This document shows, in pieces, positions 1 through 64,000 of a stretch of DNA of 64,000 nt. The stretch is taken from NCBI RefSeq assembly GCF_035084215.1, contig NC_090325.1, forward strand, positions 22,630,001-22,694,000, in the 5' to 3' direction. The notes below the pieces were generated by a model. That model was not told the DNA's origin. It worked only from the letters and a program-made list of their open reading frames with translations, and did not search any database. How positions within the stretch are numbered: position 1 is the stretch's first letter; every line of letters starts with the position of its first letter. Both the position numbers and the translations under genes were made by a program. This stretch comes from Heptranchias perlo. Its lineage: Eukaryota.

Positions 1-990
1 AGATCTAAAATGGTCTGTTCCCTGGTTGGTTCCACGGTGTTTTGTTCCAGGAAACTATCTCGAATGCATTCCATGAACTCGTCCTCCAAAGTATTTTTGC
101 CAATTTGATTTGCCCAGTCTATATGAAGATTAAAATCTCCCACGGTTACTGCCTTACCCTTATTACAAGCTTCTCTTATTTCTTGATTAACACTCTGTCC
201 AACAGTACAACTACTGTTAGGGGGCCTATAAACTACTCCCACCAGTGTTTTCTGACCCTTGTTATTTCTTATCTCCACCGATACTGATTCTATTTCCTGA
301 TCTTCCGAGCCAAGATCCTTTCTCACCACCGCCTTTATGCCATCCTTTATTATCAGGGCTACACCCCCTCCTTTTGTCTGTCTTTTCAAAAAGTCAAATA
401 CACTGGAATATTTAGTTCCCAACCTTGGTTACCTTGCAACCATGTCTCAGTAATGGCTACTAGATCAAACCCATTTATCTCTATTTGTGCCATTAATTCA
501 TCTATCTTGTTACGAATGCTTCATGCATTGAGATAAAGTACCTTTAATTTTAACGTTTTACTATTTTTCCCTGATTTGACCTTACTCACTGATGCACTAT
601 TACCGTTAACCTCTCTGACCCTTCCTGACACACTCTGCTTATCTTTATCCAAATCGCTACACTGCTCTACAGCCTTGACTTTTCTCATTAGACTTATAAA
701 TTTACTCTCACCTGAACCCTCCCCCCAGCTTTTTAATTTAAAGCCCTATCTACAGCCCTAGTTATTCAATTCACCAGGACACAAGTCCCAGCCCGGTTTA
801 AGTGGAGCCCGTCCCATCGGAACAGTGCCCTCTTCTCCCAGTACTGGTGCCAGTGCCCCATGAATCGAAACCCCTGTCTTCCACACTACTCCTTGCCACG
901 CATTTAACTCTCTGATCTGTTGACCCTATGCTAATTTGTGCGTGGCTCAGGCAGTAACCCAGAGATTATTACCTTTGAGGTTCTGCTTTT
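1..990 (-). mobile_element. CR1 LINE fragment (ORF1 end / endonuclease region), decayed
   Basis: Similar to the CR1 endonuclease segments at 3360-3580 and 4909-5200. Confidence 0.75.
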
Positions 991-1052
991 TAATTCCCAA
1001 CCACAGAAAATGTATTTCCCTACTCACAGTTTTAAAACATTTCATAATTTTA

Positions 1053-3580
1053 TAACATAGAAACATAGAAAATAGAAGCAGGAGTCGGCCATTTGGCCCT
1101 TCGAGCCAAATATGATCATGGCTGATCCTCTATCTCAATACCATATTCCCGCTCTCTCCCCATACCCTTTGATGCCTTTTGTGTCTAGAAATCTATCTAT
1201 CCCCTTCTTAAATACATTCAGTGACTTGGCCTCCACAGCCTTCTGTGGTACAGAATTCCACAGGTTCATCACCTTCTGAGTGAAGAAATTTCTCCTCATC
1301 TCAGTCCTAAATGTCCTACCCCATATCCTGAGACTATGACCCCTCATTCTGGACCCCCCAGCCAGGGGAAACATCCTCCCTGCATCCAGTCTGTCTAGTG
1401 CTGTCAGAATTCTATATGTTTCAATGAGATCCCCTCTCATTCTTCTAAACTCAAGTACAGGCCGAGTCGACCCAATCACTCCTCATACGACAGTCCTGCC
1501 ATTCCAGGAATCAGTCTGGTGAACCTTCGCTGCACTCCCCCTATGCAAGTATATCCTTTCTTAGGTAAGGAGACCAAAACTGCACACAATACTCCAGGTG
1601 TGGTCTCACCAAGGCCCTGTATAACTGCAGTAAGAAATCCTTGCTCCTGTACTCAAATCCTCTTGCAATGAAGGCCAACATACCATTTGCCTTCCTAATT
1701 GCTTACTGCACCTGCATGTTTGCTTTCAGTGACTGGTGTACAAGGACACCCAGGTCCCTTTGTACATCAACATTTCCCAATCTATCACCATTTAAATAAT
1801 ACACTGCCTTTCTGTTTTTCCTTCCGAAGTGGATAACTTCACATTTATCCACATTATACTGCATCTGCCATGTATTTGCCCACTCACTCAACTTTTCTAA
1901 ATCGCCTTAAAGCCTCTTTGCATCCTCCTCACAACTCACGATCCCACCTAGTTTTGTGTGGTCAGCAAACTTGGAAATATTACATTTGGTTCCCTCATCC
2001 AAGTCATTCATATATATTGTGAATAGCTGGGGCCCAAGCACCGATCCCTGCGGTACCCCACTAGACACTGCCTGCCACCCTGAAAAAGGCCCTTTTCTTC
2101 CTACTCTCTGTTTCCTGTCTGTTAACCAATTTTCAATCCATGCCAGTATATTACCACCAATCCCATGTTCTTTAATTTTGTACACTAACCGTTTATGTGG
2201 GACATTATCAAATAAACCACATCCACTGGTTCTTCCTTATCTATTCTACCAGTTACATCCTCAAAAAACTCCAGTAGGTTTGTCAAACATGATTTCCCTT
2301 TCATAAATTCATGCTGACTTTGTCTAATCCCGTTGATATTTTCTAAGTGTCCTGTTATCACATCCTTTATAATGGAATCCAGCATTTTCCCTACTACTGA
2401 TGTTAAGCTAACCGGTCTGTAGTTCCCTGTTTTCTCTCACCCTCCCTTTTTAAATAGTGGGGTTACATTTGCCACCCTCCAATTGGCAGGAACTGTTCCA
2501 TAATCTATAGAATTTTGGAAGATGACAACTAATGCATCCCACTATTTCCATGGCTACCTCTTTTAGTACTCTGGGATGCAGATTATCAGGTCCTGGGGAT
2601 TTATTGGCTTTCAGTCCCATTAATTTCTCCAGCACTATTTTTTTACTAATACTAATTTCCTTTAATTTCTCCTTCTCACTATTCCCTTGGTTACCTAGCA
2701 TTTCTGGGAAGTTTTTTGTGTCCTCTTCCGTGAAGACAGAACCAAAGTATTTGTTTAATTGCTCTGCCATTTCCTTGTTCCCCATTATAAATTCTCCCAT
2801 TTCTGACTGTAAAGGAACTGCATTTGTCTTCACTAATCTTTTTCTTTTTACATTCTTGTAGAAGCTTTTACAGTCCACTTTTATGTTCCTTGCAAGTTTA
2901 CTCTCATACTCTATTTTTCCCCTCTTAATCAATCTCTTGGTTCTTTTTTGCTGAATTCTAAACTGCCCCCAATCCTCAGGCTTGCTACTTTTTCTGGCAA
3001 CTCCTCTTTGAATCTAATACTATCCTTAATTTCTTTTGTTAGCCATGGTTGGGTCACTTTTCTTTTTGTGTTTTTGCACCAGAAAGAAATGTATAATTGT
3101 TGCAATTCATGCATTTGTTCCTTAAATGTTAGCCATTGCCTATCCAGCATCAGGCCTTTTAATGAAGCTTCCCAATCTATCATAGCCAATTCACTCCTCA
3201 TACCTTCGTAGTTTCCTTTGTTTAGATTTAGGACCTTAGTTTCGGATTGGACTACTTCACTTTCCATCTTAATGAAGAATTCTATCATGTTATGGTCACT
3301 CTTCCCTAAAGGACCCCGCACAACAAGATTATTAATTAACCCCTTCTCATTGAACAATATCCAATCTAAGATCGCCTGTACCCTGGTTGGCTCCTCAATG
3401 TACTGGTCTAAAAAACCATCTCATACACACTCCAGGAATTCATCCTCCACAGTATTATTGCTAATTTGGTTTGGCCAGTCTATATGTAGATTAAAGTCAC
3501 CCATGATTACTGTAGTACCCTTGTTAAATTCATCTTTAATTTCCTGTTTGATGCCGTCCCCTACATTACCACTACTGTTT
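1053..3580 (-). mobile_element. CR1 LINE, ORF2 (endonuclease-RT) with 3' tail, frameshifted
   Basis: Minus ORFs with GKSDHN, KSPGPD, KSCLTNL, GVPQGSVLGP, KFAD, RGDLIE; (TTCTATGT)-type tail at 1053-1075. Confidence 0.95.
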
Positions 3581-4908
3581 GGAGGATATAACGTATAGGG
3601 TGGATAAAGGGGAACCAGTGGACGTAGTGTATTTAGACTTCCAGAAGGCATTCGACAAGGTGCCACATAAAAGATTATTACTTAAGATAAAAAATCACGG
3701 GATTGGGGGTAATATTCTGGCATGGGTGGAGGATTGGTTATCAAACAGGAAGCAGAGAGTTGGGATAAATGGTTCATTTTCGGACTGGCAACCAGTAACC
3801 AGTGGTGTTCCACAGGGGTCGGTGCTGGGTCCCCAACTCTTTACAATCTATATTAACGATTTGGAGGAGGGGACCGAGTGCAACATATCAAAATTTGCAG
3901 ATGATACAAAGATGGGAGGGAAAGTAGAGAGTGAGGAGGACATAAAAAACCTGCAAGGGGATATAGACAGGCTGGGTGAGTGGGCGGAGATTTGGCAGAT
4001 GCAATATAATATTGGAAAATGTGAGGTTATGCACTTTGGCAGGAAAAATCAGAGAGCAAGTTATTTTCTTAATGGCGAGAGACTGGAAAGTACTGCAGTA
4101 CAAAGGGATCTGGGGGTCCTAGTGCAAGAAAATCAAAAAGTTGGTATGCAGGTGCAGCAGGTGATCAAGAAAGCCAACGGAATGTTGGCTTTTATTGCTA
4201 GGGGGATAGAATATAAAAACAAGGAGGTATTGCTGCAGTTATATAAGGTATTGGTGAGACCGCACCTGGAATACTGCATACAGTTTTGGTGTCCATACTT
4301 AAGAAAAGACATACTTGCTCTCGAGGCAGTACAAAGAAGGTTCACTCGGTTAATCCCGGGGATGAGGGGGCGGACATATGAGGAGAGGTTGAGTAGATTG
4401 GGACTCTACTCATTGGAGTTCAGAAGAATGAGAGGCGATCTTATTGAAACATATAAGATTGTGAAGGGTCTTGATCGGGTGGATGCAGTAAGGATGTTCC
4501 CAAAGATGGGTGAAACTAGAACTAGGGGGCATAATCTTAGAATAAGGGGCTGCTCTTTCAAAACTGAGATGAGGAGAAACTTCTTCACTCAGAGGGTAGT
4601 AGGTCTGTGGAATTTGCTGCCCCAGGAAGCTGTGGAAGCTACATCATTAGATAAATTTAAAACAGAAATAGACAGTTTCCTAGAAGTAAAGGGAATTAGG
4701 GGTTATGGGGAGCGGGCAGGAAATTGGACATGAAGCTGAGTTCGGATCGGTCAATGCCCTGTGGGTGGCGGAGAGGGCCCAGGGGCTATGTGGCCGGGTC
4801 CTGCTCCGACTTCTTGTGTTCTTTAGATTTGTGGTTGGGATCAGGCTCGAGGGGCCGATTGGCCTACTCCTGCTCCAATTTCTTATGTTCTTATGTTCTT
4901 ATGTTCTT
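3581..4908 (+). mobile_element. young 5'-truncated CR1 LINE with uninterrupted 384-aa RT C-terminal ORF, nested in an older CR1
   Basis: ORF 3579..4733 has YLDFQKAFDKV, VPQGSVLGP, KFADD; (TTCTTATG)x3 tail at ~4880-4908. Confidence 0.95.
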
Positions 4909-5290
4909 AACTCCACCCAGACTGATTCTACATCTTGATTTTCTGAGCCAATATAATTTCTTATTATTGGTCTGATTTGATCCTTTACTAACGCCACACA
5001 CCTCCTTTTCTTCTTTGCCTGTCCTTCCTAAATATCGAATACCCTTGGATATTCAGCTCCCAGCCTTGGTCACCCTGCAGCCATGTCTCTGTAATTGCAA
5101 TTATATCATATCCGTTTACATCAATTTGCGCTGTTAATTCATCTACCTTATTACGAATGCTTCGTACATTCAGATAAAGTGCCTTTAGATTTATCTTTTT
5201 AACATTTTTAGACATCTTAACATTTTTTTGTACTATGGCCCTATTTGTCTTATTACCATTTTTTCTTACCCGGACCCTATTTGTTAGTGC
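4909..5290 (-). mobile_element. 5' continuation of the host CR1 (N-terminus of ORF2 endonuclease)
   Basis: ORF 4988..5215: LYLNVRSIRNK...DIIAITETWL...FRKDR. Confidence 0.9.
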
Positions 5291-5299
5291 ATTCTTTTA

Positions 5300-7200
5300 A
5301 CCCTCTATTAAATCTCATCTTAGTCTTCTCTGCTCCAATGGAAATAGTCCCATTATCTCAAGTCTCTCCTGATAACTATAGTTTTCCATCCCTAGTATCA
5401 TCCTGATGAATCTACATTGCACGTTCTCTATGGAATTAATGTCCTTTCTATATTGTTGTGTCTAGAACTACATTCAGCACTCTAACTGTGGCCTAACCAA
5501 TGTTTTGTACAGCTTTACCATTACTTTTTTACTCTTGTACTTTATGCCCCCATTTGTAAATGCTGTTGGCCTTTTTTAAGAACATAAAAACAAAAGAAAT
5601 GGGAGCAGGAGTTGGCCATATGGCCCCTCCAGCCTGTCCCACCATTCAATAAGATCATGGCTGGTCTTTAACCTCAACTCCACTTTCCCGCCCGATCCCC
5701 ACATCGTTTGATTCCCTTTGAGTCCAAAAATCTATCGATCTCAGCCTTGAATATATTCAACGACTGAGCATCCACAGCCCCCTGGGGTAAAGAATTCCAA
5801 AGATTCACAACCCTGAGTGAAGAAATTTTTCCTCATCTTAGTCCTAAATAGCCGAACCCTTGTCTTGAGACTATGCCCCCTAGTTCTAGACTCTCCAGCC
5901 AGGGGAAACAGCCTCTCAGCATTTACCCTGTCAAGCCCTCTAAGAATTTTATACATTTCAATGAGATCACCTCTCATTCTTATAAACTCCAGAGAATATA
6001 GGCCCATTCTACTCAATCTCTCCTCATAGGGCAACCCTCTCATCCTATTATGACTTTATCTACTTGCGCTTGCAATTTCAGGGAATTGTGGACTTGAACA
6101 CTTGGGTCTCTCTCACACTTGTCCACATTAATTCCATCTGGCACCTGTCTGCCCATTCCACTATATCCTTCTGAAGTCATTGACAATCCTCATCACTGTT
6201 TACCAAACCTCTTACTTCTGTATCATCAGCAAATTTCAAGATTGTGCTCCCTAATCCCAAATCCAAATCATTCATATAAACTGAGAACAAAAGTGAAGCC
6301 AACAATGTCAACCCTTCTCTAATCTCAGCAATACCCATTAACCTAAACCTTTGTTTCCTATCTGTCAACCAACTTTCTAACCATGTTGCTACATTTCTCC
6401 TTATACCCTACGCAATGAGAATTTTTTGTAACAAGCCTCCTGTGAGACTTCTTATTAAATGCTTTCTGAAAATCCATATACACCACATCTACTGCATTCC
6501 ATTTATCTATCTAAATGGTCACCTCTTCAAAGAATTCTATTAAATTTGCCAAACATGACTTGCCTTTCACAAACTTGTGCAGGCTGTCCTTGAGTAACCT
6601 ATGCATCTCACTAATTCTACCTCAGATTATAGATTCTAGAGTCTGCCCACAGCAGAATAACTGGTCTATAGTTACCAGTCTATCTCTCTCTCTCTTCTTG
6701 AACAAGGGTGTTAACATTTGCAATTCTTCAGTCCCACAGCACAATTTTCATATTTAAGGAAATAATGGCCGGTGCCTCTGCTATCTCCTCTCTGACTACC
6801 TTCAAAAGCTTGGGCTGCCATCTGGGCCCTGGTGACTTATCCACCTCAAATTCTTTTGTTATTTATTTTAAAATCCATTACTTTTCTGCAGTTATCTTTA
6901 ATTATTTTAGTACACCTTCCACTAGCACACCTACATTCTCACTTCCCCGTCATTTGTAAAAAATGATACAAAATATTTATTTTATAGCTTCATCCTCCAC
7001 AATTAGACTCGCTTTCATCTCTGAGTTATCCTACCATCTCTTTAACCATTATTTTACTTTTTAATATGTTTATAAAAGCCCTTGGTATTTCCAATTGTGC
7101 CCTTTTACATATTCCCTTTTAATCCTTCTAACCTCATCATTCTTATTTCCCCGCTACACTTCTTTATTCAACATGGCCTTCTTTTGTACTGTTAGCATAA
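5300..7200 (-). mobile_element. old CR1 LINE with a younger CR1 3' fragment nested at ~5581-6045
   Basis: ORFs 5741..6043 (RGDLIE...TRGH) and 6177..6368 (KFADDT). Confidence 0.85.
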
Positions 7201-7369
7201 TTTTATCATATGCCTCCCTTATAAGTTTAAAAGTAATATAAATGTGCATTGGCTTAATATAGGTGAATGTACTTTCTTGAGAATTCAATTCAAAAAACAA
7301 GGAACAATAAACAATGAACATTAAAAAAACACAGAAGCTTGAATATTCTTAATATGCCAGATATGCAAA

Positions 7370-7730
7370 TAATCTTGGCTGACATTGGAGTGAAGTACTG
7401 AGGGAGTGCTGTACTGTTGGGGGTGCCTTCTTTTGGATGAGACATTAAACTGAGTTCCCCTCTGCTCTCTCAGGTGCACATAAAAGATCCATGGCATTAT
7501 TCAGGGAAGGGGAGTTCACCTGGTGTTGTGGCCAATGTTTATCTCTCAACCGACATCACTAAAAAAGCACAGATTATCTGGTCATTATCTCATTGCTATT
7601 TATGGGAGCTTACTGTGCACAAATTGACTACTAGATTACCCTACATTACAACAGCGACTACACTTCAAAAGTACATAATTGGCTGTGAAGCGTTTTGGGG
7701 ATGACCTGAGGTCGTGAATGCAAGTCCTTC
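7370..7730 (+). mobile_element. Deu-domain SINE (SacSINE1-like), 5'-truncated
   Basis: Core GTACTGAGGGAGTGCTG...GATGAGACATTAAAC and tail CTTCAAAAGTAC...GCGTTTTGGG, shared with copies at 15.4, 19.2 and 51.9 kb. Confidence 0.75.
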
Positions 7731-10339
7731 ATCATCCTCTCCATTTATCCTTATGGACACTTGCAATGATAAAATGTTGTGAGGGTCTGCTAGACCCCAT
7801 ATGGTCTTTAATTCACAGTATTAGAGGTGACATGCTTGCTTATGATACCGCACTGCAATGTTTACCGTTCTCAGTGCAGCGTGACACGCTGTATAGCCCA
7901 CTTTGAACACAAGCTTCAGCAAATTCCGAAGTATCTCCACACCTCCACAAACCCCTCCGTGCACCGGTTTTGTGCTCTTTGTACCAGCTCGCCCACGCGG
8001 CTTGCGGTTTGGAAGAAAGCTGAGAAACCGTTCAAAAAGCGGAAAAAAAGGAAGCCGATGGCGCAATTCCGGATCGTTGTGTTGTTTTAGGGTTATTGAA
8101 ACCTATTCTTTATTCCGAAAATGCGTGCTGCCTGTACCTTATTCAGTGGTTGTAGTCAGAAGTCAAATAAATGTTTTGGGAAGTCACGCATAAAATCCCC
8201 TTTAGGGCCCGAATATCGACGGCTCCTCTAAATAAACAGGATTTTCAAATTGACACATTGCTACTGAGTCCTTATTGATTCGGCTACTCTCAGGAGTTAA
8301 TGATTCCCTAGTAGGACGGTGCTGAACTTATTCCAAAAAAAACCTACAATGTTTGGGACGTTAGGCCTGGAAATCATGTATTTCATACGGTTAGGGTAGA
8401 ATTAAAGGTTGGTGAGTCTGGCACCAGATTGTAGTCACCAAATGTGGAGATCAGCATCCACCCTTTCTCTCTCAACACAAAGGCACTAAATTCACCATCT
8501 ACCGAAAGCAGGTGGAACACAAACTCCTCTCACCTCCACTCACCCGAGCAATCCAGAGTCCCAGCCGCCTTGCTATGACCAGTAGGCTGAAACGGGACTT
8601 CTTGATGAAGCTGAGCAGGTCGCCAGATCACAGTCACCCCTTCTATTTTTCCGTCGACTGGGTTTCGACCTTTTTCCTCAATCCCTGCCCTGAACAGACG
8701 ATGGCTGCGTTGAATCTACAGCTGTCACCAAATGCGGTGCCACAACTCCCTTCGGATGCCTCTCGTCACCGCCTGGTTGTTCCGACTGTTTAGAAATCGG
8801 TCGCTCTCTGAGAGTTTATTCTATCTCAATCCCTGGGGTTTGAAGAACAAAATGTATATGTGAGTGGGGGGATATAATATACCAAGGTGGCATTTTGAGA
8901 TGGAGTTCACTTTGGTTCCACTTTATATATTGAGGACTAAGAAATATATACACTGGTGATCAAAACGCTTCTTGATAACAAGCTTGTTAAATTGTACTGG
9001 CCTTTAAAGGATCAATAAAGTGTCTGAACATAACCTGTAATTCTAAACCCCTCTCGGAATTGCAGTTTTTGTTATGCAACGTGAAAATGACAGATTGACA
9101 CATGTTATCCTTGGACCGGGATTCTTCCTAAATTAAAGTTACTTTTCAGGATAAATTCCCAGCTTCTCTGAGGTGGAAGGCGCCCTTTATAAATAATAAA
9201 ATGGTTTGAAAATGGTATAAACTGTTGGTGAGCTTCGTATCGCTTTGATATGTTTCCATTCTGAAGTAATTTCTCCACGGGAAGAGCTGCGCAGAAACGC
9301 AATACATTCTAGGTATATATTATTGTTTTAAAGATTACAATTATAAACAGGTATCTCGTAAATTACTCTGACGGTGCGTTCTGCAATGGCTAGTTCCATT
9401 TAAAAAAACTTATCACATAGATTGTGTAAATAATTCGATCAGTTGATATAGTTTTTATGAATTAAGAAAAATGCATACAAAATAAAATGTTCGATATAGA
9501 ACTGGGCGATTGTGCCACTAATTCTGCCACAGATAGTCAGCGTACAACTGGGCCGTTATTTGTATTTAACTAGAACCGACAGGAATTAAGATGGTCAGAA
9601 CAGCTGTTCCATTCTTGATATTTTTTGGACAAGTTACGTGGTTGCATTTTGTTTCCTTTACAATAATATGTTGAAAATGCAGTTTATTGTAAAACGGTTG
9701 ATGTGTTCAATATTTTGGAGTAATATTAGGGCAAGAATTTGCAATACATGGGTGTTTTCTGTCGAGCGGTCCAGGATAGCGCTAAGAACTCCTGCCTGAT
9801 CATATATCAAGGCCAGATTCATTTAAGTACTACAGAAATATCACAGGAAATCTGAATATTATTTGCTGCTTGATGTATTTTTTTATACAACATGCTGATA
9901 ACACTTTCAAATTATTGAAGACCGGTAACTGAGCTGTTCTTAGTAACGTGTTGGTCTTACTAAGGTTCGATCTTCTTCACACTGATTATGGACATTCTAG
10001 GGTAAGCGTGTGTAAGAAAGAAACCTTCCTTAGTAACAGAGAGACGAGCTTCCAGTGGAATTTATTCACCGATTAAATCTGAGGCAAGTAATATACACAC
10101 ACGCATCCTTGCTGAGCAATTGTCTAATGATTTCATTAGAGGCTTGGTAGAAATAATGTTATATAATGCCAAATACCTTTGCAAAACAACTGAATGGTAA
10201 ATGTATTCGGTTTATTAGGATGGCAGAGAAGAGGACCCGCTACAGGTATTCTTTTGGTTCAGTGAGCCACGTGAATATATCAAATTGTTCCATTTTAATA
10301 TAGTACCTTTTTGGTGCTCAAGGTAGAAAATTATCAAGC

Positions 10340-11210
10340 CTTGCACAAGACTTGAGAGGAAGGCTGTTTCTCTCCCAGTTGTGTACATGTGGAATACACT
10401 CCCAGATGAAGCAGTTAAAGCTGCTTTAAATCAGGAGTTCGGAAAGCTTAGAATGACAGTTAGGCATGTCAAAAGCAGACTAGGTACAATCTCCCCTATC
10501 CTGGACCCTACTCCGCTCATTTATTTTCCTTAAGGAACTTTCTCCAACTTTTTACCTGACCCCTAAAAGCAACGTCCAAAATATCCATCCCCAATGTCCA
10601 TTGTTCAAACTAGCTGGCTCCTTTCAACTGACCACATTCCCTTGTCCTCAGTAGCACATGACTCTGCGCTCCTTAGAGTATTTGATTATACCTGACTATA
10701 CTTAGAACAAATGAAACAATCGGATACACTAACGCTGAATTGGGAATCATACATTTCAACAGAATTTTTTGGGAAGAGCATCTGCCACAGAAATTAATTT
10801 GGCTCAATAACCCAATCGAATATACCGAATGATCCCTTTCTAGTGTATTGGGTTAGCCATTGGATTGACTGCCTCTCTGGAACTTTATTCTCGCTTATCT
10901 CACTCGGGGCCTCTGAGCTATGAGTTCACAGTCTCTGTTTATGTCCTAACATTCTCAGTTGAACAACCTGCTTTGTCTACATTATTCATGCTTGTCATTT
11001 TAAACATTTGCATCTTGCCCCCTCGATGTTGTTTCCACCAAAAGAAAACAGTCCAGACGGAGTTTCTCCATCTTTTAGAGCCCCAAATGCCTATTCTTCT
11101 CTGAATCCTCGCCAATGCATTTATGCGGTGCGCTCATAAGTGCGCACAATATTCCAAATTTGACTTCCAATTATTTATACAATGTTACAATGATTGATTA
11201 GCACAAGGGT
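10340..11210. mobile_element. highly decayed CR1 fragments (short + piece, then - piece)
   Basis: Degenerate matches to CR1 3' RT region and 3' UTR. Confidence 0.5.
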
Positions 11211-11424
11211 GCATCTGGAAGACATTTTATGACATGCCCGAAATTTGATCTGTGAAGAGATTGAAGGAGTGGGCATGACGAGACCAATAGCCTTTATCTC
11301 TTTCGTGCTCTGTAATGTTCCTTAAAGCCAAATGCCTAACAGTGACCTGTTAAAGCGTGGAGCTGTTAAATATGGAAGACTGACATTTTGCACTATTCTT
11401 CAGGTTCTTGTCCTAAGAGTAACT

Positions 11425-11631
11425 TTGGAGCATATAACCTGTGCTCCAGATTTGGCCTGATAGATCATATTTGCATATAACAGCGTGTGTGAGTGACGTG
11501 CCCCAGAGCTGGCTGCTGACTGGTGCCTAATGTCAGGGAGCCCTCTGGTAACTTAGAGGCGACTGGTTTCTCCTTACAGCAGAACCTCCTCCCGTAATCT
11601 TCAGTAAACAGCAGCTCTTCGCTTGGGCAAA
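11425..11631 (+). promoter_or_regulatory. putative CD8 proximal promoter/5' UTR
   Basis: Non-repetitive DNA just upstream of the ATG; TATA-like CATATAAC at 11431 and ~11474; CRE-like TGACGT at ~11494. Confidence 0.4.
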
Positions 11632-11677
11632 ATGAAACTTCTTGGATATATTTGTATTCTGAGCTGTTGGATAAAAA
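11632..11677 (+). CDS. CD8B: CD8 exon 1, signal peptide MKLLGYICILSCWIK(S)
   Basis: ATG at 11632, 15 mostly hydrophobic codons + 1 nt, then perfect donor GTAAGT at 11678; phase 1 matches the IgV exon. Confidence 0.85.
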
Positions 11678-14600
11678 GTAAGTACATTTAGAAATGAAAG
11701 TTCCAGTGTGTGAAAATGTTGAATTCCTGCTGCTATAGCAATACTTTCTGGAGTGATCTTTGAACAAGGGAATGTTGAACTGCCATGCTTAAGACAATTA
11801 TTGTAGAATCGTAGACTGATCCAGCACAGAAGGAGGCCATTCGGCCCATCGTGCCTGTGCCCGGCTCTTTGAAAGAGCTATCCAATTAGTCCCATTTCCC
11901 TGCACTTTTCCCGTAGCGCTGCAAATGTTTCCTGTTCATGTATATAATTCAGTTCACTTTTGAAAGTTAGTATTGAAGGGAGAAGGAAAGACAGAAAGGG
12001 GGCAAAGGAATGTTAAAAATAACTGAATTTTTGAAAAACAAAATTGCATTTTTCCGGCCAGGTGCCCAGCTTCAGCCAACCTTAATCCAGACTCCAAGGG
12101 AAATACTGGCGGCCAAAGGCGAGCAGATCGAACTCACCTGCACTTTGAAAGGTTCCTCGCTCGATCAGGTATTTTGGTACAAACTGGACGAAAACTCCGA
12201 AGCGCATTTTGTGATGTCGGCCACGGTCCTGAATAAACAGGTCAGAGGAGATGGAATAAACGGACGGTTCACTTTGAACAGAGATACCTTTCGGCTATCG
12301 TTCAGTTTAAAGATAGAGGACATGCACCTTTCCGACAATGGGACCTATCACTGCCTAATGATCAGCTCTCAAACCACGCTCTTGGGGGATGGAAGTGTGG
12401 TGACAGTAGGTAAGGAGATCTCGAATGTAGATACATTAAACTGTGACATTACAAAAAAAAACAACGAAACTTTATAAAATAAAAACAGAAAATGCTGGAA
12501 ACACACAGCATCTGTGGAGAGAGAAACAGAATTAACGTTTCAGGTCGATTACCTTTCATCAGAACTTTAAAAAAATAAATGTAGAGGCAGATTCAGATTA
12601 AAGGTATTCAGAAAAGTAAATTTGTCCTGCGGCACTGTTGTGATTTCAGACATTTCTGTATTGCAAACGTTTGCCCTGGCATCCTCAAAATTATGAATTA
12701 TGAATTATTTCTATAGTTATATAACTGTGGGAATTCCACAGTATATTCAGATTATACCGTTTTTTTCCCAAGTGTTTTGTGATCAAGTTTTGAAATGGTT
12801 GTTCTGTGTCAATATTGTTCTACTTACTAGGTATGGGTTCTTAGAGGAGTCTTTATCATCACTTGTCACCGTTCTCCAGTCTAACAAAGTCAGGCTTTGA
12901 ACTGCACTAAGTTATTGATGGCGATAGATATAATGTAAATAATCCTCCATCGTCCCCGCACTGATATTCACGGCTACGAATTGTCCGCTTTTATTTTACA
13001 GAAGATACTTGGTTAAAACACACACTAGAATACAATGCTCAAAAAACCTGTTTATTTCAGTTCTAGAGAAACCGAAAGTGACTTCGCCGCCTCCAACTAC
13101 AAAACGCCGCAAAATCAATCGGCCCAGGATCCCGCTCAAGAAGAAACAGAATAGAAATGGTAAGTCGGATACCAAACTGTGGGCATTGAGCATGTCTGAC
13201 AGATAGTCAGACTGGGACAGTCTCCCCATTAAATATACCTGGCTGACAAATAGGGTTGGCTTTTGGTTATTAAGAGCGAATGCCTGACTTTGAATTGCCC
13301 AATCCTTTACCAACACAACATTGCCAGAGAATTCCTAACATGGCAAGACCACTGTCAGCACAAGTCAGGCACTAGATGTTCATTAAAATGTGTTGCCAGT
13401 TATATAAACCGCCCACACAAGCCAATGAGGTAAAAACGGAAAATGCTGGAAATACTCAGCAAGTCAGGCAGCGTCTGTGGAGAAAGAAACAGAGTTAACG
13501 TTTCAGGTCAATGATCCTTCGTTAGAACTGAGCATTTGCTGGGAGAATTTTATATTTATAACTTTGATTTAGAAGTGAGTGAATCTTGAAGGATTATATA
13601 AATGGGAAAGGTTTTCACTTTAGCTGATCACTGACATGTTCTGAAGCAATTTGTGGGATGGCATGGGAGGGTGCCCTGATATTGAGCTACTTTTATTGGA
13701 AATGGTTTCATAGTATTTCCTGCAGTTCCCGTTCACTCAAAAGATTCGATTATCTGTTCTCCGATTTAGAGCGACAGCAGTAAGAGAAACGTTGGCTCTT
13801 TTTAACAAGCAAATACGCTCGTTTTAAATTACAATGTAAGCATTTTAAACTTGTTACCCCTGAACTTTAATAGTTCAGTGAATGGTCGCGGATTTCCGAG
13901 GAAGGTGATATGTGGTGAATGCGAAAAATTATTTCGTACATCCTTCGATAAGACAATTGGACTGAAGGCTTTTGCTAAATGAATGGGAGAGCTGATGCCT
14001 CGTTCACGCGGAAACCCTCCTGATGTGCATGTCTGCCCTTTAATTTACAGGGCGTTAGAACCAGAGAGTTTCCAGCACGGAAGGAGGCCATTCTGCCCAT
14101 CGTGCCTGTATATAAAACCAATCTCACTGCATAGCCTTATCCCCATAACCTCGTGTCTTCCTTTGCTTTAATGTTTATGGGGTCACCCCCCCTTAAAATG
14201 TGCAATGGACGCTCTTTTAATGGTTACAGTCATGATTGGTCCGCTGCATAATTTTCCTCGTAAGTGTGTCCAATTTTGCACTGAATATCATTCATTTTAA
14301 AATGCATTATTGCCATCATTATAAAATGATTGACTAATCGTTGCATTTAAAAGTTAATTTTAATGGATGCACTGGCGGAATGAACAAGAACAGAAACAAT
14401 GATCCAGTCTGAACTAAAAGCACTCCACGGGTCAGGCAGCATCTGTGGCGAGAGGAGGGTAGGGTTAACGTTTCAGGAGCTCTAACCCTTCGTCAGAACC
14501 CAGTCTGAACCTGTTTCCACTTGGTTGGAATAGAAACGCCACGAATGTGAATCCAAGTCACAATGTTATTAACACGGCAGCTATGGGTTGCGTCTACCCT

Positions 14601-17600
14601 CCATGCTAATTATTAAAATTAGGGACCTACCATTTCTTTAGATTCAAGATTTCCTATGAATTTTAACATGGTTTTATAAAGATCATTTAAAAGTGAATCT
14701 GTTGGTGCAAATAATTAGCAAAAAATCCAGGGGGGAAAGGAGATTTCTTTTACCCATGGAGTTGTTATGATCTGGACTGCATTGGTGGTGGAAGCAGATT
14801 CAGTAATAACTTTGGAAAGGGTATTTGATATATACTTGAAAACGAAAAAAAATCAGGGCTAAGGGAAGTGGGACTAATTGGATAGCTCTTTCAAAGAGCC
14901 GGCACAGACACGATGGGCCGAATGGCCTACGTCTGTGTTGTATGATTCTATGGAGTACCGATCGGACATAAACCGGTTTCCACGGATAATAAATCTCCTC
15001 TTGGATCTTTCAGGGCACAAAACACTGAAGTGTCAGAGCCCACACTAAAACCTCCCTCTCCACGAATATTTCTGGAGCTCAACAAATAACAGGGTTGGTT
15101 TTTTACTGTTATATAAAAAAACACGATTGGTAATTGTTCTATAAATCTACATCCTCACCGGGTCGCTATGGCTGCTGAATGAAAAAAACAGAAATACACA
15201 GCAGATTAGTTAGTATCTGTGAGAAAAAGACAGGTTAATGTTTGGGGTGGAACGCCTTCACCATCCCCATCTGCTGGGTATTTGTAAGATTTCTGCTTTT
15301 ATTTTAGATCTCTATTAACAACTGTTTAAAGAAAAACAGAAATCATTTAACGTAGTTACAGTAAAGCATCTTAGTCCACAGGCTCTCCAAACAGGATCAG
15401 CAACCTTGACTCAATGATAATGCTCTTGCCTTTGAGTCAGAAGGCTGTGGGTTCAAGCCCCATTTCAGAATTTGAGCATATAATCCGGGCTGGTACTTCA
15501 GTGTAGTACTGAGGGAGTGCTGCACTGTTAGAGGTGCTCTCGTTCAGATGAGATATTAAACTGAGGCCCCATCTGCCCTTTCAGGTGGATGTTAAAGATC
15601 CCATGATTAGATGAAGAGCAGGGGATTCCTCTGGTGACCTGGCCAATATTTATCCCTCAACCAACATCTAAAACAGATGGTGTGGTCATTTATGTTCACT
15701 GGTCAATTATGAAGGTTCACTAGATTAATTCCTGGGATGAGAGGGTTGTCTTATGAGGAGAAATTGAGTAGAATGGATCTATACTCTCTGGAATTTAGAA
15801 GAATGAAAGGTGATCTCATTGAAACATATAAGATTCTAAGAGGGCTTGACAGAGTAGAAGTTGAGAGGATGTTTCCCCTGGCTGGAGAGTATAGAACTAG
15901 AGGGCATAGTTTCAGGATAACGGGTTGGATATTTAGGACTGAGATGAGGAGGAATTTCTTCACTCAGACGGTTGTGAATATTTGGAATTCTCTACCCCAG
16001 AGGGCTGTGGACACTCAGTCGTTGAATATATTCAAGACTGAGATCAATAGATTTTTGGACTCTAAGGGAATTGAGGGATCTGGGGATCGGGCAGGAAAGT
16101 GGAGTTGAGGTTGAAGATCAGCCATGATCTTATTGAATGGCGATGCAGGCTGGAGGAGCCGTATGGCCAACTCCTGATCCTATTTCTTATGTTCTTATTT
16201 CATTGTTGTTAGTGGGATCTTTCTATGCACAAATTGACTGTCATGTTTCCTACACTACAATGTAAACTACGCTTCAAAAGTACTTCATTGGCTGTAAAGC
16301 GCTTTGGGATGTCCTGAGGTCGTGAAAGGTGCTATATAAATACAAGTTCATCCTTTTTTTCTTTAACTTGTTTGCTTCTTGTTGCTGTCAATCAACATAT
16401 ATAAAAGCAGGATCTGTCAACAGATTAAGGAGGCAGACATTCTAGAACCAGGAGACGTGGCTTGATCTTACATAGAAAATAGGAGCAGGAGTAGGCCATT
16501 CGGCCCTTCGAGCCTGCACGCCATTCAATATGATCATGACTGATCCTCTATCTCAATGCCATATTCCCGCTCTCTCCCCATACCCCTTGATGCCGTTTGT
16601 GTCTAGAAATCTATCTAGCTCCTTCTTAAATATATTCAGTGACTTGGCCTCCACAGCCTTCTGTGGTAGAGAATTCCACAGGTTCACCACCCTCTGAGTG
16701 AAGAAATTTCTCCTCATCTCAGCCCTAAATGTCCTACCCCATATCCTGAGACTGTGACCCCTCGTTCTGGACCCCCCCCCCCCCCAGACAGGGGAAAGGG
16801 AAGGACTAAGTTTTGATTTGATTAATTGAGTCAGAGGATGGTGCACCGACTGCCCAGATAGGCCACAGAGAAGATAATGTGTGTGTGTTGGGGGATCAAG
16901 GGAGAATTGGATATATATTTGAGGGAGTCGGCCGTTGAGAGGCCTTAGTGTTTGGGAGAGGCCGGAGTCTTTTCCGTACTGTACTTTCCTGTGTTCATAA
17001 AGGTACACATAACACAAATACCCAGCATATTTTTAAATCATGACCTTAAATCTCTTAATATTGATGAAAAAATCTTTAAGAATTTTTAGTTGAAGGGAAT
17101 TCTGTTTTAAAATCATACGGTCCAATAGCGATAGAATTACAGCCATAATTAGGTTTAACAAGCACGCCCCAAAAAAGAACGTGGATGTACAGTTTAACAG
17201 TGTTGGCCGACAGCCGGCTTTATATTTGTATTAAGTAATTGGTTTTAATATCTGAAAGCGGTAGTGTAAAAGATGACTGGTTCATTACATTTGATCACAT
17301 AATGCTGACATGTTATAGAATTCAGAAAGATACAGGTCTGAAAAAAGACCATTTCGATCCATCTGCTCACCCCTGACCATTGGCTGAACATCTCACTGAC
17401 AATCTGTACCCAAAAACTAGGAGTTAGAATGTTCTGTTATCCGAAAGCTATGGGAACGTTTCTGTTTTGAAGAGGATGTATGTTTCGTGTTATTTTGCCC
17501 GGTAACGTGGAAGTCTTGCCCTGTAATGGATGAAACACGTTCATTGCTTTGTGTTGTATTGGATAAGGATTGCTAATGTGCAGATGTGCTGTTCTGCTAG

Positions 17601-18051
17601 GGTATGTCTGCAACTGGACTATCTGGGGATCACTGACCGCCTGCATCCTCCTGTTACTGATCGCCATCGTTTCTGTCGTCATCCTTGATAGGAATAAGAG
17701 TAAGTCCCGATATTAGACTCCGATATTGTATGTTAATATCGGCATTGATATATTTCATTAGTCATCGCAGTATTTATTTGCTCATGAGATCCCTGTTTCT
17801 CTTTCCTGTCTAGAATACCGGAGGCGATGCCCCCACCAGTTTCGGAAAAGGTAAGGAAGATGGATCTTGCACAATTTTAAGTGAGACGTAGGAGGGAGGG
17901 ATAGAGTTTATGATCAAATACGGAATCGACGTCGTATGAATTTAGTCGTATTTGTTAACAGAAGTTTGCGATATACCCTGAGGACGGGTGGGGAGAATCT
18001 CCTCCGCTATTGCCCCTAATTCTCTGAATTCAGTTTTGTCTCAGACGCTAA
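11632..18051 (+). CDS. CD8B: CD8 T-cell coreceptor chain, most likely CD8 beta; spliced CDS join(11632..11677,12062..12409,13061..13159,17601..17699,17814..17850,18045..18051), ~211 aa
   Basis: GT-AG exons join in frame (intron phases 1,1,1,1,2) into leader + IgV + Pro/Thr hinge + TM + short basic tail with RRRCPH. Beta is preferred over alpha from the LIQTP N-terminus, the C-L-M-I...LGDGSVVTV F/G strands and the short tail. The alpha/beta call is an inference. Confidence 0.75.
11805..11975 (-). mobile_element. CR1 3'-end fragment in CD8 intron 1
   Basis: GAAGGAGGCCATTCGGCCCATCGTG...TTTGAAAGAGCTATCCAATTAGTCCC is the reverse complement of the CR1 3' UTR seen at 14.8 and 53.6 kb. Confidence 0.8.
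12062..12409 (+). CDS. CD8B: CD8 exon 2, IgV domain
   Basis: Acceptor tttccggccAG, donor GTAAGG. V-set hallmarks: ELTC, VFWY, GRFT, FSLKI, DNGTYHC, LGDGSVVTV. Confidence 0.92.
12530..12566 (-). ncRNA. minimal hammerhead ribozyme motif (Penelope terminal-repeat remnant 12478-12566), CD8 intron 2
   Basis: Minus strand: agtt CTGATGA a aggt-aatcg-acct GAAACGTT aatt. Confidence 0.65.
13061..13159 (+). CDS. CD8B: CD8 exon 3, hinge/stalk (V)LEKPKVTSPPPTTKRRKINRPRIPLKKKQNRN
   Basis: Acceptor tttatttcAG, donor GTAAGT, 99 nt, phase 1-1, Pro/Thr/Lys-rich. Confidence 0.88.
13493..13529 (-). ncRNA. degenerate minimal hammerhead motif (core mutated to CTAACGA) in Penelope remnant 13432-13530
   Basis: Minus strand: agtt CTAACGA aggatcattgacct GAAACGTT aact. 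Confidence 0.5.
14462..14501 (-). ncRNA. minimal hammerhead ribozyme motif, CD8 intron 3
   Basis: Minus strand: gggtt CTGACGA aggg-ttagagc-tcct GAAACGTT aaccc; stem I differs compensatorily from the agtt/aact copies. Confidence 0.6.
14740..14952 (+). mobile_element. CR1 3'-end fragment
   Basis: GATAGCTCTTTCAAAGAGCCGGC...GGCCGAATGGCC...TATGATTCTATG. Confidence 0.8.
15400..16350 (+). mobile_element. near full-length Deu-domain SINE interrupted by a CR1 3' fragment (~15712-16197)
   Basis: tRNA-like head (GGGTTCAAGCCC B box), Deu core, tail GCTATATAAATACAAG; ORF 15737..16108 is a CR1 RT C-terminus. Confidence 0.85.
16468..16797 (-). mobile_element. CR1 3' fragment
   Basis: C-terminal half of ORF 16553..17017 (RTRGHSL...RRNFFTQRVVNLWNSLP); near-identical to 1060-1370. 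Confidence 0.9.
17601..17699 (+). CDS. CD8B: CD8 exon 4, transmembrane (G)YVCNWTIWGSLTACILLLLIAIVSVVILDRNK
   Basis: Acceptor gttctgctAG, donor GTAAGT, 99 nt, phase 1-1. C-x-x-x-I-W-x-x-L resembles the CD8 TM signature (CDIYIWAPL in human CD8A). Confidence 0.9.
17814..17850 (+). CDS. CD8B: CD8 exon 5, cytoplasmic (K)YRRRCPHQFRK(R) with CxH motif
   Basis: Long polypyrimidine acceptor ctctttcctgtctAG, donor AG|GTAAGG; basic residues followed by CPH. Confidence 0.9.
18045..18051 (+). CDS. CD8B: probable terminal coding exon (R-R-stop), followed by 3' UTR
   Basis: Good acceptor shortly downstream of exon 5 (cagttttgtctcAG), then A CGC TAA. Too short to verify from sequence alone. Confidence 0.5.
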
Positions 18052-18954
18052 ATAGAAGAGAAACTCCGAGACATGGATCACGTTTGCTCATTGCGAACAT
18101 CGATGTATTTTAGAAACAGTGAGAACATCTGACCATCTCCAGCGGTACATTAAATTAATCGGAGTCATCTTTTTGTTTCACGGGCGATCGGCCAAGGTCA
18201 CTCACTCCAGATGTTTAACAATCCATACACAAGGACGGAGAGAAGCTGAGCTCAAGCGCCCAATAGGACAGGATCCACTCAACTACTTTTTAGTATCGAC
18301 AAACAAAATAATACCGGGTCAAACGACACTGTACCCGTGTTAAATTCCTGTCCTCTAGGTCCTTTCATTTTTTTCTTAACTGAACACGGCCCTGTCCTAT
18401 TAGAGACCTTTCGTTTGCTGACTGTTACTAGTTGAATGCCATGACAGTGTCAAATGGTTCAAACAGGTAGTAATGTCCCAGGGATAATGGCCACATGACG
18501 ATTTGAATTGATGCCCCTCACCCCACAAGATATTCTTGTTCAGTCATCACAGACCCGAACAACTCAAACACAATGTAAGAAGCAAACGGATAACTGTGAT
18601 TGACAGCCCATCGTCCTCTCGCTGTCACCTTCCACACAGGAACATAACTCACAAATGGTCATTGATGTACCCACATGGTGCTCTGAGTGCTGGTGCTTGT
18701 GTTAAAACTGCCCATGTCCCCGCAACTTAGCTGTATACAAAGGCTCCAATTACTTCCTGCACTCGCCCCGAATCTCATGATCTCTGGAATACTGACTTGC
18801 AATTGTCCCACTCCATCACTGAGGGTCATTTTCAATGACTTATGGTAAAATAGTGGGAACTAACCTGAGGGTGGGAAAAATCGCTGTTGTTCGCTGTCCA
18901 GAATTAGTGTTGTGCGTTTTGCGTTGCGCGTTGGTTACTAAACTCAAATCGTAT

Positions 18955-18960
18955 AATAAA
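18955..18960 (+). terminator. candidate polyadenylation signal AATAAA for the CD8 transcript
   Basis: AATAAA ~900 nt after the predicted stop, followed by T-rich sequence. Confidence 0.35.
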
Positions 18961-19224
18961 TCTTTGCTCCCAGACGATCAGACATGCTCTGTCCATTACA
19001 CATTCCCTCAGTATTTCCTTAAACATTCCCTGTGTTTCTCCTCTGTATTTTCTGGTATTTACTTATGCTTTCCTGGTATATTTTTCCTGCATCTTCCTAT
19101 ATTTTCCTGGTATGTTTCCTGTACTTTCTCTGTATTTTCCCTGTAATTCATTTTTATTTTACCATATTTTACCATATATATTTCCTTATAGTTGTATATT
19201 TCCCATATAATTCCCAACTGTTAA

Positions 19225-19580
19225 AGTGTAAGCCTCCGCTCAGTGGTCTTGAGCACACAGTCTGGGCTGACGCATGAGTACTGTACTGAGGGAGTGCTGC
19301 ACTGTCTGAGATGTGGCCTTTTGGATCCGATGCCAACCCAGGCGGATTCTGTGGCATTGTTTGAATAGGAACAGGGAGTTCTCCTTCCTTCACCCAACAC
19401 CAGCAAAAGCAGAGGAATAAATTCAGTTTATTTTCTGTTTGTGGAATCTTGCTATGAAAAAAAATGCCTGCCATGTCTGTCTACATGATAATGGTGACTA
19501 CTCTTCAAAATTAATTCGTTAGATGTGAAGTGCTTCAGCACATCCTGAGGATGTGACAAAGGTGCTACATAAATGCACCT
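19225..19580 (+). mobile_element. Deu-domain SINE, decayed
   Basis: GTACTGAGGGAGTGCTGCACTGTC core and tail. Confidence 0.7.
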
Positions 19581-19909
19581 TTACATAACACAACTGAGGC
19601 ACAACTGCCTCCTTTTTGTATTCCAACCCTCTTGAGCTAAAAGCCAGACAGTAAAAGAACCAAAGATTAGCTACGCCGTTGTAATATATTAACAATGAAT
19701 GTAGTTAAAATGTCCTGATGCACGCATTAATGCACTGTACTGTAATTTAACATTCAGTGTCTCAACTACATACAATATATTAGTAACATTAGGTTAGCTG
19801 CAGTGAAAGAGGGTGAGGAGCAAAGGAAACAGGCTGAGGAACAGAAAAACAGAATAAGGAGAAACATTTCAGAACTTTTCCTCATGAGGTTAAATGAGTT
19901 TGATAACGT

Positions 19910-20215
19910 CCAAACTCCCAAACCCGCGACCTCTATCACCCAGAAGGACAAGGGTAGCAGGCACATGGGAACAACACCACCTGCACATTCCCCTCCAAGT
20001 CACACACCATCCCGACTTGGAAATATATCGCCGTTCCATCATCGTCACTGGGTCAAAATCCTGGAACTCCCTTCCTAACAGCACTGTGGGAGAACCTTCA
20101 CCACACGGACTGCAGCGGTTCAAGAAGGCGGCTCACCACCACCTTCTCAAGGGCAATTAGGGATGGGCAATAAATGCTGGCCTCGCCAGTGACGCCCACA
20201 TCCCATGAACAAATT
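19910..20215 (+). mobile_element. 3' end of a non-LTR LINE (same family as 25576-26431, 34585-35404, 57045-57250)
   Basis: GSKSWNSLPNS...GLQRFKKAAHHHLLKGN C-terminus and GCCCACATCCCATGAA tail. Confidence 0.8.
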
Positions 20216-20764
20216 TTTAAAAAAGAAAGAAAAGATTGTGCATGATCATTAGGAAAATCAGGGTTTGCTGAGGTAAATATCTGTTTCTCATTCCATGCTT
20301 TATTTCCTTAAATTAGGAGCTAGTAGTTGAGTTGAGAGGAACAGTGATTGTGTTTCTTAGAATATATAATTTTTTAATCTGTTGCTTTCTGTAGGTTTCT
20401 CCTCCTCCTGCAATCTATAGGTTTTTAAAACCCAAGCTCATGTTCTCTCCTTTCACTCTGCACTATGGGCCTTGGCCCTTCACCTGTGTATGAATCAAAA
20501 CATAGGAGACACATCACTTTTATAGTGGAGTTTTCTATCATTAAGGGAATCCTAAACTCTGTTGTTATCACAGAAAACTTTATTAAATACACTAAATGCT
20601 GCACTAGTGCTGCAGTCTATGTAAAAAATACAACTTACTGTTCATTTTTACACATTAGGTTAACATTACCCAGGCTCAATGTATTTTACAATATTTGCAA
20701 AAGTTTATCAAAATCTTTTACAATAAAATAGAATGCCAATCCATTGATCCCCTTTACAATATTA

Positions 20765-21688
20765 TAAGAACATAAGAAATAGGAGCAGGAGTAGGCCACA
20801 TGGCCCCTCAAGCCTGCTCCGCCATTCAATCAGATCATGGCTGATCTTCAACCTCAACTCCACTCTCCTGCCCAATCCACATATCCTTTGATTTCCCCTA
20901 GAGTCCAAAAATATATCTATCTCAGCCTTGAATATACTCAATGACTCAGCATCCACAGCCCTCTGGGGTAGAGAATTCCAAAGATTTACAACCCTCTGAA
21001 TGAAGAAATTCCTCCTCATCTCAGTCTTAAATGGCCGACCACTTATCCTGCGATTGTGCCCCCTAGTTCTAGACTCTCCAGCCATGGGAAACAACTTCTC
21101 AGCCTGTACTCTGTCAAGCTCCCTCAAAATCTTATATGTTTCAATGAGATCACCTCTCATTCTTCTAAACTCCAGAGAGCATAGGCCCTTTCTACTCAAC
21201 CTCGCCTCATAGGACAACCCTTTCATCCCAGGAATTAATCTAGTGAACCTTCGCTGCACCGCCTCTAAGGCAAGTATATCCTTCCTTAGTTAAGGAGACC
21301 AAACTGTATGCAGTACTCCAGGTGAGGTCTCACCAAAGCCCTGTACAATTGTAGTAAGACTTCCTTACTTTTGTACTCCAACCCCCTTGCAATAAAGGCC
21401 AGCATACCATTTGCTTTCCTAATTGCTTGCTGTACCTGCATGCTAACTTTTTGTGTTTCTTGTACGAGGACACCCAAACCTCTCAGAACACCAACATTAA
21501 ATAGTTTCTCACCATTTAAGAAATATTCTGTTTTTCTACCAAAGTGAATAACCTCACATTTCCCCACATTATACTCCATCTGCCACCTTCTTGCCCACTC
21601 AATTAACCTGTCTATATCCCTTTGCAGACTCTATATCCTCCTCACAGCTTGCTTTCCCACCTAGCTTTGTACCATTAGCAAACTTAGA
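20765..21688 (-). mobile_element. CR1 LINE 3' fragment
   Basis: ORFs 20762..21259 and 21286..21579 are CR1 RT C-terminal sequence. Confidence 0.92.
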
Positions 21689-21894
21689 TTATTAACTCCT
21701 TGAAAACACAGCTCTGGTTTCAATCACTTTCTTCATTAAATTAAAGGTAGCATTTCATACTGATTAAACCATCATATTCATTTACTAACTCAACAGTGAT
21801 GGTTTCTGCAAAGACACAAGTAAAATGCTTTGAAGTAGCCTTGTAACAGTGCCCCTTGGATGCCTGAGTATTTCTCAATCTTCGTCCCTGTGTT

Positions 21895-22090
21895 AACATA
21901 AGAACATAAGAAATAGGAGCAGGAGTAGGCCAATCGGCCCCTCGAGCCTGCTCCGCCATTCAATAAGATCATGGCTGATCTGATCCTAACCTCAAATCTA
22001 AATTCATGTCCAATTTCCTGCCCGCTCCCCGTAACTCCTAATTCCCTTTACTTCTAGGAAACTGTCTATTTCTGTTTTAAATTTATTTGT
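21895..22090 (-). mobile_element. CR1 3' end
   Basis: AACATAAGAACATAAGAAATAGGAGCAGG tail; matches the 3' end of 3581-4908. Confidence 0.85.
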
Positions 22091-22734
22091 GTTGATGATT
22101 CATTTCCAGAGCATTGAAACCCACCCATACAGGAGGTACCTTTCTGATGGGAGTGAGAGTGATATGCAAGAGTTTCTTGAAATCACTCAAATCATCTTCT
22201 GTGGATTGGATTCTATTTTTAAAAGGCATGAGGGAAGAATAATGAAATTTAATTATAGTAGACAAGCCTTCTGAGACATCTTCCTGCACACGAGGAGCGC
22301 TATATTTATGTTGTTGATATTGTTACTATAATAATAATAATTAATAGTTAGTGGTAGTTGTTTCAAAAGATAGCACTAGCATAGGCATATTGGGTTTCAT
22401 GATCTCTTCCACTCTGAAATTTCTGTGATTCTATTGTGCTCTGGATATATTTCCACCCACTATGAACACCATAAAATCTGAGATCAGTATGTCAAAATAT
22501 CTTGGAGGAATTATAGATTATAGATTATAGGAATTATAAATTATTTTAATTTTCTAGGACTAACGAAAGAGGTTTTCAATTAATTTATTAATCCTAATGA
22601 GGAAAGGTACACTTAAACATCATGCTAAGTCCAAGGGTAAAGAGGACACCTGAGTGAGAAATTTAAATAAAATGTTTTAGATTTGATTATGTTATATTTG
22701 CTTAACTGCAATTAAATTCCCTTGAGTTAATACA

Positions 22735-23108
22735 GTTGAGGGGTGATCTAACTGGGTTCTTTAAAATGGTAAAGGGATTCGATAGGGTAGATGCAGAAAA
22801 ACTATTTCCTCTGCTGGGATAATCCAGAACAAGGGGGCTTATCTTAAAATTAGAGAAAGGCTATTTAGAACTGAAATGAGGGAACATCTTTTCACACAAC
22901 GGGTAGTGGAAATCTGGAAATCTCTTCCTCCATAAGGTTGTGAATGCTGGGAAAATTGAAATTTTCAAGAGCGAGATCGATAAATGTTTGTTAGGTAAAA
23001 GTATCAAGGGATATGGAGCAAAAGCGGGAAAATGATCAGCCATGATATAATTGAATGGCGGAACAGGCTCGTGAGGCTGAATGGCCTACTCCTGTTCCCA
23101 TGTTTCTA
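22735..23108 (+). mobile_element. CR1 3' fragment
   Basis: GAGGGGTGATCTAA...TTCACACAACGGGTAGTGGAAATCTGGAA...GGCCTACTCCTGTTCC. Confidence 0.85.
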
Positions 23109-23582
23109 AAATTATTAAAGAAATTCATTCTGATTGTATGCTTGTGGGATTTTTAAAGAAATATTTTACAGTTCTCTTTTAACTTTCAGACTGCAGTTCT
23201 AGAGAAATTCCAGTCTCATTTTTTCAGCTCAAGCCTGATGATACTTAAACAAGCATCAATATTACAATTGTAAAGCAGCTCTGAGATCAGAAATAGAATT
23301 ATTACTGCAATACTAACCTCACATTACCAAAAGAAGCACATAAAATCTTTTTAACTTAAGATTCTAGTTTAACACTCTATTTCTGTTCTTCTTTTCCCTT
23401 TTATCTCATTTTGCTTTTCCCCATTCTCTTTTCTATTGTTATTATTATACATTGATTCTTATTCTGCATCTAACAAATGTTTTAGATCCCATTTTCTCAT
23501 AAAACAATCACTGCAATTCAAATATGTAATTAATTGTGTGGAGCATCTTGAGGTGTTCTGAAGTGATAAGGTGCTACATAAA

Positions 23583-23960
23583 TAAGAACATAAGAACATA
23601 AGAAATAGGAGCAGGAGTAGGCCATATGGCCCATCGAGCCTGCTCCGCCATTCAATAAGATCATGGTTGATCTTCGACCTCAACTCCACTTTCCTGCCCG
23701 ATCCTCATATCCTTGATTCCCCTAGAGTCCAAAAATCTGTCCATCTCAGCCTTGAATATATTCAATGACTCAGCATCCACAGCCCGCTGGGCTAAAGAAT
23801 TCCAAAGATTCACAACCCTCTGAGTGAAGAAATTCCTCCTCATCTCAGTCTTAAATGGCCAACCCCTTATCCTGCGACTATGCCCCCTAGTTCTATACTC
23901 TCCACCCAGGGGAAACAACCTCTCAGCATCTACCCTGTCAAGCTCCCTCACAATCTTATG
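23583..23960 (-). mobile_element. CR1 3' fragment
   Basis: ORF 23661..23993 and (ATAAGAAC)n tail. Confidence 0.9.
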
Positions 23961-23964
23961 TACA

Positions 23965-24814
23965 GAGTCGTACAACACCAGGTTGTAGTCCAACAGCTTT
24001 ATTTGAAATCACAAGCTTTCGGAGCTTAGCTCCTTCGTCAGGTGAGTGAAGAAGGGTTTCCATAAAAGCATCGCATATATAGTCAGAGAATAATGTCTGG
24101 TGATTACAGATAATCTTTCCAACTGCCCGTTATCACCCCTCGGCAGAGAGATAATTACAGCAATCAAAGGAGTGGATGGTGTTCAGACAGGTTTAGTCTG
24201 GGACACATTACATTCAAGAATACTGAATACACAAGGGGTCAGATAACAAAGACAGAGAGAGAGAGAGAGAGGCACCCGAAAGGCAGAGAGAGAGAGAGAA
24301 TGACCCGTTGTATTAAAAACAGATAACTTTTTTTCGCTGGTGGGGTTACATGTAGCGTGACATGAACCCAAGATCCCGGTTGAGGCCGCCCTCATGGGTG
24401 CGGAACTTGGCTATCAATTTCTGCTCGACGATTTTGCATTGTCGTGTGTCTTGAAGGCCGCCTTGGAGAACGCTTACCCGAAGATCAGAGGCTGAATGTC
24501 CTTGACTGCTGAAGTGTTCCCCGACTGGGAGGGAACCCTTCTGTCTGGCGATTGTTGTGCGGTGTCCGTTCATCCGTTGTCGCAGTGTCTGCATGGTCTC
24601 GCCAATGTACCATGCTCCGGGGCATCCTTTCCTGCAACGTATGAGGTAGACAATGTTGGCCGAGTCACAGGAGTATGAGCCATGTACTTGGTGGGTGATG
24701 TCCTCTCGTGTGATGGTGGTATCTGTGTCGATCTCAAGTCACCGATCTTCGGGTAAGCGTTCTCCAAGGCAGCCTTCGAGACACACGACAACGCAAAATC
24801 GTCGAGCAGAAATT
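23965..24814 (-). mobile_element. Penelope-like retroelement 3' part: GIY-YIG endonuclease C-terminus, 3' UTR and hammerhead-bearing terminal repeat
   Basis: ORF 24346..24594: TLRQRMNGHR...PVGEHFS...GHS..DL...EQKLIAKFRT...GLN, typical of Penelope GIY-YIG. Confidence 0.88.
24009..24045 (-). ncRNA. minimal hammerhead ribozyme motif at the Penelope 3' end
   Basis: Minus strand: tcac CTGACGA a ggagc-taa-gctcc GAAAGCTT gtga. Confidence 0.75.
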
Positions 24815-24904
24815 ATTTGGCTGGGGGCTACATTGATCACCTGGACTGCAGGATTAGGAGTAGGTCATTGAGCTGCTTGAGCAGGTTCGGTCATTCAATT
24901 AGAT

Positions 24905-27462
24905 CATCGAGCCATTCTGCCATTCATCACGACATTTCTGCAGCTACTGATCTGCTCAATCATACCCTCACCTCCACCTTTCATGCCCTTGTCCCCATTA
25001 AAACCAATACTCTCTCTCACCCTGGTCGTTTCCCCAGTATGGCCCTCATCTTCGCTCCCTTAATTCCAAGGGACACAGACTTGAACGTTTATGGCACACA
25101 ACTGATTTAGCCATTCATCGCCAGATCATGCTGGACCACATAAAGCACTATTGGGTCCTGCTCTCCTCTGCCAAAACTGCTCACTATCCCAGGATCATCC
25201 TGGAATGCAAAGATAAACCCCAGCTTCTCTTCTCCAGTACAAACTGTCTTCTTAAACCCCTCTTCCCTGCCCCCTCCACCCTCACCAACTTTTGAAAACC
25301 ACCCACTTCTGGAGCACATCGACTAATTTGTCACTAAGATTGAGACCATCCATTCAGCTGCCTCTGCCGCTTCCCTCCCTTCCCCTAGACCATTAGGCCA
25401 AATATCCCCTATGGTTCCCCCTTGCTCCAGCTCTGAACTCACATCTTTCTCTAGTTTCTCTCCTATCTCCCTTCAGGCCCTCTCTGAGCTCATCTTGACC
25501 ATAAAGCCCGCCTCCTGCTCCCTCGACCCCATTCCCACCATACTGCTGACCACACAACTTCCCTTCCTGGCCGCCATGTTCGCTGATGATTGCACAGTGT
25601 TCAGTTCCATTTGCAACCCCTCAGATAATGAAGCAGTCCATGCCTGCATGCAGCAAGACCTGGACAACATCCAGGCTTGGGCTGATAAGTGGCAAGTAAC
25701 ATTCGCGCCAGGCAAGTGCCAGGCAATGACCATCTCCAACAAGAGAGAACCTAACCACCTCCCCTTGACATTACCATCGCCAAATCCCCCACCATCAACA
25801 TCCTGGGGGTCACCATTGACCAGAAACTTAACTGGACCAGCCATATAAATGCTGTGGCTACAAGAGCAGGTCAGAGGCTGGGTATTCTGCGGCGAGTGAC
25901 TCACCTCCTGACTCCCCAAAGCCTTTCCACCATCTACAAGGCACAAGTCAGGAGTGTGATGGAATACTCTCCACTTGCCTGGATGAGTGCAGCTCCAACA
26001 ACACTCTAGAAGCTCGACACCATCAAGGACAAAGCAGCCTACTTGATTGGCACCCCATCCACCACCCTAAACATTCACTCCCTTCACCACCGGCGCACGG
26101 TGGCTGCAGTGTGCACCATCCACAGGATGCACGACAGCACCTCCCAAACCCGCAATCTCTACCACCTAGAAGGACAAGGGCAGCAGGTACATGGGAACAA
26201 CACCACCTGCACGTTCCCCTCCAAGTCACACACCATCCCAACTTGGAAATATATCGTCATTCCTTCATCGTCGCTGGGTCAAAATCCTGGAACTCCCTTC
26301 CTAACAGCACAGTGGGAGAACCTTCATCACACGGACTGCAGCGGTTCAAGAAGGTGGCTCACCACCACCTTCTCAAAGGCAATTAGGGATGGCAATAAAT
26401 GCTGGCCTCGCCAGCGACGCCCACATCCCATGTGGTTCCCTCTCCTCGAGTACTGTCCTCCTCCCCTTAAAATCTGCCATCATCACCAACCCCCCCAAAA
26501 AACCACCCTTGACCTCTCTGTCCTTGCAAACTACTGCCCCATCTCCAACCTCCCTTCCCTCTCCAAAGTCCTTGAACATGTTGTCACCTCCTAAATCCAT
26601 TCCCAATCTTTCCCGCAACTCCATATTTGAATCCCTCGAATCAGGTTTCTGCCCCGCCACAGAACTGAAATGGCCCTTATCCAAGTCACAAATCACATCC
26701 TATGTAACTGTAATGATGGTGAACTATCCCTCCTCATCCTTCTCAACCTGTCTACAGCCTTTGACATGGTTGACCACCCCATCCTTCTCCAACGCCTCTC
26801 TTCCATCGTCCAGCTGGGTGGGACAGCCCTCGCCTGGTTCCATTCTTATCTATTCAGTCGTAGCCAGAGAATCTCCTGCAATGGCTTCTCTTCCCATGCC
26901 CGCCAATGCTCTCCTGGCTGGTCTCCCATCTTCCAACCTCCATAAATTTGAGCTCATCCAAAACTCTGCTGCCCATATCCTAACTTGCACTAAGTCCCAT
27001 TCACCCATCACAACTGTGTTCGCTGACCTACATTGGCTCTCAGTTCGGGAATGCTTCAATTTTAAAGATCTTATCCTTGTTTTCAAATCCCTCCAATGCC
27101 TCGCCCCTCCCTATCTCTGTAACCTCCTCCAGCCCTACAACCCTCCGAGATCTCTGAGCTCCTCCAATTCTTGCCTCTTTCACATCCCCAATTTTAATTG
27201 CTCTACCATTGGCGGCCGTGCCTTCAGCTGCCTAGACCATAATCTCTGGAATTCCCTCCCTAATCCTTTCCGCCTCTCTAGCTCTCCCTTCTCCTTTAAG
27301 ATGCTCCTTAAAGCCTACCTCTTTGACCAAGGTTTTGGTCACCTGCCCTAATATCTCCTTATATGTCTCGGTTTCAAATTTTGTTTGATAATTGCTGCTG
27401 TGAAGGGCCTTGGGGTTTTTCACTACGTTAAAGGCACTATATAAATGCAAGTTGTTGTTGTC
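24905..27462 (+). mobile_element. L2 LINE, decayed, with nested LINE
   Basis: SCSLDPIPT, LLNLSTAFDMVDH, IQNSAAHIL...HWL, GGRAFS...WNSLP; tail TATAAATGCAAGTTGTTGTTG. Confidence 0.9.
25576..26431 (+). mobile_element. non-LTR LINE RT 3' fragment nested in L2
   Basis: MFADD...QQDLDNIQAWADKWQVTF; HSLHHRRTVAA; same 3' tail as 19910-20215. Confidence 0.88.
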
Positions 27463-27464
27463 GT

Positions 27465-28560
27465 TGATCGTGATTGATCTGTATCTTAACTTCATCTACC
27501 CTCCTTGGTTCCATATCCCTTGACTAACAAAAATCTATCAATCTCAGCTTTGAAATTTTCAATTGACCCCCAGCCTCAACAGCTTTTTGGGGGGCAAGGT
27601 TCCAGATTTCCACTATCCTCGGTGTGAAGAAATGCTTTCTGACATCACCCCTGAATGGCCTTAGCTCTAATTTTAAGGTTATGACTGTTTGTTCTGGACT
27701 CTCCTGCCAGAGGAAATAGTTTCTCTCTATCTACCCTATCAAATCCTTTAATCATCTTAAAAACCTCAATTAGTTCACCCCTTGATCTTCTGTATTCATG
27801 GGAATACAAGCCTATTCTATGCAACCTGTCCTCATAATTTAACCCTTTTAGCGCCGGTATCATTCTGATGAATCTGGCTGCACCCCCTCCAAGGCCAATA
27901 TATCATTCCTGAGGTGCGGTTCCCAGAACTGAATTCAGTACTACAGATGGGGTCTAACCAGAGCTCTGTACAGCTGTAACATAACTTCCACCCCTTTGTA
28001 CTCCAGCCATCTTGAGATAAAGGCCAACATTGCATTAGCCTTTTAAATTATTTTTTGTACCTGTCCACTAGTTTTTAGTGATTTCTGTACTTGGACCACT
28101 AAATCTCTTTGCTCTTCCACAGTTCCTAGCTTTTTGCCATTTAGAAAATACTCTGATCTATCTTCCTTAGGTCCACAGTGGATGATCTCACATTTCCCCA
28201 CATTGAACTCCATCTGCTGCAGTTTTGCCCACTCATTTAATCTATCAATGTCCCTTTGCAACTTTCTGCTCCCATCTACACTACTTACTGTGATACTTAA
28301 TGTAGTGCCGAGAGCAAACTTAGATATACAACTCTCTATTCCTTCATCTAAGTCATTTATAAATATAGTGAAAAGCTGCAGCCCCAGTACAGATCCCTGG
28401 AGGAGACCACTAGTCACATTCTGCCTATTTGAGTACATGCCCATTATCCCTACTCTCTGTCTCCTACCTCCTAACCAATTCCCTATCCATGTCAATAGGT
28501 TGCCTCCAATTCCACGCACTCTCATTTTTGTTGACAGTCTCTTATGTGGAACCTTGTTGA
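27465..28560 (-). mobile_element. CR1 LINE RT fragment
   Basis: ORFs 28043..28591 and 27645..27863. Confidence 0.9.
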
Positions 28561-29231
28561 GTGCTATCAGCATGATCTGTAAAAACTCCAACGAAACTCC
28601 CCTGTCTGCTGAAGGAGTGAGGCCTCCACACTGAGCAGCCTCCCACCTCGCTTTGACTCTGAAAACACTCCACGCCAGGCCAACCCAGTAATTGGCTTGT
28701 GGGCCCCTTCAGACATGTGGCCCCATGAACGGGTACTGCAAAATAATGCTGGGTGCTGTAACCATTTCTCTGAGGCTGGATTTGACGAAACTACAGCCTT
28801 GACTATTTTACATAATTCAAGCTGCAAGGTTGGTTTTGTGAGGGCGCATTTCATTCAACGAGAATAGGTGAGGTTGACGTCATTAGGAGTGATGTCACTA
28901 GCGGAGCAGTAGCTTTTTAGCATGCGCTGAGAGTGACATCAGTGGGTGGCCCGGTGGACACGCACAGGAGGATGTCACGTGTCGATCAAAAACCAGAAGT
29001 ACCCACACTGTCACTAATCACTCCATCAAACTGAACACTCCAGGAGAGAGCTGCAGTGACAGATGGGGCATTGCGTGTGGACCATTGGTTTATTGGGTAG
29101 AAAGTGTGGCAGGCTCACCTTTTACATTACAAAGTGAATAGAGACACTGCGTCCGATGACGTCACTTGTCGCGCATTCGCCAGGCTTTCCGAGAAATCAA
29201 CTCACGGCCGTTCACATTCGAGTGAAATCCA

Positions 29232-29329
29232 GGTCTAATGGGGGGAGGAGGAGAGTGAGATCCTGGTCTAATGGTGGGGGTAGGAGAGTGAGATCCTGGT
29301 CTAATGGTGGGGGAAGGAGAGTGTGATCC
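29232..29329. repeat. 33-bp minisatellite x3 (GGTCTAATGGTGGGGGTAGGAGAGTGAGATCCT)
   Basis: Three tandem copies directly visible. Confidence 0.85.
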
Positions 29330-29417
29330 ATCTCCACGTCTGGACCACGTTCTCCGTCTGTTCCCCCAACTTGGTTGGGATCACATTCTCTCCCCCTACG
29401 CTGTGCTCTGCTCTATC

Positions 29418-32400
29418 CAGGCTCCCCTCTTCCCCTCTGCTTCTGCTCCCCCTTCCCCACTGCTTTTGCTTCCCCCCTGTTTCTCCCCTTTCCCCTGCTC
29501 CCCCTCTCCCCTTTCCCCTGCTTCCCACATCTCTCCTTCCCCCATGCTCCCCTCCCCCCTGTTCCCCCTCTTCTCCTCTAGCCCTGCTCCCCTCCCCCCT
29601 GCTCCCCCTCTTCTCCCCTTCCCCCTGCTCCCCCTTCACCCCTTTCCCCTGCTCCCCCTTCACCCCTTTCCCCTGCTCCCCACATCTCCCCTTCCCCCAT
29701 GCTCCCCTTCTCCCATTCCCCCTGCTCCCTCTCTTCTCCTCTCCCCCCTGCTCCCCCTCTTCTCCCCTCCCTCTGCTCCTCCTCTTCTCCCCTGCCCCCT
29801 CATCTCCCCTTCCCCCCTGCTCCCCCTCTTCTCCCTTCCCCCTCTTCTCCCCTTCCCCCCTGCTCCCCCTCTTCTCCCCTTCCCCCTGCTCCCCTTCTCC
29901 CCTTTCCCCTGCTCCCCACATCTCCCCTTCCCCCATTCTCCCCTTCTCCCATTCCCCCTGCTCCCTCTATTCTCCGCTTCCCCTGCTCCCCCTCTTCTCT
30001 CCTTCCCCCCTCTTCTCCCCTTCCCCCTCTTCTCCCCTTCGCCCTGCTCCCCCTCTTCTCCCCTTTCCCCCTGCTCCCCCTCTTCTCCCCTTCCCTCCTG
30101 CTCCCCCTCTTCTCCCCTCCCTCTGCTCCTCCTCTTCTCCCCTGCCCCCTCTTCTCCCCTTCCCCCCTGCTCCCCCTCTTCTCCCCTTCCCCCCGCTCCC
30201 CCTCTTCTCCCCTCCCCCTCTTCTCCCCTCCCCCCTGCTCCCCCTTCTAACCCCTCCCCCCTGCTCCCCTTTCTCCCCTCCCCCCTGCTCTCCTTTCCCT
30301 CCCCTCCCCCCTGCTCCCCTGCTCCCCTCCCCCTGCTCCCCTTCTCCCCTCCCCCTGCTCCCCTTCTCCCCTCCCCCTGCTCCCCTTCTCTCCCCTCCCA
30401 CCTGCTCCCCCTTCTCCCCTCCCCCCTGCTCCCCTTCTCTCCCCTCCCCCTGCTCCCCTTCTCCCCTCCCCTGCTCCCCATTCTCACCTCCCCCCTGCTC
30501 CCCCTTTTCCCCTGCTCCCCCTCTCCCCTTTCCCCTGCTTCCCACATCTCTCCTTCCCCCATGCTCCCCTCCCCCCTGCTCCCCCTCTTCTCCTCTAGCC
30601 CTGCTCCCCTCCCCCCTGCTCCCCCTCTTCTCCCCTTCCCCCTGCTCCCCCTTCACCCCTTTCCCCTGCTCCCCCTTCACCCCTTTCCCCTGCTCCCCTC
30701 ATCTCCCCTTCCCCCATGCTCCCCTTCTCCCCTTCCCCCATGCTCCCCTTCTCCCCTTCCCCCTACTCCCCCTCTTCTCCTCTCCCCCTGCTCCCCCTCT
30801 TCTCCCCTCCCTCTGCTCCTCCTCTTCTCCCCTGCCCCCTCTTATCCCCTTCCCCCTTTTCTCCCCTTCCCCCTTCTCCCCTTCTCCCCTTTCCCCTGCT
30901 CCCCACATCTCCCCTTCCCCCATGCTCCCCTTCTCCCATTCCCCCTGCTCCCTCTATTCTCTGCTCCCCCTGCTCCCCCTCTTCTCTCCTTCCCCCCTCT
31001 TCTCCCCTTCCCCCTCTTCTCCCCTTCCCCCTGCTCCCCCTCTTCTCCCCTTCCCCCCTGCTCCCCCTCTTCTCCCCTTCCCCCTGCTCCCCCTCTTCTC
31101 CCCTGCCCCCTCTTCTCCCCTTCCCCCCTGCTCCCCCTTCTAACCCCTCCCCCCTGCTCCCCTTTCTCCCCTCCCCCCTGCTCCCCTTTCTCTCCCCTCC
31201 CCCCTGCTCCCCTTTCTCTCCCCTCCCCCTGCTCCCCTTTCTCTCCCCTCCCCCTGCTCCCCTTCTCCCCTCCCCCTGCTCCCCTTCTCTCCCCTTCTCT
31301 CCCCTCCCACCTGCTCCCCCTTCTCCCCTCCCCCCTGCTCCCCTTCTCTCCCCTCCCCCTGCTCCCCTTCTCCTCTCCCCTCCCCCTGCTCCCCTTCTCC
31401 TCTCCCCTCCCCCCTGCTCCGCCTTCTGCTCTCCCCTGCTCCCCATTCTCACCTCCCCCCTGCTCCCCCTTCTCCCCTCCCCCCTGCTCCCCCTCTTCTC
31501 CCCTCCCCCCCGCTCCCCTTCTCCCCTCCCCCCTGCTCCCCCTCTTCTCCCCACCCCCCCCGCTCCCCCTCTTCTCCCCACCCCCTGCTCCCACTCTTCT
31601 CCCCACCCCCTGCTCCCCCTCTTCTCCCCTTCCCACCTGCTCCCCCTCTTCTCCCCTTCCCACCTGCTCCCCCTCTTCTCCCCTCCCCCTGCTCCCCCTC
31701 ATCTCCCCTTCCCCCCCTGCTCCCCCTCTTCTCCCCTCCCCCCGCTCCCCTTCTCCCCTCCCCCTGCTCCCCCTCATCTCCCCTTCCCTCCGCTCCCCCT
31801 CTTCTCCCCTTCCCCCCTGCTCCCCCTTCTCCCCTCCCCCTGCTCCCCTTCTCCCCTCCCCCCTGCTCCCCTTCTCCCCTCCCCCTGCTCCCCTTCTCCC
31901 CTCCCCCTGCTCCCCTCTTCTCCCGTTCCCCCCTGCTCCCCCTCTTCTCCCCACCCCCTGCTCCCCCTCTTCTCCCCTCCCCCCGCTCCCCCTCTTCTCC
32001 CCACCCCCTGCTCCCCCTCTTCTCCCCTTCCCACCTGCTCCCCCTCTTCTCCCCTTCCCACCTGCTCCCCCTCTTCTCCCCTTCCCACCTGCTCCCCCTC
32101 TTCTCCCCTCCCCCAGCTCCCTCTCTTCTCCCCTCCCCCTGCTCCCCCTCATCTCCCCTTCCCTCCGCTCCCCCTCTTCTCCCCTTCCCCCCTGCTCCCC
32201 CTTCTCCCCTCCCCCTGCTCCCCCTTCTCCCCTCCCCCTGCTCCCCTTCTCCCCTCCCCCCTGCTCCCCTTCTCCCCTCCCCCCTGCTCCCCTCTTCTCC
32301 CCTTCCCCCCTGCTCCCCCTCTTCTCCCCTTCCCCCCTGCTCCCCCTCCCCCCTGCTCCCCCTCTTCTCCCCTTCCCCCCTGCTCCCCCTTTCCTCCTTC

Positions 32401-32490
32401 CTCCCCGTTTCCACTCTTCCCCCCCCCCCCACTTCTCCTGTTCCCCTCCTCCCCCGCTACTCCTCCGGACTCTGCTGTCCTCCCCCCTTA
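29418..32490. repeat. 3.1-kb polypyrimidine/polypurine satellite built from CCCCTGCTCCCC and CTCTTCTCCCC units
   Basis: Plus strand is almost entirely C/T; explains the Pro-rich and Gly/Glu/Arg-rich ORFs. Confidence 0.97.
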
Positions 32491-33344
32491 TTTGCAAAGG
32501 CTGCATTTTTGGTGCTCGGCCTCCGGTCCGCGCTTTTAGTGAACGGCAGCGAGGGCAGTTGGTGACCTACAAAGCCCATTCACAGCCCAACACACCCCGG
32601 GCCCGAGTTCACATGCACGTCATCGATAGCGGAAGCAGTTAGTCCCTGGCACTAGTCACAGCGTATTCTCTTCAGGACCATAAACAACAGCTAATCAGAC
32701 TAGTAACCAAGATACTAGCTTGACATTTGTATGACCTTAGTCCCAAGCTTGTGGATGATGTAGGACAAGTGTTAGCTCACAAATTGCCTGGGATATTCCA
32801 GGCTTCCTGGACTGGCCAGATTTTCTTACCATTCCAGCTCATACACTATGATGTTGAAAAATGCCCTAACATTACAGTAATAAACCCACTCACTGCTAAA
32901 ATTAAACACTTCATAAAATTAAATATTTCTTCAAAACTTTACTTATAGAATTGTAGAAGAAGGCCATTCAGAGGCCACATCTACTTTGCCCCATCTTTTC
33001 ATTATCTGACCTAGATTCTCTTTTCTTTCACTATTTTAACTAGTTACATTGTTCATTATTTTTGTCTTTCTTAAAAAAAAAATCACCTCATTTCTCTACA
33101 ATTTTTAAACTTTTAAATGCTGAATTAACCTGTTTTCCAGTGTGTTCGATTAACTCCACCCCCATTTCTGAGTATGGGATCCACCTCGTTGTATCTCGAT
33201 TAAAAAAACAGCTCCCAAGTAAGAATTTAAAATTGCATAAATAAAAAGAAAACAATGGCAAATATTGGACATCTGAAACAAAAATAGAAAATGTTGGAAA
33301 TATGCAGCAGGTCAGTCAGCTGCTGATGGGAGAAAGGGCAGAAA

Positions 33345-33428
33345 GGACAGCAAAGTCCCACCAACAGCAATAAGATGAATGACCAGTTAATTTGCTTTCA
33401 GTGGTGTGGTTGAGGGATGAATGGTATT
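33345..33428 (-). mobile_element. Deu-domain SINE, left part of a copy split by the retrovirus-like insertion
   Basis: CAGCAAAGTCCCACCAACAGCAAT...GACCAGTTAAT...TGGTTGAGGGATGAATG is the reverse complement of the SINE middle. Confidence 0.6.
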
Positions 33429-33549
33429 GGAGAATTAAACTACGGAAGTAATCCAAGAAAATGGTTTTCAGTCTTAATCTCCAATAGGCCCTGGTGACTC
33501 CGCATGGCCTTATCTAAAGTTCTCATCTTATTAGCATAACATACCTATC

Positions 33550-34232
33550 TCAAGCCATTTGCTCTTCTAGTCTAAGTTTCATTTGGTTAATATTACACAT
33601 CATGATACAGACAAAGAAAATCATAATACAGTGTATAGAAAACTATAGTATACCATATAATCAAGAAACCATAGACTTTAAAGATTCTCCAGCTCTCCTT
33701 TTACCATTATCCATCTTGTGGATATTCTTGCTAAGTATTATTTCTCCCTGGCCCTCAGTTGTCCCAATTTCATCGTTAACTCAAAGGAACCCAACCCTGA
33801 ATTTTGGAAATCCAAATTCGATGTCCCTCTTTGCTTTAATTTCAATCCCTCTGATAGGTACCAGTGTGTTTAACTCTATCCTGATTGTTTCATTAAAATG
33901 TTGGTTTCTCTATGGAGCAACTGCCTTGATTAAAAAGTTTTCTCACTCTCCTGAGCCACATTAACCATTCCACGTAGTGCTGTTATCAAGTATCTGAGCA
34001 TGTCTGAGACCCGATCTTCGGTGCATCTTCATCACACATTCTGCATATTAGTTGCCTCACCCCGCAATATATCACATTTGCACACACACTCATATCGCAA
34101 GATCATGCCATTGACATCAGATACAAGCCATTCCTGGGCTTTCAAGTTATCAGATCGGGGAGGTGTCTGGAGGTCTTTACTTATTCCCCCCCTGCATGGT
34201 CCCAATGTCTCAGGTAGTGGCCAGGCTATCAA
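33550..34232 (-). pseudogene. decayed type-I membrane glycoprotein (env-like) remnant
   Basis: Cys cluster YECVCKCD, NET sequon, hydrophobic LYGIL*FSIHCIMIFFVCIMMC segment and short tail; several stops and at least one frameshift. Confidence 0.4.
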
Positions 34233-34584
34233 ATGAATTTTTTTTATTGTTCAGTATAGGCACAAACATCTCCAAGAGAAAGCTGTCAATTAATTATTCT
34301 CACCTACACTTGCCTGACTTTCACTAGAATGTGCATTGATATCAGATTGATATCTTTTGGCGAATCATGCCCAGGTGATTTATGATACTCGTGGATGCAT
34401 GCACATATCTTTCCCTAACCCCTTTGGTTTGGTTCCTGAAATTCGGCCATGATCACCTCGGGCGATGACGTTAGCAAAATTCCAATTAATTACCATTTCA
34501 TCTCATTCCTGGAGGAACTTTACTGTCCAATACAATTATTATTAACCCATAAAATATAGACTAAACGTTCCCAACTTGGTCCAA

Positions 34585-35404
34585 GTTTTTTTTTATTCAT
34601 TCATGGGATGTAGGCATTATTGCCCATCCCTGAATGTCCTTGAGAAGGTGGTGGTGAGCCGCCTTCTTGAACCGCTGCAGTCCGTGTGGTCCACAATGCT
34701 GTTAGCTAGGGAGTTCCAGGATTTTCACAGTGACGATGAAGGAACAGCGATATATTTCCAAGTCAGGATGGTGTGTGACTTGGAGGGGAACCTGCAGGTG
34801 GTCGTCTTCCCATGTGTCTGCTGCCCTTGTCCTTCTAGATGATAGAGGTCACAGATTTGGGAGGTGCTGTCGAAGAAGCCTTGACGAGTTGCTGCAATGC
34901 ATCTTGTAGATGGTACACACTGCAGCCACGATGCGCTGGTGGTGAAGGGAGTGAATATTTAAGGTGGTGGATGGGGTGCCAATTAAGCGGGCTGCTTTGT
35001 CCTGGATGGTGTCGAGCTTCTTGAGTGTTGTTGGAGCTGCACTTATCCAGGCAAGTGGAGAGTATTCAATCATACTCCTGACTTGTGCATGGTAGATGGT
35101 GGAAAGGCTTTGGGGAGTCAGGTGGTGAGACACTCGCTGCAGAATACCCAGCCTCTGACCTGCTCTTGTAGCCACAGTATTTATGTGGATGATCCAGTTA
35201 AGTTTCTGGTCAATTGTGACTCCCATGATGTTGATGGTGGGGGATTCAGTGATGGTAATGCCTTTGAATGACAAGGGGAGGTGGTTAGACTCTCTCTTGT
35301 TGGAGATGGTCATTGGCTGGCACTTGTGTGGCGCAAATGTTAATTGCCACCAATATTGTCCAGGTCTTGCTGCATGCGGGCACAGACTGCTTCATTATCT
35401 GAGG
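34585..35404 (-). mobile_element. non-LTR LINE 3' fragment (family of 25576-26431)
   Basis: ORF 34849..35313: GVTIDQKLNW...YHAQVRSMIEY...HSLHHQR. Confidence 0.88.
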
Positions 35405-35741
35405 TGAAGTTATCAACACATCTTTGTTTATTTTACCTAAACTCTTCTTGGACCTTTTATTTCCCAAAATATCCCGCTATATTGTGTTTGAGTCCATATT
35501 ATCATTTCAAAATTATTCAAATTCCACAGAGCGGTATTGTTGGACTGACAGGACTTGTCAATGTTCAATTTTATTTCCAAGAAAAAATTTCTTCCTCAAT
35601 ACACAGCATTGGGCAGGAACCATTTAGACTGGGCTCTTTTTTAAAATAAACATTGGATTATTCCCTTAAACTTCAGGTAAATTTTCCCTTCTCGAGTGCT
35701 TGAAGAGCAACTCATGTGGTCCCGAAAACCATGGTCCCCTA

Positions 35742-36544
35742 TGTAACAGATTCGGACATGACGCCAAATGGTCATCAATGTCTTACTTATTAATAGTCGA
35801 ATCAAAGATGTAAAAGTATCCAATATTGTAAGACAGTAATAATACAGAGTGAAGAGAATTATGATACAGAGATTAAAACCTTATTACCCAGTTTGATCTC
35901 TGGGCAGAGTTCATAACTTAGTTGGCAGCGTAGTTGTTTCAAGTCTTCTGACAGTTTCAAAGTCTTCTTACAGCTTGATCAATCTCTGGGCAAAGGTTGT
36001 AGTCTTCTGACTGCTGGGTGTTGTTCTCTGCCCTGAGCTCAAATGGGTTTTTAAAGCTCCATGGCAGGAACCTCATATCATATATGGCATTGTCATTCAT
36101 AAAATTTTTATCGATTTACGAGGTTGTTTTTCCACAAAATACAATGTTGCCAGCTTGACCCATCCGGTCACAAGATCCTTTGCAAGGTTGTATTTTTTTA
36201 CAGAATTCAAGTGGTCAGTTTGACTCATCCTGTCATAAAACCCTCTGCAACATGGTTTCTCACAGAGGTCAAGTGACCACCTGGTCGACTCTTATACATC
36301 TAGCTGCCAGCCCTTATTCTGTTCTGATCACCATCCTTGTCGCTTTTGCTGAATCATTGTCCATTGCTGTCTTGCCAGGCAATGGAAATGACCAAGGTCA
36401 GTCATTAGTCAATAGTCAGTATTCACAATTCAGCAAATCAAAATAACACACCTTGCAAATTAAAGCAGCACAGTTTGCAAAGCATGATGGTTAGTAGCAT
36501 TAAGAAAAATATGTCAATTTGTATCTATCCCTAATATTCTTACA
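35742..36544 (-). mobile_element. solo LTR (TGTAAG...GTTACA), 803 bp
   Basis: TG...CA termini; flanks ccta/cctg (imperfect 4-bp TSD); both ends homologous to 48788-49689. Confidence 0.75.
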
Positions 36545-37994
36545 CCTGTTTTAAAAGAAAAAAACCCAGAAAATCCATTGTGGGTCTTCTTGAGAGCCCA
36601 AGGGGTTAATTGCATAACATGCATTTGTCAATTTCTGATTTCCTTCTGCCTCCATGGGGTAATATCCACTCAAGTTAACAAACTTAAAATCTAATAATGC
36701 CTGATATATATTTACATTCAGCAATGCAAAAGTTGTTGCTTAGTGAGGATTTAAGCAGAGTTAATCAGATACGAAAAAAATTAAAGACAGTTGCCTGTGG
36801 AAGGCGTTAATTTCCTTGCAGTAAAAAGAAGACGGAGCCAGTTTTCGTCAGACTCATGCAGCTATCACGTAAATTCTAAAAAACTTTGCATATGAAAGAG
36901 TCGAGCTCCATTTTACTTTATTTTCAAAAAGTCTTTGTGCTGTTAAAATAGTGATAATTTGCAAAAAGATCATAAAACAATTAAATTTTGGAAAATAAAT
37001 TTCTCTCCTTTTTGACTTCCAAATATGAGCCGTGATGGTGCGGAATTTTTTTTTTACCAAACTGATGATTCTTAGGAGTTGGAAATCTGTTAAAACAAGC
37101 AGAAATCATTAGTAACATCGCTATTAACTTTAAAAATTCTTGCTAGGGAAGGCATATTTTAATTCGTTCATCTCATTTTATAAAAGGTAGGTTTATCCAG
37201 GCCTTCTACTTTACAAATATTTCAGATTTTTGTTGATTCTCCAGTTGTTGCCATAGAGATAGCAGGAGATCCTCTAATCATTCTTTTTTTGCCTGGTCAC
37301 TTTTTTCCCTGACCACAGTCAATCAGGAGACTGAAGGTTGCTGTCAGTTTGCTAACAGCTATTGCATTCCAGTACAACCAAAATGATTAAACAAGCAGAA
37401 TCATCAGAAATATCCCAAAATTTTAGAGGCACTAAACCCAGTCCAAATTCATGCCCTGTACTGAATCAGCCCCCCAGTTAACAACAGTATTCACTCTCTC
37501 TGATACTCAACACAACTCCAAACACATCAATTACACTCAACATTAACTCCTTATCCATTTCAAATCACTAAGCATGGATGATAAATTCAAAAATGCCAAT
37601 TTTTTTATATCTGATAATCTCCTGTCCAGAACTAGAGACGTTCACATAATTTTCAATAACCAGAATTTCACCATGGCCACAATAAAAGTCTGGTTTTCAC
37701 AATTTAATAGGTTAGTTAACCTCAATGACTCCAATTTAATTCAGCAATATCTTAAACTTAAGACAATAGAGCAGGTAAAATGATCATACTAGCACATGCT
37801 TACAAAAACCAAGTAAATTACGTCATCGTCTTGTCCTATCTTCAGGCGCCTTTCCAAATGACTTTAAAAAATACTGAATATTACTGAAGAAAAAGTTAGC
37901 TATCACAGTTAAACAAAACCTTTGTAACATTCTTGCACAAAAGGGAAAAAGAGGGCGGAGCCACATCCAGTGGCATTAAAACATTCACACAGGC

Positions 37995-38098
37995 TTTTTA
38001 AAGAGACAGTACACTGAAACCTTGCAGCCTTCCACATTTTATCCTTTTTAAAGAGACAGTACACTGAAATCTTGCAGCCTTCCACATTTTATCCTTTT
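37995..38098. repeat. 50-bp tandem duplication
   Basis: TTTTTAAAGAGACAGTACACTGAAA(C/T)CTTGCAGCCTTCCACATTTTATCC x2, one mismatch. Confidence 0.9.
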
Positions 38099-38487
38099 TC
38101 CCTCAAACCAATTTTCAATTTCTGATATTTGCTACTTAACCCCATTCTGTGTTGATTCAAAACCTCAAGTTCACTGACCATGTCCTCAACCAAGCCTGTT
38201 ACCTCCTGCACAATTCTTAGCTTTCTTCTCTGTTGGTATGTGAGAGGGGTGAAATGACATAGAGTAAAAGGGGGAGGGGATGCTGAGGATCCAGTCGAGA
38301 GTCTCATTTTTGGGATTTGCTCCTGGAGCTGGGTAGGCCCATAGGGGACCACCATGGTTTGGACCCTGTTCTCTTCAGCCTTCATTTTGGTTGAAATCAT
38401 GGGTGCCATTCCAACAGGACCCTCTACCCTTGCTCGCTGGTCTATCCTCAGAGCTCCCCGGATGTCAAGGAGCATACAGGGTAACAT
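38089..38487 (-). pseudogene. gag-like remnant
   Basis: Lies downstream of LTR/PBS on the same strand; PVGMAPMISTK...VPYGPTQL is reminiscent of a capsid N-terminus. Weak recognition only. Confidence 0.35.
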
Positions 38488-38489
38488 AA

Positions 38490-40307
38490 GGCAGAAAAGG
38501 ATAGCTTATGTCAGACAATGAGAGCTCAATACTACAGAAAGCCTAGATGAGTGTAAAAAGTGCAAGGGTGAAATAAAAAAGGAAATTAGGAAAGCAAAGA
38601 GAGGGCATGAAAAAATATTGGCAAGTAAAATCAAGGAAAACCCAAAGATCAATAGGATAACTAAGGAAAGAGTAGGGCCTATTAAAGACTAAAAAGGTAA
38701 CATATGTGTGGAGGCGGAAGATGTGGATATGGTTCTTAATGAATACTTTGCATCTGACTTCACAAAAGAGAGGGACGATGCATACATTGTAGTTAAGGAG
38801 GAGGAGTGTGAAATATTGGATGGGATAAACATAATGAGAGATGAAGTATTAAGGGGATTAGCTTCTTTGAAAGTAGATAAATCACCAGGGCCAGATAAAT
38901 TGTATCCCAGGCTGTTAAAAGAAGTAAGGGAGGAAATAGCAGAAGCTCTAACCATCATTTTCCAATCCTCACTGGATACAGGCATGATGTCAGAGGATTG
39001 GAGGACTGCTTACCTTGTACCATTGTTTAAAAAGGGAGCGAGGGATAGACCGAGTAATTACAGGCCAGTCGGTCTAACCTCGGTGGTGGGCAAATTATTG
39101 GAATCAATTCTGAGGGACAGGATAAACTGTCACTTAGTAATCATGGATAGTCAGCATGGATTTGTTAAGGGAAGTTCGTGTCTGACTAACCTGATTGAAT
39201 TTTTTGAGGCGGTAACAAGGAGGATCGATGAGGGTAGTGCATTTCATGTAGTCTACATGGATTTTAGCAAGGCTTTTGACAAGGTCCCACGTGGCAAACT
39301 GATCAAAAAAGTACAAGCCCATGGGATCCAAGGAAAAGTGACAAGTTGGATCCAAAATTGGCTCAGTGGCAGGAAGCAAAGGGTGATGGTCGATGGGTGT
39401 TTTTGTGATTGGAAAGCTATTTCCAGTGGGGTTCTGCAGGGCTCAGTACTAGGCCCCTTGCTTTTTGTGATATATATTAATGTCTTAGATTTATATGTAG
39501 GGGGCATGATTAAGAAGTTTGCAGATGATACAAAAATTGGCCGTGTGGTTGATAGTGAGGAAGACTGCAGGAAGATATCAATGGACCGGTCAGGTGGGCA
39601 GAAAAGTGGCAAATGGAATTCAATCCAGTGTGAGGTAATGCATTTGGGGAGGTCAAACAAGGCAAGGGAGTACACAATAAATGGGAGGATTGTGAGAAGT
39701 GTAGAAGAAGTGAGGGACCTTGGAGTGCATGTCCACAGATCCCTGAAGGTAGCAGGACAGGTAGATAAGGTGGTTAAGAAGGCATATGGGACACTTTCCT
39801 TTATTAGCTGAGGCATAGAATATAAGAGCAGGGAGGTTATGCTGGAACTGTATAAAACACTGGTTAGGCCACAGCTTGAGTACTGTGTACAGTTCTGGTC
39901 ACCACATTACAGGAAAGATGTAATTGCACTAGAGAGGGTACAGAGGATATTTACGAGGATGTTGCCAGGACTGGAGAATTTTAGCTATGAGGAAAGATCG
40001 GATAGGCTGGGGTTGTTCTCTTTGGAACAGAGGAGGCTGACGGGTGATTTAATTGAGGTGTAATTATGAGGGGCCTAGATAGAGTGGATAGGAAGGACCT
40101 ATTTCCCTTAGCAGAGGGGTCAGTGACCAGCGGGCATCGATTTAAAGTGATTGGCAGAAGGATTAGAGGGGAGCTGAGGAAAAATATTTTCAACCAAAGG
40201 GAGGTGGGGGTCTGGAACTCACTGCCTGAAAGGATGGTAGAGGCAGAAACCCTCAATTCATTTAAAAAGTACCTGGATGTGCACCTGAAGTGCCTTAACC
40301 TACAAGG
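38490..40307 (+). mobile_element. CR1 LINE RT fragment lacking its 3' tail
   Basis: ORFs 38708..39811 (KSPGPD, SCLTNL, MDFSKAFDKV, KFADD), 39839..40063 and 40066..40380. Confidence 0.95.
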
Positions 40308-40340
40308 CTGTTATACTTTGTGCAGAATTAATTACCTCGC

Positions 40341-40358
40341 GCCCCACGTTGGGCGCCA
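40341..40358 (-). promoter_or_regulatory. retroviral primer-binding site complementary to tRNA-Lys1,2
   Basis: Minus strand TGGCGCCCAACGTGGGGC (18 nt), 4 nt after the LTR end. Confidence 0.9.
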
Positions 40359-40362
40359 GTTA

Positions 40363-40878
40363 TGTGGGTTATTTCAATAATAGTGGCACAAGGTCTTCTG
40401 TAGCAAAGTATTACAAGCCTTTATTAAAACAGTATACAAAGATAACACAGTATGCAAAGATACAACCTGGGCAAAGCGTCACTACAGGATCGTGAGGTGA
40501 TCAGTCTCTCGACTCTTGCTGCACTACCTGAGCAGTCCAGTCGCACTCCGAGAATGTTCTAAAATATCCCCTGCTAGTCCTGTCCTTTATACACATAGAA
40601 AAACAACTTGTGTAGCAAGACCCTCCGTGAGCCCATGACTCTTATTATTAGTTAATATGATGTTGTGACCTTGTGAATCCTGTTATTGTCTTTACTTCTA
40701 CTTAGCTAGCTCTTCGTCTGGTATCGCTTTGCAACCCATCTCAATAACAGGATTCAGGCAGCTGGTGGTTGAAAATTGCTGATCTGTTATAAACCTCGGG
40801 GCCCAGGCAAGAGTAATCTCAACTGCTAGCAAACTAAAAGACAGGCTTGGAGACAAAGATTTTCAGTACTTTTCCACA
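40363..40878 (-). mobile_element. 5' LTR (TGTGG...CCACA), 516 bp
   Basis: 5-bp inverted termini; minus-strand TATAAA (~40590), then AATAAA (~40425), then the PBS. Confidence 0.8.
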
Positions 40879-41070
40879 AGGACTCTCAGTGAATTCCCTG
40901 CTCTTTGAAAACATGCCGTGAGATATTTTACATCCACCTGAATAGGAAGACGGGGCCCCAGTTTAACATCTCAGCTCATCAAAGACGTCATCTCCGACAG
41001 CATTCTCCCATTACTACATTGGAGTCTAAGCCTAGATTATATACTCAAGTCCTGGAGTGGAACTTGATTC
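40879..41070 (-). mobile_element. Deu-domain SINE, right part of the split copy
   Basis: AGGAC...CCCTGCTCTT...TTTACATCCACCTGA...GACGGGGCCCCAGTTTAAC continues the SINE from where 33345-33428 stops. Confidence 0.65.
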
Positions 41071-41664
41071 TATAAAGAGAAGTAATGTTTTGGGGAGGGG
41101 ATAAAAAGCAGAATAGATGCTCCAATCATCCAGAGGAAGTTAATGGTTTGAATGATCAACACCATGCTTAAAAAAAAGGGAATTATTATATGACACAAAA
41201 CATCATCTCAATAACCCGATGAAAAGCATTATAAAAATGAAAAAATATGCAAATAGCTAAAGCAGTGATGTCAGTTTTATGATGAGGTCTTTGTGTTGGA
41301 CACTGCACTCACGTGATGCGGTAACTCTGCAGTAACCAATGAAGAGCTTCTATTGCAGAAAAAAAAATTCAAAAAGTTGAATTTGTTCTCAGTTTTTAAA
41401 ATTATATTAAAAACTCTAAAACTATGCATACATAGCAATAGTCACCACACTTTAAATAGTAATTCATTGTCCAAAGTACTTTGAGATGTTTTGACACAAA
41501 ATATGCTATATAAATGCAAGTTATTGTAATCCGCAAGAAATTTACTAATGCAAATTTGTAAATGCTTCTGCTTTATCAAATTATAGTATCAGGCATCTCC
41601 TAGACCAGGAATCTGCATATTTAGCCAGTTGTGCATTTTCTTGGCACAAAACTTGGCAGTGTTT

Positions 41665-42142
41665 CATCCAAATCTCTGCTGCCCATATCCTAACTCGCAC
41701 CAAGTCTTGTTCACCCTTCACCCTAGCGTGCTGACCTATATTGGCTCCTGGTCCAGCATTGCCTCAAATTTAAAATTCTTATCTTTGTGTTCAAATCTCT
41801 CGATGGTCTCACCTCTCCCTATCTCTGTATATCCCCCAGCCCTATAAACCCTCTGAGAACTCTATGTTCATCCAATTCTGGCCTCTTGTGCATCCCTGAT
41901 TTCCTTCGCCCCTCCATTGGCAGCCCTGCCTTCAGCCATCTATTTCCCGAGCTCTGAGATTCCCTCCTTTAACCTCTCCACCTCTCTCTCCTCTTTTAAG
42001 ACGCTGCTTAAAACCTACCTCTTTGACCAAGCATTTGGTCACCCATCCTAATATCTCCTTTTATGGCTCAGATACAAATTCTGTCTGATAACGCTCCTGT
42101 GGAGCACCTCGGGACATTTTACTATATGTGTTATTGTTGTTG
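41665..42142 (+). mobile_element. L2 LINE 3' end
   Basis: Homologous to 26960-27460; (TTG)n tail. Confidence 0.85.
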
Positions 42143-43219
42143 TTGGCAACAACAGCTCTGAATCAGATCTCAGACCTGTCCGATGTCACAGCCTCCATTA
42201 CAATCAATGCAGTAATCGACAAACGTGTGTCACGTTAAAATAAAAAGGGAAAACTGCAAACGCTGGAAATATGAAATAAAAACAGAAAATGCTGGAAATG
42301 CACAGCAGGTCCGTCGGCATCCGTAAAGAGAAAAGGCTGGCTATGATTTCACAGATGTGTGCCCTTCGATCAGACCTGAATAATGCACACTTGCACACTG
42401 TTTTGGGGGTGGGTCTTAAGTATTTAGTTCCCTCCAAATAGCTTTCATGCAGATGAGGAAATAATGATGTTTTAAAATTACGTTACTGTATTTTTTGCTG
42501 TAATTCTGTTTTTCGTGTTGTTATTGTTAGGTATGGTTCACTACTCTATATTTTTGTTCAAATTTATTCCAGGTAATTAACACATCAAATGCATCACAGG
42601 ACGAATATGCGGCAGAAGGACTGGAATGTTATCTCAAACTTTTTTGTGCTTTTCGAAAGTTGCAGTCAAAACTTTATATCATTGAACTGGGCCTTGTCTA
42701 CTTTTCACCCTGTTTTATCATCGCAAATCTCTTTCTTTAGTTTTTGGAAATTGGGATGAAACTTGCACCTCATTGTACTTAGAGTGCACACGTCTTTGAG
42801 CCATTACTAGCAGATTTATCGCTGTTTAAGGCTTTAACCTTTGGAAATACTCTTCGAGCAAATGCTACAATGATGGATGTAAAACATTGTCTCCTTGTAA
42901 TATAGCCCTTGTGTTTACTATCTAGTAAATTGATGTAGCTTATCCTATATTTTGCTATTTGTATCATACATCGAGTGTAAAATGTATATGGTGACTTTGA
43001 GGCTGTGAAAGCAGTAATTCTCCAAATTCTGCGTGTTTTAAATAATGATAATTAAAAAGAAAAAAACGATTTCCTGTGTGTTATTAAAAATGAATTGATT
43101 TCCAGTTAGGTGTCTGGTTGAAAAACTGACGTCTGAGGATTGCAGGGTAAAGTATTTACCTCGTTGTTACTTTGAGTAATTGCAAGGTTGTACAGAACCT
43201 TACTGCATACATCGCGTAC

Positions 43220-44860
43220 AATCTAACACTACAAAGTTACTGGGGTAGAAATTGGATTAAGTCCATTTTCGGGGGCAGAATGGGCGCCACGCTCGAAGCG
43301 CACGTCCAATCACGTGGACGCAACTTAGGCCCCCAAATTAGTTCCCCTGATTAATTAAAATAAAATAGGCACTGCACTGTTCATTGGCAGCTCACTTAAT
43401 GTGGGCATCAATATCGGTGTTGCTGACGCCATTTAAAGGCATCCTGCAACTCTAAAAGGGGAGGTGCAGTTTGGCTGCAGGCAACCAGAACTGAAGATTG
43501 GCAGACACAGTAGAAACTGCAAGGGCTCCCTGTTTTTCTGAGGTATTGGTGGAGGAGGTTGGCAGGAGGAGAGACATCTATCCACCAGGCGGCAGGAAGA
43601 TATCAAGGCCAGTTGCCTGGCATGAGTGGGCAGAGGTGGCAGAGCGGGTCAGTGCCAGAAGCATCACCGCCAGGACATGACTGCAATGCAGGGATAAGTT
43701 CAGTGACCTCACAAGAATAGCTAAGGTAAGCCTCCTGACACATATCTCTCATTACTTTATGATTAGCCTTGCACTACCTGTTGCCCCAGCATTCACCATC
43801 CATCCCTCCCTCGATTCCCCTCCAATCACTGCAGCACACTTCACTCCACCTCCTTCTGCTCCTAATGTCACACTCAGCACCTGCTACTTTTCTTCACCAT
43901 TACTTCCTTCACCTTCTCACACCTCTGCCATCTTTCACACACCAGCGACTCTATTCTACCCTGACATGCATGTCCTCAAAACACTCTCTCTTTCTTGCAG
44001 GGTAAAGCTCGCACACAATAACTGGGAGCAGGCAGCCACAGGAAGAAGGGACACACTTCATCCATGTGCTGTCCCCACTCGAAGAGCAGGTTATGGACAT
44101 CGTGGGCAGGGGACGTGTCAGGACCGTGGCATCTGGTGAGGCTGAAGGATAAGTCTGGCAGGGTTTTAAATCATCTTCCCCTCCTTCGCTTCTCACTTAA
44201 ATCTCACCCCTACATGTGATGCATGACAGGTTGCAGCTGCTTTCAGAAGCCACTCATCTGTCTCTGCATACCCATGTCACTAACTGCTAACTCATCGCCC
44301 ATCCTTACATTTCATGTCTAGAAGCTCAACACAGCCCTGAGAAAGCATCAGAAGAAGAAGAGGGCAGCAATACTCAAACGTACACTTGCAGACACCAGCT
44401 CAGAGAATGGAACTGCACATTATTCAGAAGGTAGACTAGAGGGGTCTACATGTGGAGATCCATACAGCACGAGTGCCCAGGAGCAAGGGCAGGGGGATAG
44501 GATTGCCCAGAAAGCAGCTCGGCGGAGGGAGATCTTTCATCCTAGCCCTGCTGCACAGAGTACAGATGCAGACACTGAGGACCCACCAAAACAGCCACAA
44601 ATTTCTCCCAAAAACACCCTAGAAGTTTAAAACGATTAACCAGCGACTTACCTTGATGGAAGTGAGGATCCCTTTAAATACCGCTTGTCGACTGTTCCCG
44701 CCATGGTTTGCTGGGTGGGTTAAGGAAGTGACTTTTCAGGCACGCATGGACACCAATTTCACAAAAGTGTCCTGATTCAGGCGCAGGACCCTTACTAGCT
44801 TATTTAAATGAAGCCTGTGTTTGTTTGAGGCAGCCGCCAGGGATGCCTATATGGTGTCAT
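43220..44860 (+). mobile_element. decayed PIF/Harbinger-type DNA transposon carrying a spliced Myb/SANT-like gene remnant
   Basis: 43498-43725 reads RAPCFSEVLVEEVGRRRDI...WAEVAERVSARSITART*LQCRDKFSDL, then donor GTAAGC; next exon at ~44001 reads KLAHNNWEQAATG. No transposase recognised. Confidence 0.7.
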
Positions 44861-44861
44861 G

Positions 44862-44990
44862 ATGTGGAGATGCCGGTGATGGACTGGGGTTGACAATTGT
44901 AAACAATTTTACAACACCAAGTTATAGTCCAGCAATTTTATTTTAAATTCACAAGCTTTCGGAGATTTCCTCCTTCCTCAGGCAAATGTT
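44862..44990 (-). mobile_element. Penelope terminal-repeat fragment
   Basis: ATGTGGAGATGCCGGTGATGGACTGGGG...ACAACACCAAGTTATAGTCC, related to 23970-24045, 59315-59405 and 63659-63800. Confidence 0.75.
44947..44987 (-). ncRNA. minimal hammerhead ribozyme motif
   Basis: Minus strand: atttgc CTGAGGA a ggagg-aaa-tctcc GAAAGCTT gtgaat. Confidence 0.7.
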
Positions 44991-45519
44991 TCAAGAGCTC
45001 CTTGAAGCCTACGCATTTATACATATAGAACAATACATGGTGTTTACAGACTGCCCCTGCAACTGCCCGTTGCCAAGGCAATCACCGTGTTCAGACAGAG
45101 AGGTGTCACCTGCAGAACCCCCGAATACACATTCAACAAATATGGTGTCAGGCACCGTTCCAGAGCGGAACATCACGCTGCAAAATTCGACTTCGTGGCA
45201 TCTGTTTTGGACCTGGAAAACGTGCGAAACGCATTCCAATTTCTACATCATTATGTAGAAAGTTTTCTAAACTGCGAGTGAGATAAATGCCCAGAGATTC
45301 CACTCTTTCATAGGGCAGAATTTGGATGTTGTGCCGGCCGTGTGATTGGAAATTGGGGTGGAACCTCTCTCCACCAGGTTTCCATCCCGTGATCACTGGC
45401 ACCACAAATTATAATGGGAGGGGGAGCTTCTTCCCCGCCCCCACCCCCCCCCATTCCAAAGTCAGTCTCTGGGAAGGGGCAGAGGCAGGATGTGGGATCC
45501 CAGGCTGCCCCAGATATAC

Positions 45520-47560
45520 CACAAGATAAACTCCAAGGAAAAGGTGAGTCTCCAGATATTGACAACAGGGCTGCATTCAATCAAGTATACTACCAAGGAA
45601 CCCAAGTAAAACTAAGGTCATTGAAGGTCAAGGTGAAAACCCTCCAATGGCTGGAGTCATGTTAGAGACATAGGAAGATGGTCATGGTTGTCGAAGGCCA
45701 ATCATCACAGCCCCAGGACATTGCTACCATAATTCCTCCGGGCAGCATCCTTGGCCCAATTATCTTCAGCTGCTTCTTCAAAGTCCCTCCCTCCATCATA
45801 AGGTCAGCAGTGGGGTTGTTTGCTGATTCTCAAATCCATTCCCCGCAGGGCCTGGACAATATCCAGGCTTTCGCTGACAAGTCGCAGGTAACATTTGCGC
45901 CGCATAAGTCCCAAGCTTCATCAGCACCCCCTGCCACTGGGTTCAATATCTACCCCCTCCATTTCCTGTGTTCTGCGGCTGCAATAGATACAATGTGCAG
46001 GATGCACTGCAGCAATTAGTCACATTTGACTGCAGCTCCCATCCCCACAATCACCAAGAAGGACAAGAGCAGCAAAGCCACGGAAACACTATCATCTGCA
46101 AGTTGCCCTCCAAGTCTCTGAGGATGTAACTAGCAGGGTAGATAAAGGGGAACCAGTGGATGTAGTATATTTGGATTTTCAAAAGGCATTTGATAAGGTG
46201 CCACATAAAAGGTTGCTACGCAAGATAAGGGCTCATGCGGTTGGAGGTAATATATTAGTATGGATAGAGGATTGGTTAACGGACAGAAAACAGAAGTAGG
46301 GATAAACAGATCATTTTCACATTGGCAGGCTGTAACTAGTGGGGTGCCGCAAGGATCAGTGCTGGGGCCTCAGCTATTTACAATCTATATTAATGACTTA
46401 GATGAAAGTACTGAGAGTAATGTATCCAAGTTTGCTGATGATACAAAGCTATGTGGGAAAGTAAGCTGTGAGGAGGACACAAAGAGTCTGCAAAGGGATA
46501 TAGACAGGTTAAGTGAGTGGGCAAGAAGGTGGCAGATGGAGTATAATGTGGGGAAATGTGAGGTTATTCACTTTGGTAGGAAGAATAGAGAAACAGAATA
46601 TTTTTTAAATGGTGAGAAACTATTAAATGTTGGTGTTCAGAAAGATCTGGATGTCCTTGTACAAGAAACACAGAAAGTTAGCATGCAGGTACAGCAAGCA
46701 ATTAGGAAGGCAAATGGTATGTTGGCCTTTATTGCAAGGGGGTTGGAGTACAAGAGTAAGAAAGTCTTACTAAATTGTACAGGGCTTTGGTGAGACCACA
46801 TCTGGAGTACAGTGTACAGTTTTCATCTCCTTAAATAAGGAAGAATATACTTGCCATGGAGGCGGTGCAATGGAGGTTCACTAGATTGATTCCTGGGATG
46901 AGAGGGTTGTCCTATGAGGAGAGATTAAGTAGTACAGGCCTGTACTCTGGAGTTTAAAAGAATGAGAGGTGATCTCTTTGAAACATATAAGATTCTGAGG
47001 GGGCTTGACAGGGTAGATGCTGAGAGATTGTTTCTCCCGGCTGGCGAGTCTGGAACTAGGGGGCATAGTCTCAGGATAAGGGGTGGGCCATTTAAGACTG
47101 AGATGAGGAGTAATTTCTTCACTCAGAGGGTTGTGAATCTTTGGAATTCTCTACCCCAGAGGGCTGTGGATGCTGAGTTGTTGAGTATATTCAAGGCTGA
47201 GATCGATAATTTTTTGAACTCTAGGGGAATAACAGGATTATGGGGATCAGGCAGGAAAGTGGAGATGATCTTATTGAATGGCGGAGCAGGCACGAGGGGC
47301 CCTATGGCCTACTCCTGCTCCTATTTCTTATGTTCTTACGTTCTGAAGTCATACACCATCCTGACTTGGACACATACTGCCATTCTTTCATTGTCACTGG
47401 GTCAATCTCCTGGAATTCCCTAAACACCATTGAGGGAGGACCACCACCACAAGGACTGCAGCAGTTCAAGGAGAAGGCCCATTGCCACCTTCTCAGGGCA
47501 ACGAGGAATAGGCAACAAATGTGGTCTCGCCAACATCACTCACATCCTGAGAAAAAATTT
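45520..47560 (+). mobile_element. old LINE (45520-46115, 47345-47560) interrupted by a CR1 RT fragment (46116-47340)
   Basis: ORF 45678..46019 (PPGSILGP, LFAD); ORFs 46260..46793 and 46962..47423 are CR1. The host resumes at AAGTCATACACCATCC. Confidence 0.88.
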
Positions 47561-48169
47561 GAAGAAAATTCCCCCATTACAGACAGTGCTATAAATGCTT
47601 GCAGGAAGCAGGTTACATGCCGTTCTATGCTGCATATCAGCCCTTCTAAGAAGAATTCAAATGTTTGCTTCTGGGGCCAGCAGCGAGGGAGCAATCAAAA
47701 AGACTTTTTGAAAAGTTTTCAATTCTTCCACTTCCTTTAGGTGGGTATGCCTGTAATTTTACTACCGGTGTGGACACCCACCCATAATATTTAAATGACC
47801 CCACCCCTGAATTTAGGTTGGCATCATGGCAGAGTCAAAGCAGCAGGTAGACGTTCTGCCCTGCCACCCTTCCAATGGCAGAACAGCGCCACCAGAATTT
47901 CTAGACCAAGGTGTACAAAACAGCCGGACATTGGGTATAGTAATGATCAATGGTGGGCAATATTGGCGAGCCATTATTTATTGTCCATCCCTAATTGCCC
48001 TGTCAGAGTCAATCATGTAGTTTAGGGCTGGAGTGGCATGTAGGCCAGACCAGGTAGGGATGACAGGTTCCCTTCCCTGAAGAATATTAGTGAACCAATT
48101 GGGTTTCTTGGTCATTTTCTAGTGCCAGCCCACAAATTATTAGATTTATTGAATTCAATATCATAACTT

Positions 48170-48380
48170 GGTCCTGGCCAACATTTATCCCACAACAAAC
48201 ATCACTAAAATAGATTATCTGGTCATTTATATCATTGCTGTTTATAGGAATTTGCTGTGGGCAATTTGGCTGCCACATTTCCCTACATTTCAACAGCAAC
48301 AACACTTCAAAAATGTTCTTCATTAGCTGTGAAATATCCTGAAAGGCACTACTGTATATAAATGCAAATTCTTTCTTTCT
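48170..48380 (+). mobile_element. Deu-domain SINE 3' half
   Basis: GTCCTGGCCAACATTTATCCC...GATTATCTGGTCATT...TATATAAATGCAAAT. Confidence 0.7.
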
Positions 48381-48787
48381 ATGAGGGGATTTAGAACTCA
48401 CAGCCTCTGGGTTGCTAGTCCAGTATCATAACCACTAGGCTACTGCACCCTATCCTGATCATGCCCTTAAAATGTACATACCACATTCTTGTCTGTTCAC
48501 TATTTCAATGCAAATGCTTATCCATTAATTTTAAATAAGTCAATGCCTGCCCTAAAACAGCATGGCCTGGAATTTGATATGAATGCATCAAGTATATGTA
48601 CTAAAACAGTGCTAATTGAGAAATATCCCTTATACATTCCTTTGAAACTTAAGTATTGCCTTTATTTCTTTTGGCAAACCACCAGAACGAACCAAGAGGT
48701 AGAGAAAACCACACCACTTACAAAAGTTTTCAAACATCAAAGTTCAAATACATGCAGGCAAACAGGACAATCTGCAGTGAAGCACTC

Positions 48788-49689
48788 CATAAGAGTATCG
48801 GGGATAGGGACAAATTGGCATCTTTTTCCTTAACGCTTTTAACCATCATGCTCTGCAGACTGTGCTGATTATTTTGCTGAACTTGCCTTTTTTTGTTGTC
48901 AGACAAACAGTTAACACCATAGAATGGATATCCGAAAGATGTCTGGAACAATGGGCACCCTGGGGGGAAGATGTCCAGGACAGATGACATCATGGGGCTA
49001 ATGTCGTTAAGCTACTAGAAGCAAATATGCTTCAGAAAGATATAAAAACTGAGGCTTCGTCTCACTAAAAGTTAGAAGCAGCTTCTCAGGGTGGTGGAGA
49101 TCCACAGACCCTACGGACCAGGTCTGATCATCCTGAAATTTCCTAGGGACAGGTTGTATCATCCTTGTTTATTTGATATGACTTATTAGAATGTTATATA
49201 AATACTTGTTGTTTGTTATAACTGCATTAGAAAGTTGTTCTTGTGTCTATAATAAAGCTTGCATGTTCGGTCCCCCACCGGCCCGAATCATCGTGGAAGT
49301 CATTACTAAGAAGGATTAACAATCCTTGGTAGCATTAATAATAACATATTCCCAACAGTCTTGTGAATAACAACTCTATATATGATGCGAGGACCCAGCC
49401 AGGGGGCCATAAAAATCAGTGTCTCCTGAGCTCAGGACAGAGGAATCAGCAAAGTTCACCCAGCTGTCAAAAGCCTACCAAGATGTCAGAAGACTTCCAG
49501 CTGTCAGAAAACTTGAAACGATCATGCTGCCAACTTAATTACAAACTCTGCCCAGAGATCAAACAGGGTAATATTGTTTTAATCTCTATTATTACTGTCC
49601 TCTAATATTGAGTATTTTTACATATTTGATTTGACTATTAATAAATGGGACATTGATGACCATTTGACGTCATGTCCGAATCTGTTACA
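48788..49689 (+). mobile_element. solo LTR related to 35742-36544
   Basis: Shared 5' end (TAAGA.TAT..GGGATAG..ACAAATTG...AACCATCATGCT) and 3' end (GACATTGATGACCATTTG.CGTCATGTCCGAATCTGTTACA); flanks actc/actg. Confidence 0.72.
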
Positions 49690-50112
49690 ACTGACACCCA
49701 ACCTCAGTACAAGAAGGTATCAATATTACAAAGCAATTCCAAACTGTATAATTTACAATTATAGCTTAAACCAATTGATCATAGAATTCTTAGCAAATGG
49801 GTAACAAAATAAACTCAATGTTTTTAAGGGTTTGTGAGATAGGAACATAGGAACATTTAGCCTATTCCTATAATTTTTATAACTTCCATTCAGTACGCAA
49901 GCATGACCCTGACCTTCTGGTCACTTGCCATTTTAATTCCCCGTCCCACTCCCACTCTGACCTCGGCCTCCTACACTGCTCCAATGAAGCTCAATAGAAG
50001 CTCGAGAAACAGCACCTCGTCTTTCAATTAGGCACTTTACAACCTTCCGGACTCAACATTGAGTTCAGCAACTTCAGATCATAACCACTGCTCCCATTTT
50101 TTCGGACAGCAG

Positions 50113-50960
50113 ATAGGAACATAGGAACAGGAGTAGGCCATTCAGCCCTTCGTGCCTGCTCCGCCATTTGATAAGATCATGGCTGATCTGTGATCTAACT
50201 CCATATACCTGCCTTTGGCCCATATCCCTTAATACCTTTGGTTGCCAAAAAGCTATCTATCTCACATTTAAATTTAGCAATTGAGCTAGTATCAATTGCC
50301 GTTTGCAGAAGAGAGTTCCAAACTTCTACCACCCTTTGTGTGTAGAAAAGTTTTCTAATCTCACTCCTGAAAGGTCTGGCTCTAATTTTTAGACTGTGCC
50401 CCCTACTCCTAAAATCCCCAACCAGCGGAAATAGTTTCTCTCTATCCACCCTATCTGTTCCCCTTAATATCTTATAAACTTCGATCAGATCACCCCTTAA
50501 CCTTCGAAACTCTAGAGAACACAACCCCAATTTGTGTAATCTCTCCTTGTAACTTAACCCTTGAAGTCCGGGTATCATTCTAGTAAACCTACACTGCACT
50601 CCCTCCAAGGCCAATATGTCCTTCCGAAGGTGCGGTGCCCAGAACTGCTCACAGTACTCCAGGTGCGGTCTAACCTGGGCTTTGTATAGCTGCAGCATAA
50701 CTTCTGCCCCCTTGTACTCTGGTCCTCTAGATATAAAGGCCAGCATTCCATTTGCCTTCTTGATTATTTTCTGCACCTGTTCATGACACTTCAGTGATCT
50801 ATGTACCTGAACCCCTAGGTCCCTTTGGACATCCGCTGTTTTTAACTTTTTACCATTTAGAAAGTACCCTGTTCTATCCTTTTTTGATCCAAAGTGGATG
50901 ACCTCACATTTGTCTGCATTGAATTCCATTTGCCACAGTTTTGCCCATTCACCTAATCTA
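50113..50960 (-). mobile_element. young CR1 3' fragment
   Basis: Uninterrupted ORF 50195..50929 (244 aa, RT C-terminus). Confidence 0.93.
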
Positions 50961-51004
50961 TCTAATCTAATCTATCTATCTATCTAATCTATCTATCTAA
51001 TCTA
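50954..51004. repeat. (TCTA/CTAAT)n microsatellite at the CR1 5' junction
   Basis: Directly visible. Confidence 0.85.
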
Positions 51005-51255
51005 TGCTGGTAATGGTTCTGCTGTTGCCATTTAGAGCTCCTCTGGACCCATCTTTTGTTTCTTTACTTGTTTCATTACCACCCTCCTTGCCTTGCACCA
51101 TCATCCCTTTTGTCATTTAATCACTCCTACCCTCCACTCTATCACAGACCCTCTTCCCTTTTGTCCTCTCCTCCACTCTCCTTCCTCCCCCTCCCCCTCC
51201 CTCCTTTCCCTGGCTCTGTACTTGCTTAAAAACTGTTAAATCTTTAATTTCTTCC

Positions 51256-51292
51256 AGTTCTGATGAAAGGTCTTTGACCTGAAACGTTAACT
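51256..51292 (+). ncRNA. minimal hammerhead ribozyme motif at the Penelope 3' end
   Basis: agtt CTGATGA a aggtc-ttt-gacct GAAACGTT aact. Confidence 0.75.
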
Positions 51293-51919
51293 CTGTTTCT
51301 TTCTCCACAGATGCTGCCTGACTTGCTGAGTATTTCCAGCATTTTCTGTTTTAAACTTATAATTTTTATCTTGTGATGTTTTGTACTGATGTTGCCCAGT
51401 CCCAAAGGACCACAGAAGCTAACCACCTACACCTCGGATCAACTGACAGTCAATTACTGCTCACAGACTGCAATCAATACCTTTTATATGTTGAGAATTG
51501 GTACTTACATCTTGTGGCTAATGGCAGTAATGTATTCACCAAATGCATTGTGTTAATTGGGGTGATAATTATTGAATTGTTGAAACATGATAAATATGTC
51601 GGTTGTTTCTTCTGCACAAAGTAGCAGGTGGCACAGAACCAGTTCCCTACTGCAAGCTGCAGAACACACCTGGCGCCTTGTATGTGACTGTGGGATTTAA
51701 TGTGGTGAACACTATGTAGAGCACAGTGTGGAAGATTGCATTCACTGATTAGAGTTGCATGTTCTTAGAAATTCAGTCTTGCAATGATATACATTAAAGT
51801 TTATCCAATTGCAATCATTCATCTTTTAGCTGAAAAATGGTTAACTAAAATAAACTGCAAAATTTTTAAGACATACATTAGCACAAAAATGTAAAGCTTA
51901 GTTATTTTGTCTTTTCTCA

Positions 51920-52375
51920 GCCTTAGCACAGTGGTAGCACTCTCGCCTCTGAGTCAAAAGTTTGTGGCTTCAAATCCCATTCAACAGATGTGAGCACATA
52001 ATCCAGGATGACACTCCAGCGCAATACTGAGGCAGTTCTGCACTATCAGGGGTGCCGTCTTTCAGATGAGATGTAAATTCGAGGCCCTCTCAGGTGGACC
52101 TAAAAGATCCCATGGCATTATTCCATGAAGAGCAGGGGAGCTCTCCCAGTGTCCTGGCCAGTATTTATCCCTCAACTAACATGACGAAAACAGATTATCT
52201 GGTCATTATCATATTACTATTTGTGGGATCTTGCTGTATGCAAATTAGATGCTGCATTTCCATACATTACAACAATGACTACACTTCAAAAAGTATTTCA
52301 TTGGCTATAAAGCCCTTTAGGACGTCCTGAGTCGTCAAAGGATATAGAAATGCAAGTCTTTCTTTCTTCTTTCTT
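51920..52375 (+). mobile_element. full-length Deu-domain SINE (SacSINE1-like)
   Basis: tRNA-like head TAGCACAGTGGTAGCAC...GGCTTCAAATCCC, Deu core, tail AAATGCAAGTCTTTCTTTC. Confidence 0.85.
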
Positions 52376-53044
52376 TCAAATTAAACTCCCGAAAAGCAAT
52401 GAATTGAGCAGAAGGAACACCACAGAAAGGACTGATTGTGACTTTGCTGTGTCCAAAAAAAAATGTGCTTCATGTAAAATAAGCAGAGGTCAGAGCGAGA
52501 GGACACTGATCCGACCGGTATTGTCAGCACTTAGAGGACTGAGTGGAACTAACACCCCTTTAACAAATCTCATGGACCAAACCGAAAAGTGACTTGTAAC
52601 TCTGCATCCGGTCTATATGCAAGGACCCGTGATAAAGAAACTGCTTCTCGCTCGTCAATGTTTCCTTAAACTGTTTTCAGTTTGCATCATCGCCTGGGAT
52701 CTTTCAGGGTTTCCATTGCACAGTCTTGGTCAGAACGATACCAGAGACGCCTCCTCACCTTGTGGTACTATTTGGCTGCGGCCGCACACAAGGTGAGCCC
52801 CAACTGATCAGCTTGTACAGGGCGTGGGTATAACAAGTCAGGCACAAAACAGGCTAGAGAAGGACTTCAAAACAAATTGCCAATAACATTAAGAATAGAC
52901 ATATCTTGGTCCGTTACTGTAATCGATTAACTTATAACCCGTACTGTTGTATTCTTGGCCATTCTCTTGTTTAAATAAATACCATGTTACAGGTAAACAA
53001 TTTCAGTCAACTGGTGCTGGATACAGACAATATGCACCTGTTGA

Positions 53045-53205
53045 ACATAAGAAATAGGAACAGGAGAAGGCCATACTGCCCCTCAAACCTGCTCCGCCAT
53101 TCAACAAGATCATGGCTGAACTTTCACCTCAACTCCACTTTGTCGCCCTATCCTCTTAGAGTCCCTTGATTCCCTTCGAGTCCAAAAATCTACCGATCTC
53201 AGTCT
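53045..53205 (-). mobile_element. CR1 3' end
   Basis: AACATAAGAAATAGGAACAGG tail. Confidence 0.8.
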
Positions 53206-53469
53206 CTTGATTCTCCCCTGTACTCTATGTTTTTCGAGCCCTGCTGAAATGCTGCCCTATCTTTCATTCTTGAGTTCTGATGGGGGGACTACACTCTCAA
53301 ACCTTAACCTGACTTTTCCCTTTACAGATGCTGACTCACCTATTGTATTTCCAACATTTTCTGCATTTATTTCAAACTTCAAGTATTTTTATTTATACAT
53401 CTATTGTGGCTTGTTCAATCAAGCAGAGTAACTCACAAGATATCATCTCTAAAAAAAAACATTTCCAAG

Positions 53470-54555
53470 AAAAAACTGGAGTTTGTTATGATCGGGAATG
53501 CACTGCCTGAAAGGGTGGTGGAAGCTGATTCAATTGTAACTTTCAAAGGGGTATTTGATATCTACTTGAAAAGGAAAGATGTTGCAGGGTTATGAGGAAA
53601 GAGCAGAGGAGTGGGACTAATTGGATGGCTCTTTCAAAGAGCCAGTACAGGCAGGATGGGCTGAATGACCTCCTTCTATGCTGCATCATTCTATGATTTG
53701 CTTCTTTTTTCTTTGCTTCAAAATCATGAAGGGCTTAGATAAAGTAAATAAAGAGAAACTGTTCCCATTGGCGGAAAGGTTGAGAACCAGAGGACACAGA
53801 TTTAAGGTGATTGGCAACAGAAACAGAGGCGACGTGAGGGAAAAAATTTTTACACAGCGAGTAGTTATGATCTGGAGTGCACTGCCTGAAAGGGTGGTGG
53901 AAGCAGATTCAATCGTGGATTTCAAAAGGAATTAGATAAATACTTGAAGGGAGAAAAATTGCAGGGCTGTGGGAAAAGAGCGGGGGAATGGGACTAACTG
54001 GATTGCTCTAATAAAGAACGGGCACCTGCTCAATGCTCGATGGGCCGAATGGCCTCCTTCTGTACTGTAACCATTCTATGATTCTATGATTTATAATTCA
54101 CAGGTTGGCTGTGCAGATGATTCTATGGAACATTATTGATTGGGAATGCCAGCAGGGCAGTGATGGAAACTGGGGCTGTTTTCATTAGAACAAAGGAAAT
54201 TAAGGAGCGATTTGATAGAGGTGTTAAAAATTATGAAGGGACCAAACAGAGTAGATAGAAGCAAACTGTAGTGATTGAGGGGTCTAGAAGTATGGGATTA
54301 TAGATATAAGATTAAATGTAAGACATTTAGGACAGGGAGCAAGAGAACCTTTTTTACACAATGTGTTGTGAGGCTGTGGAATGTACTAACAGAGTTAGTA
54401 ATTGAAGCAGAGACCATGTCAATATTTAAGATAGGTGGTTGAAGAAAAAAAGAATAAAGCGATATAGGAACCTTTATTGAACAGCTCTATCAAAGAGCCA
54501 GCACAGTCATGGTGGGCCAAGTGGCCTCCTTCTGTCTCTATGATTCTATGATTCT
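53470..54555 (+). mobile_element. cluster of CR1 3' fragments
   Basis: ORF 53678..53935; repeated (ATTCTATG)n tails at ~53690, 54075 and 54545. Confidence 0.82.
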
Positions 54556-54768
54556 AGGAACAGGGTGGGCACATGGAATTAGGACAGCAGAGTGTGTGGA
54601 AGTTAAGCACTAACACAGACTGGTGGGCCTGTTTCCTTGTTGTAAATGCTGTGTAATTCTATGGGAGGCAGAGGTGGCTGAAAGGCAACAGTCTTCGACT
54701 GGGTACTTCCTGCTGCAGTGCAGATGATAGCTGATCTGATAACCCTTATCGCCGCATTGATTATCCTT

Positions 54769-55586
54769 CGGTTTTAATGCATTTTGGTTAGAGTTATCAA
54801 TCCATTCATAGGAGAAGTAATCACTTTTCAATCCTAATACAGTCCCGGGGGCAGGTAACATCACCTTGAAACCCAATATTACATTCCTTTATTAGAATAT
54901 AAGAGCAGGGAGGTTATGCTAGAACTATATAAAACACTGGTTAGGCCACAACTTGTGTACTGCGTAAAGTTCTGGTCATGTCCATGCCGGCCAAAAAAGA
55001 GCTATCCAAATTAATCCCACTTTCCAGCAATTGTCCCATAGCCCTCTAGGTTACGGCACTTCAAGTGCACATCCCAGTACTGTGATTAACTGTCTTCTAC
55101 ACGTGCACGAGAATGTGCTCATGTTAGTTCCATCAAGGCCTTGAATCGACCTCCGAGGTTCTTTAAATTACATTGTATTTTAATTCTGGGCACTAGTTCA
55201 GTTGTTAGATACTGCATTTCATATTGCTGGTTGTATTGTGTGGCCAGTAGGTGGGGGAAGGGTTCATTGGATGATGTAATTTGTTCCCCAGATAGGAATC
55301 AGATTTCACAGTCTAACCGTCCTTTGTTAATAGGACACCGTTCCGAACGGGCCCTTTGGTGACTGGTGGATAAAAGCGGTTTTAATGCAGTTTGGTTAGA
55401 GTTATCAATCCATTCATAGGAGAAGTAATCACTTTTCAATCCTAATACAGTCCCGGGGGCAGGTAACATCACCTTGAAACCCAATATTACATTCCTTTAT
55501 TAGAATATAAGAGCAGGGAGGTTATGCTAGAACTGTATAAAACACTGGTTAGGCCACAACTTATGTACGGCGTAAAGTTCTGGTCA
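54769..55586. repeat. 210-bp direct duplication (54769-54978 = 55377-55586)
   Basis: Near-identical sequence; gives twin ORF starts MGFKVMLPAPGTVLGLKSDYF. Confidence 0.92.
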
Positions 55587-56105
55587 CCACATTACAGGAA
55601 AGATGTAATTGCACTAGAGAGGGTACAGAGGAGATTTACGAGGATGTTGCCAGGACTGGAGAATTTTAGCTATGAGGAAAGATTGGATAGGCTGGGGTTG
55701 TTTTCTTTGGAACAAAGGAGGCTGAGGGGAGATTTAATTGAAGTATATAAAATTATGACGGGACTAGATAGAATGGATAGGGAGGAACTATTTCCCTTGG
55801 CAGAGGGGTCAGTGAGTGGGGGCATAGATTTAAACAAATTGGTAGAAAAATTAGAGGGGAGCTGAGGAATTTTTTTTTCACCCAGAGGGCGGTGGGGGTC
55901 TGGAACTCACTGCCTGAAAGAGTGATAGAGGCAGAAACCCTCAACTCATTTAAACAGTACTGGGATGTGCACTTGAAGTGCCGTAACCTAGAGGGCTATG
56001 GGACAATTGCTGGAAAGTGGGATTAATTTGGATAGCTCTTTTTTGGCCGGCATGGACATGATGGGCCAAATGGCCTCCTTCTGTGCCATAACTTTCTATG
56101 ATTTG
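55490..56105 (+). mobile_element. CR1 3' fragment
   Basis: ORF 55524..55865. Confidence 0.9.
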
Positions 56106-57044
56106 ATGATTACAAACATTAGGAGTGTCCTCAAAGCTGGGCTAATGTAACGCCCAAAAGTGAGCACTATTGCCAGAACCCTCTGCACTACATAAAGTCA
56201 CACCCCAATAATCTGCAATCATTACCTAATAAAATGTCTGCACACTAATCATAGTTTCAATCCAATCAAATCGTTACATTGTTGAATTTACTGATTAGTT
56301 TTTTTAGTTATGCTCTTGTACTAAACTAAATTGTTACTGGAATTTCTGTTAGTACCTACTGTCTATTAGCTTATGATAGGAGGGATGCGAAGGTGTTGCT
56401 TGAAAGTATGATTGGGATAGAGGTGAGTGAGCTGTTATGCTAGGCTGCAGTTATACTGCCACTTTCTCCTTGGTGTGAAATTGTTTTGGATACCTACCCA
56501 TGCAAAAGTAGCAGTATAACTGAGGATTCAAATCGACATGACCCTCGGGCATTCAAAGCATTCTGAAATTGCTTCCAAGAAGCTATCTCATAGGCATTAG
56601 CTGTCTCCTGGGGCAGAATGGGAGTCACTACCCACCGTATAACTACGCTTTTTTTCGGTGTGCTTCGCATTCCCGTTACTGATCTCTGACGGTAGTATAA
56701 CCGCAGACTATGTGTATGGTAATATTTTCATTTTAGACTTTATTTCATGCTTGTATTTCTGCTCAAATAATTTTATGTCACTTTATTTTGACAAAAAGTT
56801 ATCTCCTATGTAGGGTTGAGGCTGTGATTTAGTCTCCAGGAAAATATATTATCCATCGCCGCACGTTGTAATTGAAAACTAATTCAGTTTCATCGTCCTT
56901 GTCTCAGGAATCGCACCTTAGATTTTTCCCCTTTCCATTTACTCTGTTTAAATTATCGCGTGACTTTTCATTAGGATTTTAACTTTTGACATCTTTTCTG
57001 TTTTAGTGTTTTATCTCTCTTATAAAGTGAGAGGTATTAGTTTT

Positions 57045-57250
57045 TTTTTATTCGTTCATGGGATGTGGGCGTCGCTGGCGAGGCCGGCATTTATTGCCCA
57101 TCCCTAATTGCCCTTGAGAAGGTGGTAGTGAGCCACCTTCTTGAACCGCTGCAGTCCGTGTGGTGACGGTTCTCCCACAGTGCTGTTTGGAAGGGAGTTC
57201 CAGGATTTTGACCCAGCGACAATGAAGGAACGGCGATATATTTCCAAGTG
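57045..57250 (-). mobile_element. LINE 3' end (family of 19910-20215)
   Basis: TTCATGGGATGTGGGCGTCGCTGGC... is the reverse complement of that tail. Confidence 0.85.
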
Positions 57251-59314
57251 CTGGAAAGGGGACATTTTCCATTTTCGGCCACCAATGTTGCATTAGGCAC
57301 TCCTAGGTCAGGTACAGCAGGGTCAGATGCAAAGTAAAGCTCCTTCTACTCTGGGCTCAAACCTAACACTCCCCACAAGAGCACCACCCGCAGCACCAAA
57401 GTAACATTTTCATTTTCCATTTTCTTAGACCACTCCTTATAGTTTGGCTGACTAACGTTGTCGAGTTAGTGCCTCCATGTCCCACGTGTGCACTGTGTTC
57501 CGCATTTGCCTATTAACAACCAGGAAGCAATTATTCAAGCGGATTTAAATAGGGCCCTTGCAGCCAGCAAACAGAAGACTTTCATTACATTATTCTGGGC
57601 TGGATTCAAACCCACATACTTCCCAAATATATAGTCACTACCACTTAACTGTGCTGTGTGATTTCCTTTATTTCCACAATTTACAAATAATAAGTAATAA
57701 CTGTAAGAAAGTTTACATTTTAGGACAAGGTTATAGTCAGGGTTAGTCAAATGTTATAGTAGTTGGACGGGAAAGTAGGGTTAAGGTCGCAATCAGATCA
57801 GTCATGATCTTATCAAATGGCAGAGCAGGCTCGAGGGGCCGAATGGCCTACTCCTGCTTTTAATTCGTATGTTCGTATGTAGGACAAATATGCTGCAACA
57901 TAAGGAAAATAATGTGCAAAAAAAATCTTACGAATGCTTCTTTGTGATTTCCACATTTTAACAGACTTGACCAGGTTACAAAGATTACATAAATACAGAC
58001 GTCTGACAAATACAGTTTTTACTGTTGTCATAATCTACACGGTTCTATAGCAGGAACATTGTAACAAAAGTCTTCCCTCTAATGTTTTAACACTAACCCC
58101 CCTTGCACTCATGTATGTGATGAATGTGATTAGTTATTGTACTCGTGAAATACACATGATCCAAGGGTGTCATGAAATATACATGATCCAGCAAACACCA
58201 ACAATATCTTGGGACAGGTTTAGTGCTGTACAGGTACTTGAAGATGTAATAGATAACAGTTTGTTACTTTTTGAAACTAACGGTAAAATATGTTGTGTCC
58301 AGGCCATAAAATGGTCATCAGTATGCAACAGTTCCTTCGGTTCAATTGTAACGCGTCACTGTTGACGGAAGTAACCTCTTCAGAAATGTTGGGTGGAATT
58401 CTCATGAAAAGTATAACTTTTCTGAGTGACAATCCCTTAAGCCGTTGAGAATTATAGCCTGTAACATACTTTTTTTCGCGAGGAAGAGGCATTTTCTCGT
58501 GTAATACCCATCCCTTCGCCTAACATTGGGATTTGCGGAACTGGGAGGCAACATTCGGCTCAAATCAATCGTTTGATCAATTTTAACAGTCGATCGCTTG
58601 TTCTTTGAGTAGCAGAACCCATTGTAGCACCAATTAAATATTTTACCACGTGAGTGAAGAAGCATAAAATTACAAATATCCCTGGTACAAGCGCCTTAAA
58701 TAAACATCGATTTCACAAGTAGGGTTCCATTGCAGACACTCTGATGGGCGATTAAAGGTAAGAATTATTTGTGTTACAGTTGTGCTGCCCCATTGTAATT
58801 GTTTTTTTACACTTGATATATGAGCAGAAACCTTCAAATCGAATTCATGGTTAATGCATTGTCAATTTGCCAATCGGGGCTACTAGGAATCTGAAAAAGA
58901 AGCATTTGTTTACAGGCTACCAATTACCGTATGCTGACATTATTCTGCCTGGATCAGCGTCCAAATTCTGCTTCAAAAGGAAACGGTTACAATTCGTAGA
59001 GGAAATTAAGCACAGAGATGGATTCGTGAGCTCGCTCGCTCTTCTCTGGTTCATACAGCCACGGCTACACTCAGCCTAGGAGATAAATACAACGAGCTTA
59101 CTTCCGCTGTAAAGACATTTACCAGCAAGCTATACGAATAACTATCAAATGTCCGAATGGTACAGATATTATCCTGGAAACTGGAAGGTATCGAGCGCTC
59201 CTAGTTACTTTGGTGACTGTCAGGTAACCTGCTAGCAGCATTATTAGAATCACATTTATTGTGGTCCGTTTTTGCCTCGAACTCACGAAGAAGATCCATG
59301 CGACTATAATCTTA

Positions 59315-59405
59315 ATGTGGAGATGCCGGTGATGGACTGGGGTTGACAATTGTAAACAATTTTACAACACCAAGTTATAACTTGGTGTTGTAAAATTGTT
59401 TACAA
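59315..59405. repeat. Penelope terminal-repeat remnant forming a perfect ~56-bp palindrome
   Basis: TTGTAAACAATTTTACAACACCAAGTTA|TAACTTGGTGTTGTAAAATTGTTTACAA. Confidence 0.85.
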
Positions 59406-61159
59406 CTATAATCTAGGGCAGAACTTATACATTCGATTCTATGGGCCTGTAGCAATGAATAGTAGCAATTAATAGGGAGATTAGAACTTTTCCAAACAGA
59501 TCCAAGGTAAAGAATATCCCGTCATTTCTTTTCAAGGCTGGGTTTTCCCACCAGGCCACCGCAGATGAAATGGCGATAGCAGCCAATGGAAAGCTACATT
59601 TGGGGATTTTTGTCCAGCGAAATTCAGATCTCGCGACTTTTCTACACAGCAATTTTTTCAAAAATTTCTAATATTCATTGTTACCGCTTTCTAAAAGATT
59701 ATATCTAATACATCTAATGGATAAATGGAGAAAAGTTGCATGGCTATGGGGAAAGAGCAGAGAAGTGGAACTGTTGGATAGCTCTTTCAAAGAGCCGGCA
59801 CAGGTAGGATAGGCCGAATGGCCTCCTTTTGTGCTGTATGTTAATGCTAGAACCTGAGTCTTGTCATATCTTTGGTACGTCTTAGGGTTAAAGTTTCACG
59901 TAAAGCTTCAGTTCCCAGTTGTGGAATTGCAGTTTTTGGGAAGAAAAAGGGGGACTCGTTTTATTACCGCCTCTGAACTTCACAGCGCTGATAATTGAAA
60001 TGAAATAATCCAAAGGGGGTCCAGTAATTCTAGAAGAATGCTTTATCTAGCAATTGTTCAGTTTTAACAAGGAGAAAAATGAACATTGTAACTTCTCGGC
60101 AGAAGCTCAGGTTATAGGTATACAAAGAAGGTCATTAGTGACATTGTTGGCTTGCAACGAGCAATTCATAAGATGTCTGGTTAACGGGGCATGTGGAATC
60201 TAGAGAGAAAATATATAAACAGGTCACAGCGACCTTCGTTTTATTCGACGAGACAATGCTATTATTTTTGAATTGTGCTCAATAAGGAAGTAAATCTATG
60301 ATGGTTCTTTGTATGTTTATTCTAGTAGCAATAATCTATAGTGTGATCTGGTATCGACAACATTCTGAAATTAATTAACGGCATTATTTCAAGGTGAAAA
60401 TTACAGATTTATTTTTTCCAAATATTGCTCCAAATGTCAGTGTAGAGGGAAACCCTTATCCCAAGAAACAGCGAGAGACGCAACTATCTCCAGAGTACTC
60501 GCATTGATCCATTACTGATTGGTAGTGGACTATATCTCAATTGAAACTGGGGAATAGAACAATGGGCCAGAGTAGATTTACTTTATCTGAGAAATATATT
60601 TAAGCGGAAAGCATTGAACGGAAAACAATATGAACTGGGAGGTGTTACGTTAAGAATACAGGAAGTAAACCCATAAACAAGTGTATGATAGCACAGATCA
60701 TTGTAATACTGATCAAGTTAGCTGTTTTCATATTACAGAACGAGCATTAGGGCCAGGGTAAAGGACATCGCTTTTGTGTCATAAAATTCAATAAGGCGTT
60801 TAGAAAGAACGGGAGTAGATAGAACAGGGAAATAGATTGGGAGGAGGGCTGTTTTGCTAATATGAGACAATTTAGCCTGGACTGACCTGTGTCACCAATG
60901 GATAATTGGAAATGATTACAGATATCCACAATAAAAGGAAGAACCTGACGTGAAATCATTGATGGATACACAAAATAAAGATCTTGTGTTCAGCTTGTCA
61001 CACCTCAAAGAGTCATGCAAAGTCTGTGTCACATTTGAACCTGATTATCTCAATTATGAAATTCAGAAACAGCTACCAATCACAACTGGACAGATATGAA
61101 ACTTACCAATGTACAAGTGGAATCTTTTTTAAAAATAGACAAAAAGTCGGTCATTTCAT

Positions 61160-61322
61160 AGTATCATAGGATCGTAGAAAGGTTACAGCACGGAAAGAGG
61201 CTATTCAGCCCATCGAGTCCGCGCTGGCTCTAAGCAAGTTCAATCCAGCTTGTCCCACTACCCCGCCTTATCCCCGTAGCCCTGCAATTTTTTTCCTTTC
61301 AAGTACTTATCCAGTTCCCTTT
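61160..61322 (-). mobile_element. CR1 3' end
   Basis: Reverse complement of the CR1 3' UTR. Confidence 0.75.
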
Positions 61323-61479
61323 TGCTGTTGGTTTCTACTAACCCTGATGAAGGAGCCGCTGCCCAAGGAGATGCTGGGACTTGACGAGCAGCTGCCAATC
61401 TAGTGAAAAGCTTCTGTCAACAATTAGCCTCTAGTTCAACAACTACACAATTCCATTTTGCTTCTCACCTACAGAGATA

Positions 61480-62750
61480 TCGTGTCACTTTACCAAGATG
61501 GTGTACAAAGAATGGACATACTTCAGACAGGAGAAAGGGAAGAAAGGTTTTGGGGATAAAAGCAAAATAAAAATAAGGGATTTTTGAAGGCAGGGACTGA
61601 GGTGAAAGGCATAGATGCTTATGGAGGGGGAGGGCACAGGATGAAGGACCAGGGCAGTGTTAGAGGAGCAGAGGGTACGCCCAGGGACATGAAGCTGGAG
61701 TAGATTGTGAGGGCGTGGGTGGGCAAGGCCATAGAGAGACTTAAAGGTGAGAATAGGAATCTTAAAGTACATTCTGTGGGCCAGGACGAGGTAACGAAGC
61801 TTGGTAATGATAGGGTGGTGTGGGTCTTAATGAGGGTAAGAACATGGGCTACAAGTTCTGAATGACTTGTCGTATATGGAGGCCGGAAAGAGGAAGAGCA
61901 GAGAAATATAGCCTTGAAGTAATAAAAGTGTGGATATGGGTTTCAGCAGCAGTGGGAGAGAGATGGGGATGAAGGAGAGCAGTTTTCCAGATGTGAAAGA
62001 AAGCATTCTTGGTGAATAATTGCAAATGGGAAAAAAGCTTAACCTAAGGTCAAGTCAGACACCAAAGTTCCACCACTCTAGACTCAGCCTGCTAACAGAG
62101 GAAAGGTTGATGGAATCAAGGGTGGAGGCATGCCCATTTTTTCAGGAGCTGAAGTAGGTGGTTTCAGTCTTGCCAACATTTAGCTGTCAAGATAGGCAGC
62201 GGAAGACAGTGGCCTTGGAATAGGTAGGAATGATACCAGGCAAAAGCAGTGCCATGGACGAGCATTGTGGAGGAGAGATATTCAAGGAGAATGGAATGGT
62301 CTATGCTGCTGAAGGTAGTGGAGTCATCAAGGAAGATGAGGAGAGATAGTGAACTGTAATTGTAGTCATTCGGGGTGTCATTGGTAACTTTGACCAGTGC
62401 TGGTTTCAGGGTTATTGGTGGGATGGAAACATGTTTGGAGGGCTGCAAACAGGGAATAGTGAGAGCATAATTGGGAGGCAACAATTCATTCCAGAAGATT
62501 AGAAAAAAAAGAGAAAGCTGCAGATGGGTTAGTAATTGGGGAGAATATAAGAGTTATTTTGATGACAGTAGCTTTGAAGCATATAGAGACCAACCAGAGG
62601 ATAGGGTCAGATTATGACATTGGCAAGCGTGGGACTGAGGAACTGAAGTTGGTTGGTCAGGACCTAGGATGTGAGGGGGTCGAGGGAGCAGGTGGTGAGC
62701 TTTATGGACAAGATAAGTTTAATGATGGGAGGAGGGTTGGAAAGAAACCG
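61480..62750 (-). mobile_element. old L2 LINE fragment
   Basis: ORFs 61485..61772 (FKIPILTFKSLYGLA) and 62164..62484 (ALVKVTND...IDHSILL...FAWYHSYL). Confidence 0.8.
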
Positions 62751-63658
62751 TGAAGTAAGGGGCAGTGGGTAGTTACAGCAAGAAATGGATCAGGCTGAAT
62801 GTTGGGAGAGGGTGGGGCTAGAGGAGGCAGGGGACCATATAACCAGTGTAAAATGTGCCCAGGAAGGTTCCTTGAACCCTGGAAACTGGGCTATACACAT
62901 TTGGAAGCTTTAGCCTTTAATTCTATTTCACAGTTAGATGTGAAGCCTTTATACACACTATGGACAATTGTTACGGTCAAATGTGATGCTTGAATACCCT
63001 ATTAAAGAAAAGCATAATTTCTCCCTGTAATGGATTTTACATACATGTAGAAATCCCCATCTTTTCACAGTATTGTGAAATACTGTGGTTTGAATGGTCT
63101 CAGATTGATGGTGTGCCGCGAGTTCTCATTTTGTTTGGTGCTGGGTTAGTTGTTAAATCAGCAGTCTGTTCTTAAGGAACGACTATTAAAAATACCAAAT
63201 CTTACTATTTAATCAAAAAATTGTAATCCCGTCCATAATGAATGTTGCTACAATTATCTGCCCGTGCGATTAGTTCCTTCCTTCTTGTGATTAATTTCAG
63301 TGCATGGAAATTACAAGGAAATTCTCACTTGAGATAATAACCAAATGCTAAAACAGCCACATACTGTACACGTGCGAATTTGTATATTTAGTGCGCTGAA
63401 ATTAATGCAAAAAATCTGATATCACCCAAACGAACATTAAATGGGGTATTATTCAAACAATACCCCATTCAAATAATACAATTCAAGTAATACCCCATTT
63501 GATGTCCCTTTAAGTGATACACGGCTCAGAGGTCCATACTCAATACAAGTCTGGTTTTCAGAAGTAGTGTCTGCTCCAAATCAGCTGTGCACACGAATCT
63601 TACTGTGTCTGTGAATAAGGTGAGTTTAGTTTTTGCACACAAAGGTTTATTAAAAATA

Positions 63659-63800
63659 AATGTAAGGAATCTTACAACACCAGGTTATAGTCCAACAGTT
63701 TATTTGAAATTCACCTGACGAAGGAGGAAGCCTCCGAAAGCTTGTGATTTTCAAATAAAACTGTTGGACTATAACCTGGTGTTGTAAGATTCCTTACATT
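63659..63800. mobile_element. hairpin element: ~51-bp inverted Penelope terminal repeats enclosing a hammerhead motif
   Basis: Arms 63659-63709 and ~63749-63800 are reverse complements with one indel. Confidence 0.85.
63711..63747 (+). ncRNA. minimal hammerhead ribozyme motif
   Basis: tcac CTGACGA a ggagg-aag-cctcc GAAAGCTT gtga. Confidence 0.75.
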
Positions 63801-64000
63801 CATATTAAAAATAACATTGACGTAGCGCATCGTGTATTTTTCCACATTTTCTCTGTTGCTATTATGACAGCGTAGTAAAAACCAATATTCATTGTCCCAT
63901 CAGTAAAGTTAATGTAACGATTAGCACCTGATCGCATGAAACGGGCAAACAATGCTGGCGTTTGCGATCTAGTAGATCCCAAGTATTGGGAGGTTGAGCT

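What the first reader, a model, noticed from the sequence alone, without database searches (positions are those of the whole stretch)
12530..63747. Two families of minimal hammerhead ribozymes with compensatory covariation, tied to Penelope elements
Seen: seven motifs of the form stemI-CUGANGA-(A)-stemII-GAAA-NN-UU-stemI'. Family A ends GAAACGTT (12530, 13493, 14462, 51256); family B ends GAAAGCTT (24009, 44947, 63711). Helix III is reduced to a loopless palindrome that differs between families but stays palindromic (AACGTT vs AAGCTT). Stem I covaries (agtt/aact, gggtt/aaccc, tcac/gtga), as does stem II (ggagc/gctcc, ggagg/cctcc, ggagg/tctcc, aggtc/gacct). One copy of each family lies 3' of a GIY-YIG coding remnant. 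Known: Penelope-like elements carry minimal type-I hammerheads thought to cleave as dimers through the helix III palindrome. Inference: these are shark versions, most with an extra A after the CUGANGA box, with predicted GUU/CUU cleavage triplets, at roughly one per 9 kb here.
Basis: partly seen in the sequence, partly recalled or inferred. Interest (0 to 1): 0.75.

Follow-up and report, generated by a model that had tools for sequence, protein, structure and literature searches.

The report
Shark Penelope retroelement hammerhead stubs
These are real hammerhead-ribozyme motifs of an already described minimal kind, left in scattered and likely inert stubs of two Penelope-type jumping genes in a likely shark genome, and the short stubs begin at the motif's first letters rather than at its predicted cut site, so they were likely copied from uncut RNA that starts there.

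Summary
The motifs are real. Six of seven fit a strict minimal-hammerhead descriptor (0 hits in 300 simulated windows); the seventh (13497) has a core mutation and a broken stem II. Stems covary, and variation among relatives' copies avoids the catalytic core. Both families trace to Penelope-like elements with a Zn-linker GIY-YIG endonuclease; the best protein hits are sharks.

The loopless palindrome, the extra nucleotide and the dimer model are published (PMC4209133), so this is a new member of a known kind. The scan has noted it many times, also in this genome.

The ribozyme therefore likely sits at the RNA's 5' end, and the stubs are likely run-off copies of uncut RNA. One 143-nt hairpin insertion turns exactly at the predicted cut. 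Cleavage is untested, and no genome was held for a genome-wide count.

The parts
12534..12562 (-). Family A hammerhead core, intact; stub of about 12480-12566 in intron 2 of an Ig-V gene, antisense to it; imperfect A/T-rich duplication flanks it
13497..13525 (-). Family A copy with G5 to A and a stem II mismatch, likely dead; similarity to the 51260 copy starts one base before stem I; intron 3, antisense
14415..14499 (-). 85-nt family A subfamily stub (core 14496-14467) between 11-bp target-site duplications at 14404-14414 and 14500-14510; starts 3-5 nt before C3
24013..24041 (-). Family B hammerhead core, intact; stem I 24045-24042 with 24012-24009; predicted cut 24013/24012
24075..24081 (-). 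TATA-like box 40 nt upstream of C3, with an initiator-like TCACT at 24049-24045
   Evidence: promoter function inferred
24346..24738 (-). GIY-YIG endonuclease end of the family B ORF (130 aa, open), about 305 nt upstream of the ribozyme
   Evidence: PF01541, E 2.5e-4, just below Pfam's cut-off; 93% to an RT-bearing shark protein
24744..24814 (+). Inverted 71-nt piece of the same endonuclease region at the truncated 5' end
44860..45101 (-). 242-nt family B subfamily stub (core 44981-44953, TATA box at 45021-45015, full tail) between 7-bp duplications
49884..50084 (+). C-terminal third of the family A endonuclease, one in-frame stop
   Evidence: 56% to a ray protein bearing the GIY-YIG and Zn-linker motifs
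50113..50971 (-). LINE remnant inserted between the family A coding end and its ribozyme (approximate ends)
51226..51232 (+). TATA-like TTAAAAA, 30 nt upstream of the first base of stem I
   Evidence: promoter function inferred
51256..51352 (+). Family A hammerhead (stem I 51256-59 with 51289-92, core 51260-51288, predicted cut 51288/51289) and tail
59313..59404 (.). Tail-only head-to-head hairpin of family B, no ribozyme, between 10-bp duplications
63660..63802 (+). 143-nt head-to-head insertion: inverted tail arm (63660-63714) that stops at the first base after the predicted cut, then core 63715-63743 and tail; 12-bp duplications at 63648-63659 and 63803-63814

Best explanation
The seven motifs are minimal type-I hammerhead sequences in 5'-truncated stubs of two Penelope-like retrotransposon families, likely lying at the very start of the element's RNA, and most short stubs were likely copied from uncut RNA. 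Shown: the motif, its stems, the linkage to endonuclease remnants, target-site duplications, TATA-like boxes, and copy starts at stem I. Inferred: the element's promoter starts transcription within a few bases of stem I. The element's protein nicks A/T-rich DNA and begins reverse transcription inside the RNA at the tail, 55-90 nt past the core, as shown for the Anolis element. It then runs to the capped 5' end, leaving an 85-110-nt ribozyme-plus-tail stub; two such copies from opposite strands give head-to-head hairpins. In the parent element the ribozyme would be a weak cutter needing a partner copy (pairing through AACGUU or AAGCUU) or the element's protein, and a cut would remove a leader of about 33-40 nt. 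The genomic stubs are likely inert and decaying.
For: Descriptor: 6 hits against 0 in 300 simulated windows. On the seven copies 62 of 63 cells pair and 7 of 9 pairs change on both sides; slid controls pair 14-49%. In a relative's contigs only 2 of 29 family B motif positions vary at 10% or more, N7 and loop II (P 0.015). Only 1 of 12 variable family A positions lies in the 13-base core (P 0.001). Metagenome locus L011 carries a related endonuclease (61% to P0001), the same motif with compensated stems and a similar tail. TATA-like box at -40, -40 and -39 from C3 in 24041, 44981 and L011, and TTAAAAA at -34 in 51260. Three of three short family A copies start at the equivalent of 51255-51260. 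In four runs of one sample, listed 5' loose ends with unlike flanks pile at 51256-51260, depth steps up 3.6- to 5.3-fold there, and none is listed at the cut, 51289. Internal priming, dispensable cleavage and protein assistance: PMC11167929.
Against: No RNA end was mapped: all runs were contigs, RNA only by guess, from one sample of a relative, and 451 loose ends were not shown. The depth step could partly reflect divergence of this copy upstream of stem I. Depth keeps rising towards the tail, so many copies start further down. Family B showed no comparable pile among its listed loose ends, and the 44953 copy starts 121 nt upstream of C3, beyond the TATA box. Drosophila Penelope has a TATA-less internal promoter (PMC2377424). 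The covariation rests on about four lineages and the shuffle control ignores kinship; pairs changed on both sides were matched by 49 of 500 shuffles. No cap-derived extra G is evident in two of the three short A copies. Rfam gave no hammerhead match.
Confidence: 0.7

Rival explanations
1. Same identity, but the ribozymes cut efficiently in vivo as dimers, freeing unit-length RNA that is circularised or copied directly, so cut RNA is the main template.
For: Core and palindrome are kept across families. The model is proposed in PMC4209133. The inverted arm at 63660-63714 stops exactly at the first base after the predicted cut.
Against: No listed 5' loose end or inverted joint at 51289. None of the three short family A copies starts at the cut. 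Cleavage mutants insert normally in vitro and no RNA-seq ends were seen at the Anolis cut site (PMC11167929).
Confidence: 0.15
2. Copies start at stem I because the new cDNA folds back on the stem I complement and stops or self-primes there, not because the RNA starts there.
For: The 63.7-kb hairpin turns on the 4-nt stem I complementarity. Three of 5 opposite-strand joints in family A contigs have one end at 51256-51261. Self-priming was proposed for PLE palindromes (PMC3846280).
Against: A 4-bp stem is weak; family A stem I has a predicted pairing probability of 0.2 or less, yet shows the clearer pile. It does not explain the TATA box at a fixed distance in three family B-type elements. The 59.3-kb hairpin turns elsewhere, without a ribozyme.
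Confidence: 0.1
3. The pile at 51256-51258 comes from splicing of host exons onto the pyrimidine-rich CAG at 51255-51257 in RNA-derived contigs.
For: The sequence before the core looks like a splice acceptor. In Drosophila Penelope an intron ends at helix I (PMC4209133). The runs may be RNA.
Against: Genomic copies in the window, one with an exact 11-bp duplication, start at the same place with unrelated flanks.
Confidence: 0.03
4. The motifs are chance matches, or host-adopted ribozymes that regulate the Ig-V gene.
For: No Rfam match. Three copies lie in one gene.
Against: 0 of 300 simulated windows. All three intronic copies are antisense to the gene, one has a mutated core, and CpG-type decay hits the family A palindrome in 6-19% of contig depth.
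Confidence: 0.02

Closest known systems
Minimal hammerheads (min-HHR) of metazoan PLE pseudo-LTRs (Cervera and De la Pena 2014, PMC4209133; parts 1-2 of 4 read, 2 supplementary files searched, file 1 not searchable)
   Same: Type I, no helix III beyond a palindromic 15.2-16.2, extra nucleotide after A9, 4-5-bp helix I, several covarying families per genome, mostly solo copies from truncated elements, found in fish Neptune/Poseidon/Xena elements.
   Different: No shark is named in the parts read or the two files searched. Family A closes stem II with A-U or G-U rather than the usual G-C. Placement directly after a TATA-like box is not stated there.
PAc element of Anolis carolinensis (Frangieh et al. 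2024, PMC11167929; parts 1-2 of 4 read)
   Same: Ribozyme in the pLTR just upstream of a tail; A/T-rich targets; internal priming explains ribozyme-plus-tail stubs.
   Different: PAc is Poseidon-clade and its ORF starts in stem II; the families here have relatives with the Neptune/Nematis Zn-linker, and their start codons were not located.
EN+ PLE insertion architecture (PMC3846280 and PMC8557442; passages only)
   Same: 5' truncation, inverted copy at the 5' end, 30-40-bp tail, 8-10-bp duplications (7-12 bp here), a TATA box about 20 bp before a TCACT initiator in a rotifer pLTR.
   Different: Those passages do not place the initiator relative to the ribozyme or tie the inversion point to the cut site.
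Non-LTR retrozymes (bioRxiv 10.64898/2026.07.22.740005; part 1 of 5 and two passages read, supplements closed)
   Same: Type I hammerheads derived from PLE pLTRs; reported in one chondrichthyan genome.
   Different: Retrozymes are tandem arrays; these copies are dispersed single stubs.

Membership tests
Minimal type-I hammerhead of metazoan PLEs | Core CUGANGA, GAAA and UH cleavage site | tested here: met
   6 of 7 copies intact; 13497 has G5 to A
Minimal type-I hammerhead of metazoan PLEs | Helices I and II kept by compensatory change | tested here: met
   62 of 63 cells paired, 7 of 9 pairs changed on both sides; few independent lineages
Minimal type-I hammerhead of metazoan PLEs | Helix III reduced to a loopless palindrome | tested here: met
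   7 of 7: CG in family A, GC in family B
Minimal type-I hammerhead of metazoan PLEs | [quoted passage not shown] | tested here: met
   5 of the 6 strict hits pair best with it; 14467 pairs better without it; 13497 aligns with it
Minimal type-I hammerhead of metazoan PLEs | Purine-pyrimidine 10.1-11.1 closing pair (general consensus, recalled; usually G-C) | tested here: met
   G-C in 3 of 3 family B; A-U in 2 and G-U in 2 of family A, so the usual G-C is absent there
Minimal type-I hammerhead of metazoan PLEs | Location in the pLTR, 3' of a GIY-YIG endonuclease | tested here: met
   24041 and 51260 copies; also L011
Minimal type-I hammerhead of metazoan PLEs | Site-specific self-cleavage, as dimer or with protein help | not testable with these tools
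   Only contigs were available; no molecule ends
EN+ PLE, Neptune/Nematis type | RT fused to C-terminal GIY-YIG with CCHH | tested here: met
   Family B: 93% to P0001, which has RVT_1. Family A: only by a 56% match to P0049, which has the EN but no RT hit
EN+ PLE, Neptune/Nematis type | Cx2-5CxxC linker before the endonuclease | tested here: met
   Present in relatives P0001 and P0049; truncated away in the window itself
EN+ PLE, Neptune/Nematis type | Placement by RT phylogeny | not tested
   No PLE RT in the window; no reference set fetched
EN+ PLE, Neptune/Nematis type | Tail, inverted 5' copy and target-site duplication | tested here: met
   Inversions in 3 of 4 family B insertions; exact 7-12-bp duplications at 4 of 6 insertions searched
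Non-LTR retrozyme | Tandem array with a hammerhead in each unit | tested here: not met
   No ribozyme lies within a tandem array

The most novel reading that the evidence does not exclude
The ribozyme is the first thing transcribed and has a job in insertion. A cDNA that runs off cut RNA and one that runs off uncut RNA end in complementary stem I bases, so they anneal almost without trimming and close a two-ended insertion such as 63660-63802. The same cut would strip the capped leader and retire the RNA from translation.
Probability: 0.1. Interest if true: 0.65.

Novelty: new member of a known kind. Interest (0 to 1): 0.25.

Why it matters
As a motif it adds a shark example to a class described in 2014. 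What remains open in print is what PLE hammerheads do (PMC8557442, PMC11167929). If the ribozyme sits at the transcript's first bases, a cut would act on the capped leader rather than free a unit from a long precursor, and the many duplication-bounded stubs would record RNA starts and cuts in DNA. That is testable, but this window gives only a few cases and the scan holds better-sampled versions of the same idea.

Tried and rejected
No genome is held, so no genome-wide count or covariation test. Rfam gave 5 matches, all miRNA models below their gathering scores on hairpins, none a hammerhead. Two pattern scans of viral contigs found 0. The run search listed no RNA holder on record; runs X5 and X7 laid nothing; neither bears on expression. 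The metagenome scan gave 17 loci; only L011 is a clear relative of family B. I kept 5 of 17 for alignment A1 (L006, L008, L011, L012, L013), chosen by eye for a stem I next to the core, and dropped a near-duplicate (L009), six loci of another family and five likely chance hits. The search pattern fixed part of each stem, so leans towards the structure and one search is the fairer count. Lunse et al. on dimer cleavage is not held; I saw it only through review passages (PMC6765202). My first guess that family A is Poseidon-type was dropped: its relative has the Zn-linker. A second acceptor-like stretch with branch-point-like letters right after the family A cut (CAG before ATG at about 51310) gained no support: no loose end is listed there. 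Thermodynamic dimer folds did not give the helix III form and say nothing on activity. Searches for a printed shark case: 'Penelope + shark + hammerhead ribozyme' gave 1 paper, where 'shark' refers to the name; a search on start site and TATA gave 2 listed papers, not read for this point beyond passages of one. Closed or unsearched supplements could name sharks.
Full report
Observation. All seven motifs are present. A descriptor demanding the core, a palindromic dinucleotide, stem II of 4 or more pairs and stem I of 3 or more finds 6 of them, and none in 300 simulated windows of matched local composition. The seventh, at 13497, has G5 changed to A and a mismatch in stem II. On the seven copies 62 of 63 cells pair and 7 of 9 pairs change on both sides, while slid structures pair 14-49%. 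These copies stand for only about four lineages, and the count of two-sided pairs alone was reached by 49 of 500 shuffles. One quoted case is weaker than it looks: two G of the 14467 stem lie in the target-site duplication. Rfam has no matching family.

Independent check from relatives. Contigs of a related organism (coded A, one sample, RNA only by guess) were laid on one copy of each family. For family B, 2195 and 2557 contigs laid from two runs and none from two runs of organism B. Of 29 motif positions only N7 and one loop II base vary at 10% or more (P 0.015). For family A, 12 of 29 positions vary at 5% or more, only one of them (A6 to G, 3-15% of depth, 3-11 contigs) in the 13-base core (P 0.001). 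Partner positions 51271 and 51277 both vary in the compensating direction, though phase is not shown. The CG palindrome shows C to T and G to A in 6-19%, as expected for decay after insertion.

What carries them. The 24041 copy lies about 305 nt after an open GIY-YIG end that is 93% identical to an RT-bearing Heptranchias perlo protein; the named best hits are sharks. The 51260 copy lies 3' of the last 66 codons of a second endonuclease, with a LINE piece between; its one hit is a ray protein with GIY-YIG and Zn-linker motifs. Relatives of both have the Cx2-5CxxC linker that marks Neptune and Nematis elements (PMC8557442 passages); no RT tree was made. L011, from a metagenome, has a related endonuclease, the same motif with compensated stems and a similar tail. 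Three of four family B insertions have an inverted part, and 4 of 6 insertions searched have exact duplications of 7-12 bp at their ends, the known PLE signature.

Where copies begin. The three short family A copies begin at the equivalent of 51255-51260, that is at stem I; for 14467 an 11-bp duplication fixes this. In the relative's contigs, listed 5' loose ends with unlike flanks fall at 51256-51260 in all four runs (37 contigs in X1), and depth steps up 3.6- to 5.3-fold there. None is listed at the cut, though 451 ends were not shown. The listed ends at 51302 continue in family-like letters and look like alignment breaks. A TATA-like box lies 40, 40 and 39 nt before C3 in two family B subfamilies and L011, and TTAAAAA lies 30 nt before 51256. 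I looked for these boxes after reading earlier scan notes. Family B showed no such pile, and the 44953 copy starts beyond its TATA box.

Mechanism. In the Anolis element, reverse transcription starts inside the RNA at the tail, targets are A/T-rich, both strands are cut and extended, ribozyme mutants still insert, and cutting needs the protein (PMC11167929). Applied here by inference: transcription starts within a few bases of stem I, copying begins at the tail and runs off the uncut 5' end, and a stub of ribozyme plus tail results. Two copies from opposite strands give hairpins such as 59313-59404 and 63660-63802. In the parent element the ribozyme is likely weak and partner- or protein-dependent; family A monomers are predicted to prefer folds that hide the core, whereas family B monomers form stems I and II. 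A cut would remove a 33-40-nt leader. The stubs are likely inert: the three in the Ig-V gene are antisense to it.

The boldest reading. At 63660-63802 the inverted arm stops at the first base after the predicted cut and the forward arm starts at stem I. A cDNA from cut RNA and one from uncut RNA would end in complementary bases and could join there. Fold-back on stem I, or trimming to a 4-nt match, gives the same sequence. The five family A inverted joints do not end at the cut, one family B joint lies within 2 nt of it, and unchecked earlier notes on this genome report little preference for the cut. I give it 10%.

Comparison and verdict. The palindromic helix III, extra nucleotide, family structure and dimer model are in PMC4209133, which also reports low activity. 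I found no printed shark case in two searches, but a 2026 preprint covers one chondrichthyan and some supplements were unseen. The scan lists 1401 findings with these words in at least 38 genomes and 241 notes in this genome. New member of a known kind; interest 0.25.

Noticed in passing
window 11632-17851 (+): Five-exon Ig V-set membrane gene (leader, V, hinge, TM, tail ending RRRCPHQFRKR) matching a Chiloscyllium protein at 72% in the V domain; it looks CD8-like by my recall, no call names it. Three family A stubs lie antisense in introns 2 and 3.
   Followed up: partly
window 59313-59404: Tail-only hairpin insertion with a perfect 56-nt palindrome and a 10-bp duplication; 65 nt are identical to the tail of the 44953 copy.
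   Followed up: yes
window 51263 (contigs of organism A): A6 to G variant of the catalytic core in a few high-depth contigs (3-15% of depth): possibly a subfamily with an altered core.
   Followed up: no
window 53275-53304 (+), about 42350-42383 (-), 33280-33336 (-): Older family A relics: two with a decayed core, one tail only; none scores with the covariance model.
   Followed up: partly
window 63416-63524 and 63290-63406: Two further imperfect hairpins just upstream of the 63.7-kb insertion, unrelated to the ribozyme tail.
   Followed up: no
window 29480-32460: 3-kb C/T-rich degenerate tandem array (periods 8 and 25-26) with extreme strand skew.
   Followed up: no
L001, L003-L005, L007, L016: Another minimal-hammerhead family in metagenome contigs, with a few unpaired bases between stem I and the core; two loci have an inverted partner copy nearby.
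   Followed up: no
P0009, P0017, P0019, P0023, P0033, P0047, P0049: Several annotated shark and ray protein isoforms contain pieces of these PLE endonucleases, probably annotation read-through or exonisation.
   Followed up: no
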